From a virus (lineage: Duplodnaviria > Caudoviricetes): a stretch of 64,000 bases of DNA. Both the position numbers and the translations under genes were made by a program. The notes beneath the pieces are model-generated. The model ran no database searches. It had not been told where the DNA came from and worked only from the letters and a program-made list of their open reading frames with translations. Positions 1-64,000 of this stretch are shown piece by piece (within the stretch, counting starts at the first letter, position 1; every line of letters starts with the position of its first letter). The DNA lies in the IMG/VR virus record IMGVR_UViG_2890351070_000001, positions 1 through 64,000 of that record. One strand, 5' to 3'.

Positions 1-3000
1 TTACGGGGTTTTCTGTGGCTGCCCGATCAAAATAATCCGTTCTGAGGCAGTTAATAAGCCTAGTAATAAAGTATTTCTGAACGTGATGTCTTTTGTTGGA
101 GATGCAGGCTTCTCGAGCGGAAGGATAAGGACGGTTGCCGGGGATAGTTGATCTCGGCTTTTGTTAACAGGGAGAGCGTAGGCGAGGTTAACATCATCCA
201 GTTCTCCAAAAGAAAAATCGTGAGTTTTCCCACTAAATTCTATCATAACCCGTCCGTCGTCTAAATAGGATTTTTCATCACCAGTTTTGGGGATTTCATC
301 ACGGGTGATATCTTTGATAAAACCAATATCGCCTGTCATTAAATCTTTTTCGCAATCATTCTGTTGCAAAATGACTTTGTCGCCAATTTTATAGCGCGCC
401 CCAAATTTTTGCAGACTTAAACCATGCTGTTGATCATTTAACAGGTTCTGAAGTTGAAACGTCAAGTTTTGCGGCCCGATCATGCCTTTGGCCATGCTAA
501 TGACCTGAATGTCTTTTATCGGATTGTGTTTAAAGCTTTTGGGTAAGCGGTTTTTGATGACTTCGACCAGTTTACGTTGTGCGTCCTGCTCATTCTCAAC
601 TGTAATAAAATAGAAGCTACCAGGATTTTGTGTGTCAGAACTATAGTCGATGTCCCCACCCGTGCTTAGTTTAAGCGCGTTTTGGGCAAGCTTGTTGCTT
701 TGAAAGCTTGCGGATAGTTGATCAAGAGCGACCTTACTATGGTCGACTGATTTAAGAAGCTTATCGAGTACCCGGCCAGTGCCGGGGAAGAAACTACTTG
801 GAAAAGTTGTGGGTAAATGATTTTTCATCAACACCAGACTTGCACTCTCAGGCAGAGCGTCCAGTACAGAAAGTAAGGTTGAACGGTCCAAGAGATCTGC
901 CTGATCAATAATCAGAAGCTGGCAATCCAGTGGCTTGCGTGCGGTTCGCTTGTAACTTTTACTCTTGGCATTGTATTCAAGTAGTTTGGGTACTGAAACT
1001 GTATCTGTATCCAGTGCAGAATTTGTTGTTTTTAACTGTGTAGAGGATGGAACTGCGACGACAGTGGATATGTTTTTTGCTGTGACGATTTTAGCAAAGG
1101 CTTTTATAACGTCATCTTTACCTGTTCCGTGAATGGCTTCCAGGATGGTGAACTTTCTTTCCAGCAGTTTGGCAACGGCACCTTTTTGTTTTTCGGCGAG
1201 AACAATCTTGTCGCGGTTAATAACCCAATCAATTGCTTTTTGGGTATCTATCGCTCCCCAGGGGACAGTGCCTTCAGACAATGCGTTCAGACGCTTTTTG
1301 ATTTTTGTATCTACCTGCCAATCTTGTTTAAGGATCAAGAATTCTTGTGAGTTCCCAGTTGTATTTGTTGGGGCATCTTTTTCTTTGAAGGTATGTATAT
1401 GTTTGGCTTCAATCTCTTTTGCCAGAGCCTGTTCAAGAATATCAGCAGGGATTTCCAGGCGCTTATGCAGGAGAGCCAGAAGGTTGTTTTTTTCGCGCGC
1501 ATCAGCGGCCTGAGCGAGTGCGTAATACAAGGCTGCGCCAGCTCGTTCTATAGAGTGTGCTTCCAATCCAAGTCGGTGCGCAATACTATCGGGTACATCA
1601 AAGGGAATAGACTTTACATCGCGAACGATACAATAGGGATTGCCTTTTAATTTCGCGATAGTGTCTTGTCCAAAACAAGTAAAAAGTCGATAGGCTCTAG
1701 CAGGATCAACACCGTGGTTATGCAAGAAGATCGCAATTTGCGAGAGTGTTTTTCTTTCTTCCGACCATTCTTGCAGAAGGTTAACTTTCCCCTTTGGCAG
1801 GGATGTTTCTGTCGCAAGCTTTTCCGGTGCTTCAATGATTACTTTCAGCGCATCGGGACCAAAGCTTTCAACGAGTTGTTTGGCTGCCTTCGCACCAAGC
1901 CCCTTGATCATGCCGTCAGAGAGTTGCTTTTCTAGGTTTGCAAGGAGTTTCTCAGGACTTGGCCCTTTGCCGCCGAGATGTTCGTCCAAAAATTCACGAC
2001 AAACATTAAAGTCAGATGTATAGCCCTTGGGAAGCTTTAGCCCCTTATTTTGGGCAACGGACTTTGCCGTTTCCTTCATTTTATCCGTAGGCTTGCCTTT
2101 ACCCACATTTTTTGGCATTGCCACGCCCGTGTTAATCTTGGGCGCGGTTGCGGCATTGGTTTTGAGAATGCTGATAAGGCGTTCTGTATCATTGCCGATA
2201 TCGTCCCAAACCTGTCGAGCCGTCTGTTTTCCTTCTAGAACGTCATCCAGGTTCATTTCCCACATGGCGGTAACACCGGGATCAACCAGTTCCGGGGCTG
2301 CCGTTTTCAAGGTTTTGAACAAGGTCAGACCTGCGTCGGTTGGAACGATGTGTTTTCCGCTTTGGGCAAGGAAGTTTTGTAGTTTCAGACCTGTAATCAC
2401 GGCGGCACGTGTGGCCGGGGTGCCGATACCCTTGGCTTCTTTTAGACGTTCCTTCAGATCCTTGTTTTCAACAAAACGCCAGGCATTTTGCATCGCGTCG
2501 ATCAAGGTTCCCTCGTTGTAGCGTGGGGGCGCTTTGGTTTTCTTGGTATCCGTTGTCACGGGGGACAGAACGGCAATGTCGCCGTCTTGAATAGGGGGAA
2601 GTTCGCCTGCATGATCTTCCTTCTTTTCCATGACATCTGTATAGACGGCTTTCCAACCCTGTTCTTTGGGGATATTACCCGTCACCTTGAAGTCCAGCAG
2701 TGTTTCTTTTTCATTTCCTGTCTCTTCATCAGGCAGGGTTACCGGGACCTCCATAGATACACTGGTCGATTCATAGACGTAATCAGGCATCAGGATCGCG
2801 AGATAAGAACTTGCAACCAGATCGAACATGCGTTGTTCATCTTGGGTCAGGCGTGCATAGATGACTTCTACGCGATCCATGGTGTTTTTATTGGGGACAA
2901 TCGCGTGGTGCGATACACCCTTCAAACCTGCATCAGAAAAGTGGCCGGATTTTCCTTTGCGCACTTCGGGAGATGACAGGTCAATCCCCTGATATTGCGG

Positions 3001-4017
3001 AAGCTTGGTCAGTCCCTGAATGATTTCGCCGATGTCTTCTATCTGGTTTTCTGCCAGATAACGGGATTCAGCACGGGGGTAGGTCTGAATTTTTTTACCT
3101 TCCCCATCGTAGAGTTCTTGAGCAATATTAAGCGTCTTGTCGGCGCTCCATCCCCAGCGGCGGGCGCATATTTTTTGTAATTCTGGCAGATCAAGAAGGC
3201 GCGGCGGCTTTGTTTTCTTGATCTTCTTTTCTGTTTTGAGCGGACCTTCAAAGCCTTCGACAGCTGCGCGGAGCTTTTCAGCCTTTTCCGGGTTCAGAAT
3301 ACGGTCTTTGGGGGCGTGACGAAGGTCCAGTTCGCCACTTTCAGCCTTTGCCGTCGCGACAAGATGGTAATAATCCTGCGGCGTAAAATCCAGAATTTCC
3401 AATTCGCGCATACAGACGATTGCCATGGTCGGCGTTTTTACACGACCAATACCGATTGCGCCGTATTGTCCGGGTTGTTTGAGGGCAACGGTAGCGGCAC
3501 GGGTTAGAGACAGGTTATAAACCTGATCCGCTTGCTGACGTACAACTGCTGCTTGGCCCAGATTATGATATTTATCATTGGGTTCCAGATTATCAAAAGC
3601 CTGTCGCAGGGTCTTTTCGTCCTGCGCGGTGAACATGGCGCGCTGAACCTGACCTGCAAATTTATAGTGCCGTAAAATCTCTTCACCAATAAGCTGTCCT
3701 TCGCGGTCGCAGTCGGTTGCGATGATGACGCGTTCGGCTGTCTTAAGAGCTTTGGCAATGGCTTCCAGTTTATTTTTCGCTGAAGGCGAGGCATCTGGCG
3801 CCGGGCAAGTTGGATAGAAATCATCAGGCTTGAGCAAGTCAAATGACCAACGCCCCCAGCTGCTCTGGATTTGTTGAGGTTCCTGCAGGCTTAACAAGTG
3901 TCCTTCTGCGGGAAGGATTTGCCCGTATTTACTGCCGATTGCCGCTTGAACATCGCGCTTTTGCGAGGTTTTTTCCGTAATAATAATGGTGGACAATCTG
4001 AAACCCTTTACCGTCAC
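1..4017 (-). CDS. topB: DNA topoisomerase III (type IA) fused to C-terminal degenerate RecD2-like helicase domain
   Basis: TOPRIM motifs (ITEK, ATDCDREG), GRVKTPT, catalytic TYPR, GIGTPATRA. C-half has HhH GMIKGLGAKAA, an altered Walker A (AIHGTGKD) and LAYA. AGGAG RBS before GTG at 4017; stop at 1-3. Confidence 0.85.
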   Translation of the reverse strand: MTVKGFRLSTIIITEKTSQKRDVQAAIGSKYGQILPAEGHLLSLQEPQQIQSSWGRWSFDLLKPDDFYPTCPAPDASPSAKNKLEAIAKALKTAERVIIATDCDREGQLIGEEILRHYKFAGQVQRAMFTAQDEKTLRQAFDNLEPNDKYHNLGQAAVVRQQADQVYNLSLTRAATVALKQPGQYGAIGIGRVKTPTMAIVCMRELEILDFTPQDYYHLVATAKAESGELDLRHAPKDRILNPEKAEKLRAAVEGFEGPLKTEKKIKKTKPPRLLDLPELQKICARRWGWSADKTLNIAQELYDGEGKKIQTYPRAESRYLAENQIEDIGEIIQGLTKLPQYQGIDLSSPEVRKGKSGHFSDAGLKGVSHHAIVPNKNTMDRVEVIYARLTQDEQRMFDLVASSYLAILMPDYVYESTSVSMEVPVTLPDEETGNEKETLLDFKVTGNIPKEQGWKAVYTDVMEKKEDHAGELPPIQDGDIAVLSPVTTDTKKTKAPPRYNEGTLIDAMQNAWRFVENKDLKERLKEAKGIGTPATRAAVITGLKLQNFLAQSGKHIVPTDAGLTLFKTLKTAAPELVDPGVTAMWEMNLDDVLEGKQTARQVWDDIGNDTERLISILKTNAATAPKINTGVAMPKNVGKGKPTDKMKETAKSVAQNKGLKLPKGYTSDFNVCREFLDEHLGGKGPSPEKLLANLEKQLSDGMIKGLGAKAAKQLVESFGPDALKVIIEAPEKLATETSLPKGKVNLLQEWSEERKTLSQIAIFLHNHGVDPARAYRLFTCFGQDTIAKLKGNPYCIVRDVKSIPFDVPDSIAHRLGLEAHSIERAGAALYYALAQAADAREKNNLLALLHKRLEIPADILEQALAKEIEAKHIHTFKEKDAPTNTTGNSQEFLILKQDWQVDTKIKKRLNALSEGTVPWGAIDTQKAIDWVINRDKIVLAEKQKGAVAKLLERKFTILEAIHGTGKDDVIKAFAKIVTAKNISTVVAVPSSTQLKTTNSALDTDTVSVPKLLEYNAKSKSYKRTARKPLDCQLLIIDQADLLDRSTLLSVLDALPESASLVLMKNHLPTTFPSSFFPGTGRVLDKLLKSVDHSKVALDQLSASFQSNKLAQNALKLSTGGDIDYSSDTQNPGSFYFITVENEQDAQRKLVEVIKNRLPKSFKHNPIKDIQVISMAKGMIGPQNLTFQLQNLLNDQQHGLSLQKFGARYKIGDKVILQQNDCEKDLMTGDIGFIKDITRDEIPKTGDEKSYLDDGRVMIEFSGKTHDFSFGELDDVNLAYALPVNKSRDQLSPATVLILPLEKPASPTKDITFRNTLLLGLLTASERIILIGQPQKTP

Positions 4018-4259
4018 TCAATTCTCCTATGCTTTTACCGTAAAGAAGGGCGTGGGATAAAGCCTCTCTTTTGAAAAAGTTTGTATGGTGGGGACTTAAT
4101 CGGGTTTTTCCTTTATATGGATTTCCTCTCAACGTTTCAGATGAATTGTTCTGCTTGCCTGTCAGCTATAAAATAGGGGCGGGGAAGTGGGCGTGATTTC
4201 TACGTTGAATATGCACATATCATTTCCTCATTTCTGTTTTATATCTGGCGGGAGGAATA

Positions 4260-4709
4260 ATGAGTGATCCGGATCTAAAGCAGCAGCTGACCGAACGACA
4301 AAAGCGATTTGTCGAAGAATATCTGATTGATTTTAACGCCACGCAAGCTGCAATTCGGGCAGGATATAGCCCAAATTCAGTCAAGCAAAGCGCCAGCCGG
4401 ACGCTGAAAAATCCTTTGGTGCAAGATGCCATTGAACATGCGAAATCTGTGCGTTCCCAACGTTTGCAGGTAGATGCTGATTACGTTCTTAAGGGGGCCG
4501 TGGAGTTGTTTGAGCGATGTATGCAACGCAGCCCGGTTGCGGATGGGGATGGTGAATACAAGTTTCAGCATACGGGGGCGGGAAAGGCATTAGAGATTAT
4601 CGGGCGTCATGTATCGGTTCAGGCCTTTAAGGAAAAGGTTGAAATGTCGATTGAAAATGAACTGGTTGATCGCCTGATGCGCGGTCGTAAGAGGTTGAAT
4701 GATAAATAA
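4260..4709 (+). CDS. terS: Terminase small subunit
   Basis: LTERQKRFVEEYLIDFNATQAAIRAGYS is the Terminase_2 N-terminus. Confidence 0.92.
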   Translation: MSDPDLKQQLTERQKRFVEEYLIDFNATQAAIRAGYSPNSVKQSASRTLKNPLVQDAIEHAKSVRSQRLQVDADYVLKGAVELFERCMQRSPVADGDGEYKFQHTGAGKALEIIGRHVSVQAFKEKVEMSIENELVDRLMRGRKRLNDK

Positions 4710-4771
4710 CTTTACATAAGTCACTTTATCTTCTCGTCACTATTCTTTCCATTTGATTTTAGAGGTATCTG

Positions 4772-6235
4772 ATGACCCATGGGGTTGATTTGGATCTTGC
4801 CGAGGATTGCGCGCAGTTCTATGCAAATCCGCTTGGCTTTGTTCTGTGGGCCTTTGATTGGGGACAGGGCGAATTGGCCGACTTTAAAGGCCCGCGCGAC
4901 TGGCAACTTGCCTATCTGGAAGATCTGGGCGGGCAAATCAGAGAACGCGGATTTGATGGTCTTCACCCGGTTGCCCCCATGGATATGGCAACAGCTTCCG
5001 GGCACGGTATTGGTAAATCAGCCATGTCTGCGTGGCTTATTCTCTTTATTATGTCAACGCGGCCCTTTGCCAAAGGGGTGGTAACATCGAATACCAGTGA
5101 TCAGCTGCGTACCAAAACCTGGGCCGAGCTGGGGAAGTGGCACAAACGCTGTCTGACCGGACACTGGTTTAGCTATAGCGCAAGCAAGGGCAACATGGCG
5201 CTGGTCCATAAACGTCACCCCGAAAGCTGGCGCTGTGATGCGCAGACCTGTCGCGAGGAAAATTCTGAAAGCTTTGCTGGTCTTCATGCTGCAAATTCGA
5301 CCCCCTTTTATCTGTTTGATGAAGCATCAGCCGTACCGGATAAAATCTGGGAAGTTTCGGATGGCGGCCTGACCGATGGCGAGCCCATGCGCTTTGTCTT
5401 TGGCAATCCGACCAGAAACTCGGGGCGTTTTTTTGAGTGCTTTAATCGGTTACGCCACCGCTGGAAAACCAGACAGATTGACAGTCGAACGGTGGATGGA
5501 ACAAACCAAAACCTGATGCAACAATGGGTTGAGGACTATGGCGAAGACAGTGACTTTGTCCGCGTGCGTGTCCGTGGTGTTTTCCCAAGGGCTGGATCAA
5601 CGCAGTTTATCAGTGGTGCGGTTGTAGAAGCGGCCCGAAACCGTCAGCTTTCAGCACAGCCACAAGATCCCCTTGTCATTGGTGTGGACGTTGCCCGTTT
5701 TGGTGATGATCAATCGGTGATTTTGATACGACAGGGTCGTAAGGTGCTAGAGATCAAAAAATACCGGGTGGATACCATGGCATTGGTAGGGTATGTGGTT
5801 GAGGTCATACGCCAATACCGTCCAGATGGTGTGCTGGTTGATGGTGTCGGTGTTGGTGGTGGCGTTGTCGATCGCCTGAAGCAATTGGGCCACGACTGTA
5901 TCGATGTGAATGCCGGTGCCAGAGCGCAGGACCTGAAGACCTACATGAACAAGCGCGCAGAGATGTGGGGCAAGATGCGCGATTGGCTCAAGGGCGGTGA
6001 TATCCCAAGTGATGATCAGGAGCTACAAACAGACCTCACAGCCATTGAATACGGCTTTGATGCCAAGAACAGGCTACAGCTTGAGCGCAAGGAAGATATG
6101 AAGAAGCGAGGGCTACATTCGCCTGATGTGGCGGATGCATTGGCGCTGACCTTTGCCGAAGATATTATGAAGTGGTCAGAGTATATTGATGGCGATATGG
6201 AAGTGGCCATCTCGAATTATGAGCCGGGGGGGTGA
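4772..6235 (+). CDS. terL: Terminase large subunit
   Basis: Walker A SGHGIGKS, Walker B LFDEAS, GNPTR, nuclease GVDVARFGDD and SPDVADAL. Confidence 0.95.
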   Translation: MTHGVDLDLAEDCAQFYANPLGFVLWAFDWGQGELADFKGPRDWQLAYLEDLGGQIRERGFDGLHPVAPMDMATASGHGIGKSAMSAWLILFIMSTRPFAKGVVTSNTSDQLRTKTWAELGKWHKRCLTGHWFSYSASKGNMALVHKRHPESWRCDAQTCREENSESFAGLHAANSTPFYLFDEASAVPDKIWEVSDGGLTDGEPMRFVFGNPTRNSGRFFECFNRLRHRWKTRQIDSRTVDGTNQNLMQQWVEDYGEDSDFVRVRVRGVFPRAGSTQFISGAVVEAARNRQLSAQPQDPLVIGVDVARFGDDQSVILIRQGRKVLEIKKYRVDTMALVGYVVEVIRQYRPDGVLVDGVGVGGGVVDRLKQLGHDCIDVNAGARAQDLKTYMNKRAEMWGKMRDWLKGGDIPSDDQELQTDLTAIEYGFDAKNRLQLERKEDMKKRGLHSPDVADALALTFAEDIMKWSEYIDGDMEVAISNYEPGG

Positions 6236-6256
6236 AATATTTTTCTCGGGTATTTC

Positions 6257-6646
6257 CTAATCGAACGCCTCAACCTGTTGTTGTGTGACGGTGTTGGGCT
6301 GTTTTTTGAGTTTAAAGTAGAGCCAGAAGCAGTCGAAGAGGAGAAACAGCGGGGTTATCCATATGAAAATTACAGTGCCTATAAATAATAATTTTAACGC
6401 TTGTGTATGCCTCGAACTTACTACCGTCTCCATCATGCCAATAGGGTTAGTAAAAATTTGTACGCTAACGATGTATAGTTGTTCTGAAGGAACATAAACT
6501 ATTAGTTCAGCTATAAAGTAGATGAATAAGCCACCAACCACACTCATAGCCAATGCACTTTTCTTGTATCCCAAATACCACCGATGCCCACCGAAGACAC
6601 CAGTGAACAGCCAGAGTAAGTAAGCTATGGGGAGGGACTTATTCAT
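6257..6646 (-). CDS. TM2/NINE-domain membrane protein
   Basis: KS..IAYLLWLFTGVFGGHRWYLG motif; paralog at 51667-52056. Confidence 0.85.
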   Translation of the reverse strand: MNKSLPIAYLLWLFTGVFGGHRWYLGYKKSALAMSVVGGLFIYFIAELIVYVPSEQLYIVSVQIFTNPIGMMETVVSSRHTQALKLLFIGTVIFIWITPLFLLFDCFWLYFKLKKQPNTVTQQQVEAFD

Positions 6647-7313
6647 GGGGAGCGGATGCTTTTTTTATCAGTTCAGAACGGATATCAGCAAGCTGGTCAA
6701 CTTGGAGGATTTCTCGGATGTTCTTTCGAATCAAGACAAAAGGATTTTCGTCCTCATTCTCCGAAACCATGCCTTTAAAAGAGTCATGCACTTTTGCGGT
6801 TACTTCTTGATAAATATCTCTGTCTTTCTCGTTTCTTCGAAGATTTTTTGCTAGGCCAGCGTTGGCTCCTAGTTCTCTTATTTCCTTTTCAAAAGGCTTT
6901 AACTTACTGGTAATGCTAGTTGAAATCCATGGCGTAAATTCTAGTCGAAGCCTGGATAGGGCATTTGCTTTTTCAAGTATATGTTCTGTTGGGCCATGTC
7001 TCCAGATATCATGTTCAATCTTATTAACTAAAATTAGATATTTTTCTCTAAACTCGACGTGTTTATCAAAGATTGTGTTAGCCATATGTGATGTTGCACC
7101 TATGGAAAATATCTGATCATTCTTTTGTAGTTGAAGTTGGTCGAGCCGACGCATGTCATCTCGAAATAATTTTAATAACCCTGCAAGAAGAAAGCCGAAA
7201 AATGAAAATGTTTGTATTGGTAAGTTATAGCCATCAAGAATAAAAAAATGAAAGAATAGGTTGGTGCCAATAAATATGACAATTAACCCCCACCAGAAGC
7301 GATCCAGTCCCAT
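6639..7313 (-). CDS. Hypothetical membrane-anchored protein (accessory cargo)
   Basis: 224 aa ORF, two N-terminal hydrophobic segments, AT-rich. Confidence 0.65.
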   Translation of the reverse strand: MGLDRFWWGLIVIFIGTNLFFHFFILDGYNLPIQTFSFFGFLLAGLLKLFRDDMRRLDQLQLQKNDQIFSIGATSHMANTIFDKHVEFREKYLILVNKIEHDIWRHGPTEHILEKANALSRLRLEFTPWISTSITSKLKPFEKEIRELGANAGLAKNLRRNEKDRDIYQEVTAKVHDSFKGMVSENEDENPFVLIRKNIREILQVDQLADIRSELIKKASAPHE

Positions 7314-7567
7314 AAAGTTTTTCCTATAAGTGGTATGAAAAATTCAATCTGTTAAAACAAAGAAGGAAGAGGGCGAGGGTTAGTCTTCTTGATTTAGCGC
7401 AATTATGTCAATTATTTTATCGTGTTCAATCTATGGTTATGGTCTTGCGCGGCTTTTTAATGTGGCTGTTCGCTATCTATAGAGATTTCATGATGAAGTG
7501 AATGATTGCTTTGTGACACATATAATTTCCCTGTTTGGTGATCTTTGTTCGAAACAGGAGTTATTTT

Positions 7568-7990
7568 ATGTCGACACTTAAAATGTTAATCGTTGCTTTG
7601 TTTGGGGTTTTCTTATCAACAGCTGTTTTGGCAGGTAATGGTAAAGCGGTATCATCCCATTGGATGGCAACAGGGGAATCTGCGACCAGCTTATGGGTGA
7701 GTAATATTACTGAACATGATTTGAAGGTAAATATTGTTTTCTATGATGAGCATGGAACTGCGTTAAGCCCTGATTTGTATTACAATTTTCAAAACTCCAA
7801 TACCGAGATTGCTGCTGGTGATACAGGTTATGTAACCATTCACAATGATTCCTATGGTTATGCTGTGATTACCTGGGAAAATAAAGGTGTTGATGATGAT
7901 CCTTTTGGTTTGGTTGCGCATTCTCACCGTGGTGGTGGATCTGTTCCTTGGCGTGCGTCTATTCTAATTAATAATGGTCAGCCGTTTTGA
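7568..7990 (+). CDS. Secreted hypothetical protein
   Basis: AGGAG RBS, signal peptide ending AVLA, followed by terminator hairpin. Confidence 0.7.
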   Translation: MSTLKMLIVALFGVFLSTAVLAGNGKAVSSHWMATGESATSLWVSNITEHDLKVNIVFYDEHGTALSPDLYYNFQNSNTEIAAGDTGYVTIHNDSYGYAVITWENKGVDDDPFGLVAHSHRGGGSVPWRASILINNGQPF

Positions 7991-8025
7991 TTTTCACTGC
8001 TGGATTAAACGAAATTTTTGAGCAG

Positions 8026-8055
8026 AATTAAGGCCCTTTGGGGCCTTAATTTTAT
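8026..8055 (+). terminator. Intrinsic terminator
   Basis: aattaaggccc/gggccttaatt inverted repeat plus T-tract. Confidence 0.7.
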
Positions 8056-8190
8056 TGTTTCAGATAAAGATTACTTTGTATAAAAGCAACAGCGAGTTAA
8101 AGCGCTTTGCTTGGTTTGTGTTTTATATGAACCTTTTGGATAATATCGCCGACTAACTGTATAAATCTTTAGTTATTGTTGGAGGATAAA

Positions 8191-8373
8191 ATGGGGTTCG
8201 TGCTTTTTCTTGTTGGTCTTGTGGGGATCGCGTTTGGGATGTGGGGGATGTATACGGATGCTGGCCGGGTCCGGTTTGATGAAATGGATGGCCTTTACCC
8301 GATGTTCAGTGCTTTAGCTGGCGGGGTTTTGATTATTATTTCTATTATTGTGATTTATTACCGTAGCCGTTGA
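8191..8373 (+). CDS. Small two-TM membrane protein
   Basis: GGAGG RBS, two hydrophobic helices. Confidence 0.65.
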   Translation: MGFVLFLVGLVGIAFGMWGMYTDAGRVRFDEMDGLYPMFSALAGGVLIIISIIVIYYRSR

Positions 8374-8418
8374 ACGCATCCAGATAAAATTGATCAGGTA
8401 AAACTGATCAAAATCGCT

Positions 8419-8685
8419 TTAAAACTTATCAAACCCTCGGGCGAGAAAAAACAAGCAGGGCAGTGCGGCGTATACAGTGATAAGCAAAAGCCAGAATTGG
8501 GTGAGTTGGTAGTACAAACCAGGCTGGTTGATAAAGAGGAAATAGCAAATTCCACCAGCATATAAAACGGTTATGATTATGCTCAATGTCGGGGATATGC
8601 GTTCACTGACCCATACCGACATGCACAGGTGCGGGAAGAGGAGAAGTAAAAAGAGGTCTAACAGCCTTTGTTTGAAAATCATCAA
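8419..8685 (-). CDS. Small membrane protein
   Basis: 88 aa, about three hydrophobic segments. Confidence 0.5.
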   Translation of the reverse strand: MMIFKQRLLDLFLLLLFPHLCMSVWVSERISPTLSIIITVLYAGGICYFLFINQPGLYYQLTQFWLLLITVYAALPCLFFLARGFDKF

Positions 8686-9126
8686 GCTGCCCCGGAAATT
8701 TGTAAGCTTTTAATCTGCATTAACACTTCATTTGATTAGTCGTATTTATAGTCGTCAAATCTAACGATTTCTCATCGCTGTTTCATTGTTCGTGTAGTTC
8801 TATCTTCACTTCTCTCTTTAAGTCTTGAGCAAAAGCTAACTTTAATGTGCTGATGAATAGTGATTGGGCGCATATCTCAAGTCAATATACGATGATGTGA
8901 TCATTGTTTTAAAAAATGATTGAAAAATAACCTAATATGATTAGGATTGTTGTGACTGATTGATTGTACCGAACGCCGCAAACCTTGCTGAGGGGCGCGG
9001 CGTTTTGGTATCTGGCCTCAAAAATTTTCAGCAGATGTTTGGAATTAAATCTCGCTGATCCCAGAATAAGTATTCAAATTACCTTGGGTGATCAAAAAAT
9101 AGTTCATTTTGCGAATGAATGCTTAG

Positions 9127-9300
9127 CTAATCGTAATGACTACTACGCATACTTCCCAACGCATAGCCTATAGTTGAGAAAACCAAGAGTAGAATTATCG
9201 TTGCTAGACCAAAAGTACCACCGATGAAAGTAATACTAAACCAGCTTAATACCAGAGCAACTATAGTGCCGATGAGTGCGCCGAGGAAACTATTTTTCAT
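9127..9300 (-). CDS. Small membrane protein (57 aa, not in ORF track)
   Basis: Hand translation MKNSFLGALIGTIVALVLSWFSITFIGGTFGLATIILLLVFSTIGYALGSMRSSHYD*. Confidence 0.5.
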   Translation of the reverse strand: MKNSFLGALIGTIVALVLSWFSITFIGGTFGLATIILLLVFSTIGYALGSMRSSHYD

Positions 9301-9461
9301 TGGAATTTACCGTAGTGATGTATCCTTATGGTTGTGTTGATTTTGACGATGTTTGTGCCTGTCGTCAATGTTTTGTTGTGAGAAATTTATGACTTGTAAC
9401 GAAGTATGCGTACTAATCTTATCATGCTTATGCTTTGAAATGATCAGTCGCGCTCAATAGC

Positions 9462-10037
9462 TCAGAGAATGTCACGGTATTCGTCGTACAGCCCAAGAGG
9501 TTTAAACATGCACTGTAATGGATCATATTCGGATGCTGGTCGGAAGTTGGTGCTTTTCGTTTGCAGAGCTTTTTGATCTTCTGTTTGTAACGGAATTCCT
9601 TGTGCCATCTTATTGAAAGCTTTGCGATGGGCTGTTGTCATCAGATTATCCCATGTATCTTTGCTAGTACAGGCACACATTTCTGATTGTTCAGCTGGTT
9701 TTAAATTTATAAGCCTGTCGACTGCTTTTTTCATGAAGTCTTTTTGTTTTCTGGTGATCTGAGGATGATCAATGAATTGATTGAATTCCTGGATAATACT
9801 ATCTTTTGTTAAGTTGGTATCAGCCTGTTTCATACATGTCATATAGCCGATAGACATGCCGGGTTGATCAAATAAACTATTGACTTGTTCGAGCTCTTTT
9901 AGAATTTCTGGCGGGTATTTTGTAAATTCGCCATTTCTCATTTGACGTTCAAGTTCTTTGGCATCAATTGATTGAGCGTAAGATATATTACTTATTATCA
10001 AGCTTAGGGCGAAAAATATCGGGGCAAGAAATTGCAT
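9462..10037 (-). CDS. Secreted Cys-containing protein, paralog of 10120-10782
   Basis: Signal peptide ending SYA; motifs shared with its neighbour. Confidence 0.7.
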   Translation of the reverse strand: MQFLAPIFFALSLIISNISYAQSIDAKELERQMRNGEFTKYPPEILKELEQVNSLFDQPGMSIGYMTCMKQADTNLTKDSIIQEFNQFIDHPQITRKQKDFMKKAVDRLINLKPAEQSEMCACTSKDTWDNLMTTAHRKAFNKMAQGIPLQTEDQKALQTKSTNFRPASEYDPLQCMFKPLGLYDEYRDIL

Positions 10038-10119
10038 GAGTTAATCCTGTCAGGTCAAATATTGTACTTTGGTCATGAAGAAGTTATTTGTATTTGCAAA
10101 AAATCTGGAGGTGTTGGGA

Positions 10120-10782
10120 TTAGTAAAGTCGAAACCGCGTTTTAAGTTCGCTGTATAGTCCCATAGGTACAAGAGTACATTTTACTGATTTGGGTATTTT
10201 CCCAGAAGGTTTTGTTGCCGTTGGTGTGTGCGCGAGATCGAGCACTTCTTCTGGAGTTGCATCCACACCTAAAGCAAGTTTGTTAAACGTTTGTTTCTGA
10301 TTATCGGGAAAATCTTTCCAAGTGTAATCGGCCATACAGGCCGCGGTTTTGGAAGACTCTTCTGGTGTCATATTGATAATGCGGTCTTTTAGTTTTTCAA
10401 AAAACACAACATGTGAATGCGGCGCACCTGGTTTGGATTTCAGGTCGTTAAATAGCTTTGCAGCTTTTTGTCGTTCTGCTGGATCAGTGATGTCCTGATA
10501 ATTATAGCGATAGATGACGGCTTTGCCGGGCGTATCGACCAGTTTTCTATCTAATGCCAGAGTATCAAGAGTTTTTTGATCGTACTGCTTAAAATCACCA
10601 GATGTAAGCGCGTGTTTCAGTTCAAAGATATTGGTAATGCTCTTTGCCATCTGCAAGGGATAATGTCGCGAATAGTTATATTCAGATTTTGTCTGTGTAG
10701 AGGCTTTGTTTTTATGTGATGGGGATGTCGTCTGACAGGCTGTGACGACAAGCAATAAAACCATCGATGTAATGATACGCAT
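10120..10782 (-). CDS. Lipoprotein, paralog of 9462-10037
   Basis: Lipobox VVTAC after MRIIT start. Confidence 0.7.
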   Translation of the reverse strand: MRIITSMVLLLVVTACQTTSPSHKNKASTQTKSEYNYSRHYPLQMAKSITNIFELKHALTSGDFKQYDQKTLDTLALDRKLVDTPGKAVIYRYNYQDITDPAERQKAAKLFNDLKSKPGAPHSHVVFFEKLKDRIINMTPEESSKTAACMADYTWKDFPDNQKQTFNKLALGVDATPEEVLDLAHTPTATKPSGKIPKSVKCTLVPMGLYSELKTRFRLY

Positions 10783-11057
10783 TTTGAGAGCTAACCATAA
10801 TGGAAAATGATGTATAGGATTCAATTATTTGTAACGGTAGAACGTTAATTCCCAGAGTTCAAATGATTTTCATCTATATTTTCGAGCAGATAAAAGAGGA
10901 TCATTATTAGAAAAGATAGCATAGTTCTATGATACTTTTCGTTCTCCTGATCCTGCAGGTAATATCTCTATGGGAAAATGCGCCTTACGATTAAAAAGCT
11001 CCGCTGATGTGGGGCTTTTTTGTATTGGATAGCGATCAAGTTGAAAAGGAAATCAGA

Positions 11058-11957
11058 ATGCCAGGGTATAGTTCGCCAGGTGGCCATGGAAGCGATATAG
11101 GTGATCGTAGAAGTAATAGTCCAAGTAGTACTCCTGGGGGAAACCCAGAGGGAGGTAGAGAAAAGAGGGATTGGAGTAAAAGAAATGCTGATGCAAGAGC
11201 TAAAGCCCAGAAAGCAGCCAAACCAAAGGAGGTTGTTAAAGAAAAGAGAGGAGGATGGAAGCCTACTCCAAATATTGAAGAGATGGAATTTTATGATCCA
11301 TCTCTGGATTGGAGTCAAAATGTTGATCGTTATAACCAAAGTCAGGGCATAGGGAAGTATGGAGGGGGGGCTAATTCCAAACTTGGCTTTCATGAGATGC
11401 GTAATCGATCTCAATTAAAAACTCCAGCAGCGAAACAAACATATTCTCAAAGAATTGCAGAAATAAATCATCCTGTTCAATCTGCGTTACGAGGTTTTTT
11501 ATCTCATTTTGTTCCTGGAGTAGTTGCATCAAAACTCACATACGATGCACAAGGTAATCTTGCAGATTATAGCGAGTTTGATCCGATTGACATGGCGACA
11601 GATTTAATTGCAGTTGGTCCTAATCCGGGAATAAGAAAAGCACCTCAAATCGCTTATGGTGCCTTGAGACAAGCAGGATACGGTGCAAAGCCCTATACAT
11701 CTATCCGATCACTGCCAGATGCTATGGCACAGGCCGCTCAAAGCAGTCGACAGCAAATGTCCCTGCGGAATTCATCAAATACAACTAGTAGATCTGTTTA
11801 TGATCGAGCAACTCAGCAACTTTATCCAGTGGCTCCAAATGAAGAAGATTTACCCAACTTAGGCATTGGTGTTTCCCAAGGGAAATCCAGAGTACGCAAA
11901 GCACCAAAGCTATCAACGCTAAAAGCCAGACGTGCAAACTTCGGTAGGGTGAGATAA
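11058..11957 (+). CDS. Pre-portal protein, probably virion-associated; homolog of 56339-57274
   Basis: AAGGA RBS; shares KRDWS, KPTP and the C-terminal LYP...GVSQGKS.VR.AP module. Confidence 0.7.
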   Translation: MPGYSSPGGHGSDIGDRRSNSPSSTPGGNPEGGREKRDWSKRNADARAKAQKAAKPKEVVKEKRGGWKPTPNIEEMEFYDPSLDWSQNVDRYNQSQGIGKYGGGANSKLGFHEMRNRSQLKTPAAKQTYSQRIAEINHPVQSALRGFLSHFVPGVVASKLTYDAQGNLADYSEFDPIDMATDLIAVGPNPGIRKAPQIAYGALRQAGYGAKPYTSIRSLPDAMAQAAQSSRQQMSLRNSSNTTSRSVYDRATQQLYPVAPNEEDLPNLGIGVSQGKSRVRKAPKLSTLKARRANFGRVR

Positions 11958-12275
11958 ATGGGATTAGCTAGTTTTTCATCTTATAATTATGAACCCACGA
12001 AAGACAGAGATGTTGGGTTTCTAAAGAATAGCCTTTCATCCAACCGAGAAAATATAAGTGCCTCTCGGTCTTCTGGCAGTTCTAGCGGAAGCTTTCAAGC
12101 ATCTCGGAGTTTGGATGGTGGATGGCGTTCACCTGAACAGGTTCTGTATCCAACTGTTAATAATCCAAAGCCTTTATTGACGCCCTATACCAGTTTGGCT
12201 CCATCACCTGTCCGACGGGTTCGTGGTTTGGCCACGTTAAATTTATACCGTCCTGAATATACCAAAATTCGTTGA
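11958..12275 (+). CDS. Short Ser-rich protein carrying the same C-terminal module
   Basis: EQVLYP...KPLL...SPVRR...LNLYRP. Confidence 0.6.
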   Translation: MGLASFSSYNYEPTKDRDVGFLKNSLSSNRENISASRSSGSSSGSFQASRSLDGGWRSPEQVLYPTVNNPKPLLTPYTSLAPSPVRRVRGLATLNLYRPEYTKIR

Positions 12276-12416
12276 GATTTATCTGCGTTATACTTTGTTT
12301 GAGTATAGGGGTAGCGGTATATTCGTTCTTGGATAAATAGGTTCTTTGAATGTTACAATTGATCGACTGCCTCGTCGGTTTATCGAAATTAGAAAATTAT
12401 GACGGACAAGTCTTGA

Positions 12417-12445
12417 ACCCCTCGTATTTGATACGAGGGGTTTTG
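12417..12445 (+). terminator. Intrinsic terminator upstream of portal
   Basis: cccctcgtat/atacgagggg plus T-tract. Confidence 0.7.
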
Positions 12446-12494
12446 TTTTGGAGGCTTTGTTTTACTAGGGCAAATATAGTGAACTGGAGATCTT

Positions 12495-14156
12495 ATGGAA
12501 CTTGCTGAGAAGGTAATTAATCGTCAGGCCGCGTTGGCAAATGAACGATCCAAGTTTGACAAGATCTGGGTGGAAACGGCTGAACGCCTCGATCCTTTCG
12601 GCTCGATACTGGAGGGCAGACGTGGGGACATGTCAAAGATGTTCAGCTCCCGTCCTTTACAGGATCTGGCGCGTTTTTCTGCGGCAATCGAAAGTCTGCT
12701 CATTCCACGGGGATCAATCTGGCATGGGTTAGAGCCTGTCGATGATGATTTGCGAGAGAGCGATGAAATTCAGGCCTGGGCAGAACAGCGTACGAAGAAG
12801 CTCTTTTCCATTCGGTATATGGCGAGATCAGGCTTTGTCTCAAACACTCAACGGATGTTTCGGTCATTGGGGTGTTATGGCAATCAGGTGCTGATGACAG
12901 AGGAAGTACTATCCAGAGGTCCGGGCGGTGAAGATTTGCCTCCTATTCGTTATCGCATGATCCCGATTATTGAATGCTTTCTGGCAACCACGGCCTGGGG
13001 ACAGGTAGATACCTTCTACCGGGTTTATAAGCTTACACTACGCCAGATTATTGATGAGTTTGGTCTGGAGGCTTTGCCTGAGTTTTTGATGACCCGATTG
13101 GACAAGCCAGACTTGTTGGAAGAAAAGTTTGAAATTATCCATGCCATAGATACGACCCTGAGTGGGGATACGCAAACTGCCCTTCCCTGGCCATCTGTTC
13201 ATGTTCTCAAAGGTCATCATCATGTCTTACGGCAGTCCGGCTATTACGAATTTCCCATTCACGCGTCATCATTCGTAGAGAGTGACGGCGAAGCTTATGG
13301 ATGGGGGCCGGGCATGATGGCCCTGCCGGATATCAAACAGCTCAATGTGATGAACAAGACAACGATTGCAGCGGCTGAACAGGCAGTGTCACCAGCCTTT
13401 GCAACGGTGCAAAAGCTTAAGCGTAGACTGAATCTGAGTGCCAATGCAATCAATCCAGATCTTGTAACAGATGATGGACGTTTAAAAATTCAGCCAATTG
13501 TGACTGGTGCACGACCGGATATCGGAGAACAATTGATTGCCAAGAAGCAGATGGATATCAGTGCGAATTTTTATGGGGATCTTTGGCAGATCCTTGTGAA
13601 CAAGCCGGATATGACCGCCTATGAAGCGGCGTTGCGGGCGCAGGAAAAGAACGAATTGATTGGGCCACCTTTTGCCAAGCAGGAAGAAATGCTGGCGTCT
13701 ATGGTGATGCGTGAAAATGCAATTCTGGAACGACAGGCAGAGGACGGCATTATTGATTTGCCTCCTCGACCGGATGGATTAGAGGGCAAAAGTCTGACCC
13801 TGAAATTTACCAGCCCCATGGCTAAATTACGTCGTGCGGCAGAAGATGTGGGTATTCAACGGACGTTGGAAACGGCTGCGCAGCAGGCACAGTTCGACCC
13901 GACGATAATGGATAACTTTGACCATGACCGTATTATTCGTGCCCGTGCAGATATTAATGGTATGCCCGCAGATTTGATGCGGCCTGTGGAAGACGTACAG
14001 GCAAGTAGACAGGCAAAAATAGATGCGGAGCAACAGCAGTTGATGGCGGCGCAGCAAGCACAGGATGTTGATACCGCAGGGAAAGCCTTGCCGATAATGG
14101 AAGCACTGGGGGCGGCTGGACTTAACCCTGATCAGATCCCGGAAGGAGAGGTTTAA
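12495..14156 (+). CDS. Portal (head-tail connector, T7 gp8/BPP-1 type)
   Basis: 553 aa; YGWGPGMMALPDIKQLN, MTAYE, FTSPMA motifs; gene position. Confidence 0.9.
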   Translation: MELAEKVINRQAALANERSKFDKIWVETAERLDPFGSILEGRRGDMSKMFSSRPLQDLARFSAAIESLLIPRGSIWHGLEPVDDDLRESDEIQAWAEQRTKKLFSIRYMARSGFVSNTQRMFRSLGCYGNQVLMTEEVLSRGPGGEDLPPIRYRMIPIIECFLATTAWGQVDTFYRVYKLTLRQIIDEFGLEALPEFLMTRLDKPDLLEEKFEIIHAIDTTLSGDTQTALPWPSVHVLKGHHHVLRQSGYYEFPIHASSFVESDGEAYGWGPGMMALPDIKQLNVMNKTTIAAAEQAVSPAFATVQKLKRRLNLSANAINPDLVTDDGRLKIQPIVTGARPDIGEQLIAKKQMDISANFYGDLWQILVNKPDMTAYEAALRAQEKNELIGPPFAKQEEMLASMVMRENAILERQAEDGIIDLPPRPDGLEGKSLTLKFTSPMAKLRRAAEDVGIQRTLETAAQQAQFDPTIMDNFDHDRIIRARADINGMPADLMRPVEDVQASRQAKIDAEQQQLMAAQQAQDVDTAGKALPIMEALGAAGLNPDQIPEGEV

Positions 14157-14160
14157 GGAT

Positions 14161-14442
14161 ATGCTTAAAGGCTGGCCCTTTTCCCTGCAAAAACAACACG
14201 AACTTGTCGAGGCTTATAGTCGACTTTTTGCGTCAAGTGATGGTCAGATTGTTTTGGCCGATATTCTTGACCAGGCGCAAGCTTTTGAGGCGACGCCCCC
14301 TGATGGGCCGTCTGTCTTCAATGACGGAAAGCGTGCTGTTGCGTTTGATATTCTTCGTAAAGCTTCTGTCAGTTCTGACTTAAGAGCAGAGCTGGCAAAA
14401 GCAACTTATCTGAAACAAGAGGAAGATACACAGAATGAGTGA
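14161..14442 (+). CDS. Small conserved head-module protein (Bbp19-like)
   Basis: AY.RLF.S.DGQ.VLADI and FNDGKRAV; lies between portal and scaffold. Confidence 0.75.
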   Translation: MLKGWPFSLQKQHELVEAYSRLFASSDGQIVLADILDQAQAFEATPPDGPSVFNDGKRAVAFDILRKASVSSDLRAELAKATYLKQEEDTQNE

Positions 14443-15244
14443 CGATCCCGGTTCAAGTAGTCATGAGTTTTCGGGAGCCGAAAGTCCCGGTTATTCACAA
14501 CCTTCTCCAGATCAGCCCGCATCGCAAGATAGCGGGTCTTTTTATGCCGAAAATTCAAGCTATGCTCAAAACCAAAGTAATGATGACGGTGTAAATACCC
14601 AGGTTTTTGAAGCGCATGGTGGGGCATCCAATGAGGTTCTTCCAGAAAGCGAAGATCATACCATTGGGCAGGATGGTTATATCAAGTTACCCACAGAAGG
14701 GGCCAATGAAGACGAAATTGACGCTTTTTATGAAGCGTTGGGCGTGCCGGAAACCCCGGATGGTTACGAACTGGAAGTTCCTGAAGAGCTCAGTTCTCAG
14801 CATAGTGAGGAAGACTGGAAAGCCTATACCGGAGCTATTAGTGAGTTGTCGCATGCACTGGGGCTTTCGCCAGAACAGGCACAGGCCCTGGCTGATATGG
14901 ATTTACAGGCCAAAACACAATCCATGGAAAACATGGAGCGTGAGCAAGAACAGTATCTGAGCCAACAAATTGAGGAAACCACGGAAACGCTTCGCGATGA
15001 GTGGGGATCCAAAATGGATGTGAATGTCAGAACTGCCAATCGTGCCCTGAAGGCATTGGGTGGTTCTGAACTTGAGGGGGTGTTGTCTGAGGCCGGGGTT
15101 CTGAACGACCCTGTTGTCATTCGCGCCTTTCATAAAGCTGGCCTCTCCCTGGTAGAGGACAGCAGCCCCGGCGGTGCCGGTGCAACCAGACGCAACAAAT
15201 CTGCTGCGGAAATTCTCTACCCATCATCTACTAAGGAAGGCTGA
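14435..15244 (+). CDS. Capsid scaffolding protein
   Basis: Acidic; LRDEWG motif; C-terminal KSAAEILYP; upstream of capsid gene. Confidence 0.8.
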   Translation: MSDDPGSSSHEFSGAESPGYSQPSPDQPASQDSGSFYAENSSYAQNQSNDDGVNTQVFEAHGGASNEVLPESEDHTIGQDGYIKLPTEGANEDEIDAFYEALGVPETPDGYELEVPEELSSQHSEEDWKAYTGAISELSHALGLSPEQAQALADMDLQAKTQSMENMEREQEQYLSQQIEETTETLRDEWGSKMDVNVRTANRALKALGGSELEGVLSEAGVLNDPVVIRAFHKAGLSLVEDSSPGGAGATRRNKSAAEILYPSSTKEG

Positions 15245-15246
15245 TC

Positions 15247-16266
15247 ATGGCTACACTTGGAAATACTTTTGTCGATCTTATCGATATTTACAAACAAACT
15301 GATCCAAATGGTTCTACGGCAACCATTATTGAGCTTCTCAAACAGCAAAATCCTATTCTGGATGATGCGATTGCGATGGAGTGTAATAAAGGATCAGAAC
15401 ACCTGCATACCATTCGTACCGGTTTGCCGTCTGTTTCCTGGGGCGCGTTGTATCAGGGGATCACGCAATCAAAAGCCAAGCAGCAACAGGTAACCGATAC
15501 AACAGGTTATCTGGAAGCTTTGGCAACCATTGATGAGCGTGTTCTAAGCTTGTCAAAAAATGAAGCGGGTGTCCGTCTTAACGAAGCTATGGCGTTCATG
15601 GAATCAATGAACCAGGAAGCGGCTTCGGGGCTGTTTTATCATGACACAGCCTCTACCCCTGAAAAGTTCAAAGGGCTTTCTGCGCGATTTAGTGCCATTG
15701 GTGGCGGCGGTGCCGGCGAACAGGTCATTGACGCTGGTGGTACAGGATCTGACAACACGTCTATCTGGTTTGTTACCTGGGGCGATCGTCATTGTCATCT
15801 GCTTTATCCGCAAGGCACAAAAGCTGGCTTGCAACGGGACGATATGGGCCGTCAACGCGTTTTGGATGAAAACAATAATCCATACTATGTGAAGGAAGAA
15901 AAATTCACATGGCATCTTGGTTTGGCGGTCAAAGATTGGCGTTATGTATCCCGTGTTGCCAACATTGATGTGTCTGAAATGCAGGCGGGTAATGTGAAAC
16001 TGTATGATTTCATGCGTAAAGCCTATTACAAGCTGCAAAGTCGTATCCGTCGCGGAGATGCGGCAGGCGGTCGTCAGGTTATCTATTGTAACCGTGATGT
16101 GCTTGAAGCTTTGGACGCACTAGCCACGAATGCCGGGGCCGGAGACAACTTTGTTCGTCTGAAAGACAGTGAACTGGAAGGTCAGGAAGTTCTGACCTAT
16201 CGCGGTATTCCAATTCGTGAAACCGATGCGTTGCTCAATACTGAAGCACGCGTTTTGTCTGCTTAA
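15247..16266 (+). CDS. Major capsid protein
   Basis: 339 aa; IIELL...N.IL.D, RTGLP, GTGSDNTSIW, GIPIR..DAL. Confidence 0.9.
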   Translation: MATLGNTFVDLIDIYKQTDPNGSTATIIELLKQQNPILDDAIAMECNKGSEHLHTIRTGLPSVSWGALYQGITQSKAKQQQVTDTTGYLEALATIDERVLSLSKNEAGVRLNEAMAFMESMNQEAASGLFYHDTASTPEKFKGLSARFSAIGGGGAGEQVIDAGGTGSDNTSIWFVTWGDRHCHLLYPQGTKAGLQRDDMGRQRVLDENNNPYYVKEEKFTWHLGLAVKDWRYVSRVANIDVSEMQAGNVKLYDFMRKAYYKLQSRIRRGDAAGGRQVIYCNRDVLEALDALATNAGAGDNFVRLKDSELEGQEVLTYRGIPIRETDALLNTEARVLSA

Positions 16267-16348
16267 TCCTAGCAAAAATCTAGGGGTCAAAGTTTAGGGC
16301 CAAATTTAGAGGTCGGGCTTAAAGACCAAATTTAGAGAGAGATTTAAT

Positions 16349-16771
16349 ATGATTCATAGTAAGCAACTCACCTTCTCTGATCAGCAGGCAATTACCAGTA
16401 CTGCTGCATCAACCAACATTCTTGATCTTGGTGCAACCGGAACAGTTGTCGGTGCATCTGCTACGCTGCCAAGTAACCCTGGTGATGGTACTGCGGTGCC
16501 GTTGAATGTACAGGTGACAGAGGATTTCAACAATCTGACGTCACTTAAGATTGGAATTGAAGTGGATAGCACAACAAGCTTCTCTTCTCCGCGTGAAGTA
16601 TTGTCCCAGTCTATTGTACGGGCCGACCTCGTCGCTGGTAAACAGACGTCTTTCCACATTCTGCCCAAAGGTTTGAATGAACGTTATATGCGTCTGCGTT
16701 ATACCGTGACGGGCACAAATCCGACCAACGGTAAAATTTCGGCGGCAATTGTGGCCGGAGTGCAGAGTTAA
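16349..16771 (+). CDS. Capsid cement/decoration protein (Bbp16-like)
   Basis: FSDQQAIT..AASTN.LDLG and RYMRLRYTV motifs. Confidence 0.8.
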   Translation: MIHSKQLTFSDQQAITSTAASTNILDLGATGTVVGASATLPSNPGDGTAVPLNVQVTEDFNNLTSLKIGIEVDSTTSFSSPREVLSQSIVRADLVAGKQTSFHILPKGLNERYMRLRYTVTGTNPTNGKISAAIVAGVQS

Positions 16772-17007
16772 TGGCGCTGCGGGCAAAATCAGCAAAAGGA
16801 GCGACTACAAAGGAGACGCGTCGTGCTGCACGATCAGTGTCTGCTGAAAACCTTTCCGGTGTCCAAAATACTGTGTCGGAAGCTGTGTCGTTGAATGTAC
16901 GGGCGATTGCCTTGGGTTATTACGGTGCCCAACTCAGGGAGGAGGGGGATACCTTTGAATTGAGAGAGGCAGAGCACTTTTCATCCAGCTGGATGAAAAG
17001 GATTTAG
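16771..17007 (+). CDS. Small virion-module protein
   Basis: GYYG..LRE.G..F...HFS..WM also present in 61936-62223. Confidence 0.65.
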   Translation: MALRAKSAKGATTKETRRAARSVSAENLSGVQNTVSEAVSLNVRAIALGYYGAQLREEGDTFELREAEHFSSSWMKRI

Positions 17008-17044
17008 CGTCATCAAGGGTTAAAATTTCCTTTGATGTTTGAGA

Positions 17045-17078
17045 AAACGGGAGATCGGAACACTGATCTCCCGTTTTA
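17045..17078 (+). terminator. Intrinsic terminator after head genes
   Basis: aaacgggagatc/gatctcccgttt. Confidence 0.7.
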
Positions 17079-17110
17079 TATTTTCCCATAATTACAGGTC
17101 AGGAAAACAG

Positions 17111-17689
17111 ATGAGCAGCAAGGTTGAAATCTGTCGGGATGCTTTGCAGATCCTGGGGGATAAATCGATTGTCAGCCTGGAAGACAGCAGCAAAGAAGCA
17201 CGACAGTGCAAGATTGCCTATCCCAGAGCGGTAGAGACCGTCTTGCGTAGCTATCCCTGGTCGTGCGCCATTCGTCGGGTCAAACTGGCTGCATCAGCAG
17301 AAGTATCTGCTTTTGGAGAGTGGAAACGATATCGCCGCCCGGTTGATGACATTCAGGTTTTGCCGATCACAACGACAGGTGAAGCCAATGGCTTACCCGT
17401 GACCTATCAACTAGAGGGACGGTATATCCTGTGCCACCAAGACGCACCGCTTTATTATCGCTATATCAGTAGTGAGGTTGAACCGTCTGATATGCCGCCG
17501 GATTTACGCCGTGTTGTGGCAACTCAGTTGGCCGTGAGATTGGCAGAGGTTCTGACCGGATCGCAAACCAAATTGAATATGGCTCTTGGTCTCTATCGGA
17601 ATGATTTGGCTCAGGCAAAAGCCAACGACATGATGGAAGATGGTGTGAGTGATATTATGTCTTCATCATGGGTGGAGGCGCGAAACTGA
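17111..17689 (+). CDS. Tail adaptor (tail tubular protein A-like)
   Basis: VEIC..AL..LG and YPWSCA motifs; protein identical to 62305-62883. Confidence 0.85.
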   Translation: MSSKVEICRDALQILGDKSIVSLEDSSKEARQCKIAYPRAVETVLRSYPWSCAIRRVKLAASAEVSAFGEWKRYRRPVDDIQVLPITTTGEANGLPVTYQLEGRYILCHQDAPLYYRYISSEVEPSDMPPDLRRVVATQLAVRLAEVLTGSQTKLNMALGLYRNDLAQAKANDMMEDGVSDIMSSSWVEARN

Positions 17690-19452
17690 TGCCACCAAGA
17701 ACCCTTCAGGCCAGCTTTGTTCGCGGCGAGATTACGCCCCGATTACATGGACGGGAAGATACACAGCTTTACCAAACAGGATTGGCGCTGTGCGAAAACT
17801 GGATCGTCCTCCCGCATGGTGGCATGACGCGGCGTCCTGGAACACGATTTGTCGCAAAAGCAAAACATGCGGATAAAGAATGTCGCCTTATTTCGTTCGA
17901 ATATTCGACAGAAGACGCCTATATTCTGGAAATTGGCGATCTTTACATGCGGTTTTACCGTGATTTCGGGCAAATAGAAAAAGATGATGCCCCCTATGAA
18001 ATTACCACACCTTATAAGGAAGAAGAGCTGTTTGATCTGGTTTTTACCCAGACGGAAAACAGTCTGTGGATTGTGCACAAGGATCATCCGCCAAAAGAAT
18101 TGAAACGAAATGATCATGCCGATTGGGCCTTGGCGGATATTACCTTTACCGCCAAACCGTCGGAATGGAAGGCAGGGAATTATCCCAGACGTTGCTCCTT
18201 TTATCAGCAGCGATCTATTTTTGCCTCACCACCTGATCAGCCACAAACCATCTGGACATCGAAAACATCTAATGAGAAAAATTTCACTTTAGGCACCAAT
18301 GCTGACGATGCGTTTAAAGCCACGATCAAGGCCGGACAAGTCAACCACATTCAATGGATGGTCGAGGGACGTGCCCTAATGATGGGGACATCCGGAGCCA
18401 CAAGGACATTGAGTGGATCTTCGGCCAATGAAGCCCTGACGGTTACGTCGGTTATCAACCGCCGCCATACCACCGAGGGATCAGCGGCTATTCCACCTAT
18501 CCAGAAGGGGGAGGTGGCTCTATTTTTAAGCCGGAATAGAAAACGGTTGCATGAATTTGTGTTCTCGTTTGAGCGAGACAGCTTTATTGCGCCCGATCAA
18601 ACCTTTTTATCCCAACATATAACGGGAACCGGGATCAAGGATATGGACATGGTCAATGACCCTGATTCCATTATCTGGATGGTCCGGGACGATGGACAAC
18701 TGGTTGGCGTTACTTATGAAAAATCTCAAGAGGTTGTCGCGTTCCACCGTCATAAGCTGGGCGGTTCAACAGACGAACATGAGTGGGGCGAAGTTGAAAC
18801 CGTTGCTGTGACCTATGAAGCCAAGCGTGAAGTTTTGTGGCTGTCGGTTAAACGTAAAGTCAATGGAGAAATTGTGCGCCACATTGAATTTATGGAAGCC
18901 GGGTTTGATGATGGTCTGGACAAAAAAGACGCCTTCTTTGTGGATTGCGGCGGAACCTATGAAGGTGTCGCGGCGAACACAATTAATGGTTTTGATCATC
19001 TGATCGGGCAAGAGGTGGATATATTACACGATGGCAAGGTGTCTCCGCGATCAACGGTGGCAAATGATGGCAAGGTATCGCTAAAAAATAACCGTACAGG
19101 TTTGAAAATTACAGCTGGCTTGCCTTACCAGTCGGTCGTACAGCCCTTGTCCCCGATTGTTGCTTTGCAAAATGGGACAGGCCGAGGCAAGAAAAAGCGT
19201 GTTGTTTCCATGGGCGTTGATGTGATGAACACGGGAACAATCGAAGCCGGAGACAGCCTGGAAGACACTCAAACACATATCTTCCGCGATGGATCAACAC
19301 CCTTTGGTCAATCCCCGGATCTCTACACCGGGTACTTGGAAATTGATCCGGAAAACGGCTTTAGCGACAAGGCGCAAATTTTTATCAGAGCAAGACAGCC
19401 GTTACCGGCTACTATCCGGTCACTCATCACAGAAGTACAGTCAGAGGGGTAA
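17689..19452 (+). CDS. Tail nozzle (tail tubular protein B-like)
   Basis: QASFVRGEITP and GGMTRRPGT; TGATG translational coupling. Confidence 0.85.
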   Translation: MPPRTLQASFVRGEITPRLHGREDTQLYQTGLALCENWIVLPHGGMTRRPGTRFVAKAKHADKECRLISFEYSTEDAYILEIGDLYMRFYRDFGQIEKDDAPYEITTPYKEEELFDLVFTQTENSLWIVHKDHPPKELKRNDHADWALADITFTAKPSEWKAGNYPRRCSFYQQRSIFASPPDQPQTIWTSKTSNEKNFTLGTNADDAFKATIKAGQVNHIQWMVEGRALMMGTSGATRTLSGSSANEALTVTSVINRRHTTEGSAAIPPIQKGEVALFLSRNRKRLHEFVFSFERDSFIAPDQTFLSQHITGTGIKDMDMVNDPDSIIWMVRDDGQLVGVTYEKSQEVVAFHRHKLGGSTDEHEWGEVETVAVTYEAKREVLWLSVKRKVNGEIVRHIEFMEAGFDDGLDKKDAFFVDCGGTYEGVAANTINGFDHLIGQEVDILHDGKVSPRSTVANDGKVSLKNNRTGLKITAGLPYQSVVQPLSPIVALQNGTGRGKKKRVVSMGVDVMNTGTIEAGDSLEDTQTHIFRDGSTPFGQSPDLYTGYLEIDPENGFSDKAQIFIRARQPLPATIRSLITEVQSEG

Positions 19453-19456
19453 AGTT

Positions 19457-19900
19457 ATGGGATGGTTCAAAAATATATTTAAAGGTGTCAAAAAAGTTTT
19501 AAAAGGCGCGGTTCCTGTTGTTGCAGGCTTAGCAGGTATTGGCGGACTGGCATCGACGGCTGGTTTGCTTGGGGCAGGTGGGGCTCTTTTTAACGGTTTT
19601 TCCCAACGTAAACGTGCCAAAAAACAGGCCAAAATGGCCCGAAGATTTGCGGCACAAGAGGCCGCGATTAGCCGGCGAAATACACAACGTTTGGCGGGGC
19701 AGCAACGTGCCAATTTTGCAGCGGCAGGCTTGAAAATTGAAGGCAGCCCAGCTTTGTTGATTGAAGAGACTGAAAAACTGGGGGCGCAGGAAGTTGATAA
19801 TATTCTCTACGCCGGAAATCAGAAAGCCAAAGCTTATAAACGTGCCGGAAACAACGCTATGATCGGTGGCTTCTTGAATGCGGGATCAAGCTTCTTATAG
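19457..19900 (+). CDS. Internal virion/ejection protein (gp14-like)
   Basis: Gly/Ala-rich N-terminus; G.QRA.FAAAG...GS motif; position after nozzle. Confidence 0.7.
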   Translation: MGWFKNIFKGVKKVLKGAVPVVAGLAGIGGLASTAGLLGAGGALFNGFSQRKRAKKQAKMARRFAAQEAAISRRNTQRLAGQQRANFAAAGLKIEGSPALLIEETEKLGAQEVDNILYAGNQKAKAYKRAGNNAMIGGFLNAGSSFL

Positions 19901-19999
19901 TTATTGATATGCGTGATAATTTTAAACCTTATGGTTGAATTTAATGTTGCTTTCTGAGTTAATTGGCTATCTGAATTTGATAGAAAATGAGATCATTGA

Positions 20000-20581
20000 A
20001 TGTTTATGACAGCTATTCAGTCACGTTTTAAGGAAATAGAATTCAAACGGGTATTGAAAGCCTTTATCATTTCTATACTGGTTCTTTTTCTTCTGACCTT
20101 TGTATATGAATTTATTGATAAAATTTATTATGACTTTATTTCTATAGATGAAAAGAACCCTCAAAAGACAAATATGCTTCTGGAGAGAGTTCTGGAGTTG
20201 ATCATAAAGTTTTCGCTTTATTTAATTCTCTATCAAATTCCGTCAAATTTGCCTGTTCTCTTGGGGGGATTGGTCCTGAATTTCTTTAAAGTGAAACGGA
20301 TCATTTGGACATATTTGCTCTTTGTTATCTGCTTCATTTCATATGATATTTATAACCTGTTTGAATTTATGTATCCACGTCAAGGTCCATCAACGTTTGG
20401 TTATAGCACGAGGGATTGCGTGGCTATTGTTGACAATGTTCGGACCGCTTGCGGGTATGAAATCTGGGCAAAAGGTTTTTTTGTGGATTTAGCTGAAGGT
20501 TTGATTGGTGCCGTAGTTTATTTGAGATTTTATCAAAAAGGAACAAAAGAGAATGTCAGACAAGTGGCAGATAAATATTGA
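20000..20581 (+). CDS. Multi-pass membrane protein (moron)
   Basis: About four hydrophobic segments, AT-rich. Confidence 0.65.
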   Translation: MFMTAIQSRFKEIEFKRVLKAFIISILVLFLLTFVYEFIDKIYYDFISIDEKNPQKTNMLLERVLELIIKFSLYLILYQIPSNLPVLLGGLVLNFFKVKRIIWTYLLFVICFISYDIYNLFEFMYPRQGPSTFGYSTRDCVAIVDNVRTACGYEIWAKGFFVDLAEGLIGAVVYLRFYQKGTKENVRQVADKY

Positions 20582-20730
20582 TCTGTAGGATGTTTTAATC
20601 CGCCACTTCAGATCATAGTTTTTACCTTATCGTGTATAATCTCTAATTTTTTTTAGATCCACGCATTGCTGCTGGACTTGTTTTTTTCTGTCACAAATTC
20701 AGTTGGTTCAAGCTCAAAGGGTTTCCAAAA

Positions 20731-21072
20731 ATGCCAAATATTCCGGATAGTCGTACACCAGAAACTGTTAGATTTCAGCTTCCCGATGAGAATGTCAAAG
20801 ATCTTGTCGATGGGTATGAGTCTTTGGTGAAGGGAATTAAACGCAGGGGCTGGGATAAAAAACTGGATGCCTTTTTCTTTGGTGAACCAGAGGATGTTAT
20901 TGATTCTGATGAAAAGCTTAAAAGCCATCGAGATGAGGCTTTAGAAGAGAAAGCCAAGATGAATAAGTTGAGAAAGCAGGCCGTTCACGAGAAATATAAT
21001 CCAGGCTTACTTGGGGGGTATGCTGCTAATTCTTCATTGCTGTTTCGGACGAAGAAAACACGAAGGGTATAG
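20731..21072 (+). CDS. Short paralog of the N-terminus of 21297-24341
   Basis: MPNIPDSRTPETVRFQLPDEN versus MRNIPDNQVSTTARFELPEEN. Confidence 0.6.
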   Translation: MPNIPDSRTPETVRFQLPDENVKDLVDGYESLVKGIKRRGWDKKLDAFFFGEPEDVIDSDEKLKSHRDEALEEKAKMNKLRKQAVHEKYNPGLLGGYAANSSLLFRTKKTRRV

Positions 21073-21296
21073 GAAAATAATCTCTGAGAGCGCTTCGATT
21101 TGTTCGTTATTGAAAGAACATAAGCAGAGGTTTGTGACCTAGCTAGTCTTTGTGTTGTTGCTTTCTCGTTGTCCCGTTTGCGGGCAGATAAAACTTATCC
21201 AAAATCACCATACCTAATTTGCAAGGTCCGGTAGTTTATACACTGGGCCTTTTTTTATTCCGAGTATTTCTGGCTCGTACAACGAGGTTTTTTGCC

Positions 21297-24200
21297 ATGC
21301 GAAACATTCCTGATAATCAGGTATCGACCACAGCTCGATTTGAACTTCCTGAAGAAAACAGCGCCACAATTGAAAATGGCATTTCCCACCTTTCCAGTAC
21401 CGTCGTGTTGCGTGAAACCCAAGAAAATAAAGAACAGAAAACATACCGGACGGAAAATGCTGATGATGGTGGACTGTTGGATGATATAAAATCCGGGATA
21501 GATACTGTATCAGAATACTTGCACAACACTTTGCAGGATGTCGATCTCCATGACGGCATTTCTGAGCTTACCACAAATATCTATCGGGGAGTTGTTGATC
21601 TAATCAATTTTGAAAATCTTTCCCCAACAGAAGTCCGGAAAAAAGTAGATCAGGAATATGGCGGAATAAAAGCCGAACTTTCTACTCGTCATAAAAAGGA
21701 GGCTCCAGAACAAGCACACAAATTTGACGAAAAACTGGATAAAAAGATCAGTGCGGATAAACAGTATATTGAAAGTTTGCAGCAAAGTGCTTACCAGAAA
21801 AAAGCTTTTGGTACGATTGATCGTCTAGCTAAGAAATATGGTCATGGTGTTACGCAAAGCCCGGAAACCTTGACGGATGCTATGATTTCTATTGAGGATA
21901 CTGTTAATAAGCTGGCTCCCGGAATTGGGCGGGATAGGGCCGTTACCAAAATAAAAGAAACGCGGGGAGTATTGTTTAACAACGCATTGCAGGGATATAC
22001 GGATCAAAAAAATTATATCGCAATTCAATCTCTTTTGGATGGCATTGATCCGGTGACGAATGCAAGGTTGAACAGTGGCGATTATATCACAGCAGAAGAG
22101 AGAGACTATTTCCAAAACCTGGCTGGCAAAGGATTAAGGCGTGAGGCGGCATACCAATTACTGGATGAAGTTGAGGCCCAGGTTATATCAACGGATGAGT
22201 TGTTGGATGCTTTGCAAAATCATCCCGATAGCAGTCTTGGTCAGGAAGCACTGTCCCTTTGGCAAGACAGAAAGCGAATTGAAAAAAAGGTAAACAGAGA
22301 CCGGGCCAAAAAACAACGCTATTCAGTATGGCAAAATATTACAGAGACTAACGGTAATGTTGATGTCACTGATTTACCTTTGGATCTATCCGATGAAGAT
22401 CGGGATCTATTCATTTCCTATCTGAATAATAAAGATGATCTGAACATGGGATTGTATGATCCCAAAGGCCCGGGCGCCAAGATTACGGACGTGCTCCTTT
22501 ATGAAATAAAGAAGTTGCAGATAGCGAACCCGGACATTTTCGCAGATCGGGATTTATCTGGTTATTTCAGAGAGTTATCCCCCCAGAAAATTGCCCGGGT
22601 CATCGCAATGCAAGAAAACGGACTTGATCCCAAAGATGCCGCCAGTTTCAAAATGCGTGAAAGAGAGGCCCTCAGGGCTTGGAAACAAGTGACGGGCCGT
22701 AATGGTTATGACGAACCGGACCGACAGGAGTTTATTAACTTCAGCATTCGTTTCGGCGAAGAAATTGACGACTTTATTACGCTTGAAGAAAGACCTGCAA
22801 GCGGTGGGGATATCAACAAAATCGCCAACAGGATGATTGAAAGTGATGAGATGATTTCACTAGAGAACGTGGATGAAGCACTTAGCGATGGAGAACAAGA
22901 GTTCTTTGAAAATGAAAGAGATTTAAATGTTGATTTTCCAGTAACTGTATCAAATGAAGAAGAATTTAACAATTTAATTGAAAAGCAGGTTGAACTTCCA
23001 GAAGGAGTGACAGCAACTTTTGTAGAAGATGAACAGACAGCTCTTGATGATAAGCATACAGGAAAACCAAGCTACAATGTTATCTTTCACGATGCAGATG
23101 GAAATCTTATAGATGGCCCTGCAACTATGAAACGTCTTCCTGGAGAGACTAACGAACAAAGCCATCTTAGGTATGTGCCGGGAGAGGGGTTTTTGAAAGA
23201 TCAACCAAGAAACAAAAAACAATATAATCTGGCGAGTACGGCTGCCAGGGATTACATCTACGGAATTCGTGGACGACATCCAGTAAATGAAGATGAAGAA
23301 AAAGAGATCTTCCTGTTAGCTGAAAATATCTACGGCATTATCCGGGAAGAGTACGGTGATGAGAATCATATCTCACAAGGTGAAATCTATACGATGGTTG
23401 ATGACCTTGCTGCTGAAGGTAAAGCTCCTCGATTAAATGGATATAAACCACCAACTACACAATTAGGGCGAGATTTAGAGAAATACTACAAAGAAACGAA
23501 TGTATTTGGACGGTTTAGAAATGGGTTTATGTATGGCGCAAGAGGGATTATGGCCTCAGGTAATATTTCAATTGGGTTGAATCATCTTGAGCAGAGTGAA
23601 CGTTTCGGAAATTGGGCGGATAGAAAGCAAAAACAACTCGAAGCAGAAGAAGTTGCAATACGTAAAAAAGCAGAACATCTAGGCGTTGATTTTAAGGATG
23701 TCGAGCATTTACTTTCACCAACTCGTATGAAGGTTAAAGAATATAGAAGATCTGAACAAGAGTATAGAGAAAACTTTATTGGCTTTATTACCAGAGGCGC
23801 AGAGTTTAAAGAGTTAATGGAGCAGGGGCGTCGAAATCCAGTTATAGTGGCAATGGAAAAAGTAGAAAATCCAGACGAATTTTGGGAGTTAATGTCTTAT
23901 GATCCTATGGGTGTTGTTGGACAATATTTTCTAGAGAATTTGGCTAGCACTGCGGTAGATATGGCTAGTGGTGTCGTCGGAGGCCCCGCTGCCAGTGCTG
24001 CAGTTTCAGGCTCATTAGAGCACTCTAAGGTTCTAATGGAAAAATTAGAAGAATACGGTGCAGATTTGAAGGACCCCAAAAGCGTCCAAGAAACAATGAC
24101 GGAACATGGCGACGAAATAAGAAAAGATGCGAGAGTACAAGCATTTGTTGCTGGTGCTGCGAGTGTTATGACGGGGTGGATGGTTAACTCTGCAGTTAAA

Positions 24201-24341
24201 AAGCCGATTGTTCAAAAGGCATTAGAACCAGGTGGCAAGGTCGTCGAAGTAATAGGAGAAAATACTGTTTCTGCTGTTGGGAATGTTTTTTTGACACCAT
24301 CTTCTAAATCTGTTGTTCGAGATGTGATTAGAGTACCTTAA
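21297..24341 (+). CDS. Large internal virion/DNA-ejection protein (putative)
   Basis: About 1014 aa helical protein between nozzle and fibre genes; M..IP start; GAGG RBS. Confidence 0.65.
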   Translation: MRNIPDNQVSTTARFELPEENSATIENGISHLSSTVVLRETQENKEQKTYRTENADDGGLLDDIKSGIDTVSEYLHNTLQDVDLHDGISELTTNIYRGVVDLINFENLSPTEVRKKVDQEYGGIKAELSTRHKKEAPEQAHKFDEKLDKKISADKQYIESLQQSAYQKKAFGTIDRLAKKYGHGVTQSPETLTDAMISIEDTVNKLAPGIGRDRAVTKIKETRGVLFNNALQGYTDQKNYIAIQSLLDGIDPVTNARLNSGDYITAEERDYFQNLAGKGLRREAAYQLLDEVEAQVISTDELLDALQNHPDSSLGQEALSLWQDRKRIEKKVNRDRAKKQRYSVWQNITETNGNVDVTDLPLDLSDEDRDLFISYLNNKDDLNMGLYDPKGPGAKITDVLLYEIKKLQIANPDIFADRDLSGYFRELSPQKIARVIAMQENGLDPKDAASFKMREREALRAWKQVTGRNGYDEPDRQEFINFSIRFGEEIDDFITLEERPASGGDINKIANRMIESDEMISLENVDEALSDGEQEFFENERDLNVDFPVTVSNEEEFNNLIEKQVELPEGVTATFVEDEQTALDDKHTGKPSYNVIFHDADGNLIDGPATMKRLPGETNEQSHLRYVPGEGFLKDQPRNKKQYNLASTAARDYIYGIRGRHPVNEDEEKEIFLLAENIYGIIREEYGDENHISQGEIYTMVDDLAAEGKAPRLNGYKPPTTQLGRDLEKYYKETNVFGRFRNGFMYGARGIMASGNISIGLNHLEQSERFGNWADRKQKQLEAEEVAIRKKAEHLGVDFKDVEHLLSPTRMKVKEYRRSEQEYRENFIGFITRGAEFKELMEQGRRNPVIVAMEKVENPDEFWELMSYDPMGVVGQYFLENLASTAVDMASGVVGGPAASAAVSGSLEHSKVLMEKLEEYGADLKDPKSVQETMTEHGDEIRKDARVQAFVAGAASVMTGWMVNSAVKKPIVQKALEPGGKVVEVIGENTVSAVGNVFLTPSSKSVVRDVIRVP

Positions 24342-24410
24342 AACGTTTTTTGAGATGAATTGTTCACCCCTTATCCTCCATCTATAATCATTCTTGGATA
24401 AACAGGTCTC

Positions 24411-24440
24411 AACCTCTGCTTTTTAGCAGAGGTTTTTTTA
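24411..24440 (+). terminator. Intrinsic terminator before tail fibre genes
   Basis: aacctctgct/agcagaggtt plus T-tract. Confidence 0.7.
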
Positions 24441-24455
24441 TTGGGAAAATCTGAC

Positions 24456-25364
24456 ATGACTATTTCTGCGACACCGCGGAGGGCCTCTTACACCGGGGAT
24501 GGCTCTACGGTAACTTTTGCTGTGCCCTTTAAGTTTCTTGCCGATAACCACTTGAAGGTTGTGGTGACAATGCCAAGCGGAGCTGAAACTCTTGTGACAC
24601 CTTCGCAAATAAGTGGTGCGGGAACCGAAAGTGGTGGCTCTGTAACACTTTCTTTTGCACCTGTTACGGGGGATACGGTCACAGTTCTGGGAGCGACACC
24701 GTTGGAGCAGCAAACTGATCTCGCGGTATCAGATGGTATGCCCGCCGACGTTATTGAAACCGCTGTTGATCTGTTGACCATTCAGAACCAGGAACAGGAC
24801 GTACAGATTGGTCGGGCAATTAAGTTACCCATTGCCTATTCAGGGGATGAGTTGCAATTCCCGGCACCGGTGCCCAATGAAGTGCCCTATTATGATGAAA
24901 ATGGCAAACTGGTGATGTCATCAGTTGGCTTTAGCACCTTGATGTCGACGGTTCAGGATTTGATTAATCTCGCCAATGACACTGGTCAGGCACATACCCA
25001 TGATTTTTCGGTTTTGACCGGAACAGATCAGGTTCTTTTGGCGAATTTATCCCGAATTTTGGGGGTGAGTTACCCGACCGCTGTTAATTCATATGGCAAT
25101 ACGACAGATAATCCTGTGATTGATCTGACCAAAACCTTCCTCACATCAATGACCAATAATGGCAATGGGGTCATAACGGCGGATAAAGCCAATAACAACT
25201 CTGTTGATGTCTGGTTGACCAATGGACCGACAGCAGGGGCATTGGATATTTCCAGCTTTGATTATGTGAAGGGATCATTTGGTGTCGGGGACGGTGTGAT
25301 CACCATCATGCATATGTCTACCGTCAACGGCATTGCCCGCGTTGCGTTAGAGGTGTTGGAATGA
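24456..25364 (+). CDS. Tail fibre anchor protein (T7 gp17 N-terminal-like)
   Basis: YTGDGSTVTFAVPFKF and TP....D...D.LT...QE motifs. Confidence 0.8.
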   Translation: MTISATPRRASYTGDGSTVTFAVPFKFLADNHLKVVVTMPSGAETLVTPSQISGAGTESGGSVTLSFAPVTGDTVTVLGATPLEQQTDLAVSDGMPADVIETAVDLLTIQNQEQDVQIGRAIKLPIAYSGDELQFPAPVPNEVPYYDENGKLVMSSVGFSTLMSTVQDLINLANDTGQAHTHDFSVLTGTDQVLLANLSRILGVSYPTAVNSYGNTTDNPVIDLTKTFLTSMTNNGNGVITADKANNNSVDVWLTNGPTAGALDISSFDYVKGSFGVGDGVITIMHMSTVNGIARVALEVLE

Positions 25365-28300
25365 GAGCTCTTTATTCAGGTACTGACGGCTGGAGCAATG
25401 ATCTTGAGGCTTCTCTTGCTCTCTCAGCCGGGAAGAAGCTGACCTACACCCCTACGGTCACAGGAAATCGTCGTCAGTTTACGATTATGTGTAATGTTCG
25501 TCGGGTGAAACATGGGGCCTCACAGCATTTGTTTTCTGCGGGTACTGCTGCACAGACTAAAGGGTTTCAGATAAGGTTCGACGCTGATGATAAACTCGCG
25601 GTAGTTGATCATTTTTCTGGAGGAATGTCACTAGGCACAAAACAACTTTTCAGAGATACAGAATGGATGTTTGTTGGGGTTTCAGTGGATACTGTGGCCC
25701 GAACTCTTAAACTCGTCGTTAACGACCAAGAGGTAGATGACTTCGCTTCGTTCCGTATTCCTATCGCGAACTCGCAACTTGCTGTAAACGACAGCACGTC
25801 CAGTATGCGGATTGGCGCGGACACTAATGGCGTAGCAAACGTCGAAGCCAACATATCCGATTTCGTTCTCCTTGATGGCGAAGTCCTGACGCCGCAGGAA
25901 ATAATCAATTACCGAACACAGAACATCCCCTTTGGTAATAACGTCATCACTACGACAAAGAAGTTCACAACTGAGGGACAGCAAGAGCGGTTCTTGGCAT
26001 TACACAGGAATGATCCAGCGAGTAATACAACCAAGATTCTTGATGAGGGCAAGTATGTTGAACGATCAACATCATCGTGGGACACCGTCCACTCTGACGT
26101 ATTGCCAAGTACAGGTAAATATCAGATTGAATTTGGATTGGGTGCGGATGCATTTAATGCCGTAGTAGGTATTGGTCCTTCTGAAAATACAAGCCCAAGA
26201 GGTGGGCTAACCACGAATACATTTGGTAATTTTACGGGCATTACATTTAGTGGATCTTCTCTAAAATCCTTTAACAATGCCAGCACAACAATTGACCCAC
26301 CAGAATGGGGTGCCAATGTTACACATGATATGTTCTCAATGTATGTTGATATGGATGCCAGAACGGCAATCCTTGCGATTAACGGGATAGAATTACCGAC
26401 AGTTCATTCCATAACTTCTGGCGATGTCCGCTACTACATAGACTTGCACAGTTTAAATCCCGGTGCGTCAGTCAACTTTGGTCAGGCCAATTACAAATAC
26501 CCTAAAGCTGGTTATGGTCCCCTTAAAGAACCCGCAAAGTCTGACCTCAAGCGGTGTAAACTTCGTCCTAATGCATCGGGCCTTTTGACTTCCAGCCCGT
26601 CAAATGAATTTAAATCTCCGGGCAATTCCTGGTATTCGGCGGTATCTGATTTCGTCTGTCCTGCTGATGGTCGCAAATTCTATGCAGAAGTAACTATAGA
26701 TGTATTAGGTAACATTATGTTTGGGGCCTCCAAAGTAACCCCAAATGTTAATGAAACCTACCTTGGGCATTATGGAGATAGTGCCGGATACTATTGGCAT
26801 GGCAGCAATACAGGCTACTACCATGACAATATCTCAGTAAGTGCCGATCCTGCTGTTTTGTCAGCCACACAGTCTGGTGATTTTGTGCAGGTGGCTATTG
26901 ATCCAAACATAGGTGATATGTGGGTCGGACGTAATGATGTGTGGGTTGGTGATCCTGCTGCAGGTACTGAGGCCCTTTATAATTTAGGCACCGACGGAAT
27001 GAGATTTATGGTGTCTGCTAGTCAGACAGTAGCGCGAAGCACAATCAACTTCGGAGACCGTCCTTGGCAAGGATCTCCTCCAACGGGTTTTGTTGGCCCC
27101 GCCAGTGTAAATTTTGACACGCTTCGTAAATCTGGCGACGCAGTAAACTACGAGTACGGCCCGAACGGTACGCAGCTATTGTTTGAAGATGGGGGTAACC
27201 TTGGGAAATCCTCTGCCGGTAATCTTTTGCTGTGGAGCCTGACAGGAATTACTTCAGATGATCAGATAACAGACACGCCGGGTGATCCTTATGCAGTCTT
27301 GAATTCGATTGATATGCAGGGGCTTAAAATAACCTCGGGAGGTTTGGGTGTTACAGGTACAGCTTCAACATCATATGGTGGAGTTAAAGCTACTCTTCCT
27401 CTGATAGAGATCGGCTCCTATTGGGAAGTTGAATCCACATCATCGAATACCGACGGGTTTGTGTGCATTGCTCATGTCGAAACAGCACCAGTATATTCGT
27501 CTTCGATCGTTTTCGGTAACGATGTTGGCAAGGATGACTTCTATTATAGAACTTACAATGGAGCTCTAAGAAGGAATGGTGGGGCTTCTCCTGCAATATC
27601 GGATTTAGCTTTAGGCGTGGGAGATCATGCTTGTATGGCTTACAAAGATGGTAATCTTTGGGTAGGCACTATCAAGAGTGGCATTCAGTCTTGGTATAAC
27701 GGTGGAGATCCTGCAACAGGTGCGAACCCCACAGAAACTGGTTTTACTGGAGTTTTGTATCCTGCTGCTAACTGTACCAGTAATAATGGTCTTGTGTTTA
27801 ATTTCGGGCAGCAAGTCTTTGAAGGTACTATTCCTGCTGGCTTCAAGGAACTCAAAAGTTCCAACCGGGAAACACCCAAGTATCACGGGCGGGATAAGTT
27901 TGATGTGAACCTACGAACCGGAACAGGTGCAGATGCTACAATTCTCACCCCGTTCGATAAGACGGGTTTGAGTTGGACTAAGAACAGAAATGCCTCGAAC
28001 GAACACATCTTACAAGACAGACTTCGCGGGGCAGGAAAAGAGTTGTACTCAAGCCTAGCAAGTGCCGAAGCAACTAGAGCAGATAGCGTTAAAGCCTTCA
28101 ACGATGGGCAGATTCTTATAGGTGATCGTAACGGGGTGAATAACAACGGCAATAACTTTGTCGATTGGATATTCGGTAATGATGGAACAGAGGTCACCAA
28201 CAATGACGGTACAATCCCTTCTCAGGTTGTAGCCGATAGTTCTGGTTATATGTCTATCCTTGAGCACATAGGGGACGGGCAAACAACCTCTACCGTTGGG

Positions 28301-28903
28301 CATGGGATGCCAGATGTTCCAGACCTCATCATCTCTAAAAATTTGGACACAGCACAGGATTGGGTTGTCCACACTGCTGTCATGACGACAGGATGGATAG
28401 GCTCTGATAGCTGGTTAAAACTTCATACATCCTCAGCTCAAGTAACCGGGACACTTTTAGGCACAGAACCAACCGATAAAGTTTTTCAGCCTACTAATAG
28501 TAGGAATAACGGGAACGGACAAAGGCATCTTCACTTGTGTTTTAAATCGGTCCCGGGGCTTTCCAAAGTCTTTAGCTATAAAGGTAATGGTTCCAATACT
28601 GGTCCCTATATTGATTGCGGCTTCAAGCCTAGATGGATCATATACAAACGGATTAGTAGCACGTCTCAGTGGACCATTCACGATACTGAGCGCGATCAAT
28701 TTAATCCCACAAGGGCAATCCTTGAAGCGAGTACATCTTCTGCCGAGAATGTTTTAACGACACTGGACATGGATATTTTGTCTGATGGTTTCAAGCTTAG
28801 AACTAGCCATCAAAATCATAATTATAGTGGTCATACCTACATCGGCCTCGCAATCGCAGATGTTGCTGGTGGCGGCAATCTTCCAGCTATCTTGGGGAAT
28901 TAA
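25361..28903 (+). CDS. Receptor-binding protein with LamG/SPRY-like repeats
   Basis: Repeated GK.Y.E/G..W.G/.NFG units; C-terminal Y.GNG...G..I.CGF.P. Confidence 0.75.
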   Translation: MRALYSGTDGWSNDLEASLALSAGKKLTYTPTVTGNRRQFTIMCNVRRVKHGASQHLFSAGTAAQTKGFQIRFDADDKLAVVDHFSGGMSLGTKQLFRDTEWMFVGVSVDTVARTLKLVVNDQEVDDFASFRIPIANSQLAVNDSTSSMRIGADTNGVANVEANISDFVLLDGEVLTPQEIINYRTQNIPFGNNVITTTKKFTTEGQQERFLALHRNDPASNTTKILDEGKYVERSTSSWDTVHSDVLPSTGKYQIEFGLGADAFNAVVGIGPSENTSPRGGLTTNTFGNFTGITFSGSSLKSFNNASTTIDPPEWGANVTHDMFSMYVDMDARTAILAINGIELPTVHSITSGDVRYYIDLHSLNPGASVNFGQANYKYPKAGYGPLKEPAKSDLKRCKLRPNASGLLTSSPSNEFKSPGNSWYSAVSDFVCPADGRKFYAEVTIDVLGNIMFGASKVTPNVNETYLGHYGDSAGYYWHGSNTGYYHDNISVSADPAVLSATQSGDFVQVAIDPNIGDMWVGRNDVWVGDPAAGTEALYNLGTDGMRFMVSASQTVARSTINFGDRPWQGSPPTGFVGPASVNFDTLRKSGDAVNYEYGPNGTQLLFEDGGNLGKSSAGNLLLWSLTGITSDDQITDTPGDPYAVLNSIDMQGLKITSGGLGVTGTASTSYGGVKATLPLIEIGSYWEVESTSSNTDGFVCIAHVETAPVYSSSIVFGNDVGKDDFYYRTYNGALRRNGGASPAISDLALGVGDHACMAYKDGNLWVGTIKSGIQSWYNGGDPATGANPTETGFTGVLYPAANCTSNNGLVFNFGQQVFEGTIPAGFKELKSSNRETPKYHGRDKFDVNLRTGTGADATILTPFDKTGLSWTKNRNASNEHILQDRLRGAGKELYSSLASAEATRADSVKAFNDGQILIGDRNGVNNNGNNFVDWIFGNDGTEVTNNDGTIPSQVVADSSGYMSILEHIGDGQTTSTVGHGMPDVPDLIISKNLDTAQDWVVHTAVMTTGWIGSDSWLKLHTSSAQVTGTLLGTEPTDKVFQPTNSRNNGNGQRHLHLCFKSVPGLSKVFSYKGNGSNTGPYIDCGFKPRWIIYKRISSTSQWTIHDTERDQFNPTRAILEASTSSAENVLTTLDMDILSDGFKLRTSHQNHNYSGHTYIGLAIADVAGGGNLPAILGN

Positions 28904-28905
28904 TC

Positions 28906-29457
28906 ATGAAATATGCAATTGAAAAAAATGGGACCCTTGTTTCTCAAATAAGCGGTTGGACACTCGGACTAGCAAAGAAATGTAACCTTATAGGGAACAA
29001 ACAGGCTCCTCAAGATTTGCCATTTGATTTGGGGGATGGCGCGACGCTTAGGGTTGTTCGGACTGTTAAAGCTAGTCCAACACCTTATCAATATGTTGTT
29101 GATGATGGTGCATTGGTCGGGAATGAATGGGTTATCTCTCAAACAGCAAAGGACAAACCTACAGATCAAATTAGCACTCAAAAACGATTAGATATTAATA
29201 TTGAAGCTGCTCGTCGGATCGAAAACATCGCACCGATCTGGAAACAGATTAGGGGGAGTGAACGTGCCATTGAATTACTTGAGATAAAAAGCACGAGGGA
29301 GTGGGGTGAAGATGAGATTGTTGAGGCTGATTATCTTCGAGCAAAACGTAAAGAAATTGAGGCCATTCGCTCAAGGTCAAATGCTTTGATGCTTCTACCA
29401 GATGAAGAATTGATAAAAGTCGATGTTCTTGATGATATGACATGGCAAACATCATGA
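28906..29457 (+). CDS. Tail fibre-associated/assembly protein
   Basis: Position; EAARRI...AP.WKQ motif. Confidence 0.6.
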   Translation: MKYAIEKNGTLVSQISGWTLGLAKKCNLIGNKQAPQDLPFDLGDGATLRVVRTVKASPTPYQYVVDDGALVGNEWVISQTAKDKPTDQISTQKRLDINIEAARRIENIAPIWKQIRGSERAIELLEIKSTREWGEDEIVEADYLRAKRKEIEAIRSRSNALMLLPDEELIKVDVLDDMTWQTS

Positions 29458-29483
29458 TTGATACAGTGCTAAGAGGAGAAAAC

Positions 29484-29654
29484 ATGGATAAATTTATCGG
29501 TGTTACAGCTGTATCAACTCCTTTATGGCTTCATTATTTTAACACTGGTATCGCGATCTGTGTTGGTCTTGGAGGCGTGTTGTTACTTGGCTTCAGGATA
29601 GCAAAGGCCAGACAAGATTACTTAAAGGCGAAAGAGGAGAGGGGGAAGTCATGA
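29484..29654 (+). CDS. Putative holin
   Basis: GAGGAG RBS; small TM protein with basic tail, upstream of endolysin. Confidence 0.6.
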   Translation: MDKFIGVTAVSTPLWLHYFNTGIAICVGLGGVLLLGFRIAKARQDYLKAKEERGKS

Positions 29655-30022
29655 CAAAATTGAATTGGCCCGACTATCCCAACTTCTCGGCCTCAGAGTT
29701 TGCTTGCAAGTGTGGCTGTGGGCGTGCTGATATGAAGCCTGAGTTTATGGAAAAGCTGCAAGAGCTTCGTAACCAAGTAGGACCTCTGGAAATCACAAGT
29801 GGTTTTCGTTGCAAGAACCATCCCGTTGAGAAGAACAAAAAACGACCCGGCGCACATTCAGCAGGACTTGCTGCGGATATCATCCCGCTTAAGGCAAGGC
29901 GTTACGAACTACTCATCACCATTAGCGACATGCGTTTTAGGGGCATTGGGGTTGCTAAATCTTTCATTCACATAGACGAGGGTCACCCATACGCATATCG
30001 CCCCGCGTCCTGGAGTTATTAG
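29651..30022 (+). CDS. Endolysin, peptidase M15 family
   Basis: NFSASEFACKCGCG, ITSGFRC, H..GLAADI, FIHID. Confidence 0.9.
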   Translation: MTKLNWPDYPNFSASEFACKCGCGRADMKPEFMEKLQELRNQVGPLEITSGFRCKNHPVEKNKKRPGAHSAGLAADIIPLKARRYELLITISDMRFRGIGVAKSFIHIDEGHPYAYRPASWSY

Positions 30023-30036
30023 GGAAGCTATTCACC

Positions 30037-30354
30037 ATGAAACACATACTGATAACAGTCGCTCTTGTAGCGGCTTTTTTTATGTCTGCCTGCACAACAC
30101 CGGGCGGCAATCGTCTGAGTGCTGAACAGCAGGTGCAGATTACCTGCGAAGGCATTATCTCAACGGTGCGGGTCCTTGCCGGTTATCGTGCTGCCGGTGA
30201 ACTGTCAAAGGAAACGGTAAAGACTGTTACTGATTTGATGCCATCTACTGTGAAGCTCTGCTCTGGCGAGGTGACAGATTATCAATCTGCCCTGACCACC
30301 TTGCAGGAAACGGCTTTTGTTCTTCTGACTGTAAAGAAAGGTGTTGAATCATGA
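30037..30354 (+). CDS. Lysis-module lipoprotein
   Basis: Lipobox MSAC. Confidence 0.65.
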   Translation: MKHILITVALVAAFFMSACTTPGGNRLSAEQQVQITCEGIISTVRVLAGYRAAGELSKETVKTVTDLMPSTVKLCSGEVTDYQSALTTLQETAFVLLTVKKGVES

Positions 30355-30539
30355 ACCCGGCAACAATCGCAACAGTAAACGCGCTTATTGAAATCGGTGT
30401 GTTTGCATTTAAATCAATCAAGGCCGTTCAAAACGGTGATAAAACGCCAGAAGAGATCCGCGCTGAGTGGCCTGCTATTTCTGCAAAGTTAGAGGATGCC
30501 TGGACAGCTTGGGAGGCGGCAGGAAAAACCAATGGCTGA
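30351..30539 (+). CDS. Small phage protein
   Basis: ATGA-coupled to the upstream gene. Confidence 0.55.
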   Translation: MNPATIATVNALIEIGVFAFKSIKAVQNGDKTPEEIRAEWPAISAKLEDAWTAWEAAGKTNG

Positions 30540-30954
30540 TGGCTATGAGTTCACACCTGAATATGATCTAGCTCAGATTAAAGCATCTCGTCCGAGTGGC
30601 GGGGTGCTGGTCTGGGTATCGCCCGATGATCCGGATAATCCTTTTACGGCAGCATGCCCCCACCAGATCACAGGACCAAGAGGGATGTATGTTGTTGTTC
30701 CGGGTGGTTTCAACTACGACGGAGCAAGTGTTCCTCGTCCGTTGTGGTGGTTTATCCCCCGGGCTGATGCTCGGTTCTTTCGAGCAGCAACTTTACACGA
30801 TTTGCTATACGGAACCCACGAAGGTTCACGAGCTGTAGCAGATGCCATAATGCGTATTGTCGCGGAACAAGATCGTATGCCGTGGCTCAAACGTTGGGTT
30901 GCTTATATTGCTGTTAGGCTGGGCGGGCAGGCTGCTTGGTTGAATGATGGCTAA
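30532..30954 (+). CDS. DUF1353 family protein
   Basis: VPGGFNYDGASVPR, AATLHDLLY, AVRLGG. Confidence 0.85.
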   Translation: MADGYEFTPEYDLAQIKASRPSGGVLVWVSPDDPDNPFTAACPHQITGPRGMYVVVPGGFNYDGASVPRPLWWFIPRADARFFRAATLHDLLYGTHEGSRAVADAIMRIVAEQDRMPWLKRWVAYIAVRLGGQAAWLNDG

Positions 30955-31001
30955 TCTCAATATGATAACCTTTAATTTGTCATTGTATGCATTTTACAAA
31001 A

Positions 31002-31046
31002 AAGACACCTAATAAAACTATATTACTGAGTTTTATTAGGTGTCTT
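31002..31046. terminator. Bidirectional terminator at right end of element 1
   Basis: 18-bp inverted repeat aagacacctaataaaact/agttttattaggtgtctt between convergent genes. Confidence 0.75.
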
Positions 31047-31055
31047 GTCTTTTGA

Positions 31056-31346
31056 TCAAAGGTCTTGTGGCGCAAAGTATTTTACAATAGGTGGTACGAG
31101 AAAATATGTAACAAGTTCCTGCATAATACCATTCTCGGTTATGAACTTGATATAGGCCTTATGCTCTTCAATAGATGCCCAATCTTCATCTATAAGCATT
31201 TCTTTTCTGCTAGGATCGAAAAGTATATTCACTCGAATATTGCCAGGAAACTGTCGAACATTTGGTAAGTTTTGTTTTAAAAAAGTAATTAGAGTATCTA
31301 TTTTGTCGGTATTAATCTGACAATTTAACGTTACTCTTACATACAT
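31056..31346 (-). CDS. Antibiotic biosynthesis monooxygenase (ABM) family protein
   Basis: 96 aa; R..PG and E.W.S.E.H.AY pattern. Confidence 0.75.
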   Translation of the reverse strand: MYVRVTLNCQINTDKIDTLITFLKQNLPNVRQFPGNIRVNILFDPSRKEMLIDEDWASIEEHKAYIKFITENGIMQELVTYFLVPPIVKYFAPQDL

Positions 31347-31439
31347 AGTTTTTCTCCATATTATATTGATATGGAGAGGCTATGTATTTATAGAAATTAA
31401 AACTGCCCAGAAAATGTCAAGAATACCGTTTCTGTTTCA

Positions 31440-32351
31440 TTAAGTTATAAAGCGGCGATATTCTTTTGGTGTCATACCATAAGATTCTTTGTAAGATTTA
31501 ATAAAGTGTGAAACGTTTTCATAGCCAATATCGAGCGCAATTTCTGTAATGGTTTGATTCTGTTCTCTTAGAAGTTTTTCTGCATAAGACAAACGTTGTT
31601 TTTTTAACCACTGTTTTGGGGGCATGTTATAACTGGTACGGAAATCTCGATTGAAACTTGATAAACTTCTTCCTGATAATCTTGCTAGATCCGCAATACT
31701 GAGTCTCAGGTGTTCCGGGTTTTGTAGCAGCCTTTTTACATTTCTTTTTGCAGATCGAGGTCGCTGCTGGGCAATAAGTGATGGTAGATTAATTTCTGGA
31801 TTAGAGAGAGCGAGCAGATTTAAAAACTCCAAAAGTTTACTTTTTAATAGTCCTTTAGAAGAAAGTTGTTGCTCATTAAAGAGCCTTAGCGATTGGAAGT
31901 AATGTTTAAAGGCAATGTTACTTTTAATATTTAAAAATTTAACTTCATTCTTTTGTTTATTTCGATTTCTAATGATTTGGTCGGCGAGAAAATTTTTTAC
32001 AACATTTTCATCCAAGAAAATTAGAAAAGCTTTCAGTTGGCTCGACGTTCTGACGTAATCACTATGTAAATTAATACCATAAGGAAGAAACGTTATCGTG
32101 TCGGCATTTATTGTAACAATATTCCCATCGGATGAGGTTATACGTTCTTTGCCCTGTTCGGCGTATATAAAACATGGTGTGTTACAGTAAAACTCAACGT
32201 TTACGAGGTCTTCTTTCAGCTCTTTATAATAAACGGCATTATTCCCATCTTTCATTAAGCAAGACGCTTCCACGAAATTATCTAATGCTTGCGGTAAAAC
32301 AAGTATGTTCTTGGTTGTGAATTTTGCAATGGTTTGTGATGGATTGACCAT
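31440..32351 (-). CDS. AraC family transcriptional regulator
   Basis: LARLSGRSLSSFNRDF and ITEIALDIGYENVSHFIKSYK...GMTPKEYR. Confidence 0.92.
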   Translation of the reverse strand: MVNPSQTIAKFTTKNILVLPQALDNFVEASCLMKDGNNAVYYKELKEDLVNVEFYCNTPCFIYAEQGKERITSSDGNIVTINADTITFLPYGINLHSDYVRTSSQLKAFLIFLDENVVKNFLADQIIRNRNKQKNEVKFLNIKSNIAFKHYFQSLRLFNEQQLSSKGLLKSKLLEFLNLLALSNPEINLPSLIAQQRPRSAKRNVKRLLQNPEHLRLSIADLARLSGRSLSSFNRDFRTSYNMPPKQWLKKQRLSYAEKLLREQNQTITEIALDIGYENVSHFIKSYKESYGMTPKEYRRFIT

Positions 32352-32647
32352 TTTGTTAATCGATTTCTGTGTAATGTTTAATTATTGTCAGTTTGTTTCT
32401 CAAGTAGCACATTGACCACCAAAATACTCTGCGTCATTTTGCTTTATAAATTTAACCGTTTATGAATTTGTTAGTTTAGCTTCTGTGATTTAGAATCCAA
32501 ATTTTCTAATCAAAGTATTGATAGTATGGTTTTATAACGCTTTAACAGCACTGTTCCTGCGCACTTTGATAGAAAGTGCATTTTTCTGTATTTTTCACTT
32601 TACAGATTTGATGTTAGACCTTAGTAATTCGGCTGTTCACAGAATGT

Positions 32648-32738
32648 GGAGAGTTGGCCGAGTGGCTGAAGGCGCTCCCCTGCTAAGGGAGTATACGTTA
32701 ATCGCGTATCGAGGGTTCGAATCCCTCACTCTCCGCCA
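32648..32738 (+). tRNA. tRNA-Ser(GCT); probable prophage integration site
   Basis: Cloverleaf: CTCCC-CT-GCT-AA-GGGAG anticodon arm, long variable arm, GGTTCGAATCC, CCA end. Confidence 0.97.
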
Positions 32739-32746
32739 TTTTGATA

Positions 32747-32780
32747 AGCTCCAAGGCGAAAGTCTCGGAGCTTTTCTTTT
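32747..32780 (+). terminator. Terminator after tRNA
   Basis: aagctcc/ggagctt hairpin plus T-tract. Confidence 0.65.
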
Positions 32781-32869
32781 GTCTAAGTATCTGTATTTAA
32801 ATGCATAATATGAGGTTGAGGAAATAGGTATTCTCTCTTTTCTCGTTATCTGATAAAAGAAAATCATGT

Positions 32870-32893
32870 AAATCGAGACACAAATCGAGACAC
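32870..32893 (+). repeat. Tandem 12-bp repeat, likely integrase arm-type sites
   Basis: aaatcgagacac x2 just upstream of the integrase. Confidence 0.6.
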
Positions 32894-32919
32894 ATTTAAG
32901 GTTTTCTGGAGTCACGCAC

Positions 32920-34221
32920 TTGGACAAAAAACATCTCTTGGTAGTAGGCAAGAAATGGTACTACAAGCGAAGAGTCCCTGAAGAATACCGTCATTTAGAT
33001 AAGCGCGAGTTCGTCCGTGTGTCGCTGAAAACAGATAGTTATGATGAAGCTCTTAAAAGAGTTGTTGCTGTAAATCAGGCAACCGAAGAATATTGGGATA
33101 ACCTTGAGGGCTCCCAATCTCAATTAGCACAAGAGCGATATGAAACTGCAATCAAAATGGCTCGTAAAGTGGGGCTGTCTTACCTGCAGGCAGAGGAAAT
33201 CGCAACAATCCCACTAGAAGATATCATGCATCGCCTATCATTTATGAAGGGCAATAAAAAAGATGCGGCAAAGATGGCTGCTGTCTTTGGTGGTGTGGAA
33301 GAGCCAGAACTAACCTTAATGCAAGCCGAGCAACGTTTTATAGAGCTCGTGCCGGAAAAGTTAAAAGGTAAAAATGCTGATCAGTCCCGACGTTGGCGTA
33401 ACCCACGAAAGAAAGCTATTCGTAACTTTATCTCGGTCATTGGAGACAAGCCATTATCAAAAATTACCAGGGATGATGCTCTTGTTTTTCGTGATTGGTG
33501 GTATAGGCGGATATCAGAAGAGGGTTTAACCGAAAACTCAGCCAATAAGGATATCGGGCATATCCGGCAAATCTTCAACACCATTAAAGACCGCCTCAGA
33601 ATACCTCTGCCTGATGATCCTTTTGAACGGTTATCGTTTTCTGAGAAAAGGTCGTCTGAACGATTGCCGCTCGATCGTAAGTTTGTGCAGACCGAACTTA
33701 TTGACGGAAAAGCTTTAGCCGGTTTGAATGAAGAGGCTCAAGCTTTAGTCATGATTATGGCATCTACTGGTGCGAGGGTTGGCGAAGTGTGCGGGTTAAC
33801 GTCCGAAGAGATAGACCTCACCTCTGATATCCCGTTTATACGCATTCAGTTTAATGAAATTCGTGCTCTTAAAACAGTTTACTCTGTTCGAGACATACCG
33901 CTTTGCGGGTCTGCATTGATCGCGTTGCAAAAATTTCCTGATGGCCTAACAAGATACCTGGGCCGTGCCGATAGCTGTTCTACTGAAATCAACAAGTATT
34001 TTAGAGAGAATTCTATTTTGCCCGATGAGGGTATGTCGCTTTATTCTTTACGTCACACGTTCCAAGACGAATTGGTCGCCCTTGAGTGTGGCGATAGAAT
34101 GCAATGTGATCTAATGGGGCATAAATTTAATAGACCTAGATATGGTCGTGGGGCGACGTTAGCGCATAAGAAGGAATGGGTTGAGCGGTGTGCTTTTTAC
34201 TCATCTTCAACTCAGCCATAG
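32920..34221 (+). CDS. int: Tyrosine integrase with DUF6538-like N-terminus
   Basis: WYYKRRVP, SLKTDS, TGARVGE, YSLRHT, LMGH, RYG. Confidence 0.93.
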   Translation: MDKKHLLVVGKKWYYKRRVPEEYRHLDKREFVRVSLKTDSYDEALKRVVAVNQATEEYWDNLEGSQSQLAQERYETAIKMARKVGLSYLQAEEIATIPLEDIMHRLSFMKGNKKDAAKMAAVFGGVEEPELTLMQAEQRFIELVPEKLKGKNADQSRRWRNPRKKAIRNFISVIGDKPLSKITRDDALVFRDWWYRRISEEGLTENSANKDIGHIRQIFNTIKDRLRIPLPDDPFERLSFSEKRSSERLPLDRKFVQTELIDGKALAGLNEEAQALVMIMASTGARVGEVCGLTSEEIDLTSDIPFIRIQFNEIRALKTVYSVRDIPLCGSALIALQKFPDGLTRYLGRADSCSTEINKYFRENSILPDEGMSLYSLRHTFQDELVALECGDRMQCDLMGHKFNRPRYGRGATLAHKKEWVERCAFYSSSTQP

Positions 34222-34381
34222 CTGCCATAACTTCTAATTGGTCAGAAGCTCTTTTTCTTGCTTCATATTCTTTGTGTAACCGCTCAAATATTGGGCGATA
34301 AACATTGCCATGTTCTTGAACGAGCCAAGCCATGAATGCCGTGGCATCTTCCAATTCCTCTATGGAAATGCGGCTATTCAT
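34136..34381 (-). CDS. Small protein overlapping the int 3' end
   Basis: GGAG RBS; last gene of the leftward operon. Confidence 0.5.
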   Translation of the reverse strand: MNSRISIEELEDATAFMAWLVQEHGNVYRPIFERLHKEYEARKRASDQLEVMAAMAELKMSKKHTAQPIPSYALTSPHDHI

Positions 34382-34553
34382 GGCTATTTATTATCTCCTT
34401 CCTCTCTACTTTCCATATTCAAGCTTTAGGCTTGGCCTCTATTACCTAATTCCCAATTCCTTGCTCAGCTTCTCGACTTGTTTTGCTGTGAGCGGTGGAC
34501 GCCCGACAGCGGCTAAGGCTGCTTGTATACGGCTGCTGTAGGTCATGCGCTTG

Positions 34554-35465
34554 TTACTCTTGGTTTGTTGTTTCATCTTGAGGCCAAGCAGCTTCGTAGG
34601 CATCAATTGTGTCAGGGCTTTTGAGGTGTTCGAGCATTTGGTAACCTGTCTGACGATCAGGTGCTGATTGTATTAGCTCCATAACTTTCTCTTCAAGTTC
34701 GTCCTCGCCAGCACATTCAAAAACTTGACCGTTCCAATCTGTGACTGACCAGCTAAGTTCCGTTGCGTCTTTAAAATCGGGAACTTCTTCCTGATCAATG
34801 TCAACTAGTTCAGGCTCTGGCTTGGCTGGTTTCTGGGCCGTTGCAGCTTGGAGGTTTGGCTTATAGGTTCCGTACGGGTCTGCTTTTAGTTCGCCACTGG
34901 CTTGTATGTCGTCAAGTTCGTCAGTGGTTTTCATGCCATACATAACTTCTGGCATGTGCAACCGGATAAGAAATGTTGCTGACCTGTATGAGAGCATCAA
35001 CTCAGGTATCGATTGATACTTGGTGTTGCTTGTCCATCCTTCTGCCTTAGCCATGGCCATACTAACGGATTGGCTAATATTTTTCCCACCAAACTTATCT
35101 TTTAGCTTTGCTGTTGCTGTTACCTCGAGGCTTTCGCCAGATCCTTTTGTTTCAAAAGTAATGGGGTGCTCTAATTTCCCACATTGATTAGCGCAACTAA
35201 TCAGATAGGTCGTTTTCCATCCGGGTGTTCCGTGAACAAAAAAGATGTTTTGAGCCAGCATAATTGGGTTAATCCGAAGGTCTAAAGCCATAATGCAGAC
35301 AAGTGTGCAATCCTCTTGTTTCTTTTGGAGGTGCTTCGGGACAAGCTGACTCTTAGCCAGCATAGTACCTGCCCGGTACATCTGGTTAAACAATTCAGGG
35401 TTTGTATACGCAGCCATTGGGCTGTTGCTCGGGCCTATAACTGGGACGATGTTTTGTTGTTCCAT
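34554..35465 (-). CDS. RecT/Redbeta-like single-strand annealing protein
   Basis: LAKSQLVP, NP....QNI..VHG.P, A.AEGW, PE.ML.YR. Confidence 0.75.
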   Translation of the reverse strand: MEQQNIVPVIGPSNSPMAAYTNPELFNQMYRAGTMLAKSQLVPKHLQKKQEDCTLVCIMALDLRINPIMLAQNIFFVHGTPGWKTTYLISCANQCGKLEHPITFETKGSGESLEVTATAKLKDKFGGKNISQSVSMAMAKAEGWTSNTKYQSIPELMLSYRSATFLIRLHMPEVMYGMKTTDELDDIQASGELKADPYGTYKPNLQAATAQKPAKPEPELVDIDQEEVPDFKDATELSWSVTDWNGQVFECAGEDELEEKVMELIQSAPDRQTGYQMLEHLKSPDTIDAYEAAWPQDETTNQE

Positions 35466-35467
35466 AA

Positions 35468-36184
35468 TTATCTCACCACTGCTTGTTGTTCTTGGGTAAT
35501 GCTCACACCGGGGATTTCGATAACCCCATCAGCATGAACAGCGCGGGCTGCTTTCAGAATGTCGTCATCTGAGAGATATTGCAGAAGGCTCGCGGAGACC
35601 TTGGCACGATCTTCGATAACAAAGACGGTTTTTGTGCGTAGGCTTGCTGTTTGCCCGTAGTTAGTCCTTACAGATGAATCAGCAGCCTTGATGTTTGCGG
35701 CCTTTTCCAGAGCCTTCTCAGCACGCTGCTTCTCAACTTCATTCTGTGCTGCTTCCCGTTCTGCTTTGGCCTTGGCCTCAGCTTCTTCACGGGCTTTTCT
35801 GGCGGCTTCATCAGCAAGTTGTCTTTGCTCAACCTGATAAGCGGTAAGTTTTGCGCCTGCGACTTTTTTGGCCTTAGAGAGCATTTCGCCGAACGGCTTA
35901 TAGAAAGCGTCTACGGTTTTACCGCTTTCCAGAAACGGGGCTTTATCTTCTTTTCTGGATTTGTCCGCATTAGAGCCAGCTTTAGAGATTTGTTTAATCA
36001 GGACAGTGACCTTGTCGGCAGTGTCTGCATCTTTAATATCAGGTACACGATGAGCGGCCTCATAAAGCTCTGAAACGCGGCCCTCAATACCTTCATTCTT
36101 TTCTTTAAGGTGAGCATTCAATAGCTCAATATCTGAGGGCGGGAAGTTATCGCCAATGCCAGGTGTTTGAATTGCAGTGTCCAT
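35468..36184 (-). CDS. Coiled-coil recombination-module protein (Gp157/Gam-like C-terminus)
   Basis: GIGDN.PP start; R...K.P......VD..Y/F; EIPGV.I. Confidence 0.6.
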   Translation of the reverse strand: MDTAIQTPGIGDNFPPSDIELLNAHLKEKNEGIEGRVSELYEAAHRVPDIKDADTADKVTVLIKQISKAGSNADKSRKEDKAPFLESGKTVDAFYKPFGEMLSKAKKVAGAKLTAYQVEQRQLADEAARKAREEAEAKAKAEREAAQNEVEKQRAEKALEKAANIKAADSSVRTNYGQTASLRTKTVFVIEDRAKVSASLLQYLSDDDILKAARAVHADGVIEIPGVSITQEQQAVVR

Positions 36185-36195
36185 CTTATGAACTC

Positions 36196-36549
36196 CTAAA
36201 AGGTTGGAACGGGTAGCTCGTTAATATCAACGGCCTTGCGTGGGTTGGCTTCCGGCATAAATGGGGCGCTTTCTTCTGCCCACTGCTTGGTTGCCATGAA
36301 GTAATCAAATTCTTGTTTGGTGATCGGTGTGTTGATCCAGACTTTAAAAGGGTCGGCTTCTATTCCGTTGACTTTCGCCATAAGCCAGCCTGAGCGATCA
36401 CAACTTGGGCGGCTAACATGGGGAACACTTCCGCCGATAGTGCACTGACATTCGCGCCAGATACGTGCTGCAACCCAAGGGCCGTTTTTGACAAGGCGTG
36501 TCTTGAAGTAACCGGGCTGTGGGTTTCCGATGTTTCTATGATTACTCAT
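36196..36549 (-). CDS. Hypothetical phage protein
   Basis: PQPGYFK.RLVK.GPWV.ARIW; part of the operon. Confidence 0.65.
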   Translation of the reverse strand: MSNHRNIGNPQPGYFKTRLVKNGPWVAARIWRECQCTIGGSVPHVSRPSCDRSGWLMAKVNGIEADPFKVWINTPITKQEFDYFMATKQWAEESAPFMPEANPRKAVDINELPVPTF

Positions 36550-36687
36550 AGATTGCTCCGTGTATCTCTGTGGGTGTGGGGAGGTGAGGCGGCTCTGGTG
36601 CTGTTCTCGCTATGCCAAATGCCGCCAGGGTGATGATGAAGGTGACAGCGGCAACGCTGAGAACTTCAACGAGCTTTGGGCGGGTCA

Positions 36688-37041
36688 TTACTCTGCTGCT
36701 AAACCAAGTGTATCGCCATATGAGCCAACAAATAGGCTCTCGAACGCGCTTTCATCACGGAACACGCAGCCAGCATCTTCTAGCTGCTCTTTAGCGTCTG
36801 CCATGAAGTTGACGTTGTTTGTTAGATCTTTGAACGCAACACCCTTAAGCGTGTCTGGCAGATCTCGAAGAATGGTTTCTTTGCTTGGATAGCCTTTGAA
36901 GCCTTCCATCTGTAATTCAGTAATCACGGGGCGGTTATCAGCAGCAGTGACAGTTGCAATCAGTTCCAAGCTGCTAAAACAAAACCCATCAACCTTATAG
37001 TCCCATGTCAAAGGTACGGTAGCTTCGATTGATTGTGTCAT
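36688..37041 (-). CDS. First gene of the pL operon, hypothetical
   Basis: ATG downstream of the pL promoter. Confidence 0.6.
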   Translation of the reverse strand: MTQSIEATVPLTWDYKVDGFCFSSLELIATVTAADNRPVITELQMEGFKGYPSKETILRDLPDTLKGVAFKDLTNNVNFMADAKEQLEDAGCVFRDESAFESLFVGSYGDTLGLAAE

Positions 37042-37072
37042 CTGACTGGCCTCTATCTGTTGTGATAGATGC

Positions 37073-37125
37073 AATGTACCCATATTGGGTATAATAGTCA
37101 ATAAAAATATGTACCCATATTGGGT
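37073..37125 (-). promoter_or_regulatory. pL promoter with two repressor operators
   Basis: TTGACT-N17-TACATT on the minus strand; TGTACCCATATTGGGT at 37075 and 37110. Confidence 0.85.
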
Positions 37126-37218
37126 CTTTTTGTTTTTACGTTTTTTGCAAATGATTTGTTAATAGTCTCAGGGTACAAAAAATGCGTACTGGATTAACCG
37201 GTACGCTTCTTGATTGTG

Positions 37219-37251
37219 AATAAGCCTCAGCTAGATTTGCTGAGGTTTATT
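37219..37251. terminator. Terminator downstream of the Xre gene
   Basis: aataagcctcagc/gctgaggtttatt. Confidence 0.65.
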
Positions 37252-37263
37252 TTAATATAAATA

Positions 37264-37695
37264 TCAGATGTTTGTCGTTAATCTTTTAGCCACGAAATCG
37301 ATAACAGCCCTTATATCCTGTGTATTCACTCCGTCCTCAGATGAAGATTTCTCAAGATAATAATCGTAAATAGAAACAAATGCTTCTGCGAAATCTTCTG
37401 GCTTAGCGTTTACCACTCCGGGGTGTTCAGCAAGCCGCAAAGCAATTGACTGAATGGTTTCTCTTATATCTGGGGCTGGCTGTACGGGACCTATATGAAA
37501 TAACATGCCGCTAGCATTCTCGATACTATTCAAGGTTTTTGAGCTTAGAGCGTGGGATGGATCGTCGGAGTTTATAAAGCGGTTGATCGTGGAAATAGCC
37601 ACGCCGCTTTCATTGGCTAGCTTGTAGCCAGACCAGCCTTTGCCGTCCATGACTTGGCGGATATATTTCTTCTGCTTATCAACTAAATTACTCAT
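37264..37695 (-). CDS. Xre-family HTH regulator
   Basis: WSGYKLANESGVAISTINRFIN HTH. Confidence 0.8.
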   Translation of the reverse strand: MSNLVDKQKKYIRQVMDGKGWSGYKLANESGVAISTINRFINSDDPSHALSSKTLNSIENASGMLFHIGPVQPAPDIRETIQSIALRLAEHPGVVNAKPEDFAEAFVSIYDYYLEKSSSEDGVNTQDIRAVIDFVAKRLTTNI

Positions 37696-37830
37696 TAAAC
37701 AAGAGCCAAGCGAAGGGTAAGGGGAAATAATAAATCATACTAATGCCATATAGTCTATAATTGTGAAATTATGAATTGTACAACTATATGTATATGCTGT
37801 GCTGTTGCCAAAAATACACAGAGGTACAAT

Positions 37831-38550
37831 ATGCAAAGCACAAAAATGCTATACGATCTATCCTTTTGTTTGTCTGCAATAAAAGAGCAGCTTGAAGGAT
37901 ATGGAATAGGAATTGAAACATCAGAAGATTTCGAGGAATTTCAATCCGTTTGCGCGGGAGCTGACAGAAGGCATTCAATCTCAGAACCTTTCAGTCCTGA
38001 GTATTTTGACATCTTGCCTAAAGAAGGTGTCTGGATGAGAGGATATGATCATAACGGCAAAACCATTCATACTTCAGCCTTAAGAATAAATGATTTAGGA
38101 GATGTAACGCTAGCTGAGTATTGGTTAAAGCAGCTCAAGCGGTTGCACGGAGGTCAGCCCGCAAAGACATCGTGTCCAGGAGCGAAAAAAATAACAGGCA
38201 AAGTGGTTTATCAGGGCGACGTTTGGTTGCATAAAGATCATAGAGGTAATGACTTGGGTGGTTTGTTTTTCAAGCTTGGCCTTGTAACCGCCTTATTGAA
38301 GTGGGACCCTGATTATGTATATGGATTTGTAGCGGAGAAGTTAATTTTTAAGGGTTTCGCGGCTCGGGGCGGATACGTTCATTGCGAACCGGCAGGATCG
38401 CACTGGTCACAGACCCCAAATGTGGATCCGAAAGATTGGCTGGTATGGATGGGAAAGGATGATGTCCATTATCTCGCAGAACAACCAATGACCGTAACCA
38501 CTGCAAAGAGCCGACCAATAGAATCCCATTTGGAAAGCGAACTGGCATAA
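37831..38550 (+). CDS. GNAT-fold acyltransferase-like protein
   Basis: GDVWLHKDHRGNDLG resembles acyl-CoA-binding motif A; GAGG RBS. Confidence 0.6.
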   Translation: MQSTKMLYDLSFCLSAIKEQLEGYGIGIETSEDFEEFQSVCAGADRRHSISEPFSPEYFDILPKEGVWMRGYDHNGKTIHTSALRINDLGDVTLAEYWLKQLKRLHGGQPAKTSCPGAKKITGKVVYQGDVWLHKDHRGNDLGGLFFKLGLVTALLKWDPDYVYGFVAEKLIFKGFAARGGYVHCEPAGSHWSQTPNVDPKDWLVWMGKDDVHYLAEQPMTVTTAKSRPIESHLESELA

Positions 38551-38959
38551 GTAATCGTTCATAATGAACGACACATTCGCCATGCTTAGGGTGTTGCAGT
38601 GGTGCAATTACGGTGTGCAGTTGCGGCTCCCTTCGCTCTATGACGTCTGCGTATTCATCAGTGATCTTCTCATCAAACTCTCTGTCAGGTGGGCCGGGTG
38701 AACCTGCACAAGCTATTGCCCAATCTTTACCCCAAACGCGAGCAGCAAGAGATTTTGGGCCAACATGTAAGTAGGGGGGAGTTACACCCTTTTGTTCAAC
38801 AACTGACAACTGCAAGTGCCTCAAAATAAAGGCTGCTTCTGCATTATTTCGTATCACGCCATCGTTCTGCTGCCACCAATCCATACCCATATTAAAAATA
38901 GGCCTGCTTTTATCCTCTAGGAGAGAAAAAGATCTTGGCTCTATTAAGGTGACAGGCAT
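38348..38959 (-). CDS. PAS_5-like domain protein
   Basis: Y..V.....P.L and HYERLLMPV signature; coupled to the upstream gene. Confidence 0.55.
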   Translation of the reverse strand: MPVTLIEPRSFSLLEDKSRPIFNMGMDWWQQNDGVIRNNAEAAFILRHLQLSVVEQKGVTPPYLHVGPKSLAARVWGKDWAIACAGSPGPPDREFDEKITDEYADVIERREPQLHTVIAPLQHPKHGECVVHYERLLMPVRFPNGILLVGSLQWLRSLVVLRDNGHHPFPSIPANLSDPHLGSVTSAILPVRNERIRPEPRNP

Positions 38960-38960
38960 T

Positions 38961-39239
38961 TTACTGCCTTCCGATTGTATCGATTGGCACGACATTTTTG
39001 TCGTTTGCTTGAAGTAGTTGCTGATGAGTGAGAATTATCTTGTGAACTTCTACGAGCTGTTCGTAAGAAAGTTTTTCGATGTCGGTAGAGGTAAATCGTT
39101 TCTCTATAAATTGATTTACGATTAAGTCTGTTTTATGAGTTTTAATCGAATGCAGAATATTGCTTTTTAATTCTTCTTTCGAAGGCTGGAGGCACCCTTC
39201 AAAGATTTCAATTAGCCTCTGCTTTATTTCTGAGGTCAT
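38961..39239 (-). CDS. Hypothetical protein
   Basis: 92 aa; C-terminal NVVPI. Confidence 0.55.
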   Translation of the reverse strand: MTSEIKQRLIEIFEGCLQPSKEELKSNILHSIKTHKTDLIVNQFIEKRFTSTDIEKLSYEQLVEVHKIILTHQQLLQANDKNVVPIDTIGRQ

Positions 39240-39321
39240 ACGTTCCGAATACCCCTGTATGCGTTATTTTTGGTTGTTGCATCAAGAGGATACCAGTAAC
39301 GGTGGTTGTGTCAATCTTGAG

Positions 39322-39918
39322 TTAAGAAACTTTCTTCAACGCTTGAACGATAACCCTTTGCATCTTAGTTTTTTCGGTTTCATCCAAAAATACTTTTATG
39401 CCCTCTTTAATAGCCTCTTCTTTTGTCTCTGTAGGCATGTGGATACCTTCTTTATCGAGGACATACTGTAGTGCTTCTGCAGCAATGACTTCTAAATCAG
39501 GCTCAGATTTCATTCTTTTGGGTAGTGATTTTGCTCGTGCAACCAATTCTCCCAATTTCATCCCTACTTTAAGTGTGTCGTCTTCTGTCGCACAGTATGT
39601 GTCTAGCTCATCTATTATGGGGCTGAGATCTGCTCCGGATAACAAAATACCTTCTTCGAACAGAGCTTGAAGGAAAGTAACTCTTGTACTCCTGTCGGTA
39701 GCCATAAAAAGGAGTTCTGTCTCCTTTGATGAGCCGGGTAGGAGATCAGTAGGAGTCACATCAAGTGCCGCGGAAATGCGTAGCATCCATGATTGGGTTA
39801 GTTGGCGTTCACCTCTTTCTAGTTTGGCGACTTGGGATCTGCCAGAGCCAATTTTTTCTGCGAGGTCAGTCTGAGAAAGGCCTGCGGCTTCTCGTAGTTG
39901 TTTGATTTTATTCTCCAT
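39322..39918 (-). CDS. cI: Prophage repressor (Xre HTH, no S24 peptidase domain)
   Basis: IKQLREAAGLSQTDLAEKIGSGRSQVAKLERGER; divergent from cro. Confidence 0.85.
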   Translation of the reverse strand: MENKIKQLREAAGLSQTDLAEKIGSGRSQVAKLERGERQLTQSWMLRISAALDVTPTDLLPGSSKETELLFMATDRSTRVTFLQALFEEGILLSGADLSPIIDELDTYCATEDDTLKVGMKLGELVARAKSLPKRMKSEPDLEVIAAEALQYVLDKEGIHMPTETKEEAIKEGIKVFLDETEKTKMQRVIVQALKKVS

Positions 39919-39919
39919 A

Positions 39920-40007
39920 TTGCCAATGTGGCCCATTTCTTTCCATCAAAAAAGATCCAATGTGGGTACATTTTTCATTGACTAATTGTTCCCAATATGG
40001 GTACATG
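39920..40007 (+). promoter_or_regulatory. OR operators and pR promoter
   Basis: CCCAATATGGGTACA at 39991 is the reverse complement of the OL site; degenerate copies at 39954 and 39920; TTGACT-N18-TACATG. Confidence 0.8.
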
Positions 40008-40013
40008 CTGTTT

Positions 40014-40223
40014 ATGACAAAATTCAAAACGTACCTAAAGACTCACAAAATGACTGCGAAAAGCTTTGCCAAACTGATGCCTGTAAAGACAACGGCATTT
40101 GCCGTGAGGAAATGGGCTAGGGGAGAGCGTATTCCTCAAGGAAAAAGAATGGATGCAGTTGTTAGGGTCACCAACGGTGCAGTCCAACCCAATGACTTCT
40201 ACGACACAGGAGAAAGCGTATGA
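40014..40223 (+). CDS. cro: Cro-like regulator
   Basis: YL.....T...FA, V.KW..G.RIP, TNGAVQPNDFY. Confidence 0.85.
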   Translation: MTKFKTYLKTHKMTAKSFAKLMPVKTTAFAVRKWARGERIPQGKRMDAVVRVTNGAVQPNDFYDTGESV

Positions 40224-40237
40224 GTAGGGCATGCTTT

Positions 40238-40900
40238 TCATTCCTCAGCTGCAGCTTTCTCGGCATCAACCCGCTCCTGCCGCAACCTGATCATTTCAGG
40301 AAGTGTGTAGATATAGGTCATGACCATTTTAGTGAGAAACCCAAGCTCTTTGGCTTCATTCACTGTAAACGGGTCTTCATCATGAACGGCATCATTCCCT
40401 CCAAGCCTAACATGATGGGAAAAGTCCCCAAGCTCTTCTGTCAACAAACCTTGGTTGACGAGCTTCTTCAGGCGAGAAGCCAAAAGTCCTTCTATTTCTG
40501 GAAACCGAATCTTCAACCCCACATCAAGAGCCTTACGGTACATAGCGCCCGCAGCATCAGCATGTTGCTGAAGAATACTCTCGGCCTGAAGGTAATAGTG
40601 CTCAACATTCTCAGGCATATGATCTGGAAGATCAGGCTCGTGTGGAGTTGGATAGAAACCCCTCAAATGTACTCTATCAAGAGCTTGAGCGACGGCAACA
40701 GCAGGAAAAGTACATTCTGGGTTTCCGCACATCAAGAACCACGCAGAGGTATTTCTGTGATTGATAGAATCAAAGAAATCAAATTTGCCCTTTATCTCAA
40801 ATCCAGAATTCTTTGTTCCACAATGCGGGCAATCGTGAGGAAAAGTTGCCATGTCTAATTCATCCCAATCACTAATGTATTTCGCTAATTCTATCGACAT
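40238..40900 (-). CDS. DUF4145 (HEPN-like) protein with Zn ribbon; start may be 40852
   Basis: CPHC...CGNPEC; AAGAMYRKALD; R..GNDAVH. Confidence 0.8.
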   Translation of the reverse strand: MSIELAKYISDWDELDMATFPHDCPHCGTKNSGFEIKGKFDFFDSINHRNTSAWFLMCGNPECTFPAVAVAQALDRVHLRGFYPTPHEPDLPDHMPENVEHYYLQAESILQQHADAAGAMYRKALDVGLKIRFPEIEGLLASRLKKLVNQGLLTEELGDFSHHVRLGGNDAVHDEDPFTVNEAKELGFLTKMVMTYIYTLPEMIRLRQERVDAEKAAAEE

Positions 40901-41319
40901 GACGTTGCGAAGCCAACAAGGATCTGGGGAGAAAATAGCAGAACTACTCAACTTACATGAGAAAGCCCCTGAAAGTGATCGGTTTGCATGTACCTGTGCA
41001 TTGGTTACTGCGCTCATTAGTTCTTACGACACCCCAAAGAACCCCGGAAGCTCAGCCGCATGACGCATAAGCCCGTTCTCGATGCAGGACAGTTGGCTGA
41101 TAGCAAGCTCGGCCTGACGTGCTGTGGCGAAATCAGCAATGTCTCTGGACTGTGCTTGAAGGTCTTGGAGCCTGAACATAGCCGCACTGATTGTATCGAG
41201 CGTGGGCCTGATGCAGTTGGCGTCGTTTCTCATTTTTATTCCCTGATGGTTGCTGCGTTGGTGCTAACCATGACGGGTGAAAATTCAAAAATCTATTGTA
41301 ACTCAAGGGCGTTATTTCA

Positions 41320-41799
41320 ATGACGATGCAGAAAACCAGACTGCCAGATACGTTTGAAGATGCTGTTGTAAAGGTCATGGCAGAGCTTACCGCTGATGGA
41401 TGCGGGCAGGTCATTGGCAAATCTGCAAGCCTCATACGCCAAGCCGCAGATCCAGACGCAGAGCATCAGTTAAATCTAAAGCAGGGCTTGCAACTGGATG
41501 TTGCTTACGTGATGGCAACAGGCAAAGAACCGACAATTCTAACTGCGTATCGACGTCAATTATCAAGTGTTGCAGCCCCAAAGCATGAGCCTTGTGAGCG
41601 CACGGACCGTATAGCGACTTTCGCGAAGGAAGCAGGTGAGGGGTTGTCTGCTTACTCCCTTCTGAAAGGCGAATATGTATCGCACAACGATGGCGCTGTT
41701 GCCTTGAAGGAACTGTCTGAACTTGAAGACGTAATCAAGCTCATGAAGAGAGACATTGAGACGGCTATGGGGATCGATCCTCTTAAGGTTGTTGACTGA
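41320..41799 (+). CDS. CII-like phage regulatory protein
   Basis: Position after cro; GKS...IR...DPD and KE.GE motifs. Confidence 0.6.
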   Translation: MTMQKTRLPDTFEDAVVKVMAELTADGCGQVIGKSASLIRQAADPDAEHQLNLKQGLQLDVAYVMATGKEPTILTAYRRQLSSVAAPKHEPCERTDRIATFAKEAGEGLSAYSLLKGEYVSHNDGAVALKELSELEDVIKLMKRDIETAMGIDPLKVVD

Positions 41800-41952
41800 T
41801 TTCTGATTTTCGACGCCGCCTGTGTTCGTGGCGGTCTCCCTCAGCATTGGAGTGCTGTGAATAACGAACAGGGGGCTTTTATCTGGTCCCAGCATACCAA
41901 AGCCTGATGACTTAATTGGGCCAAAGATAGCTTAACTGCCTCAGAGGTGAGC

Positions 41953-42099
41953 AGAGAAGTGCCAGAGTCCGGTTAAATGGGCTGCCAGTGGGATTTTAAA
42001 CGACGGTGTTAAGGCTTTTCTAGTGAGCCGTAATGCCCGGCCCCAGTATTGCAGTTGGGAGGAAATGCCCTTTCGTTGGTTCGAACCCAACCTTCTCTG
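41953..42099 (+). ncRNA. tRNA-like RNA with extended anticodon arm
   Basis: Acceptor stem AGAGAAG/CTTCTCT, D arm CCA..GG..TGG, T arm GTTGG-TTCGAAC-CCAAC; 65-nt structured insert replaces the anticodon loop. Confidence 0.7.
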
Positions 42100-42170
42100 T
42101 TCTCCTGTGAAGCAGTTCACAACATACAGCGCCAGTGACCGCTATATGCCTGGAGCCTCCCTGTTAACTA

Positions 42171-42205
42171 TGCCGGGGAAGGGTGTTCGCCCCGGCAGCT
42201 TTTTT
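42171..42205 (+). terminator. tR-like terminator
   Basis: tgccgggg/ccccggca plus T-tract. Confidence 0.65.
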
Positions 42206-42210
42206 GAGGA

Positions 42211-42468
42211 ATGAGAATGATGAAATACATCGCAAAAGATAAGAACGGAACAGTTCTAAGCAAAGGCGACAAGATCAAACACGTCTTCCCAGCTTATGTA
42301 AATGACGCCACCGGAACCGTTGTTAACCCCGTTCCGAACGCCCCTTCTGATGGGTTTGATGGCGAGCGATATGTTGCTGACGTCGTTGGGCCCAATGCAG
42401 TGCGGGTCGTCTCAGCAAGCAGACGCATTCCTGTTTACGGATCAGTTTACGTTGAAAAGGTGGCGTGA
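42211..42468 (+). CDS. Hypothetical phage protein
   Basis: GAGGA RBS; coupled operon. Confidence 0.55.
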   Translation: MRMMKYIAKDKNGTVLSKGDKIKHVFPAYVNDATGTVVNPVPNAPSDGFDGERYVADVVGPNAVRVVSASRRIPVYGSVYVEKVA

Positions 42469-42800
42469 TGCTTACAGAAGAAACCAGCCCAACCCAACAC
42501 CTCGAAGGACAGGAAGAGGCGTTTAAGACAACAGAAATGCGACCAGAGACGAGCTTGAACGCAATCAACGGCGTCACGGCTGATCGTCTCCGCGGGTTTA
42601 TCGAGAGAATTGAGCGTCTGGAAGAAGAGAAAAAGGGCATCACTGACGACATCAAGGAAATCTATGCGGAAAGTAAGGCCCTCGGTTTCAACACCAAGAT
42701 AATGCGCAAAATCGTGTCGCTTCGGAAGCTCGAACAGCAGGACCGGATGGAGCTAGAAGAGCTTATTGATGTTTATAAGCATGCTTTGGGAATGGTGTGA
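42465..42800 (+). CDS. gapR: GapR/DUF2312 nucleoid-associated protein homolog
   Basis: RLRGFIERIERLEEEKK.I.DDIKEIYAESK..GF..KIMRKIV.LRK. Confidence 0.9.
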   Translation: MMLTEETSPTQHLEGQEEAFKTTEMRPETSLNAINGVTADRLRGFIERIERLEEEKKGITDDIKEIYAESKALGFNTKIMRKIVSLRKLEQQDRMELEELIDVYKHALGMV

Positions 42801-43676
42801 TGCTCAAAGTTCTCGATCTCTTCTCAGGCATAGGTGGCTTCTCTCTTGGTCTTGAACGAACAGGCGGTTTTAAAACCGTGGCCTTTTGCGAGATTGAGGA
42901 ATATCCCCGCAAGGTTTTGGCGAAACACTGGCCTAATGTGCCGATCTATAAGGACGTTCGAAATGTCAACGCAAAGCAGCTTCTTGCCGATGGAGTTACC
43001 GCTGATGTCGTTACAGGAGGCTTCCCTTGTCAAGACCTCAGCACAGCAGGAAAGCAAGCTGGCATTGAAGCCGAACGATCCGGTCTATGGTCCGAACTCT
43101 GCCGAGTTATTGGCGATGTTAGACCCAAATACGCAATCGTGGAGAACGTCGCAAACCTGCTTAGTGGCCCTAGCGAACAACGAGGCGGATGGTTTGGGCG
43201 TGTTCTCGGAGACTTGGCCTCGATCGGGTATGATGCGGAATGGCATTGCATACCGGCTGCCGCCGTTGGTGCCCCTCACAGGAGAGATCGGGCTTGGATT
43301 ATTGCCTACCCCAAGAGCAAACGATGCTCACAAGCGGGGGAACTTCAACATAGAAGAACCCAGGAACGGATTTCCGGCAGCGGTAAAGCGAGTGTTCTTA
43401 CCGACAATCTCAAAGAACGAATTCAAGGGAGCAAGTCGCGATCGTTATCGGGGGGGGGGAGCATTTTCGTGGTGCCAAAATGTCAGAAGGGCTGAGGAAC
43501 TGCGAGGAAGATCCGATATACCTGAACCCCTGTTTTGCGGAAGTCGTGATGGGATTCCCAATTGGGTGGAGCGACTTGAAGGATGCGGTAACGCCGTAGT
43601 TCCTCAAATCCCCGAACTTATCGGTTACGCAATCCTTGACGTTGATGCAGCCCGTACAGCAGAGGCAGCGGAATAA
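42797..43676 (+). pseudogene. C5 cytosine methyltransferase alpha chain, frameshifted at G10 (43450-43459)
   Basis: DLFSGIGG, GGFPCQ, ENV and HRRDR in one frame; motif X GNAVVPQ in another; G9 rejoins them. Confidence 0.85.
42963..43599 (+). pseudogene. Nested alternative-frame methyltransferase beta chain, broken by the same G tract
   Basis: SWRTSQ..TWPRSGMMRNG..LLPTP before the tract; LNPCFAEVVMGFPIGW after it. Confidence 0.7.
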
Positions 43677-44128
43677 TGCTCTCCTCAATCCTCAAGCTCC
43701 TGACCCACAATAGCAAGCTCTCAAGCCGAGCATATAACCGCCTCGGCCCAGAAGACAAGCTCGCCGTTAAAGTCGCCGCAGCATTACGCGAATGGTCACT
43801 GTCGGGTCGGCTTGAGGGTGTCTGGACGCATCCTCCGCATGAAGTAGCCGGCGGCACAAAAGGCGCAGCAGTCAAGTACGCAATCGCTTGTGCTATGGGC
43901 ATGATTACAGGCGCTCCTGATTACCTGTTTATCTCAAGTCACGGCGGGGCCTTGATCGAGCTTAAAAGCAAGACAGGGCGATTAAACGACAATCAGAAGA
44001 ATTTCAAAGCATGGGCCGAGAAACACAACGTTCCATATGCGCTTTGCCGATCACTGGATGAGGTCGAGGCGTTTCTTTGTGATGTTGGGTTATTGGCTCC
44101 ATTGGCAGGATATGGGAGGGCGGCGTGA
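43676..44128 (+). CDS. VRR-NUC family nuclease
   Basis: GM..GAPD...IELKSKTGRL...Q..F. Confidence 0.85.
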   Translation: MLSSILKLLTHNSKLSSRAYNRLGPEDKLAVKVAAALREWSLSGRLEGVWTHPPHEVAGGTKGAAVKYAIACAMGMITGAPDYLFISSHGGALIELKSKTGRLNDNQKNFKAWAEKHNVPYALCRSLDEVEAFLCDVGLLAPLAGYGRAA

Positions 44129-44303
44129 AACGTAACGACTGGAAGAAACACCATGCGAGGCTTCAAGAAGTGACAGAGTCCGGAGATACCAGAGGCATTC
44201 ACGATGCTTGGAAAAAACTCCGTCAGTCCACAACACAGAAGCTGATAGACGAAATGCCGCTGACCTCAAAGATACGCTTGAGTGTTAGCCGAATGACGAG
44301 GGG

Positions 44304-44714
44304 GTGAGTATGAGTGATCAAGCTTTGCAAACAGAGTCAAACCTAGTCGAAACACTTTATGATCGAGGCGTTCTCGGGCTTAAAGATAGCAGGGATCGTC
44401 GCGCAGAACGGCGTAGGGATGATGCTCTTTGGTTGATGGAGCTGTACGAATTTCTCTACCACCCTAAAGACGCTGCCCGTTACGAACCTTTCTCCAATCA
44501 TGCCAAAGGCTACGGCGCAGAAATGAGTGACGAAGAGGCTGAACTGCGTTCGCTTTATCATCGCTACCTGCGCGGCTTGCCTGCCTCTATCACTCAGTCG
44601 CTTCGCTTTCTTTGTAAGGATCAGCAAATGCCCCGAAAGCAGATAGCGCCACTTGCTGAATGCTTGGATCAGTTGAGTGATTTTAGAAAATCAGAAGAGA
44701 AGAGGGGCGGGTGA
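44304..44714 (+). CDS. Paralog of 47120-47578
   Basis: Shares LYDRGVLG, LWLMELY, EMSDEE, LRF.CKDQ. Confidence 0.7.
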   Translation: MSMSDQALQTESNLVETLYDRGVLGLKDSRDRRAERRRDDALWLMELYEFLYHPKDAARYEPFSNHAKGYGAEMSDEEAELRSLYHRYLRGLPASITQSLRFLCKDQQMPRKQIAPLAECLDQLSDFRKSEEKRGG

Positions 44715-44941
44715 TGGAAGCTAAAGCAAAGACAAAGATCAAAAGCAGTGGGTATGCCGGACTGGATATTATCAGAGGGCGTCATGGGCTTAAAAGACGA
44801 CTACTCAAGGGCGAGAAGGTTTTCTTTGATGTGAGGGTTCAAGTCGATCCTGATCCTCGCGCATGGAGTGATGATGGCACCTCAATAGAGTTTGGTTGCA
44901 TCGTCCTCGATGTTGATGAGGTGGAGCAGCCGAATGACTGA
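44711..44941 (+). CDS. Hypothetical phage protein
   Basis: Coupled ORF. Confidence 0.5.
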   Translation: MMEAKAKTKIKSSGYAGLDIIRGRHGLKRRLLKGEKVFFDVRVQVDPDPRAWSDDGTSIEFGCIVLDVDEVEQPND

Positions 44942-44969
44942 GAAAATCAATATGCTAGAGGTTGAGGAT

Positions 44970-45299
44970 TTACTTACAGGGCCAAGACTTAGTGAACCAA
45001 ACCACCATCAACTCGAGGGATGGTTTGCTACGTTCTTTAGGGTTTTCACTCAAATTTTTCATAACGAGTTTTTTTACTTGTTCGTTACTAATGTCGCTTG
45101 GAGGGCAAATATATTCATTGAATTCAAGGGTGTCGTAGACCGCTCGTATGGGAATATCGCAATCTTCTTTCCCTGCATTACATGCGTGAAAAAGGTCATT
45201 TCCGCTATCGTTTTTATCTGCATAAGCAGAACCACTGAGACAAATGATGATGATAGCAAACAATATTACTGGAACTCTGAAGGGATCTTTAGTGCTCAT
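44970..45299 (-). CDS. Rap1a/Tai-like immunity family secreted protein
   Basis: Signal peptide; GNDL...C, C.P, Q....V..., NP, and terminal WPC. Confidence 0.7.
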   Translation of the reverse strand: MSTKDPFRVPVILFAIIIICLSGSAYADKNDSGNDLFHACNAGKEDCDIPIRAVYDTLEFNEYICPPSDISNEQVKKLVMKNLSENPKERSKPSLELMVVWFTKSWPCK

Positions 45300-45337
45300 G
45301 GTGTTGTCCTGTCAGGGGAGGTTGCGTGATGCGAAAG

Positions 45338-45853
45338 TTATTTACGGATTACAGTAAACAAAAAGACTTTCTTACTTTCAGCCGTAGCCCAGTATTTAAA
45401 CTCTCTGAATTCCTTTTCTGCTCTTTTAATTTGCCCAGATGTAACTGGTTTAACCGTGTGTCTAACGATATTTTTCAATTCGTCGGAGGTCAAAGAAGGG
45501 TCGATAAGAGATATTACATTTATGGCGAGCAGGAGAAACTTGTTTCTATCCCCGCTAACTACCGTAGCGGAACCAGTGAGATCAGAGTATTTTTGCCCTC
45601 TGGTAAACCTTACACTATCGTTGTTCAAGTGATAGCTGCAATAGGATTCAGATCCCGCTTCGCACTTTTTGTCTGTAATTTTATAATCCAAAGAGAGTCT
45701 TTGGGTCAGCTCTGTGAAAGTGCTCTCAAACTTATTGAAATCAACTTCTTCTTTTCCTTGGTTATCCGCATAAGCAGAGCTTATGAAAGTACACAAAGTA
45801 ATAGCGAAGAGTGCTTTAAAAATAAACTTCATATCAATTCCCCCATTACTCAA
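45338..45853 (-). CDS. Secreted hypothetical protein
   Basis: Signal peptide ending SAYA, like its neighbour. Confidence 0.6.
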   Translation of the reverse strand: MSNGGIDMKFIFKALFAITLCTFISSAYADNQGKEEVDFNKFESTFTELTQRLSLDYKITDKKCEAGSESYCSYHLNNDSVRFTRGQKYSDLTGSATVVSGDRNKFLLLAINVISLIDPSLTSDELKNIVRHTVKPVTSGQIKRAEKEFREFKYWATAESKKVFLFTVIRK

Positions 45854-45925
45854 ACTCTCCCAAAAGGACTCTCACAGTGTCTAGAGGTATTTGATTTTGA
45901 TAGCAGAAAAGCGGGGGTTTGGTAG

Positions 45926-46798
45926 ATGGCTGAAGGCTGGATGCAGCTTCATCGACAGTTAGTCGAGTGGGAATGGTATACGGATGCGAATACGTTTCGT
46001 GTGTTCATGCATATCCTGCTTAACGCAAATCATAGTGAAAATAGCTGGCGTGGAGTGGTCATTAAACCGGGTCAATTTGTTACCGGAAGAAAGGCATTAG
46101 CCAAAGATTTAGGGCTTTCTGAACAACAGATACGCACCACCCTAAACAACCTGCAATCAACCAGCGAAATAACCATCAAAACAACTAACAAATATTCAAT
46201 AATATCAATAGTTAAATGGTCAGAGTATCAGGGTAAGCAACCAGCAGAAAAACCTGCAATCAACCAGCCAGATAACCAACAATCAACCACAAACAATAAT
46301 GATAATAATTTTAATAATATAATACCCCCTATTAATCCCCCACAAAAAACACCTGAAAAAACAAAGCCGAAATCTAAGCCCAAGACTTACCGACTACCGG
46401 AAGACTGGAAGCTTTGTGATGAAGGCATCAAGTTCGCCCGAGAAAAAGGAATGACCGATGATGAGATCAGAACCACAGCGGAAGAATTCAAACTCTACTG
46501 GCTTGACCAGAGCACCAAGCGTCCGGGGTGGCACAGAACTTGGTGCCGTTGGATCATCAAAAAATGCGAAAGTCGTGGCGCGTCTTTTGGCAGCAAGTCC
46601 ACAGGACAACGACAAGGCGGTAATGACGTCCTTGGAGCGTACACTCGGGTGCTCGATAGGGCTGAAGCGAAAGACGCTCTTTCCGAAGAACGGCGGAATA
46701 GTGGAGGTGATCGAGAAAGTGACAATCCATGGGAAACCTACGACGGATCAGCTAACGGAGGCATTGGACATTCTGAAATCATCGACAACGCCACTTAG
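45926..46798 (+). CDS. Phage replication initiator (O-like) with internal origin
   Basis: GW..LHR...EW.WY and GQF.TGR..LA HTH; DnaT-like RLP.DW...F..YW C-terminus. Confidence 0.85.
   Translation: MAEGWMQLHRQLVEWEWYTDANTFRVFMHILLNANHSENSWRGVVIKPGQFVTGRKALAKDLGLSEQQIRTTLNNLQSTSEITIKTTNKYSIISIVKWSEYQGKQPAEKPAINQPDNQQSTTNNNDNNFNNIIPPINPPQKTPEKTKPKSKPKTYRLPEDWKLCDEGIKFAREKGMTDDEIRTTAEEFKLYWLDQSTKRPGWHRTWCRWIIKKCESRGASFGSKSTGQRQGGNDVLGAYTRVLDRAEAKDALSEERRNSGGDRESDNPWETYDGSANGGIGHSEIIDNAT
46148..46325 (+). repeat. Iterons and AT-rich tract (putative phage ori)
   Basis: aacctgcaatcaaccagc at 46148 and 46251; partial copies near 46238 and 46280; AT-rich 46290-46325. Confidence 0.7.
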
Positions 46799-47123
46799 CC
46801 AAGTTGAAATCACCAAAGGCTTGATGAAACTCAGAGCGCTGACAGCAACCAGAAATGAACAAGCTGGAATGGTAGAAATCCAACTAGATACCTACGCCGA
46901 AGAACTTGGAGCTTGTGCTGCTGATTGCACAGCTTATGCGCTTAAACAAGCGGGGAAAGAAAAGTGGTGGCCTACGTGGTCCGAACTATTGGCTCATCTG
47001 AATGAAGTTGATCAGGTTCGCAAGATCCTAACACGGGAAATGGAAAAACAATTGAGTATTGTGAACACGGATCGAGAGCCAGGTATGCACAGTTTCGGTG
47101 AATTGATGAAAGCGGAGGGGTGA
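46623..47123 (+). CDS. Putative helicase-loader-like protein (start uncertain)
   Basis: Follows the initiator; Y...L, KWWPT.SEL motif. Confidence 0.55.
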   Translation: MTSLERTLGCSIGLKRKTLFPKNGGIVEVIEKVTIHGKPTTDQLTEALDILKSSTTPLSQVEITKGLMKLRALTATRNEQAGMVEIQLDTYAEELGACAADCTAYALKQAGKEKWWPTWSELLAHLNEVDQVRKILTREMEKQLSIVNTDREPGMHSFGELMKAEG

Positions 47124-47578
47124 GGGTGAATAAACTCGAAATTGTTACCAACGAACGCAGGCAACACGACAAACTTCGTGCAGGTCATGACACGATCCAT
47201 GTGGAAAACTCAACCCTGATCGAAAAGCTTTATGATCGCGGGGTTCTGGGGGCTAAGGGTGCGCCGGGGAAAAAAGCAGAGCAGCGTAGAGATCATGGTT
47301 TATGGCTGATGGAGCTTTACGCTGATGTGTACCGTTCTGAGGGTGTGGCTAAGTATCAACCTCCCGGTACAGGTGGTGGTAGTTACGAGATGAGCGATGA
47401 GGAAGACAGAATACACACGCTTTATCGCAGGTATTTAAGAACACTCCCGCCAGTGGTGACGCAGACGCTGAGGTTCGTGTGTAAGGATCAGTCGTTGCCC
47501 AGACTGATGAGTGTCCCAATTACTGATTGTCTGGATAAGTTAGGGGAGTTTCGGAAGGCGGAGAGGGAGAAAAGGTGA
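47120..47578 (+). CDS. Putative late-gene regulator (Q position)
   Basis: Last early gene before the packaging module; function inferred from position. Confidence 0.55.
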   Translation: MRVNKLEIVTNERRQHDKLRAGHDTIHVENSTLIEKLYDRGVLGAKGAPGKKAEQRRDHGLWLMELYADVYRSEGVAKYQPPGTGGGSYEMSDEEDRIHTLYRRYLRTLPPVVTQTLRFVCKDQSLPRLMSVPITDCLDKLGEFRKAEREKR

Positions 47579-47670
47579 TCATTTAGTTTGGTTTGTATTT
47601 GATATAATATTCAGTTGGTGCATTATTCTGTTGTGGCAACTTATAGTAGATTTATTTGAGGGGATAAATA

Positions 47671-48792
47671 ATGAAAAAAATCAAACTAGTTTCTAGTGCT
47701 TTTTTGATGGCGACAATGTTGAGCGGCTGTGAATACCTGAGGGCAGCATCTTTTCAAAAAGCCAATGATACCGGAATTAGCAAAGGTCAGTTTTCTAGCT
47801 TAGTTTATATGAATAAAAGTCAACATGTATCCGATGCATTTAATGACAAAGAAGAATATAATCAACTGGTGGAATGGGATCTTGAGTTAGATAAGGCTAT
47901 TAACGTGTGCTTAACGCCTCCACCTATACCTCCAATTCCATTGCCATCTGATGTAATGCCTCTTAATTCCTTAACTGTGGTAGCAGCTCCATTCATTGCG
48001 GCGGGGGTTCAGCTTGCTTTTGGTTTTGCTGTCGATGAGTTGTCGAGCAGAGTTATTGAACTTAAAAAAAGAGGCTCTAAAACATATGCAAAAAATATTG
48101 TAGTGCCTGGTAGTGTGCTGGATGTATCAAATTCAACTGCACTCAACAAAGAAGTTGAGCTTAACGCAAACCAGTCAAATGATGTGATTATAGAATGCTT
48201 GCTGCTTCATAGAAAAACAATGGTTCCCGTTGAAGATAAGAATGGCAAAAAAATAAAAGATGAGAAGGGGAAAATTAAACTTGAACCAAAGATTAAGATG
48301 GCAACAGTCGTTCAAGTCTTGAAGCGGGGAAATGGAGCAGTCTTCAGAACGTCATACTTGCGTTTAGATAATGGTGTTGCTTTGACAAGTAAGCCTAAAA
48401 AAGGTGGTTCTCCTGCCTTAGCTGTTTCATCAGCAATATCTTCTAAAGGACTCAGGAAAAATACAAAAAATCAGGGTGTTGATAAGGTTCTTCTCGCTGC
48501 AGAAAGCCTAGGGACGGTTTTAGTTAAAGTAGGTAGTGAAAAATCGGTTTTTGCTAATTGTGGTTATACTAGGGATGAAGAGAAAGATCTTAGAGAGTGT
48601 GGCCCTGAAAGTGATATTGTGGCTCCTTCAGATGGTACGTTGTTGGGTAGCTCTTACACAGTAGCTATTACTGAGAAGGGGTCTATTGGCTTTGATGCTG
48701 ACAGAGCAAAAGCTGAGCTAGATACAGTCAAAGCTGCAATCGGTCCTGTCATCGGTGAGTATGTTAACAATCGGTTGAATCCGCCTGAGTGA
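47671..48792 (+). CDS. Lipoprotein moron
   Basis: Lipobox LSGC; AT-rich, own RBS. Confidence 0.7.
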   Translation: MKKIKLVSSAFLMATMLSGCEYLRAASFQKANDTGISKGQFSSLVYMNKSQHVSDAFNDKEEYNQLVEWDLELDKAINVCLTPPPIPPIPLPSDVMPLNSLTVVAAPFIAAGVQLAFGFAVDELSSRVIELKKRGSKTYAKNIVVPGSVLDVSNSTALNKEVELNANQSNDVIIECLLLHRKTMVPVEDKNGKKIKDEKGKIKLEPKIKMATVVQVLKRGNGAVFRTSYLRLDNGVALTSKPKKGGSPALAVSSAISSKGLRKNTKNQGVDKVLLAAESLGTVLVKVGSEKSVFANCGYTRDEEKDLRECGPESDIVAPSDGTLLGSSYTVAITEKGSIGFDADRAKAELDTVKAAIGPVIGEYVNNRLNPPE

Positions 48793-48861
48793 AGTAGATC
48801 AGAAAGCTTCTATTGAAATAACTTTCTAAAAATTCTATAATTTCTACGGATACTTACGCCT

Positions 48862-48893
48862 AAAGCCCTTCTCATTTGAGTTGGGCTTTTTTT
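48862..48893 (+). terminator. Terminator immediately before terS
   Basis: aaagccc/gggcttt plus T-tract. Confidence 0.65.
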
Positions 48894-48906
48894 GTGGAGA
48901 AAGCAA

Positions 48907-49359
48907 ATGAGCCTCACCGATAAACAGCAACGCTTTGTTGAGGAATACCTGATTGACCTCAATGCAACGCAGGCTGCGATAAGGGCTGGACACAGCATCA
49001 AAACGGCAAGACAGATAGGTTCCGAGAACTTGTCAAAACCAGATATTGCAGTTGCTATTGCTCAAGGCATGGAAAGCCGAAGTGAACGTACTGAGATTAA
49101 CGCGGATTGGGTTTTAAATGGTGCTGTGGAGTTGTTCAATAAATCTATGCAGCACGAAGGCTTGGTCGATGAAAACGGAGACCCTGTCGGCGAGTATAAA
49201 TTCAACGCTGCGGGAGCTGGTAAAGCACTGGATCTTGTAGGCAAGCATGTTGATGTCCAGGCATTCAAAGAAAGAGTAGAGCACACCGTCGAGGGCGAGC
49301 TTATGGAGAGGCTTTTGGCTGGTCGTAAGCGCTTGAACGAGGAAGCGGATGGCGAGTAA
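48907..49359 (+). CDS. terS: Terminase small subunit
   Basis: LTDKQQRFVEEYLIDLNATQAAIRAG. Confidence 0.92.
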   Translation: MSLTDKQQRFVEEYLIDLNATQAAIRAGHSIKTARQIGSENLSKPDIAVAIAQGMESRSERTEINADWVLNGAVELFNKSMQHEGLVDENGDPVGEYKFNAAGAGKALDLVGKHVDVQAFKERVEHTVEGELMERLLAGRKRLNEEADGE

Positions 49360-50812
49360 GGTTGATCTCGATATTGCTGAGGATTGCTCACGCTTCTACG
49401 CTGACCCATTAGGTTTTGTGGTATGGGCTTTCAATTGGGGTAAGGGTGATCTTGCTGGCTTTGAGGGGCCTAGAGATTGGCAGAGAAAGTATCTCACTGA
49501 GCTTGGTGAGCAGATCAAGAACCGTAACTTTGATGGTCTTCACCCGGTTGCGCCGATGGATATGGCGACAAGCTCAGGACACGGCATTGGCAAATCAGCA
49601 ATGTCGGCCTGGCTTATCCTTTTTGTTATGTCCACACGGCCCTTCGCTAAAGGCGTTGTAACATCCAATACAAGCGACCAGCTAAAGACCAAGACGTGGG
49701 CCGAGCTTGGCAAGTGGCATAAACGCTGCTTAACGGGCCACTGGTTCACATACAACGCCAGCAAGGGAAATATGAACCTCATCCACAAAAGGCACCCTGA
49801 GAGTTGGCGAGTGGATGCTCAGACGTGTCGCGAGGAAAACTCTGAAAGCTTTGCCGGATTGCACGCCGCAAACTCAACACCGTTCTATCTCTTTGATGAA
49901 GCATCCGCAGTGCCTGATAAAATCTGGGAGGTTTCTGACGGCGGTTTGACCGATGGCGAACCTATGCGCTTTGTCTTTGGCAACCCAACACGAAACACAG
50001 GTCGCTTCTTTGAGTGCTTCAACCGGTTACGCCATAGATGGAATACACGGCAGATTGATAGCCGCAATGTAGCCGGCACAAACGACAATCTCATGGCCCA
50101 GTGGGTAGAAGACTACGGCGAAGATAGTGATTTTGTCCGTGTTCGTGTCCGTGGCGTCTTCCCTCGGGCTGGATCTACCCAGTTCATCAGTTCTGAACTT
50201 GTCGAGAACGCCCAGAAATGTGACCTACAGGACAATCTCAACATGCCGTTGGTCATCGGTGTAGATGTGGCCCGTTTTGGTGATGATCAGTCCGTTATTC
50301 TCGTTCGGCGTGGCCGCAAGGTTTTAGAAATAACAAAGTACCGTGTGGATACCATGACATTGGTTGGTCATGTGATTGAGATGATCCGCAAGTGGAAGCC
50401 TGATGGTGTGCTGGTTGATGGTGTGGGCGTTGGTGGTGGCGTTGTCGATCGTCTAAAGCAATTGGGTCATGACTGTATTGATGTGAATGCAGGAGCCAGA
50501 GCACATGACCAGAAAACCTACATGAACAAACGTGCTGAAATGTGGGGCAAAATGCGCGACTGGCTCAAGGGTGGTGATATCCCCGCTGATGATCAGGAGC
50601 TTGAAACTGACCTCACAGCGATTGAGTACGGCTTTGATGCCAAGAACAGACTACAGCTTGAGCGCAAGGAAGACATGAAGAAGCGCGGGCTGCACTCGCC
50701 TGATGTGGCGGATGCACTGGCGCTCACCTTTGCCGAGGACATCGTTAAGTGGTCAGAGGATGATTACGGCGATATGGAGGTCGCTATCTCGGATTATGAG
50801 CCGGGGGGTTAA
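49349..50812 (+). CDS. terL: Terminase large subunit
   Basis: Same motifs and 487 aa length as 4772-6235. Confidence 0.95.
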   Translation: MASKVDLDIAEDCSRFYADPLGFVVWAFNWGKGDLAGFEGPRDWQRKYLTELGEQIKNRNFDGLHPVAPMDMATSSGHGIGKSAMSAWLILFVMSTRPFAKGVVTSNTSDQLKTKTWAELGKWHKRCLTGHWFTYNASKGNMNLIHKRHPESWRVDAQTCREENSESFAGLHAANSTPFYLFDEASAVPDKIWEVSDGGLTDGEPMRFVFGNPTRNTGRFFECFNRLRHRWNTRQIDSRNVAGTNDNLMAQWVEDYGEDSDFVRVRVRGVFPRAGSTQFISSELVENAQKCDLQDNLNMPLVIGVDVARFGDDQSVILVRRGRKVLEITKYRVDTMTLVGHVIEMIRKWKPDGVLVDGVGVGGGVVDRLKQLGHDCIDVNAGARAHDQKTYMNKRAEMWGKMRDWLKGGDIPADDQELETDLTAIEYGFDAKNRLQLERKEDMKKRGLHSPDVADALALTFAEDIVKWSEDDYGDMEVAISDYEPGG

Positions 50813-51432
50813 CCAGAGATAGTTCCAATGTAAGATAATACGCCTACAAATATAGCAACTACAGCGATACAGAGAGATGCAACTGTTGCTGTATACCCAA
50901 ACAGGGCTGTTCTTGAAGGCATCTTTGCTAAGGATAAGATTATCGCTCGCTGATCGTCACGTAATCCTCGAATTTCTTTATTAGTGTCTTTGATATCATT
51001 TCTGATATCGTCCATATCTCTACGAATGTATTCGAAGTGAGTTTCTAGCTTAGCTACTCTTTCTTCCATCTCGTCGTGCTCTCCTTCGCCTGCAGGCGTG
51101 GTTTCATACTGCTCTTCGGCCGCTTCTTCGTCAAGTTCACTGTCCATATCGGCCCAGTCCAAGCCGGGATATTCAGTAGCCGTCTCGTCTTCTGCCTGAG
51201 CGTGGGCAATTGCCTTCGTGGCCTCTAGTAATGCTTTTGCCGCCTCGTTTGAAATACGGCCAAACGATGGGGGAACAGAATTTTCACTGGCTTGGCGAGT
51301 TAAAAAACTAGGCAGTTCCCCTTCTCTTTTGTATTTCTTTATTCTAGTAAATTTACCTCGACTACCTTTACTAACTGTAAATGTGCCTGAGTTTTCTATG
51401 TAATGTTTTGTTTTCTTATCGCTGGCTGCCAT
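50809..51432 (-). CDS. Coiled-coil protein with C-terminal TM
   Basis: MEERVAKLETHFEYIRRD coiled coil plus hydrophobic tail. Confidence 0.6.
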   Translation of the reverse strand: MAASDKKTKHYIENSGTFTVSKGSRGKFTRIKKYKREGELPSFLTRQASENSVPPSFGRISNEAAKALLEATKAIAHAQAEDETATEYPGLDWADMDSELDEEAAEEQYETTPAGEGEHDEMEERVAKLETHFEYIRRDMDDIRNDIKDTNKEIRGLRDDQRAIILSLAKMPSRTALFGYTATVASLCIAVVAIFVGVLSYIGTISG

Positions 51433-51470
51433 GATTTATCTCTAATATATGGTTATTTATCAATTAGATA

Positions 51471-51602
51471 TCAATGACAGTGATAGCCGCCAGTTGCGGT
51501 TTCATTGTGACAGCCGTTTGAATCTGTCCCACCTGAGTGTGAATAAGCAGCAGAAATTCCCAAAGCCAGAACGGCAATGATAGCAAGAATAGATTGTTTC
51601 AT
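51471..51602 (-). CDS. Small secreted His/Cys peptide (YHYH-like), copy 1
   Basis: Hand translation MKQSILAIIAVLALGISAAYS-HSGGTDSNGCHNETATGGYHCH*; GGGGAG RBS. Confidence 0.8.
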   Translation of the reverse strand: MKQSILAIIAVLALGISAAYSHSGGTDSNGCHNETATGGYHCH

Positions 51603-51666
51603 TGATTACTCCCCCGTTTAACGCGAAAAATATTGCGCCTAAAGGTTGCGGGAGTCAAGGTTGCGT

Positions 51667-52056
51667 CTAATCGAACGCCTCAACCTGTTGTTGTGTGAGT
51701 GTGTTGGGCTGTTTCTTGATGAGAAAGTAAATACGGAAGAAGTCGAAGAAGAGGACAAGAGGTAGTAGCCAGCCTGACACAATGTAGCTTGTTCCAATTA
51801 TTATTGCTAACAAATCATGCCTTTGAAATTTATTTATTAGTCCCTCTACCCCTAATCCTAGCAACCAAGTTAGTTTAGTATAAATAACGAAAGGGCCATT
51901 TCGTGTGTCTAAAAGCACGATAGTTAGGAAAATAAAGAACACCCCAACCACACTCATGGCCAAAGCACTCCATCGCTTCCCCAAATACCACCGATGCCCA
52001 CCGAAGACACCAGTGAACAGCCAGAGTAAGTACGCTATGGGCAAGGATTTATTCAT
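51667..52056 (-). CDS. TM2/NINE-domain membrane protein
   Basis: Paralog of 6257-6646. Confidence 0.85.
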   Translation of the reverse strand: MNKSLPIAYLLWLFTGVFGGHRWYLGKRWSALAMSVVGVFFIFLTIVLLDTRNGPFVIYTKLTWLLGLGVEGLINKFQRHDLLAIIIGTSYIVSGWLLPLVLFFDFFRIYFLIKKQPNTLTQQQVEAFD

Positions 52057-52062
52057 GGGGAT

Positions 52063-52890
52063 TTAAAGTTCTTTTATATCTAAACCATACTCAGTGTCAC
52101 TCATTTGAGCTCGTACAATTTTTATTTCTGTTGGGTATTCTGTGATTAATTTTCTTATGAAGATTTCGTTTGAAGAAGAAATATTACTTCCAAGGATAAC
52201 TGCATCTAGTGCTTCTGGGGGAAAGTAGAAAAATTTTCTAACTTTCCGAGAGATATTATTTTTAGGCGGGATTTCGATCAAACGATACTCTTTCTCATAC
52301 GCCCACTGTGATGATTTTGTTAAAAGTGCCTTTTTGTATCGAAGCTCATCATTGTCTTTTATTAGATTTATAATTGGGCGGTTTTCTTCATAAAATACAG
52401 GAAAGGCATTTTTTAATCGGGATCTGCTATTCACTAGATTGAGGCGCAAGCATATTCCTTCGTGGTTTCCCCCATAATGTGACCACATTAATATGTTGCT
52501 GCAATTTGCAGAGAGAGACAATACCCGTGATACATTCGCTAATAATTTCCTAGCGTCATTTTTTCCCTTATTGAACAACTCATTGTCAGTTGATTGTTTT
52601 CTTAACCTCTTTAACCCTTGTCTAACTTTCTTCCGAGTTTGACTTTTTGTGAATTTTCGAGCGTCTTCTTCAATTAAATCTCTTAGATAGAGTTTCCGTG
52701 CGTATGATGATGCTTCCCAACTGTATGCTGGGCAGCAGTCAAAAGGATCATTAAACTGAGAGGGAGTGGCACAATAAAGACGTTTATGTGTGAATATCTC
52801 TGAAACTTTTCTTAAGTCATCAGGATTTGATAGAGCTCTGTATTTGTACAAGAATTCAGGCGGGTCTTGTGAAATGAAATCTGCTGTCAT
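52063..52890 (-). CDS. DUF2971 family protein
   Basis: LYKYR, FNDPFDC, LMWSHYG..H.GICL, K...W.YE.EYR. Confidence 0.85.
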   Translation of the reverse strand: MTADFISQDPPEFLYKYRALSNPDDLRKVSEIFTHKRLYCATPSQFNDPFDCCPAYSWEASSYARKLYLRDLIEEDARKFTKSQTRKKVRQGLKRLRKQSTDNELFNKGKNDARKLLANVSRVLSLSANCSNILMWSHYGGNHEGICLRLNLVNSRSRLKNAFPVFYEENRPIINLIKDNDELRYKKALLTKSSQWAYEKEYRLIEIPPKNNISRKVRKFFYFPPEALDAVILGSNISSSNEIFIRKLITEYPTEIKIVRAQMSDTEYGLDIKEL

Positions 52891-52940
52891 TGCATGATCT
52901 TCTTAAATATCACTCAAACAAAGAAGGAAGAGGGCGAGGG

Positions 52941-53600
52941 TTAGAAGGGAATTTCATTTCCCTCGTATCTTGTGTCGGGTTTCGAATAAATATCTTCTTT
53001 AGAAGCTAGTCTGCTTTTTTCAAGAAAATCAGATATTGTGAAAAAACCAGTCCAGTTCACGTAAGCACTGATTTCTTCTTCTGTGTGCCAGTTCACGTCA
53101 TATATTGCGACGCCTTTTGATTCAATATCTGTTCTTTTTGGACCCGTTTTGTTAATTACCCTTAGATACCAATAGTTATTGGTATTTATCTCTTGGTCGA
53201 TAATATTTTCAATTAAGTTCATGTATTTATTGAATTCTTGAGTGTCTATTGGAAGTATCCATTCTGTGCTGTCAAAAGTAATTCCTGCACTTAACAAATT
53301 CTTCGCCACTTCTCTTACTTCACTTTCTGGTGCGTAAAGGCGTACACCGCTTCCATACATTTTAGGCCGGGTGGGTTGCCCTATCGTATCCTCTGCTTCA
53401 GAATCATTAACAAACACGATGCCTTGAGATTCGAGGCAGGCTATAGCAATGTCGTAACTGGCAATAGAAATATTTTCAGTACCTTTGTTTTCCATTCTTT
53501 GGATAGTCGAAATCCCTAAGCCAGTTGCATTTGCTAGATCAGTAGCCGACCATTTTATTAGCGCGCGCGCGGCACGAATTTGTGATGCAGATATTATCAT
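52941..53600 (-). CDS. Xre HTH regulator
   Basis: QIRAARALIKWSATDLANATGLGISTIQRME. Confidence 0.85.
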   Translation of the reverse strand: MIISASQIRAARALIKWSATDLANATGLGISTIQRMENKGTENISIASYDIAIACLESQGIVFVNDSEAEDTIGQPTRPKMYGSGVRLYAPESEVREVAKNLLSAGITFDSTEWILPIDTQEFNKYMNLIENIIDQEINTNNYWYLRVINKTGPKRTDIESKGVAIYDVNWHTEEEISAYVNWTGFFTISDFLEKSRLASKEDIYSKPDTRYEGNEIPF

Positions 53601-53694
53601 TGTGATCTTTTTTGTTTACATTGAACTAAATTGGTTCTATTTTATTGCCTGTGATATAAAATCGCTCAATAATTACTATGGAAAGATATCTATC

Positions 53695-53874
53695 ATGTCC
53701 AATCAAAACCATAATAAGGTCCTGTGTTCTGTTCCAATTACCGAAGATCTAGGGGTACGCATTAGTAATTGGAGACGTAAACAACCAATTATTCCGAGCA
53801 GAGCGCAAGCGCTTGTGTATCTTGTCAACAAAGGCCTAGCCGCAGAGGAGGCCGCACATGTCACACATGACTGA
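53695..53874 (+). CDS. Ribbon-helix-helix (Arc-like) protein
   Basis: I..WRRKQP.IPSR.QAL..LV.KGL. Confidence 0.65.
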   Translation: MSNQNHNKVLCSVPITEDLGVRISNWRRKQPIIPSRAQALVYLVNKGLAAEEAAHVTHD

Positions 53875-54160
53875 CCTATGGGCCGCTTATCGCAAGCACG
53901 AAGACAAAGCGGATACATATGGCAAAGAAGATGTGCCAGATAGCTGGTTCACAGAAGCCCGTAAAATAGAGCTCGGTATCACTGAGAACACACCGCAAAC
54001 CGCAGAAGACGTGGTTGTTAAGCTGAAACTGCTTAGGGAATACGTGAAGTTTAGTTGCGGAGATACCGAAGAAAAGCTGATCGATTGTGTGATCAGTTCC
54101 CTACAAAAAGAAATACCGATGACCAGTGCGTCGAAACATAAGGTCATCGGTACTTACTAG
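53858..54160 (+). CDS. Hypothetical phage protein
   Basis: GAGGAGG RBS; P.T..D...KL motif. Confidence 0.6.
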   Translation: MSHMTDLWAAYRKHEDKADTYGKEDVPDSWFTEARKIELGITENTPQTAEDVVVKLKLLREYVKFSCGDTEEKLIDCVISSLQKEIPMTSASKHKVIGTY

Positions 54161-54185
54161 AACGCTCCAAGAAAGGAGACATTAC

Positions 54186-54944
54186 ATGCTTAATTTAGTC
54201 CCAACACCGAAAAATAACAACCCCATCATTATCGATGGTCAAGAATTGCCATGTGATGAGTATGGTCGAGTGCACTTGAATTCACTTCATAAGTTGAGTG
54301 GTGCAGGGGGGCATAAGCGCCCCTATGAATGGCTTCGATTGATTGCCACTCAGCAATTATTAGAGGAATACTCCCAGAACGATGATACCCGTTCTGGCGT
54401 TTCGACCCAAAACGGCGGCTCCAACTCTGGGACTTACGCGAACGAACTTTTAGCTGTTTCATATGCAGGATGGATCAGCCCTGCTTTTCAACTCAAAGTG
54501 AATGCCGTTTTCTTGGCGGTACGTAATGGTGAGATTCAATCAGCAATCCCCCAGACCAGAGCCGAGATACTGAGGCTTGCTTTAGAGGTTGAGGAAAAGA
54601 ATGAGCAATTAACCGCGGAGAATAAACAGTAAGAAATCGAGGTCCAAAAGAACGAGGGTAAGGCGAATTTCATGGACCAGTTCGTTAATGCTGATGGTTT
54701 ATATGGGATACAAAATGCAGGTCGAGCATTAGGGTGCAAACCAAACCTGTTCAGCCGTTGGCTCAAGCAGGACTATCTATTCTATCAAGGCAACGCCCTT
54801 GTTCCTAAAGCTAAATTTATACAGCAAGGCATATTCGAAGTGAAAAGCACGATCATTGACGATAAGGCGAGGCCCAGAGCATTCGTTACACCAAAAGGGC
54901 TGGAATACCTAGCACCTCGAACGCCGGAAAATGTGAGAGTATAG
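54186..54944 (+). pseudogene. ant: KilA-N + ANT antirepressor split by in-frame TAA (54630-54632)
   Basis: KilA-N (LN.LHK.SG, P..WLR, YA.WISP.F) followed in the same frame by an ANT domain (L...L, F......P, VTPKG). Confidence 0.8.
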
Positions 54945-55038
54945 AGTAGGAGAGGCTCCATTTTGGAGCCTTTTCTTTTATAGACAGATAAAGTAGTGAT
55001 ATGCACTTAGTTATGCACGTGTTGATTGGGGGGAAGTA

Positions 55039-55407
55039 ATGTTTCGTTTGTCGGTATTAATAATAGGGTTAGCTCTTGTTGTGTCTGGATGTAATTCAAG
55101 ACAAATTGGTTTAACTGGCTCTGGTCCAATACAGCTAGGTCCAGAAATTTATGGTCAATACTTAGAGTATCTAGATTCTAACCCCATAGTATTTTCTGTC
55201 TCTGCAGATGGTCGCACAGGTTGGCATGCCTATACTTGCAAACAAACAATATGCAGGCCTGATATTAACCACTTGAAACAGATTTCAGTACAGTCATGCG
55301 AAATAAGGGCAGGTAAATATATGGATAACGAGGATGTTGTTTGTAAAGTGTACGATGTAAATGGAAGAATTGTTTGGGATCAATCCGGCCCACCAGTTGT
55401 AAAATAA
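55039..55407 (+). CDS. Lipoprotein
   Basis: Lipobox VSGC. Confidence 0.7.
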   Translation: MFRLSVLIIGLALVVSGCNSRQIGLTGSGPIQLGPEIYGQYLEYLDSNPIVFSVSADGRTGWHAYTCKQTICRPDINHLKQISVQSCEIRAGKYMDNEDVVCKVYDVNGRIVWDQSGPPVVK

Positions 55408-55476
55408 CTCTAAGATAATATTGTTTCTTTAAAACTCAACTAAGGCCCTTCGGGGCTTTTTTAGCGGGGCCAGTCC

Positions 55477-55605
55477 TTAATGGCAGTGATAAGACCCAGT
55501 TTTGTGGTTTGTGTGGCAGCCATTAGCATCAGTTCCGCCAGAGTGTGCGTAAGCAGCCGATGCACTGAGGGCTAGGATAGCAAGCGTTGCGAGTAAGCGT
55601 TTCAT
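55477..55605 (-). CDS. Small secreted His/Cys peptide (YHYH-like), copy 2
   Basis: Hand translation MKRLLATLAILALSASAAYA-HSGGTDANGCHTNHKTGSYHCH*; GGAG RBS. Confidence 0.8.
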   Translation of the reverse strand: MKRLLATLAILALSASAAYAHSGGTDANGCHTNHKTGSYHCH

Positions 55606-55637
55606 TTTTGTCTCCATTGTTCCCATTGCGTTCTAAC

Positions 55638-55862
55638 TCAATCACAAACTTTAGTGTAACCTGATCCTGTACAATTACCCCTGTTGTCAGATCCCCATTC
55701 TCCATCAAGAGAATACAAAAATGCACCCATAGAGCCTACAATCACAATAAGCCCTACCCATTCAATAGCCTTACTCTTAAGCTCCTCTTTCTTTTCTTGC
55801 CTTAGAGCATTTCTCTTTTGTAGTTCGTCCATGTTGCGTTCTAACTCAATATCTCGTATCAT
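55638..55862 (-). CDS. Small single-TM protein
   Basis: 74 aa with one TM helix. Confidence 0.45.
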   Translation of the reverse strand: MIRDIELERNMDELQKRNALRQEKKEELKSKAIEWVGLIVIVGSMGAFLYSLDGEWGSDNRGNCTGSGYTKVCD

Positions 55863-55912
55863 TCTCGCGGGCTAGTTCGCCCAAAGGCTCTGCAAACGCA
55901 GGGCCTTTTTTG

Positions 55913-56269
55913 TTATGTGTTTGGGTCTTCAAACCAGCAGAAGCCAGTTGTTCCATTTGAAGAATAACATCGACGGGTTAAGTCAGTTGTTTGCTCTATA
56001 GGTTGCTTGTGACAGTTCGCAACAACCTTACCGCAGACTGTGGCTTCTTTGGCTGTGGAAAGGTGTTTTGTATCGGCAGCGCAGACATCACTAGAAAGGA
56101 GTGATGATGTGCAGTTGTAGTTGTTTCTATAATCAGAACCAACGCCTGCACCACCAAGAGCATCAAGTGATCCAGTTATTAGACCGGGACCGAAGCTATT
56201 CAGATGAAATGAATTACAGGCAGACAAGCTTATAATTAAACAACCGATCACGTTAAACCGAACAAACAT
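55913..56269 (-). CDS. Cys-rich lipoprotein
   Basis: Lipobox LSAC. Confidence 0.6.
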   Translation of the reverse strand: MFVRFNVIGCLIISLSACNSFHLNSFGPGLITGSLDALGGAGVGSDYRNNYNCTSSLLSSDVCAADTKHLSTAKEATVCGKVVANCHKQPIEQTTDLTRRCYSSNGTTGFCWFEDPNT

Positions 56270-56338
56270 AATAACCCCCGTTATCTGCTCTTATGATGAG
56301 AGTGGAAACGGCAAGAGTCAACTATAAGGAGTTGAGAA

Positions 56339-57274
56339 ATGGTATCCAGAGCAGGGCCAGCAGGTGCAGGAAATGCCGAAGCAGCTAGCGGACGCGGTGG
56401 CGGTAACTCTAATCCTGATAGAGATAGCCCACGTGGCGGGAATAGCAACAAGAGAGATTGGAGTGCAAAAGGAGGCGGTTTCTCGACCAAGAATAAGCCG
56501 GGGTTTAGTAAAGCCAAAACGAAAGCCAAGAAAAGAACAGGGTTTAAGCCGACCCCAGCTCCAGAAGACGATGAGACTTTTAGCCATCCTAATGGTGTTC
56601 AATCTCCGGAGGCAAGACGGGAATATGCGGATCAATATAATAGGGCTAATGGTATTGGCAAATATTCAGGACGGGGGCAAGACTATGGGATGAAAGTTCA
56701 CCCTAGCGTTCTACCAGCCCTCAATCCCACTGCTAGAAAATCCATTGCTGAAAAGATAGCTCCCGAGCGTAGTTATGGTAGTGCTTTTGGTAATTTCTTT
56801 AGTGGCTTGCTTGGGCAAAGTTTTGCTAAAGCTGATGTGACTATTGATGATGCGGGACAGATTGCATACGAAGAAAACATCAATCCTGCTGGCTATGCAT
56901 TTGATCAATTCGCACAAGGCATTCCGGGGGGCGGTTTTTTCTCGGCAGGTATCGGCACGAGTGAGTATTTTGGTGGCCCTGGTATTCCTGGAGGAATAAA
57001 AAGCACCACATCAGCCGAGAAAGTAGATCAGCGTGCGGACGCTAACCGTGATAACCGCCAACGAGCAGGCGCAGGTGTTGGGCAGGGGAATAGAGCAGGG
57101 GGCGGTTCTGTCTTCGAGCGCGCACAACAAGTCCTTTATCCGCAACAAGCGCCAATAGCAGACGAAGACAAGCCGCAGCTAGGCGTAGGAGTGAGCCAAG
57201 GCAAGTCTAAGGTACGTAGAGCGCCGCAGTTATCTGTGTTGAATGTGAAGAGGCCGACGTTTGGGAGGGGTTAG
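56339..57274 (+). CDS. Pre-portal protein, homolog of 11058-11957
   Basis: AAGGAG RBS; shared N- and C-terminal motifs. Confidence 0.7.
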   Translation: MVSRAGPAGAGNAEAASGRGGGNSNPDRDSPRGGNSNKRDWSAKGGGFSTKNKPGFSKAKTKAKKRTGFKPTPAPEDDETFSHPNGVQSPEARREYADQYNRANGIGKYSGRGQDYGMKVHPSVLPALNPTARKSIAEKIAPERSYGSAFGNFFSGLLGQSFAKADVTIDDAGQIAYEENINPAGYAFDQFAQGIPGGGFFSAGIGTSEYFGGPGIPGGIKSTTSAEKVDQRADANRDNRQRAGAGVGQGNRAGGGSVFERAQQVLYPQQAPIADEDKPQLGVGVSQGKSKVRRAPQLSVLNVKRPTFGRG

Positions 57275-57675
57275 GGGAGTTGTGATTCTGTCAGGCCATT
57301 AAAGCAAGCAGCCTGACAAGTGCATGTTCCTTCGACTTCTGGATCTGGCGCGATATATAGCTGCCATTCTTTTGATGTTACATCGGGTTTATTTATTTGA
57401 CAAAGGCAGGCCTGTGAACTTTTCTGTGTTCCCACTGTAAGTAGCGCGCAGACTTGATGTTCTCCTAAAAATTGGCTCATGACACTATTCGTCGTTTGAA
57501 CTGGAAAAACCTTTACTGTTGGATTTGTTAGTTCTTCGACCTTGTCCGCAGCAGTAATGCCCGCAAAGTAATTAGATCCAAAAATTGATGCGCCGATTGT
57601 TGCAAATGCCCCTATAAGAGCGACAATGATTGTTGTTTGGTTTGATTGTCTAATGTTGTCTGGTGAATCAGTCAT
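57271..57675 (-). CDS. Membrane-anchored Cys-rich protein
   Basis: N-terminal TM; CLC and CTC motifs. Confidence 0.6.
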   Translation of the reverse strand: MTDSPDNIRQSNQTTIIVALIGAFATIGASIFGSNYFAGITAADKVEELTNPTVKVFPVQTTNSVMSQFLGEHQVCALLTVGTQKSSQACLCQINKPDVTSKEWQLYIAPDPEVEGTCTCQAACFNGLTESQLP

Positions 57676-57872
57676 TATATGCCCCCCTTAATGTATGCAA
57701 CTTTAGGTTATTGTGGTGTAAAAGCAAATTGTAAAAAACGGGAAATTAAACAGGGCATACATATTTAACTTACACCCCCATTGCATTTCATAACGAATAC
57801 GGCTATTATTTCCCACGGATCATTCCGTCAGTCTCATGTTTTCACACATGGGGCTTTTTTTATGGGAGAAAT

Positions 57873-59513
57873 ATGCAGTTAGCCGAAACGGTTATCAATC
57901 GACAGAGTGCGCTCCAACAGGATCGCCAGAAGTATGACAAGGTCTGGAAAGAGACCGCCGAGCGCATGGACCCCTTTGGCTCCATCCTTGATGGTAAACG
58001 GGGTGACATGTCAAAGATGTTCAGCTCTCGCCCCCTACAAGACCTCAGCCGTTTTGCAGCCGCCATAGAAAGCCTTCTTATCCCTCGTGGATCTGTCTGG
58101 CATGGCCTAGAGCCTGTCGAAGACGAGCTTAAAGAAGATGATGAGGTTCAGGCTTGGGGCGAGGCGAGGGCAAAGAAACTCTTCCAGGTTCGCTATATGG
58201 CTAAGTCCGGCTTTGTCTCCAACACACAACGAATGTTCAAGTCTCTTGGTTGTTACGGTAATCAGGTGTTGATGACAGAAGAAGTGCTTGAGCGCGGACC
58301 AGGTGGCGAAGATCTCCCCCCCATCCGCTATAGGTCTATCCCAATCAACGAATGTTATCTGGCCTCCAATGCATGGGGACAAACAGACGTCTTCTATCGC
58401 GTTTACAAACTTACCCTCCGCCAGATCATTACTGAATTTGGTGAAGACAATATCCCTCTGCACCTAAAGCAGCGGATGGACAAGCCTGATCTGCTTGAAG
58501 AGAAATTTGAAATCATCCATGCGATAGATGCTTCATTGTCTGGCAAGATAAAAACGAACTTTGCGTGGCCTTCCGTTCACGTTCTCAAACTACATCATCA
58601 TGTGTTGCGTGAGTCCGGCTATTACGAATTTCCTATTCATGCATCTTCATTCGTAGAGAGCGACGGGGAAACTTATGGATGGGGTCCGGCTATGATGGCC
58701 TTACCTGATATCAAGCAACTCAATGTGATGAACAAGACCACCATTGCAGCAGCAGAACAGGCAGTGTCTCCCGCCTTTGCAACGGTTCAAAAGCTGAAAC
58801 GTCGCCTTAACCTCGGTGCCAATGCAATCAATCCGGATCTGGTTACTGATGATGGCCGATTAAAGATTCAACCAATTGTGACCGGTGCGCGTCCTGATAT
58901 TGGTGAACAGCTTATAGAGAAGAAGCAACTCGATATCTCTGCAAACTTCTATGGTGATCTCTGGCAGATCCTTGTGAACAAGCCAGATATGACAGCCTAT
59001 GAAGCTGCTTTACGGGCACAGGAAAAGAACGAGTTGATTGGGCCACCTTTTGCCAAGCAGGAAGAAATGCTGGCGTCTATGGTCATGCGTGAGAATGCTA
59101 TTCTTGAGCGTCAAGCTGCCGATGGTATTATTGAGCTGGCCCCACGTCCTCAAGCTTTAGAAGGTCGCAGCCTTTCCCTGAAATTCACCAGCCCAATGGC
59201 TAAGCTGCGTCGTGCTGCGGAAGATGTGGGCATTCAACGGACGTTAGAAACAGCAGCACAACAGGCGCAGTTCGATCCCTCTATCATGGATAACTTTGAT
59301 CACGACAAAATCATTCGTGCGCGCGCTGATATTAATGGCATGCCCGCAGATCTTCTGCGATCCATTGATGAGGTTCAGGGGAGCAGGCAAGCGAAGGCTG
59401 AGGCCGAACAGCAGCAAGGGCTATTAGAGCAACAACAGCAACAGGCCGAAATTCAGAAAACATTGGCACCTGCATTGGATGCGCAAACCCGAGCGAATGA
59501 GGCGCTTCGATAA
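57873..59513 (+). CDS. Portal protein
   Basis: Close paralog of 12495-14156. Confidence 0.9.
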   Translation: MQLAETVINRQSALQQDRQKYDKVWKETAERMDPFGSILDGKRGDMSKMFSSRPLQDLSRFAAAIESLLIPRGSVWHGLEPVEDELKEDDEVQAWGEARAKKLFQVRYMAKSGFVSNTQRMFKSLGCYGNQVLMTEEVLERGPGGEDLPPIRYRSIPINECYLASNAWGQTDVFYRVYKLTLRQIITEFGEDNIPLHLKQRMDKPDLLEEKFEIIHAIDASLSGKIKTNFAWPSVHVLKLHHHVLRESGYYEFPIHASSFVESDGETYGWGPAMMALPDIKQLNVMNKTTIAAAEQAVSPAFATVQKLKRRLNLGANAINPDLVTDDGRLKIQPIVTGARPDIGEQLIEKKQLDISANFYGDLWQILVNKPDMTAYEAALRAQEKNELIGPPFAKQEEMLASMVMRENAILERQAADGIIELAPRPQALEGRSLSLKFTSPMAKLRRAAEDVGIQRTLETAAQQAQFDPSIMDNFDHDKIIRARADINGMPADLLRSIDEVQGSRQAKAEAEQQQGLLEQQQQQAEIQKTLAPALDAQTRANEALR

Positions 59514-59791
59514 TGCTTAAGGGCTGGCCTTTCTCTCTCAAAAAACAGCATGAGCTTGTTGAGGCCTATAGCCGTATCTTCGCAACGGATGACGGACAAG
59601 TTGTTCTTGCTGACATTCTCGATCAAGCACAGGCATTTGAAGCAACTCCACCCGATGGGCCAAGTGAATTTAATGACGGCAAGCGTGCCGTTGCTTTCGA
59701 CATTCTCCGCAAGGCCTCAGTAAGCCCTGAGTTAAGGGCTGAGCTGGCTAAAGCGGCATATCTAAAACAAGAGGAAGATGAACATGAGTGA
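59513..59791 (+). CDS. Bbp19-like small protein
   Basis: Paralog of 14161-14442. Confidence 0.75.
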   Translation: MLKGWPFSLKKQHELVEAYSRIFATDDGQVVLADILDQAQAFEATPPDGPSEFNDGKRAVAFDILRKASVSPELRAELAKAAYLKQEEDEHE

Positions 59792-60479
59792 AGAGCAGAG
59801 CGCAGAAGCTCCCCCCGTTGAAACATCAAACGAAACACCAAATGAAGCCTCCGAAAACGGGGGCTTTTTTGATGGCAAATCGGTTGAGCAAGAGCAGGAA
59901 GGTTTTCTTGCGGATAAAGGTGATGCTGAAAGCAATGGTGATGAGGCTCCAAAGGGCGAGCAGGACAACACCGATGATAAGCCCGTTGAGTATGAGTTCA
60001 AGCTTCCTGATGGCATCGAAGACAGTGAAGAAACACAAGCTTATACGAATGAGCTAAAGACTATGGCCCAAGCCTTAAAGCTTTCTCCTGAGCAAGCTCA
60101 AGCCCTTCTGGAATTGGACATTAAAGCAAAAACAGAAGGCGCCGAGGAGTACAAGGCTGCTCAGGAAAAGGATGAGAAGGACAAGATTAAAGCGGCAGAG
60201 AAAGCCGTTATAGAAACGAAAGCTGCCCTTAAGGAAGAGTGGGGCGGCGATACAGACAAGAACGTCAGAACCGCCAACAGAGCTTTAAAGGAGTTTGGCG
60301 GTTCTGAGTTGGAAGGCGTTTTGAATGAAGCTGGTGTTTTAAATAACGCCACTGTCATTCGTGCTTTCCACAAGGCTGGCCTCTCCTTGGTGGAGGACAG
60401 CAGCCCCGGTGGAGCTGGCGCAACCAAGCGCAACAAATCCGCTGCGGAAATTCTCTACCCAGATGAAAAGAAAGGTTAG
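59778..60479 (+). CDS. Capsid scaffolding protein
   Basis: C-terminal KSAAEILYP; paralog of 14435-15244. Confidence 0.8.
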   Translation: MNMSEEQSAEAPPVETSNETPNEASENGGFFDGKSVEQEQEGFLADKGDAESNGDEAPKGEQDNTDDKPVEYEFKLPDGIEDSEETQAYTNELKTMAQALKLSPEQAQALLELDIKAKTEGAEEYKAAQEKDEKDKIKAAEKAVIETKAALKEEWGGDTDKNVRTANRALKEFGGSELEGVLNEAGVLNNATVIRAFHKAGLSLVEDSSPGGAGATKRNKSAAEILYPDEKKG

Positions 60480-60483
60480 CTAG

Positions 60484-61503
60484 ATGGCTACACTTGGGAA
60501 CACTTTTGTCGATCTTATCGACATCTACAAGCAGACGGACCCGAACGGCTCGACTGCAACTATTATTGAGCTTTTGAAGCAGCAAAATCCCGTTTTGGAT
60601 GATGCGATTGCTATGCAATGTAACAAGGGATCAGAACACCTGCATACCATTCGTACCGGTTTGCCGTCTGTTTCCTGGGGCGCGTTGTATCAGGGGATCA
60701 CGCAATCAAAAGCCAAACAACAACAGGTAACCGATACAACAGGTTATCTGGAAGCTTTGGCAACCATTGATGAGCGTGTCCTGAACCTGTCAAAGAATGA
60801 AGCAGGTGTACGCCTTAATGAGGCTATGGCGTTCATGGAATCGATGAACCAGGAAGCGGCTTCGGGTTTGTTCTATCATGATACAAAAACAACCCCTGAG
60901 AAGTTCAAAGGGCTTTCCGCACGCTTCAATGTCGTTGGTGGTGGTGGCGCAGGTAATCAGGTGATTGATGCCGGTGGTACAGGGTCGGACAACACATCTA
61001 TCTGGTTTGTAACTTGGGGTGATCGTCACTGCCACTTACTTTATCCGGAAGGCACAAAAGCCGGCCTTGATCGTGAAGATATGGGCCGTCAACGCGTTTT
61101 GGATGAAAACAACAATCCGTACTATGTGAAAGAAGAAAAATTCACATGGCATCTTGGATTGGCGGTCAAGGATTGGCGTTATGTATCCCGTGTTGCAAAT
61201 GTGGACGTGTCTGAAATGCAGGCGGGCAATGTCGCATTGTACGATTTCATGCGCAAAGCCTTCTACAAACTGCAAAGCCGTATGCGTCGGGGTGATGCAG
61301 CGGGTGGTCGTCAGGTTATCTACTGCAACCGTGATGTGCTGGAAGCCTTGGACGCACTGGCAACGAATGCCGGGTCTGGCGATAACTTTGTGCGCCTAAA
61401 GGGCACCGAGCTTGAGGGCAAAGAAGTCCTTACCTATCGCGGCATTCCTATCCGTGAAACTGACGCGCTTCTGAATACAGAAGCTCGCGTACTTGCTGCT
61501 TAA
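60484..61503 (+). CDS. Major capsid protein
   Basis: 339 aa, near-identical to 15247-16266. Confidence 0.9.
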   Translation: MATLGNTFVDLIDIYKQTDPNGSTATIIELLKQQNPVLDDAIAMQCNKGSEHLHTIRTGLPSVSWGALYQGITQSKAKQQQVTDTTGYLEALATIDERVLNLSKNEAGVRLNEAMAFMESMNQEAASGLFYHDTKTTPEKFKGLSARFNVVGGGGAGNQVIDAGGTGSDNTSIWFVTWGDRHCHLLYPEGTKAGLDREDMGRQRVLDENNNPYYVKEEKFTWHLGLAVKDWRYVSRVANVDVSEMQAGNVALYDFMRKAFYKLQSRMRRGDAAGGRQVIYCNRDVLEALDALATNAGSGDNFVRLKGTELEGKEVLTYRGIPIRETDALLNTEARVLAA

Positions 61504-61514
61504 GGAGAATTGAC

Positions 61515-61943
61515 ATGATTTTCAGCAAACAGCTTACATTCTCAGATCAGCAAGCCATTACTGGTGATGCTGCATCGACGAACATTCTGGATCTCGGTGT
61601 GCCTGGTACTGTTTACGGTGCATCTGCTGCCATGAAGCAGGATATTGGCCCGGGTGATAAAATCCCGCTTCTTGTACAGGTGACGGAAGATTTCAATAAT
61701 CTCACCAACCTGAAAATCTCTATTGAGGTCGATAGCACGACCGCTTTTTCTTCACCGAAACAGCTTGCCTCTCAAGCAATCCTTTTGTCCGAGCTAAAGG
61801 TGGGCAAACAGTTCAGTGTCGATTGTATTCCGAATGGTGCTGATGAACGTTACATGCGTATTCATTACGATGTCTCTGGCACGAACCCTTCGACGGGCAA
61901 GGTAACAGCCGGTATTACGATGGGAGTTCAGACTAATGGCTAA
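61515..61943 (+). CDS. Capsid cement protein (Bbp16-like)
   Basis: Paralog of 16349-16771. Confidence 0.8.
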   Translation: MIFSKQLTFSDQQAITGDAASTNILDLGVPGTVYGASAAMKQDIGPGDKIPLLVQVTEDFNNLTNLKISIEVDSTTAFSSPKQLASQAILLSELKVGKQFSVDCIPNGADERYMRIHYDVSGTNPSTGKVTAGITMGVQTNG

Positions 61944-62223
61944 CCGTAACAAGAGAAAGCCTGCTCCTGCAGCCACTCAAGAGCCTGTTGTTGAAGCTCC
62001 TACAGAGGAAGCGACGCAGAAAGAGAAGGAGGCAGTCAGAGATGATAGCACTTCTTCAGATGCTGATGAGGATGCTCAAGAGCCTGTTGTTGAAGAGAGC
62101 CTTGAAGTGATAGCCACCAAATCTGGTTATTACGGGTCCAAACTCCGAGAGGTGGGTGAAGATTTCACGCTCAGGGACAAAGATCACTTCTCCAAAAATT
62201 GGATGAAGCGCAAAGAGGCTTAG
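61936..62223 (+). CDS. Small virion-module protein
   Basis: Paralog of 16771-17007. Confidence 0.65.
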   Translation: MANRNKRKPAPAATQEPVVEAPTEEATQKEKEAVRDDSTSSDADEDAQEPVVEESLEVIATKSGYYGSKLREVGEDFTLRDKDHFSKNWMKRKEA

Positions 62224-62304
62224 AGCCTCTTTTTTTATGGGAGGGCTTAATGTGTTTGGCCCTCTCTCTTTTAGATCATTTCATAAAATTATTAGAGGTT
62301 TTCC

Positions 62305-62883
62305 ATGAGCAGCAAAGTAGAGATTTGCCGAGATGCTTTACAGATCTTGGGTGATAAATCCATTGTCTCATTGGAAGACAGCAGCAAGGAAGCACGACAG
62401 TGCAAGATTGCCTATCCCAGAGCGGTAGAGACCGTCTTGCGTAGCTATCCCTGGTCGTGCGCCATTCGTCGGGTCAAACTGGCTGCATCAGCAGAAGTAT
62501 CTGCTTTTGGAGAGTGGAAACGATATCGCCGCCCGGTTGATGACATTCAGGTTTTGCCGATCACAACGACAGGTGAAGCCAATGGCTTACCCGTGACCTA
62601 TCAACTAGAGGGACGGTATATCCTGTGCCACCAAGACGCACCGCTTTATTATCGCTATATCAGTAGTGAGGTTGAACCGTCTGATATGCCGCCGGATTTA
62701 CGCCGTGTTGTGGCAACTCAGTTGGCCGTGAGATTGGCAGAGGTTCTGACCGGATCGCAAACCAAATTGAATATGGCTCTTGGTCTCTATCGGAATGATT
62801 TGGCTCAGGCAAAAGCCAACGACATGATGGAAGATGGTGTGAGTGATATTATGTCTTCATCATGGGTGGAGGCGCGAAACTGA
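62305..62883 (+). CDS. Tail adaptor (tubular protein A-like)
   Basis: Protein identical to 17111-17689. Confidence 0.85.
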   Translation: MSSKVEICRDALQILGDKSIVSLEDSSKEARQCKIAYPRAVETVLRSYPWSCAIRRVKLAASAEVSAFGEWKRYRRPVDDIQVLPITTTGEANGLPVTYQLEGRYILCHQDAPLYYRYISSEVEPSDMPPDLRRVVATQLAVRLAEVLTGSQTKLNMALGLYRNDLAQAKANDMMEDGVSDIMSSSWVEARN

Positions 62884-64000
62884 TGCCACCAAGAACCCTT
62901 CAGGCCAGCTTTGTTCGCGGCGAGATTACGCCCCGATTACATGGACGGGAAGATACAGATCTTTACCAGCAGGGCCTTGCTCTATGTGAAAATTGGATTG
63001 TTTTGCCTCATGGGGGCATGACACGACGCCCTGGTACACGATTTGTCGCCAACGCAAAACATTCGGATAAGCAGTGCCGGTTAATATCATTTGAATACTC
63101 GACAACTGACACCTACACAATTGAAGTAGGTGATTTGTATATGCGGTTTTACCGTGATTTCGGGCAAATAGAAAAAGATGATGCCCCCTATGAAATTACC
63201 ACACCTTATAAGGAAGAAGAGCTGTTTGATCTGGTTTTTACCCAGACGGAAAACAGTCTGTGGATTGTGCACAAGGATCATCCGCCAAAAGAATTGAAAC
63301 GAAATGATCATGCCGATTGGGCCTTGGCGGATATTACCTTTACCGCCAAACCGTCGGAATGGAAGGCAGGGAATTATCCCAGACGTTGCTCCTTTTATCA
63401 GCAGCGATCTATTTTTGCCTCACCACCAGATCAACCACAAACCATCTGGACGTCGAAAACATCTAATGAGAAAAATTTCACTTTAGGCACGAATGCCGAC
63501 GATGCGTTCAAAGCCACGATCAAGGCCGGACAAGTCAACCATATTCAATGGATGGTCGAGGGACGTGCCCTGATGATGGGGACGTCCGGTGCCACAAGGA
63601 CTTTGAGTGGATCTTCGGCCAATGAAGCCTTAACGGTTACGTCGGTTATCAACCGTCGCCATACCACCGAGGGATCAGCCGCTATTCCACCGATCCAGAA
63701 GGGGGAGGTGGCCCTCTTTTTAAGCCGGAACAGAAAGCGGTTGCATGAATTTGTTTTTTCGTTTGAGCGAGACAGCTTTATTGCGCCGGATCAGACTTTT
63801 TTATCTCAACATATAACGGGAACTGGAATTAAAGACATGGCCCTTGCCACCGATCCGGACGCAATCATTTGGATGGTTCGGGATGATGGTCAACTTGTTG
63901 GTGTAACCTATGAGAAAGAAAACGAAGTTGTTGCTTATCATAGGCACAAACTTGGCGGATCGACCGATGATCATGAATGGGGTGAGGTTGAATCTCTAAC
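62883..64000 (+). CDS. Tail nozzle (tubular protein B-like), truncated by window end
   Basis: MPPRTLQASFVRGEITP start; paralog of 17689-19452. Confidence 0.85.
   Translation, partial: MPPRTLQASFVRGEITPRLHGREDTDLYQQGLALCENWIVLPHGGMTRRPGTRFVANAKHSDKQCRLISFEYSTTDTYTIEVGDLYMRFYRDFGQIEKDDAPYEITTPYKEEELFDLVFTQTENSLWIVHKDHPPKELKRNDHADWALADITFTAKPSEWKAGNYPRRCSFYQQRSIFASPPDQPQTIWTSKTSNEKNFTLGTNADDAFKATIKAGQVNHIQWMVEGRALMMGTSGATRTLSGSSANEALTVTSVINRRHTTEGSAAIPPIQKGEVALFLSRNRKRLHEFVFSFERDSFIAPDQTFLSQHITGTGIKDMALATDPDAIIWMVRDDGQLVGVTYEKENEVVAYHRHKLGGSTDDHEWGEVESL

Follow-up and report, generated by a model that had tools for sequence, protein, structure and literature searches.

Gene transfer agents (GTAs) are taken here in the sense set out in PMC9662315, and the GTAs described in PMC9632790 package fragments of about 5-15 kb. 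RcGTA-like clusters were found in none of the five Kiloniellales genomes in Table 3 of PMC6821227. Lateral transduction, the subject of PMC8575950, is carried out by pac-type prophages (Staphylococcus aureus and Salmonella phages), and 'grounded' domesticated prophages are presented as a general concept in PMC6379469. Here we analyze a 64-kb stretch of DNA (the window), with which a 74.9-kb record begins. Its positions 4260-30954, called cluster 1, hold the intact packaging, head, tail and lysis genes of an epsilon15/BPP-1-type podovirus. Cluster 1 looks like an independently tamed, GTA-like particle in the marine bacterium Kiloniella, and on the sequence evidence it is a strong candidate for a GTA-like element that is both new and of independent origin.

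Gene content of cluster 1

An earlier note on this DNA described the packaging, head, tail, fibre and lysis genes as full-length, and all of them are indeed open frames (Table 1). Its statement that integrase, repressor and replication genes are missing agrees with Pfam and phrog family searches of 4260-30954, which gave no match to such families; the window by itself cannot show that early genes are missing, but the related genomes do. No tyrosine or serine recombinase lies inside or beside the cluster: PF00589 had no match on the cluster-bearing contigs of five of five genomes, and the closest PF00239 matches were 137-185 kb away. The contig has no tRNA-derived repeat, and family searches recognized no late-gene activator or other regulator in cluster 1.

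Table 1. Positions of the features discussed in the text
Feature	Position	Strand	Match or remark
TopoIII (Toprim + Topoisom_bac) fused to RecD2-like module (HHH_RecD2, AAA_30, SH3_13)	1..4017	-	Pfam domains
Promoter-like element GATGA(A/G)TTG - ~18 nt - T(A/T)xAA(A/G)AT	4140..4174	+	upstream of terS, conserved
terS, small terminase subunit	4260..4709	+	PF03592 (Terminase_2), phrog_51; N-terminal HTH region kept
terL, large terminase subunit	4772..6235	+	phrog_2, phrog_5902
Variable low-GC cargo slot: TM2-domain protein, unknown proteins, two paralogous secreted/lipoprotein-like proteins	6257..10824	.	TM2 / phrog_8793
Two fast-evolving genes (316 + 105 aa) immediately upstream of portal	11007..12275	+	conserved position
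Portal, T7 / epsilon15 type	12495..14156	+	phrog_332, E 1e-109
Small head protein (93 aa) + scaffold/protease-like protein (269 aa, 14435-15244)	14161..15244	+	phrog_3742, phrog_458
Major capsid protein	15247..16266	+	phrog_212
Head-associated protein, conserved	16349..16771	+	phrog_427
Tail tubular A (192 aa, start ~17111) + B (17668-19452)	17111..19452	+	phrog_394, phrog_376; true start of A taken from orthologues
Tract 100% identical to prophage 2 (570 bp)	17194-17764 = 62388-62958	+
Second tract 100% identical to prophage 2 (288 bp)	17946-18234 = 63140-63428	+
Internal virion/ejection-type proteins (~147, 193, 113, 1040 aa)	19457..24341	+	phrog_418 (first one); position
Fibre adaptor (307 aa), 1180-aa fibre/receptor-binding protein (DUF7483), 183-aa downstream protein	24441..29457	+	phrog_1640, phrog_19943, phrog_24898; PF24299
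Lysis block: 70-aa membrane holin-like ORF, M15 endolysin, lipoprotein, 62-aa ORF, DUF1353 protein	29442..30954	+
M15 endolysin	29651-30022	+
Lysis-block lipoprotein	30037-30354	+
DUF1353 protein	30496-30954	+
Right flank: ABM-like ORF, AraC/ExsA-type regulator, tRNA-Ser(GCU)	31056..32738	.
AraC/ExsA-type regulator	31440-32351	-
tRNA-Ser(GCU)	32648-32738
Prophage 2 (~41 kb)	32748..64000, on to ~73811 past the window	+

The TerS match to PF03592 covers profile positions 1-137 of 141. In an alignment of 11 chromosomal copies and the neighboring prophage 2, the TerS recognition helix is clade-specific; both peptides quoted in the earlier note were found, and the helices of cluster 1 and prophage 2 differ. 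A search for a pac site found none, nor was there a clear peak of synonymous-site conservation. The promoter-like element upstream of terS aligns in 11 of 11 copies, including those preceded by another gene. It has one match in the window against 0.01 expected, is unique in genomes G001, G002 and G003, and does not match the sigma-70 consensus.

Between terL and the portal gene, the window cluster carries ~6.3 kb of non-phage cargo. The slot measures 5.5-15.8 kb among the copies, with contents that vary by species and a GC of 0.39-0.41, and the TM2 protein gave its only match to phage families. The 316-aa and 105-aa genes just before portal matched no family but have positional equivalents in all copies; in Vibrio phage MZH0603, two ORFs of 82 and 343 aa separate terL from portal.

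The genes differ in how well they are conserved. Amino-acid identity is 82-96% for terL in 12 genomes, 84-99% for the portal protein in nine genomes, and 95-100% for the capsid protein across nine regions, with the latter at 96% or more in 10 of 46 family genomes. The 93-aa head protein and the scaffold/protease-like protein are kept in nine genomes. The internal virion proteins, placed like the internal-protein block of the relatives, range from 35 to 95% identity between species; the fibre adaptor is 64-95% conserved, and identity in the 1180-aa protein is ~40-47% along most of the sequence.

Conservation and selection in Kiloniella

Of the 13 genus genomes, all but a 1.5-Mb MAG have terL (12 of 13), and terS and terL adjoin the TopoIII-RecD2-like gene in 12/12 Kiloniella-type loci. 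Synteny with related genomes had been proposed as a check, and the whole colinear cluster, with full-length frames, was found in nine of ten species genomes. All 15 in-frame stops in the HSPs belong to ORF calls that start too early, and none lies beyond residue 50 of its call. Loss in a close relative, which the earlier note had named as evidence to the contrary, was seen in one of these ten, G007, where a 2.3-Mb contig retains only terS and terL and has lost portal through lysis; the cluster is thus dispensable in at least one lineage. To the left, sensor kinases, binding proteins and a GGDEF-EAL gene are syntenic between species. To the right, tRNA-Ser was found in 6 of the 10 loci scanned, and the AraC gene is present in some genomes only and missing in several species.

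The dN/dS check also proposed earlier gave strong purifying selection: among chromosomal copies, the values for terL (0.03-0.06), portal (0.01-0.05), capsid (0.01-0.03) and tubular B (0.02) together span 0.01-0.06 at a dS of 0.5-1.2, resembling those of the flanking host genes. Simulated drift to a mere 0.05 substitutions per site left 9 or more of 17 genes broken in every one of 200 runs. Core-gene dN follows the dN of unlinked rpoB (r = 0.96 over 28 non-independent pairs from 8 genomes). Cluster GC3 likewise follows host GC3, being 0.68-0.70 for the core and 0.55 for rpoB in K. laminariae, and 0.48-0.53 and 0.37-0.43 in other Kiloniella. The window genome is a mosaic, with terL and the left cargo G006-like (96%) and portal onward K. 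majae-like (99-100%). These comparisons identify cluster 1 as a particle cluster that has been domesticated and is inherited vertically. That part of the earlier reading has come through all the sequence-level tests named; the part that calls it a podovirus-derived GTA stays a candidate.

Prophage 2, proposed function and alternatives

About 2 kb to the right of cluster 1 lies the complete-looking prophage 2, whose left junction, 9 nt past tRNA-Ser (32747), places the insertion at the tRNA-Ser 3' end. As had been reported, it appears autonomous and has the same gene order: integrase, RecT, exonuclease, CI-like and Cro-like regulators, a methyltransferase and a DnaD/O-like replication gene are followed by the structural part (terS 48892, terL 49349, cargo slot, portal 57873). 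Its nucleotide identity to cluster 1 is 74-87% in terL, portal, capsid, tubular B and the lysis genes, the lysis block itself reaching 87% against its counterpart in prophage 2. Between the two elements, dN/dS is 0.05-0.09 for terL, portal, capsid and tubular B, so that the purifying selection proposed for both copies holds. Codon usage does not separate cluster 1 from prophage 2. The other 12 genus genomes showed no prophage 2, and among all 13 a phage with its type of structural module was seen only in the window genome; the G004 and G005 prophages have early and lysis modules in common with it.

The two tracts identical in cluster 1 and prophage 2 are flanked by sequence of 60-85% identity. 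K. majae has the same tract allele (99.7%), and the tracts are therefore native to the chromosomal lineage. A tree rooted on G012 groups the ten chromosomal copies to the exclusion of prophage 2 (89/95), moderate support for a single chromosomal clade. Prophage 2 is the sister lineage in this tree, in keeping with the idea that the cluster lies beside a relative of its ancestor. A concatenation with tubular B instead nests prophage 2 inside the chromosomal radiation because of the conversion tracts.

For cluster 1 we infer particle production, a packaging mode and transfer. The reading we favor, with a probability of about one half, is a domesticated virion-lysis module that likely still makes particles, with pac-started, in-situ headful packaging and transfer. 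Its ancestor would have been an epsilon15/BPP-1-type temperate podovirus that lost its integrase, lysogeny and replication half and then became fixed, in the Kiloniella ancestor, between the TopoIII-RecD2-like gene and tRNA-Ser(GCU). Selection has held ~13 core genes intact and slow-evolving through the genus radiation, and because they were kept, the cluster most likely still builds tailed, DNA-filled particles, which its own holin and endolysin would release. Packaging would start in situ, on a chromosome from which nothing has been excised, at a pac site cognate to TerS, and would continue by headfuls; given the kept TerS DNA-binding region and a capsid of the 41-44 kb class, this mode seems the likeliest, and we favor it over RcGTA-style random packaging of small fragments. 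Related phages measure 40.5-44.5 kb and prophage 2 measures 41 kb; the cluster, at 26.7-40.3 kb, would fit in one headful of ~41-44 kb. The particles would carry the cluster itself, the cargo slot and successive neighboring segments of the chromosome to other Kiloniella cells, where delivered segments would persist only through homologous recombination. The proposed role resembles that of a GTA, and the proposed mechanism resembles lateral transduction. In a coral metatranscriptome, 21 short contigs with 90-100% identity cover 20 of the 30 bins into which 11001-31000 was divided; these give a weak hint of expression and could be carried-over DNA.

The same conservation and selection would be expected of a particle with a purpose other than transfer, i.e., a PBSX-like killer, a bacteriocin or an altruistic lysis device in which packaged DNA is incidental. 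The complete lysis cassette and the highly variable receptor-binding proteins also suit such a particle, an arms race with target cells fitting this variation as well as recipient recognition does. We nevertheless think it unlikely: terminase, portal and full-size capsid rank with the most conserved genes, which a device that only kills would not need, a podovirus has no contractile sheath with which to puncture cells, and movement of DNA is evident from the recombination patches at the locus.

The conversion tracts raise the possibility, to our minds a doubtful one, of a helper-dependent defective prophage, structural-gene reservoir or decoy. Such a cluster would stay silent until infection or induction of a prophage 2-like phage, would then supply or swap virion parts or disturb packaging, and would owe its retention to this activity. 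The related temperate phages that circulate in the genus (the G004 and G005 prophages) and the lack of a visible late-gene activator in the cluster are consistent with this. However, the promoter-like element of terS is missing upstream of terS2 of prophage 2, and the TerS recognition helices differ. With the related structural module confined to the window genome, a helper would usually be absent. Nor does exclusion or decoy activity need ~13 intact virion genes at such low dN/dS.

The left neighbor bears on a further possibility, that of an autonomous but unconventional phage or element whose replication and mobility depend on the TopoIII-RecD2-like gene or on unrecognized genes. The earlier note placed terS ~240 bp from a host topB. 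The distance, measured at 242 bp, and the adjacency stand; the neighbor, however, is not a plain host topB but a genus-restricted fusion of at least 1338 aa (the contig end cuts through the gene), with a topoisomerase domain most like plasmid TopB (nearest relatives on alphaproteobacterial plasmids, at 50-53% identity). Full-length homologues occur only in the 12 terL-bearing genus genomes and G012, i.e., with the distribution of the cluster, and in the K. majae group the fusion and terS share the 242-bp divergent intergenic region. Set against this are the fixed location and co-divergence with rpoB, the absence of a nearby recombinase, and the absence of the fusion from all 21 distant phage loci. 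In G012 the fusion gene lies in host context, on a contig other than that of the related prophage; four genomes have unrelated genes, 2.3-3.4 kb in all, between the fusion and terS; and 10 of 11 copies have a degenerate RecD2-like P-loop. We consider such an element highly improbable.

An inert deletion remnant or assembly artefact, suggested by the contig end within the left neighbor and the partial loss in one genome, is scarcely credible, being contradicted by the same arrangement in more than ten independent assemblies, by intact clusters in nine of ten genomes, by frames that stay open despite saturated synonymous divergence between clades, by dN/dS, and by the neutral simulations, which break most genes.

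Comparison with known systems

Homologous virion modules are found in epsilon15, phiV10 and BPP-1-like temperate podoviruses and in Vibrio phages MZH0603, PS25B.1 and 1.021.A-C, and the order terS, terL, portal, scaffold, capsid, tubular A/B, internal proteins, fibre and lysis is common to these phages and the cluster. The cluster capsid protein is 69% identical to that of the Vibrio phages with 43-44 kb genomes and 44% identical to that of phiV10. The phages are complete, at 39-44 kb, with replication and regulatory halves that the cluster lacks, and MZH0603 has 1.4 kb between terL and portal where the cluster has its long non-phage cargo. Prophage 2 resembles cluster 1 in structural gene order, cargo slot and lysis end, and differs in having integration, recombination, CI/Cro and replication genes and another TerS recognition helix. 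Like PBSX-type or 'grounded' prophages, the cluster is a conserved, chromosomal defective phage kept by selection. PBSX is myovirus-like and retains its own repressor and late regulator, which family searches did not find in the Kiloniella cluster.

With the RcGTA type (Rhodogtaviriformidae), the cluster shares a phage-derived set of head, tail and packaging genes without replication or integration genes in an alphaproteobacterium, a fixed chromosomal site, vertical inheritance and purifying selection. Its origin, however, is unrelated: it is of podovirus type, with a T7-type portal, tubular A/B and internal virion proteins and no tape measure or tail tube, and its lysis genes sit within the cluster. 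Further, its TerS keeps the HTH, while RcGTA gp1, in the account of PMC6854486, is without the N-terminal HTH region. The predicted packaging is closest to lateral transduction, as characterized in the source cited above, in its TerS-directed pac start in an unexcised element and its headfuls into the adjacent chromosome. The prophages of lateral transduction are complete, replicating and later excising, whereas the Kiloniella cluster has no excision or replication module, so that in-situ packaging is predicted to be its only possible mode. The capsid, of the 41-44 kb class, is a further difference from the RcGTA type. An HTH-bearing TerS and a cluster whose length does not exceed one headful of related phages are a departure from the defining features of described GTAs.

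Gene content and flanks of the cluster

An intact, open set of virion and lysis genes beside a sibling prophage had been claimed in the earlier note, and PHROG and Pfam scans together with the reading frames agree with that claim. The virion genes of cluster 1, a podovirus-type packaging, head, tail and lysis cluster, are terS, terL, a T7-type portal gene, a scaffold/protease-like gene and the major capsid gene. The tail genes encode tail tubular proteins A and B, internal virion proteins, a fibre adaptor and a 1180-aa fibre protein (DUF7483), and the lysis end encodes a 70-aa membrane holin-like ORF, an M15 endolysin, a lipoprotein and a DUF1353 protein. All identified genes from terS to the DUF1353 gene have open frames. 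The same scans gave no match to integrase, lysogeny-control or replication families within the cluster interval.

The full record, filed as virus, is 74,911 bp long, the window being its first 64 kb, and its left end cuts a minus-strand ORF of >1338 aa next to terS. This neighbour had been called host topB; it does have topoisomerase domains (Toprim and Topoisom_bac), but it encodes a TopoIII-RecD2-like fusion rather than a plain TopB. As to the missing early genes, the window alone cannot show what lies left of the truncated neighbour, but the flanks in related genomes are host genes. Left of the TopoIII-RecD2 gene, K. majae has 14 kb of host genes, among them those for sensor kinases, periplasmic binding proteins and a GGDEF-EAL protein; these left-flank genes were syntenic in the closest species and partly so in others. 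On the right side, tRNA-Ser(GCU) was found at 6 of 10 scanned loci, and three of the rest stop at a contig edge. PF00589 had no match on the cluster-bearing contig in any of five genomes, and the PF00239 matches on the cluster contigs of the five genomes tested were 137-185 kb distant. The host-gene flanks and the recombinase scans in relatives therefore indicate that the integrase, lysogeny and replication half is absent everywhere, not merely past the window edge.

Between terL and the portal gene is a cargo slot of low GC, 5.5-15.8 kb long and variable among species, which encodes mostly secreted or membrane proteins on the opposite strand. The slot was also seen in prophage 2, the complete-looking sibling prophage to the right, and in the prophage of G012, a genome of the same family outside the genus Kiloniella.

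Coordinates and composition of the features (window positions unless a contig is named)
Feature	Position	Description
TopoIII-RecD2-like gene	1-4017, minus	Toprim and Topoisom_bac joined to HHH_RecD2, AAA_30 and SH3_13 (Pfam)
Cluster 1	4260-30954	terS through DUF1353 gene
terL and left cargo	4700-8000	closest to MAG G006, 95-96% amino-acid identity
Cargo slot, cluster 1	6257-10824	
Variable cargo, terL-to-portal module		6.3 kb, low GC; no phage family; TM2-domain protein, two paralogous secreted proteins
Remainder of cluster and TopoIII-RecD2 gene	9462 onward; 1-4017	closest to K. majae, 95-100%; portal onward 99-100%
Identical tract, 570 bp	17194-17764 = 62388-62958	cluster 1 and prophage 2, 100% identical
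Identical tract, 288 bp	17946-18234 = 63140-63428	cluster 1 and prophage 2, 100% identical
Right flank	right of cluster	ABM-like ORF, AraC/ExsA-type regulator, tRNA-Ser(GCU)
Prophage 2	32748 to ~73811	at tRNA-Ser(GCU)
Cargo slot, prophage 2	50809-57800	
Reduced locus of Kiloniella MAG G007 (L052-L054)	G007:C14, ~800-806 kb	TopoIII-RecD2 gene, terS, open terL
G012 relative (L066-L068)	G012:C2, ~165-225 kb	terL 50%, capsid 68%
Prophage regions in G004 and G005	G004:C26, 23-62 kb; G005:C6, 38-77 kb; G005:C11, 72-106 kb	73-88% nucleotide patches with prophage 2, no matching capsid

Conservation, selection and descent in Kiloniella

A TerL scan with one genome per species returned 33 loci, 12 of them at 82-96% identity, and all 12 belong to Kiloniella species or to MAGs placed there by GTDB. 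Synteny with the topoisomerase gene in related genomes, which the earlier note had proposed as a check, was borne out, the TopoIII-RecD2 gene, terS and terL having an identical arrangement at 12 of 12 Kiloniella-type loci. From ten of the 12 genomes, 53-75 kb around the locus was retrieved, and nine of these ten held the whole colinear cluster, terS through the DUF1353 gene. Thirteen core genes (terS, terL, portal, a 93-aa gene, scaffold, capsid, the phrog_427 gene, tubular A and B, fibre adaptor, endolysin, lipoprotein and the DUF1353 gene) were matched over ~88-100% of their length in all nine full clusters, among which identity was 95-100% for capsid, 84-99% for portal and 84-99% for tubular B. 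The variable parts were the internal-protein block and the long fibre protein (~35-47% identity). In-frame stops occurred in 15 tblastn HSPs, every one within the first 50 residues of ORFs called with over-extended starts. In the genus as a whole, terL was found in 12 of 13 genomes, the missing one being a 1.5-Mb MAG, and of 46 family genomes, the 10 with a capsid of at least 96% identity all belong to the genus. The exception among the ten retrieved loci was the MAG G007, which kept the TopoIII-RecD2 gene, terS and an open terL and lost portal through lysis, an AraC remnant and the tRNA-Ser coming next after terL; none of the remaining cluster genes was found elsewhere in that genome.

Two labels in the databases deserve comment. 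A 75-kb contig with the full cluster (G010, locus L007) is labelled as a Halopseudomonas aestusnigri MAG, yet its genome is assigned to the same genus as K. majae, with an rpoB that clusters with that of K. antarctica; the Halopseudomonas label is probably wrong. Further, two IMG/VR provirus records (L082 and L083; 33.5 and 35.9 kb) are copies of the chromosomal cluster, with identities that fit K. litopenaei-like and K. spongiae-like copies. Automated virus prediction thus already counts the cluster among prophages, and such elements inflate prophage counts.

The fusion gene left of terS has a perfectly conserved topoisomerase active-site region and a degenerate RecD2-like P-loop, in which the residue after the lysine is not S/T in 10 of 11 copies; Walker B is variable. 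Its topoisomerase part is closest to plasmid TopB (50-53%), and full-length homologues were found only in the 12 cluster-bearing genomes of the genus and in G012. An origin as an ancestral phage gene was rejected: the gene was near terL at none of the 21 more distant loci, and in G012 it lies among host genes on another contig.

The dN/dS test suggested in the earlier note likewise pointed to purifying selection. By the Nei-Gojobori method, comparison with the five closest species, at an unsaturated dS of 0.5-1.2, gave terL a dN/dS of 0.03-0.05, portal 0.01-0.02, capsid 0.01, tubular B 0.02 and the lysis genes 0.04-0.13; synonymous sites were saturated in comparisons between clades. The adjoining TopoIII-RecD2 and host genes gave 0.05-0.10 at dS 0.9-1.4. 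When random substitutions were simulated at 0.05 per site, at least 9 of 17 cluster genes were broken in 200 of 200 runs. The dN of terL, portal, capsid and tubular B followed that of the unlinked rpoB with r = 0.96 (28 non-independent pairs from 8 genomes), a correlation that is essentially the same three clades recurring in both gene sets. The GC3 of the core genes also follows the host, being 0.68-0.70 in K. laminariae (rpoB 0.55) and 0.48-0.53 in the others (rpoB 0.37-0.43). RSCU and GC3 gave no separation of the cluster from prophage 2. Taken together, dN/dS, the neutral simulation, rpoB dN and GC3 indicate long residence and vertical descent of the cluster since the ancestor of the genus.

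Prophage 2 and exchange between the elements

Homology to K. majae ends 9 nt past the tRNA, where prophage 2 starts. Prophage 2 has, in order, an integrase, RecT, an exonuclease, CI-like and Cro-like genes, a methyltransferase and a DnaD/O-like replication gene, and then the cluster-like structural order. The integrase, repressor/Cro and replication module are present in prophage 2 and absent from cluster 1 and its flanks, and cluster 1 does not qualify as a functional temperate prophage of the epsilon15/BPP-1-like group. When 12-mers of 32600-32950 were compared with the complete contig, no tRNA-derived att repeat came up; a right junction for prophage 2 could not be placed, and the K. majae host sequence that follows tRNA-Ser is absent from the record. 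Patches related to the early region and to the lysis end of prophage 2 occur in two genomes, G004 and G005, within integrase-bearing prophages whose head genes are different. The genus thus has a pool of mosaic temperate phages. TerL and capsid searches found no second copy of the structural module in other genus genomes.

Nucleotide identity between the cluster and prophage 2 was 74-87% in terL, portal, capsid, tubular B and the lysis genes, and dN/dS between the two was 0.05-0.09, in line with the earlier proposal of purifying selection on both copies. A careful tree was built from terL, portal, capsid and the phrog_427 gene with G012 as root, and in it the ten chromosomal copies formed one clade with prophage 2 as sister (support 89/95); a single chromosomal clade thus has moderate support. 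In a quick four-gene tree that included tubular B, prophage 2 instead joined the K. majae group as its sister (SH-aLRT 99). This tree was set aside because tubular A and B contain conversion tracts, to which we attribute the pull of prophage 2 towards the K. majae group. Two tracts are identical in the cluster and prophage 2, and around them the identity of tubular A and B in sliding windows was only 60-85%; the tracts are recent gene conversion. Since K. majae has the tract allele, the phage acquired the tracts from the chromosomal cluster. The proposal that the phage evolves faster was rejected, as the prophage 2 branch (0.13) is inside the chromosomal root-to-tip range of ~0.10-0.21.

Within the cluster, DNA has also been exchanged between species. 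In the window genome, terL and left cargo have a different closest relative from the rest, and dS against K. majae was 0.6 for terS/terL and 0.06 for portal/capsid. The terL/left-cargo segment is an imported patch of a few kb.

Packaging, expression and relation to known systems

Both TerS peptides that had been quoted as differing between the elements are present in the sequence. The cluster TerS matches PF03592 (Terminase_2) from profile position 1 (1-137 of 141), and its N-terminal helix-turn-helix segment is kept in all 11 chromosomal copies. The recognition helices are clade-specific and differ from the helix of prophage 2. RcGTA gp1 has no helix-turn-helix domain, and the loss has been proposed as a mark of GTA-type TerS (PMC6854486); the cluster TerS is not of the GTA type described by Sherlock et al. 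(2019). Ten clusters measured 26.7-40.3 kb, none longer than prophage 2 (41 kb) or related phages (40.5-44.5 kb), and judging from these sizes the cluster could fit within one head. Given a helix-turn-helix-bearing TerS and a cluster no larger than one headful of its relatives, we infer sequence-directed headful packaging by TerS, started in situ. The first headful would be the cluster with its cargo, and later headfuls would be the chromosome to the right. Of the features of lateral transduction, TerS with its helix-turn-helix and TerL are present; for the pac site, the highest third-position conservation in windows of terS/terL was 0.68-0.70 (mean 0.48-0.53), too little to point convincingly to a site.

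Upstream of terS, 11 of 11 copies have the element GATGA(A/G)TTG followed ~18 nt on by a TATAAAAT-like box, the two conserved boxes being GATGAATTG and TATAAAAT. The element is kept even where other genes have been inserted upstream of terS. The window has a single occurrence (0.01 expected), and the element is absent upstream of terS2, the small terminase gene of prophage 2. Of five genomes searched with the motif, three gave the cluster site as their sole match, and the two misses have a variant -10-like box. No match to the sigma-70 consensus was found in 3900-4400. The element is a candidate promoter under host control. In a coral metatranscriptome (X8), 21 short contigs of 90-100% identity covered 20 of the 30 bins of 11001-31000. 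They are the one hint of expression, a weak one and no proof of transcription; they may be carried-over DNA, and they may stem from the cluster of a close relative. Two polyA libraries (X16, X17) gave 0 reads on the cluster, a count without weight for or against expression. Parts of the cluster were also seen in several marine, aquaculture and biofilm metagenomes.

The cluster consists of caudoviricete-derived structural genes without replication, integration or lysogeny control, and it has been transmitted vertically and has co-evolved with its host, with local recombination patches; these are two of the properties by which GTAs, as viriforms sensu Kogay et al. 2022, are recognized. The definition further asks for particles with room for at most a part of their own genes, and for host DNA to be packaged and delivered to recipient cells, with production by a subpopulation under host control. 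On gene content and descent, it is probably an independently domesticated, GTA-like element of podovirus origin, the packaging logic being probably different. A fuller reading, to which we give about one chance in three, is that Kiloniella has the fourth independently domesticated, genetically definable GTA and the first from a podovirus. It would package by TerS-specific in-situ headful a ~42-kb particle series carrying its own genes, the terL-portal cargo and the downstream chromosome, and so be, unlike known GTAs, a viriform that does not replicate but transduces itself, spreading its alleles and cargo through homologous recombination and exchanging virion gene segments with sister phages that are still free. 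Against a GTA-like role with in-situ packaging are the loss of virion genes in one lineage, the failure to find a regulator or a pac site, and the moderate clade support.

Three GTA groups are credited with an established genetic basis in PMC9662315, and Table 3 of PMC6821227 gives 0 RcGTA-like clusters in 5 Kiloniellales genomes. A podovirus cluster kept by selection throughout a genus whose order lacks RcGTA would represent a new and independent domestication of a virus. To our knowledge, none of the three GTA groups is built from podovirus genes. A search of the literature in full text (supplements, including the PMC6821227 cluster tables, aside) found no Kiloniella GTA or prophage cluster and no GTA of podovirus genes. 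The autonomous sister phage adjoining the cluster in one genome makes a rare before-and-after pair. The cluster would test whether obligate lateral transduction, in which a sequence-specific terminase works with a full-size head, can fill a GTA-like role, and whether the terL-portal slot is a privileged site of cargo transfer.

Among known phages, isolated Vibrio phages with genomes of 43-44 kb have capsids 69% identical to that of the cluster, and for phiV10 and epsilon15-like phages the figure is 44%. Vibrio phage MZH0603 has the same virion gene order; its terL-portal position has two ORFs (82 and 343 aa) in 1.4 kb, compared with 5.5-15.8 kb in the cluster. The G012 copy has a CI-like and a replication-like ORF upstream and is therefore a prophage; no tyrosine recombinase was found on its 636-kb contig and no serine recombinase in the genome. 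The proposed mode would be GTA-like in role and lateral-transduction-like in mechanism (PMC8575950). The cluster is not RcGTA-like, having by PHROG matches a T7-type portal, tubular A/B and internal virion proteins, in contrast to the siphovirus-type tail of RcGTA.
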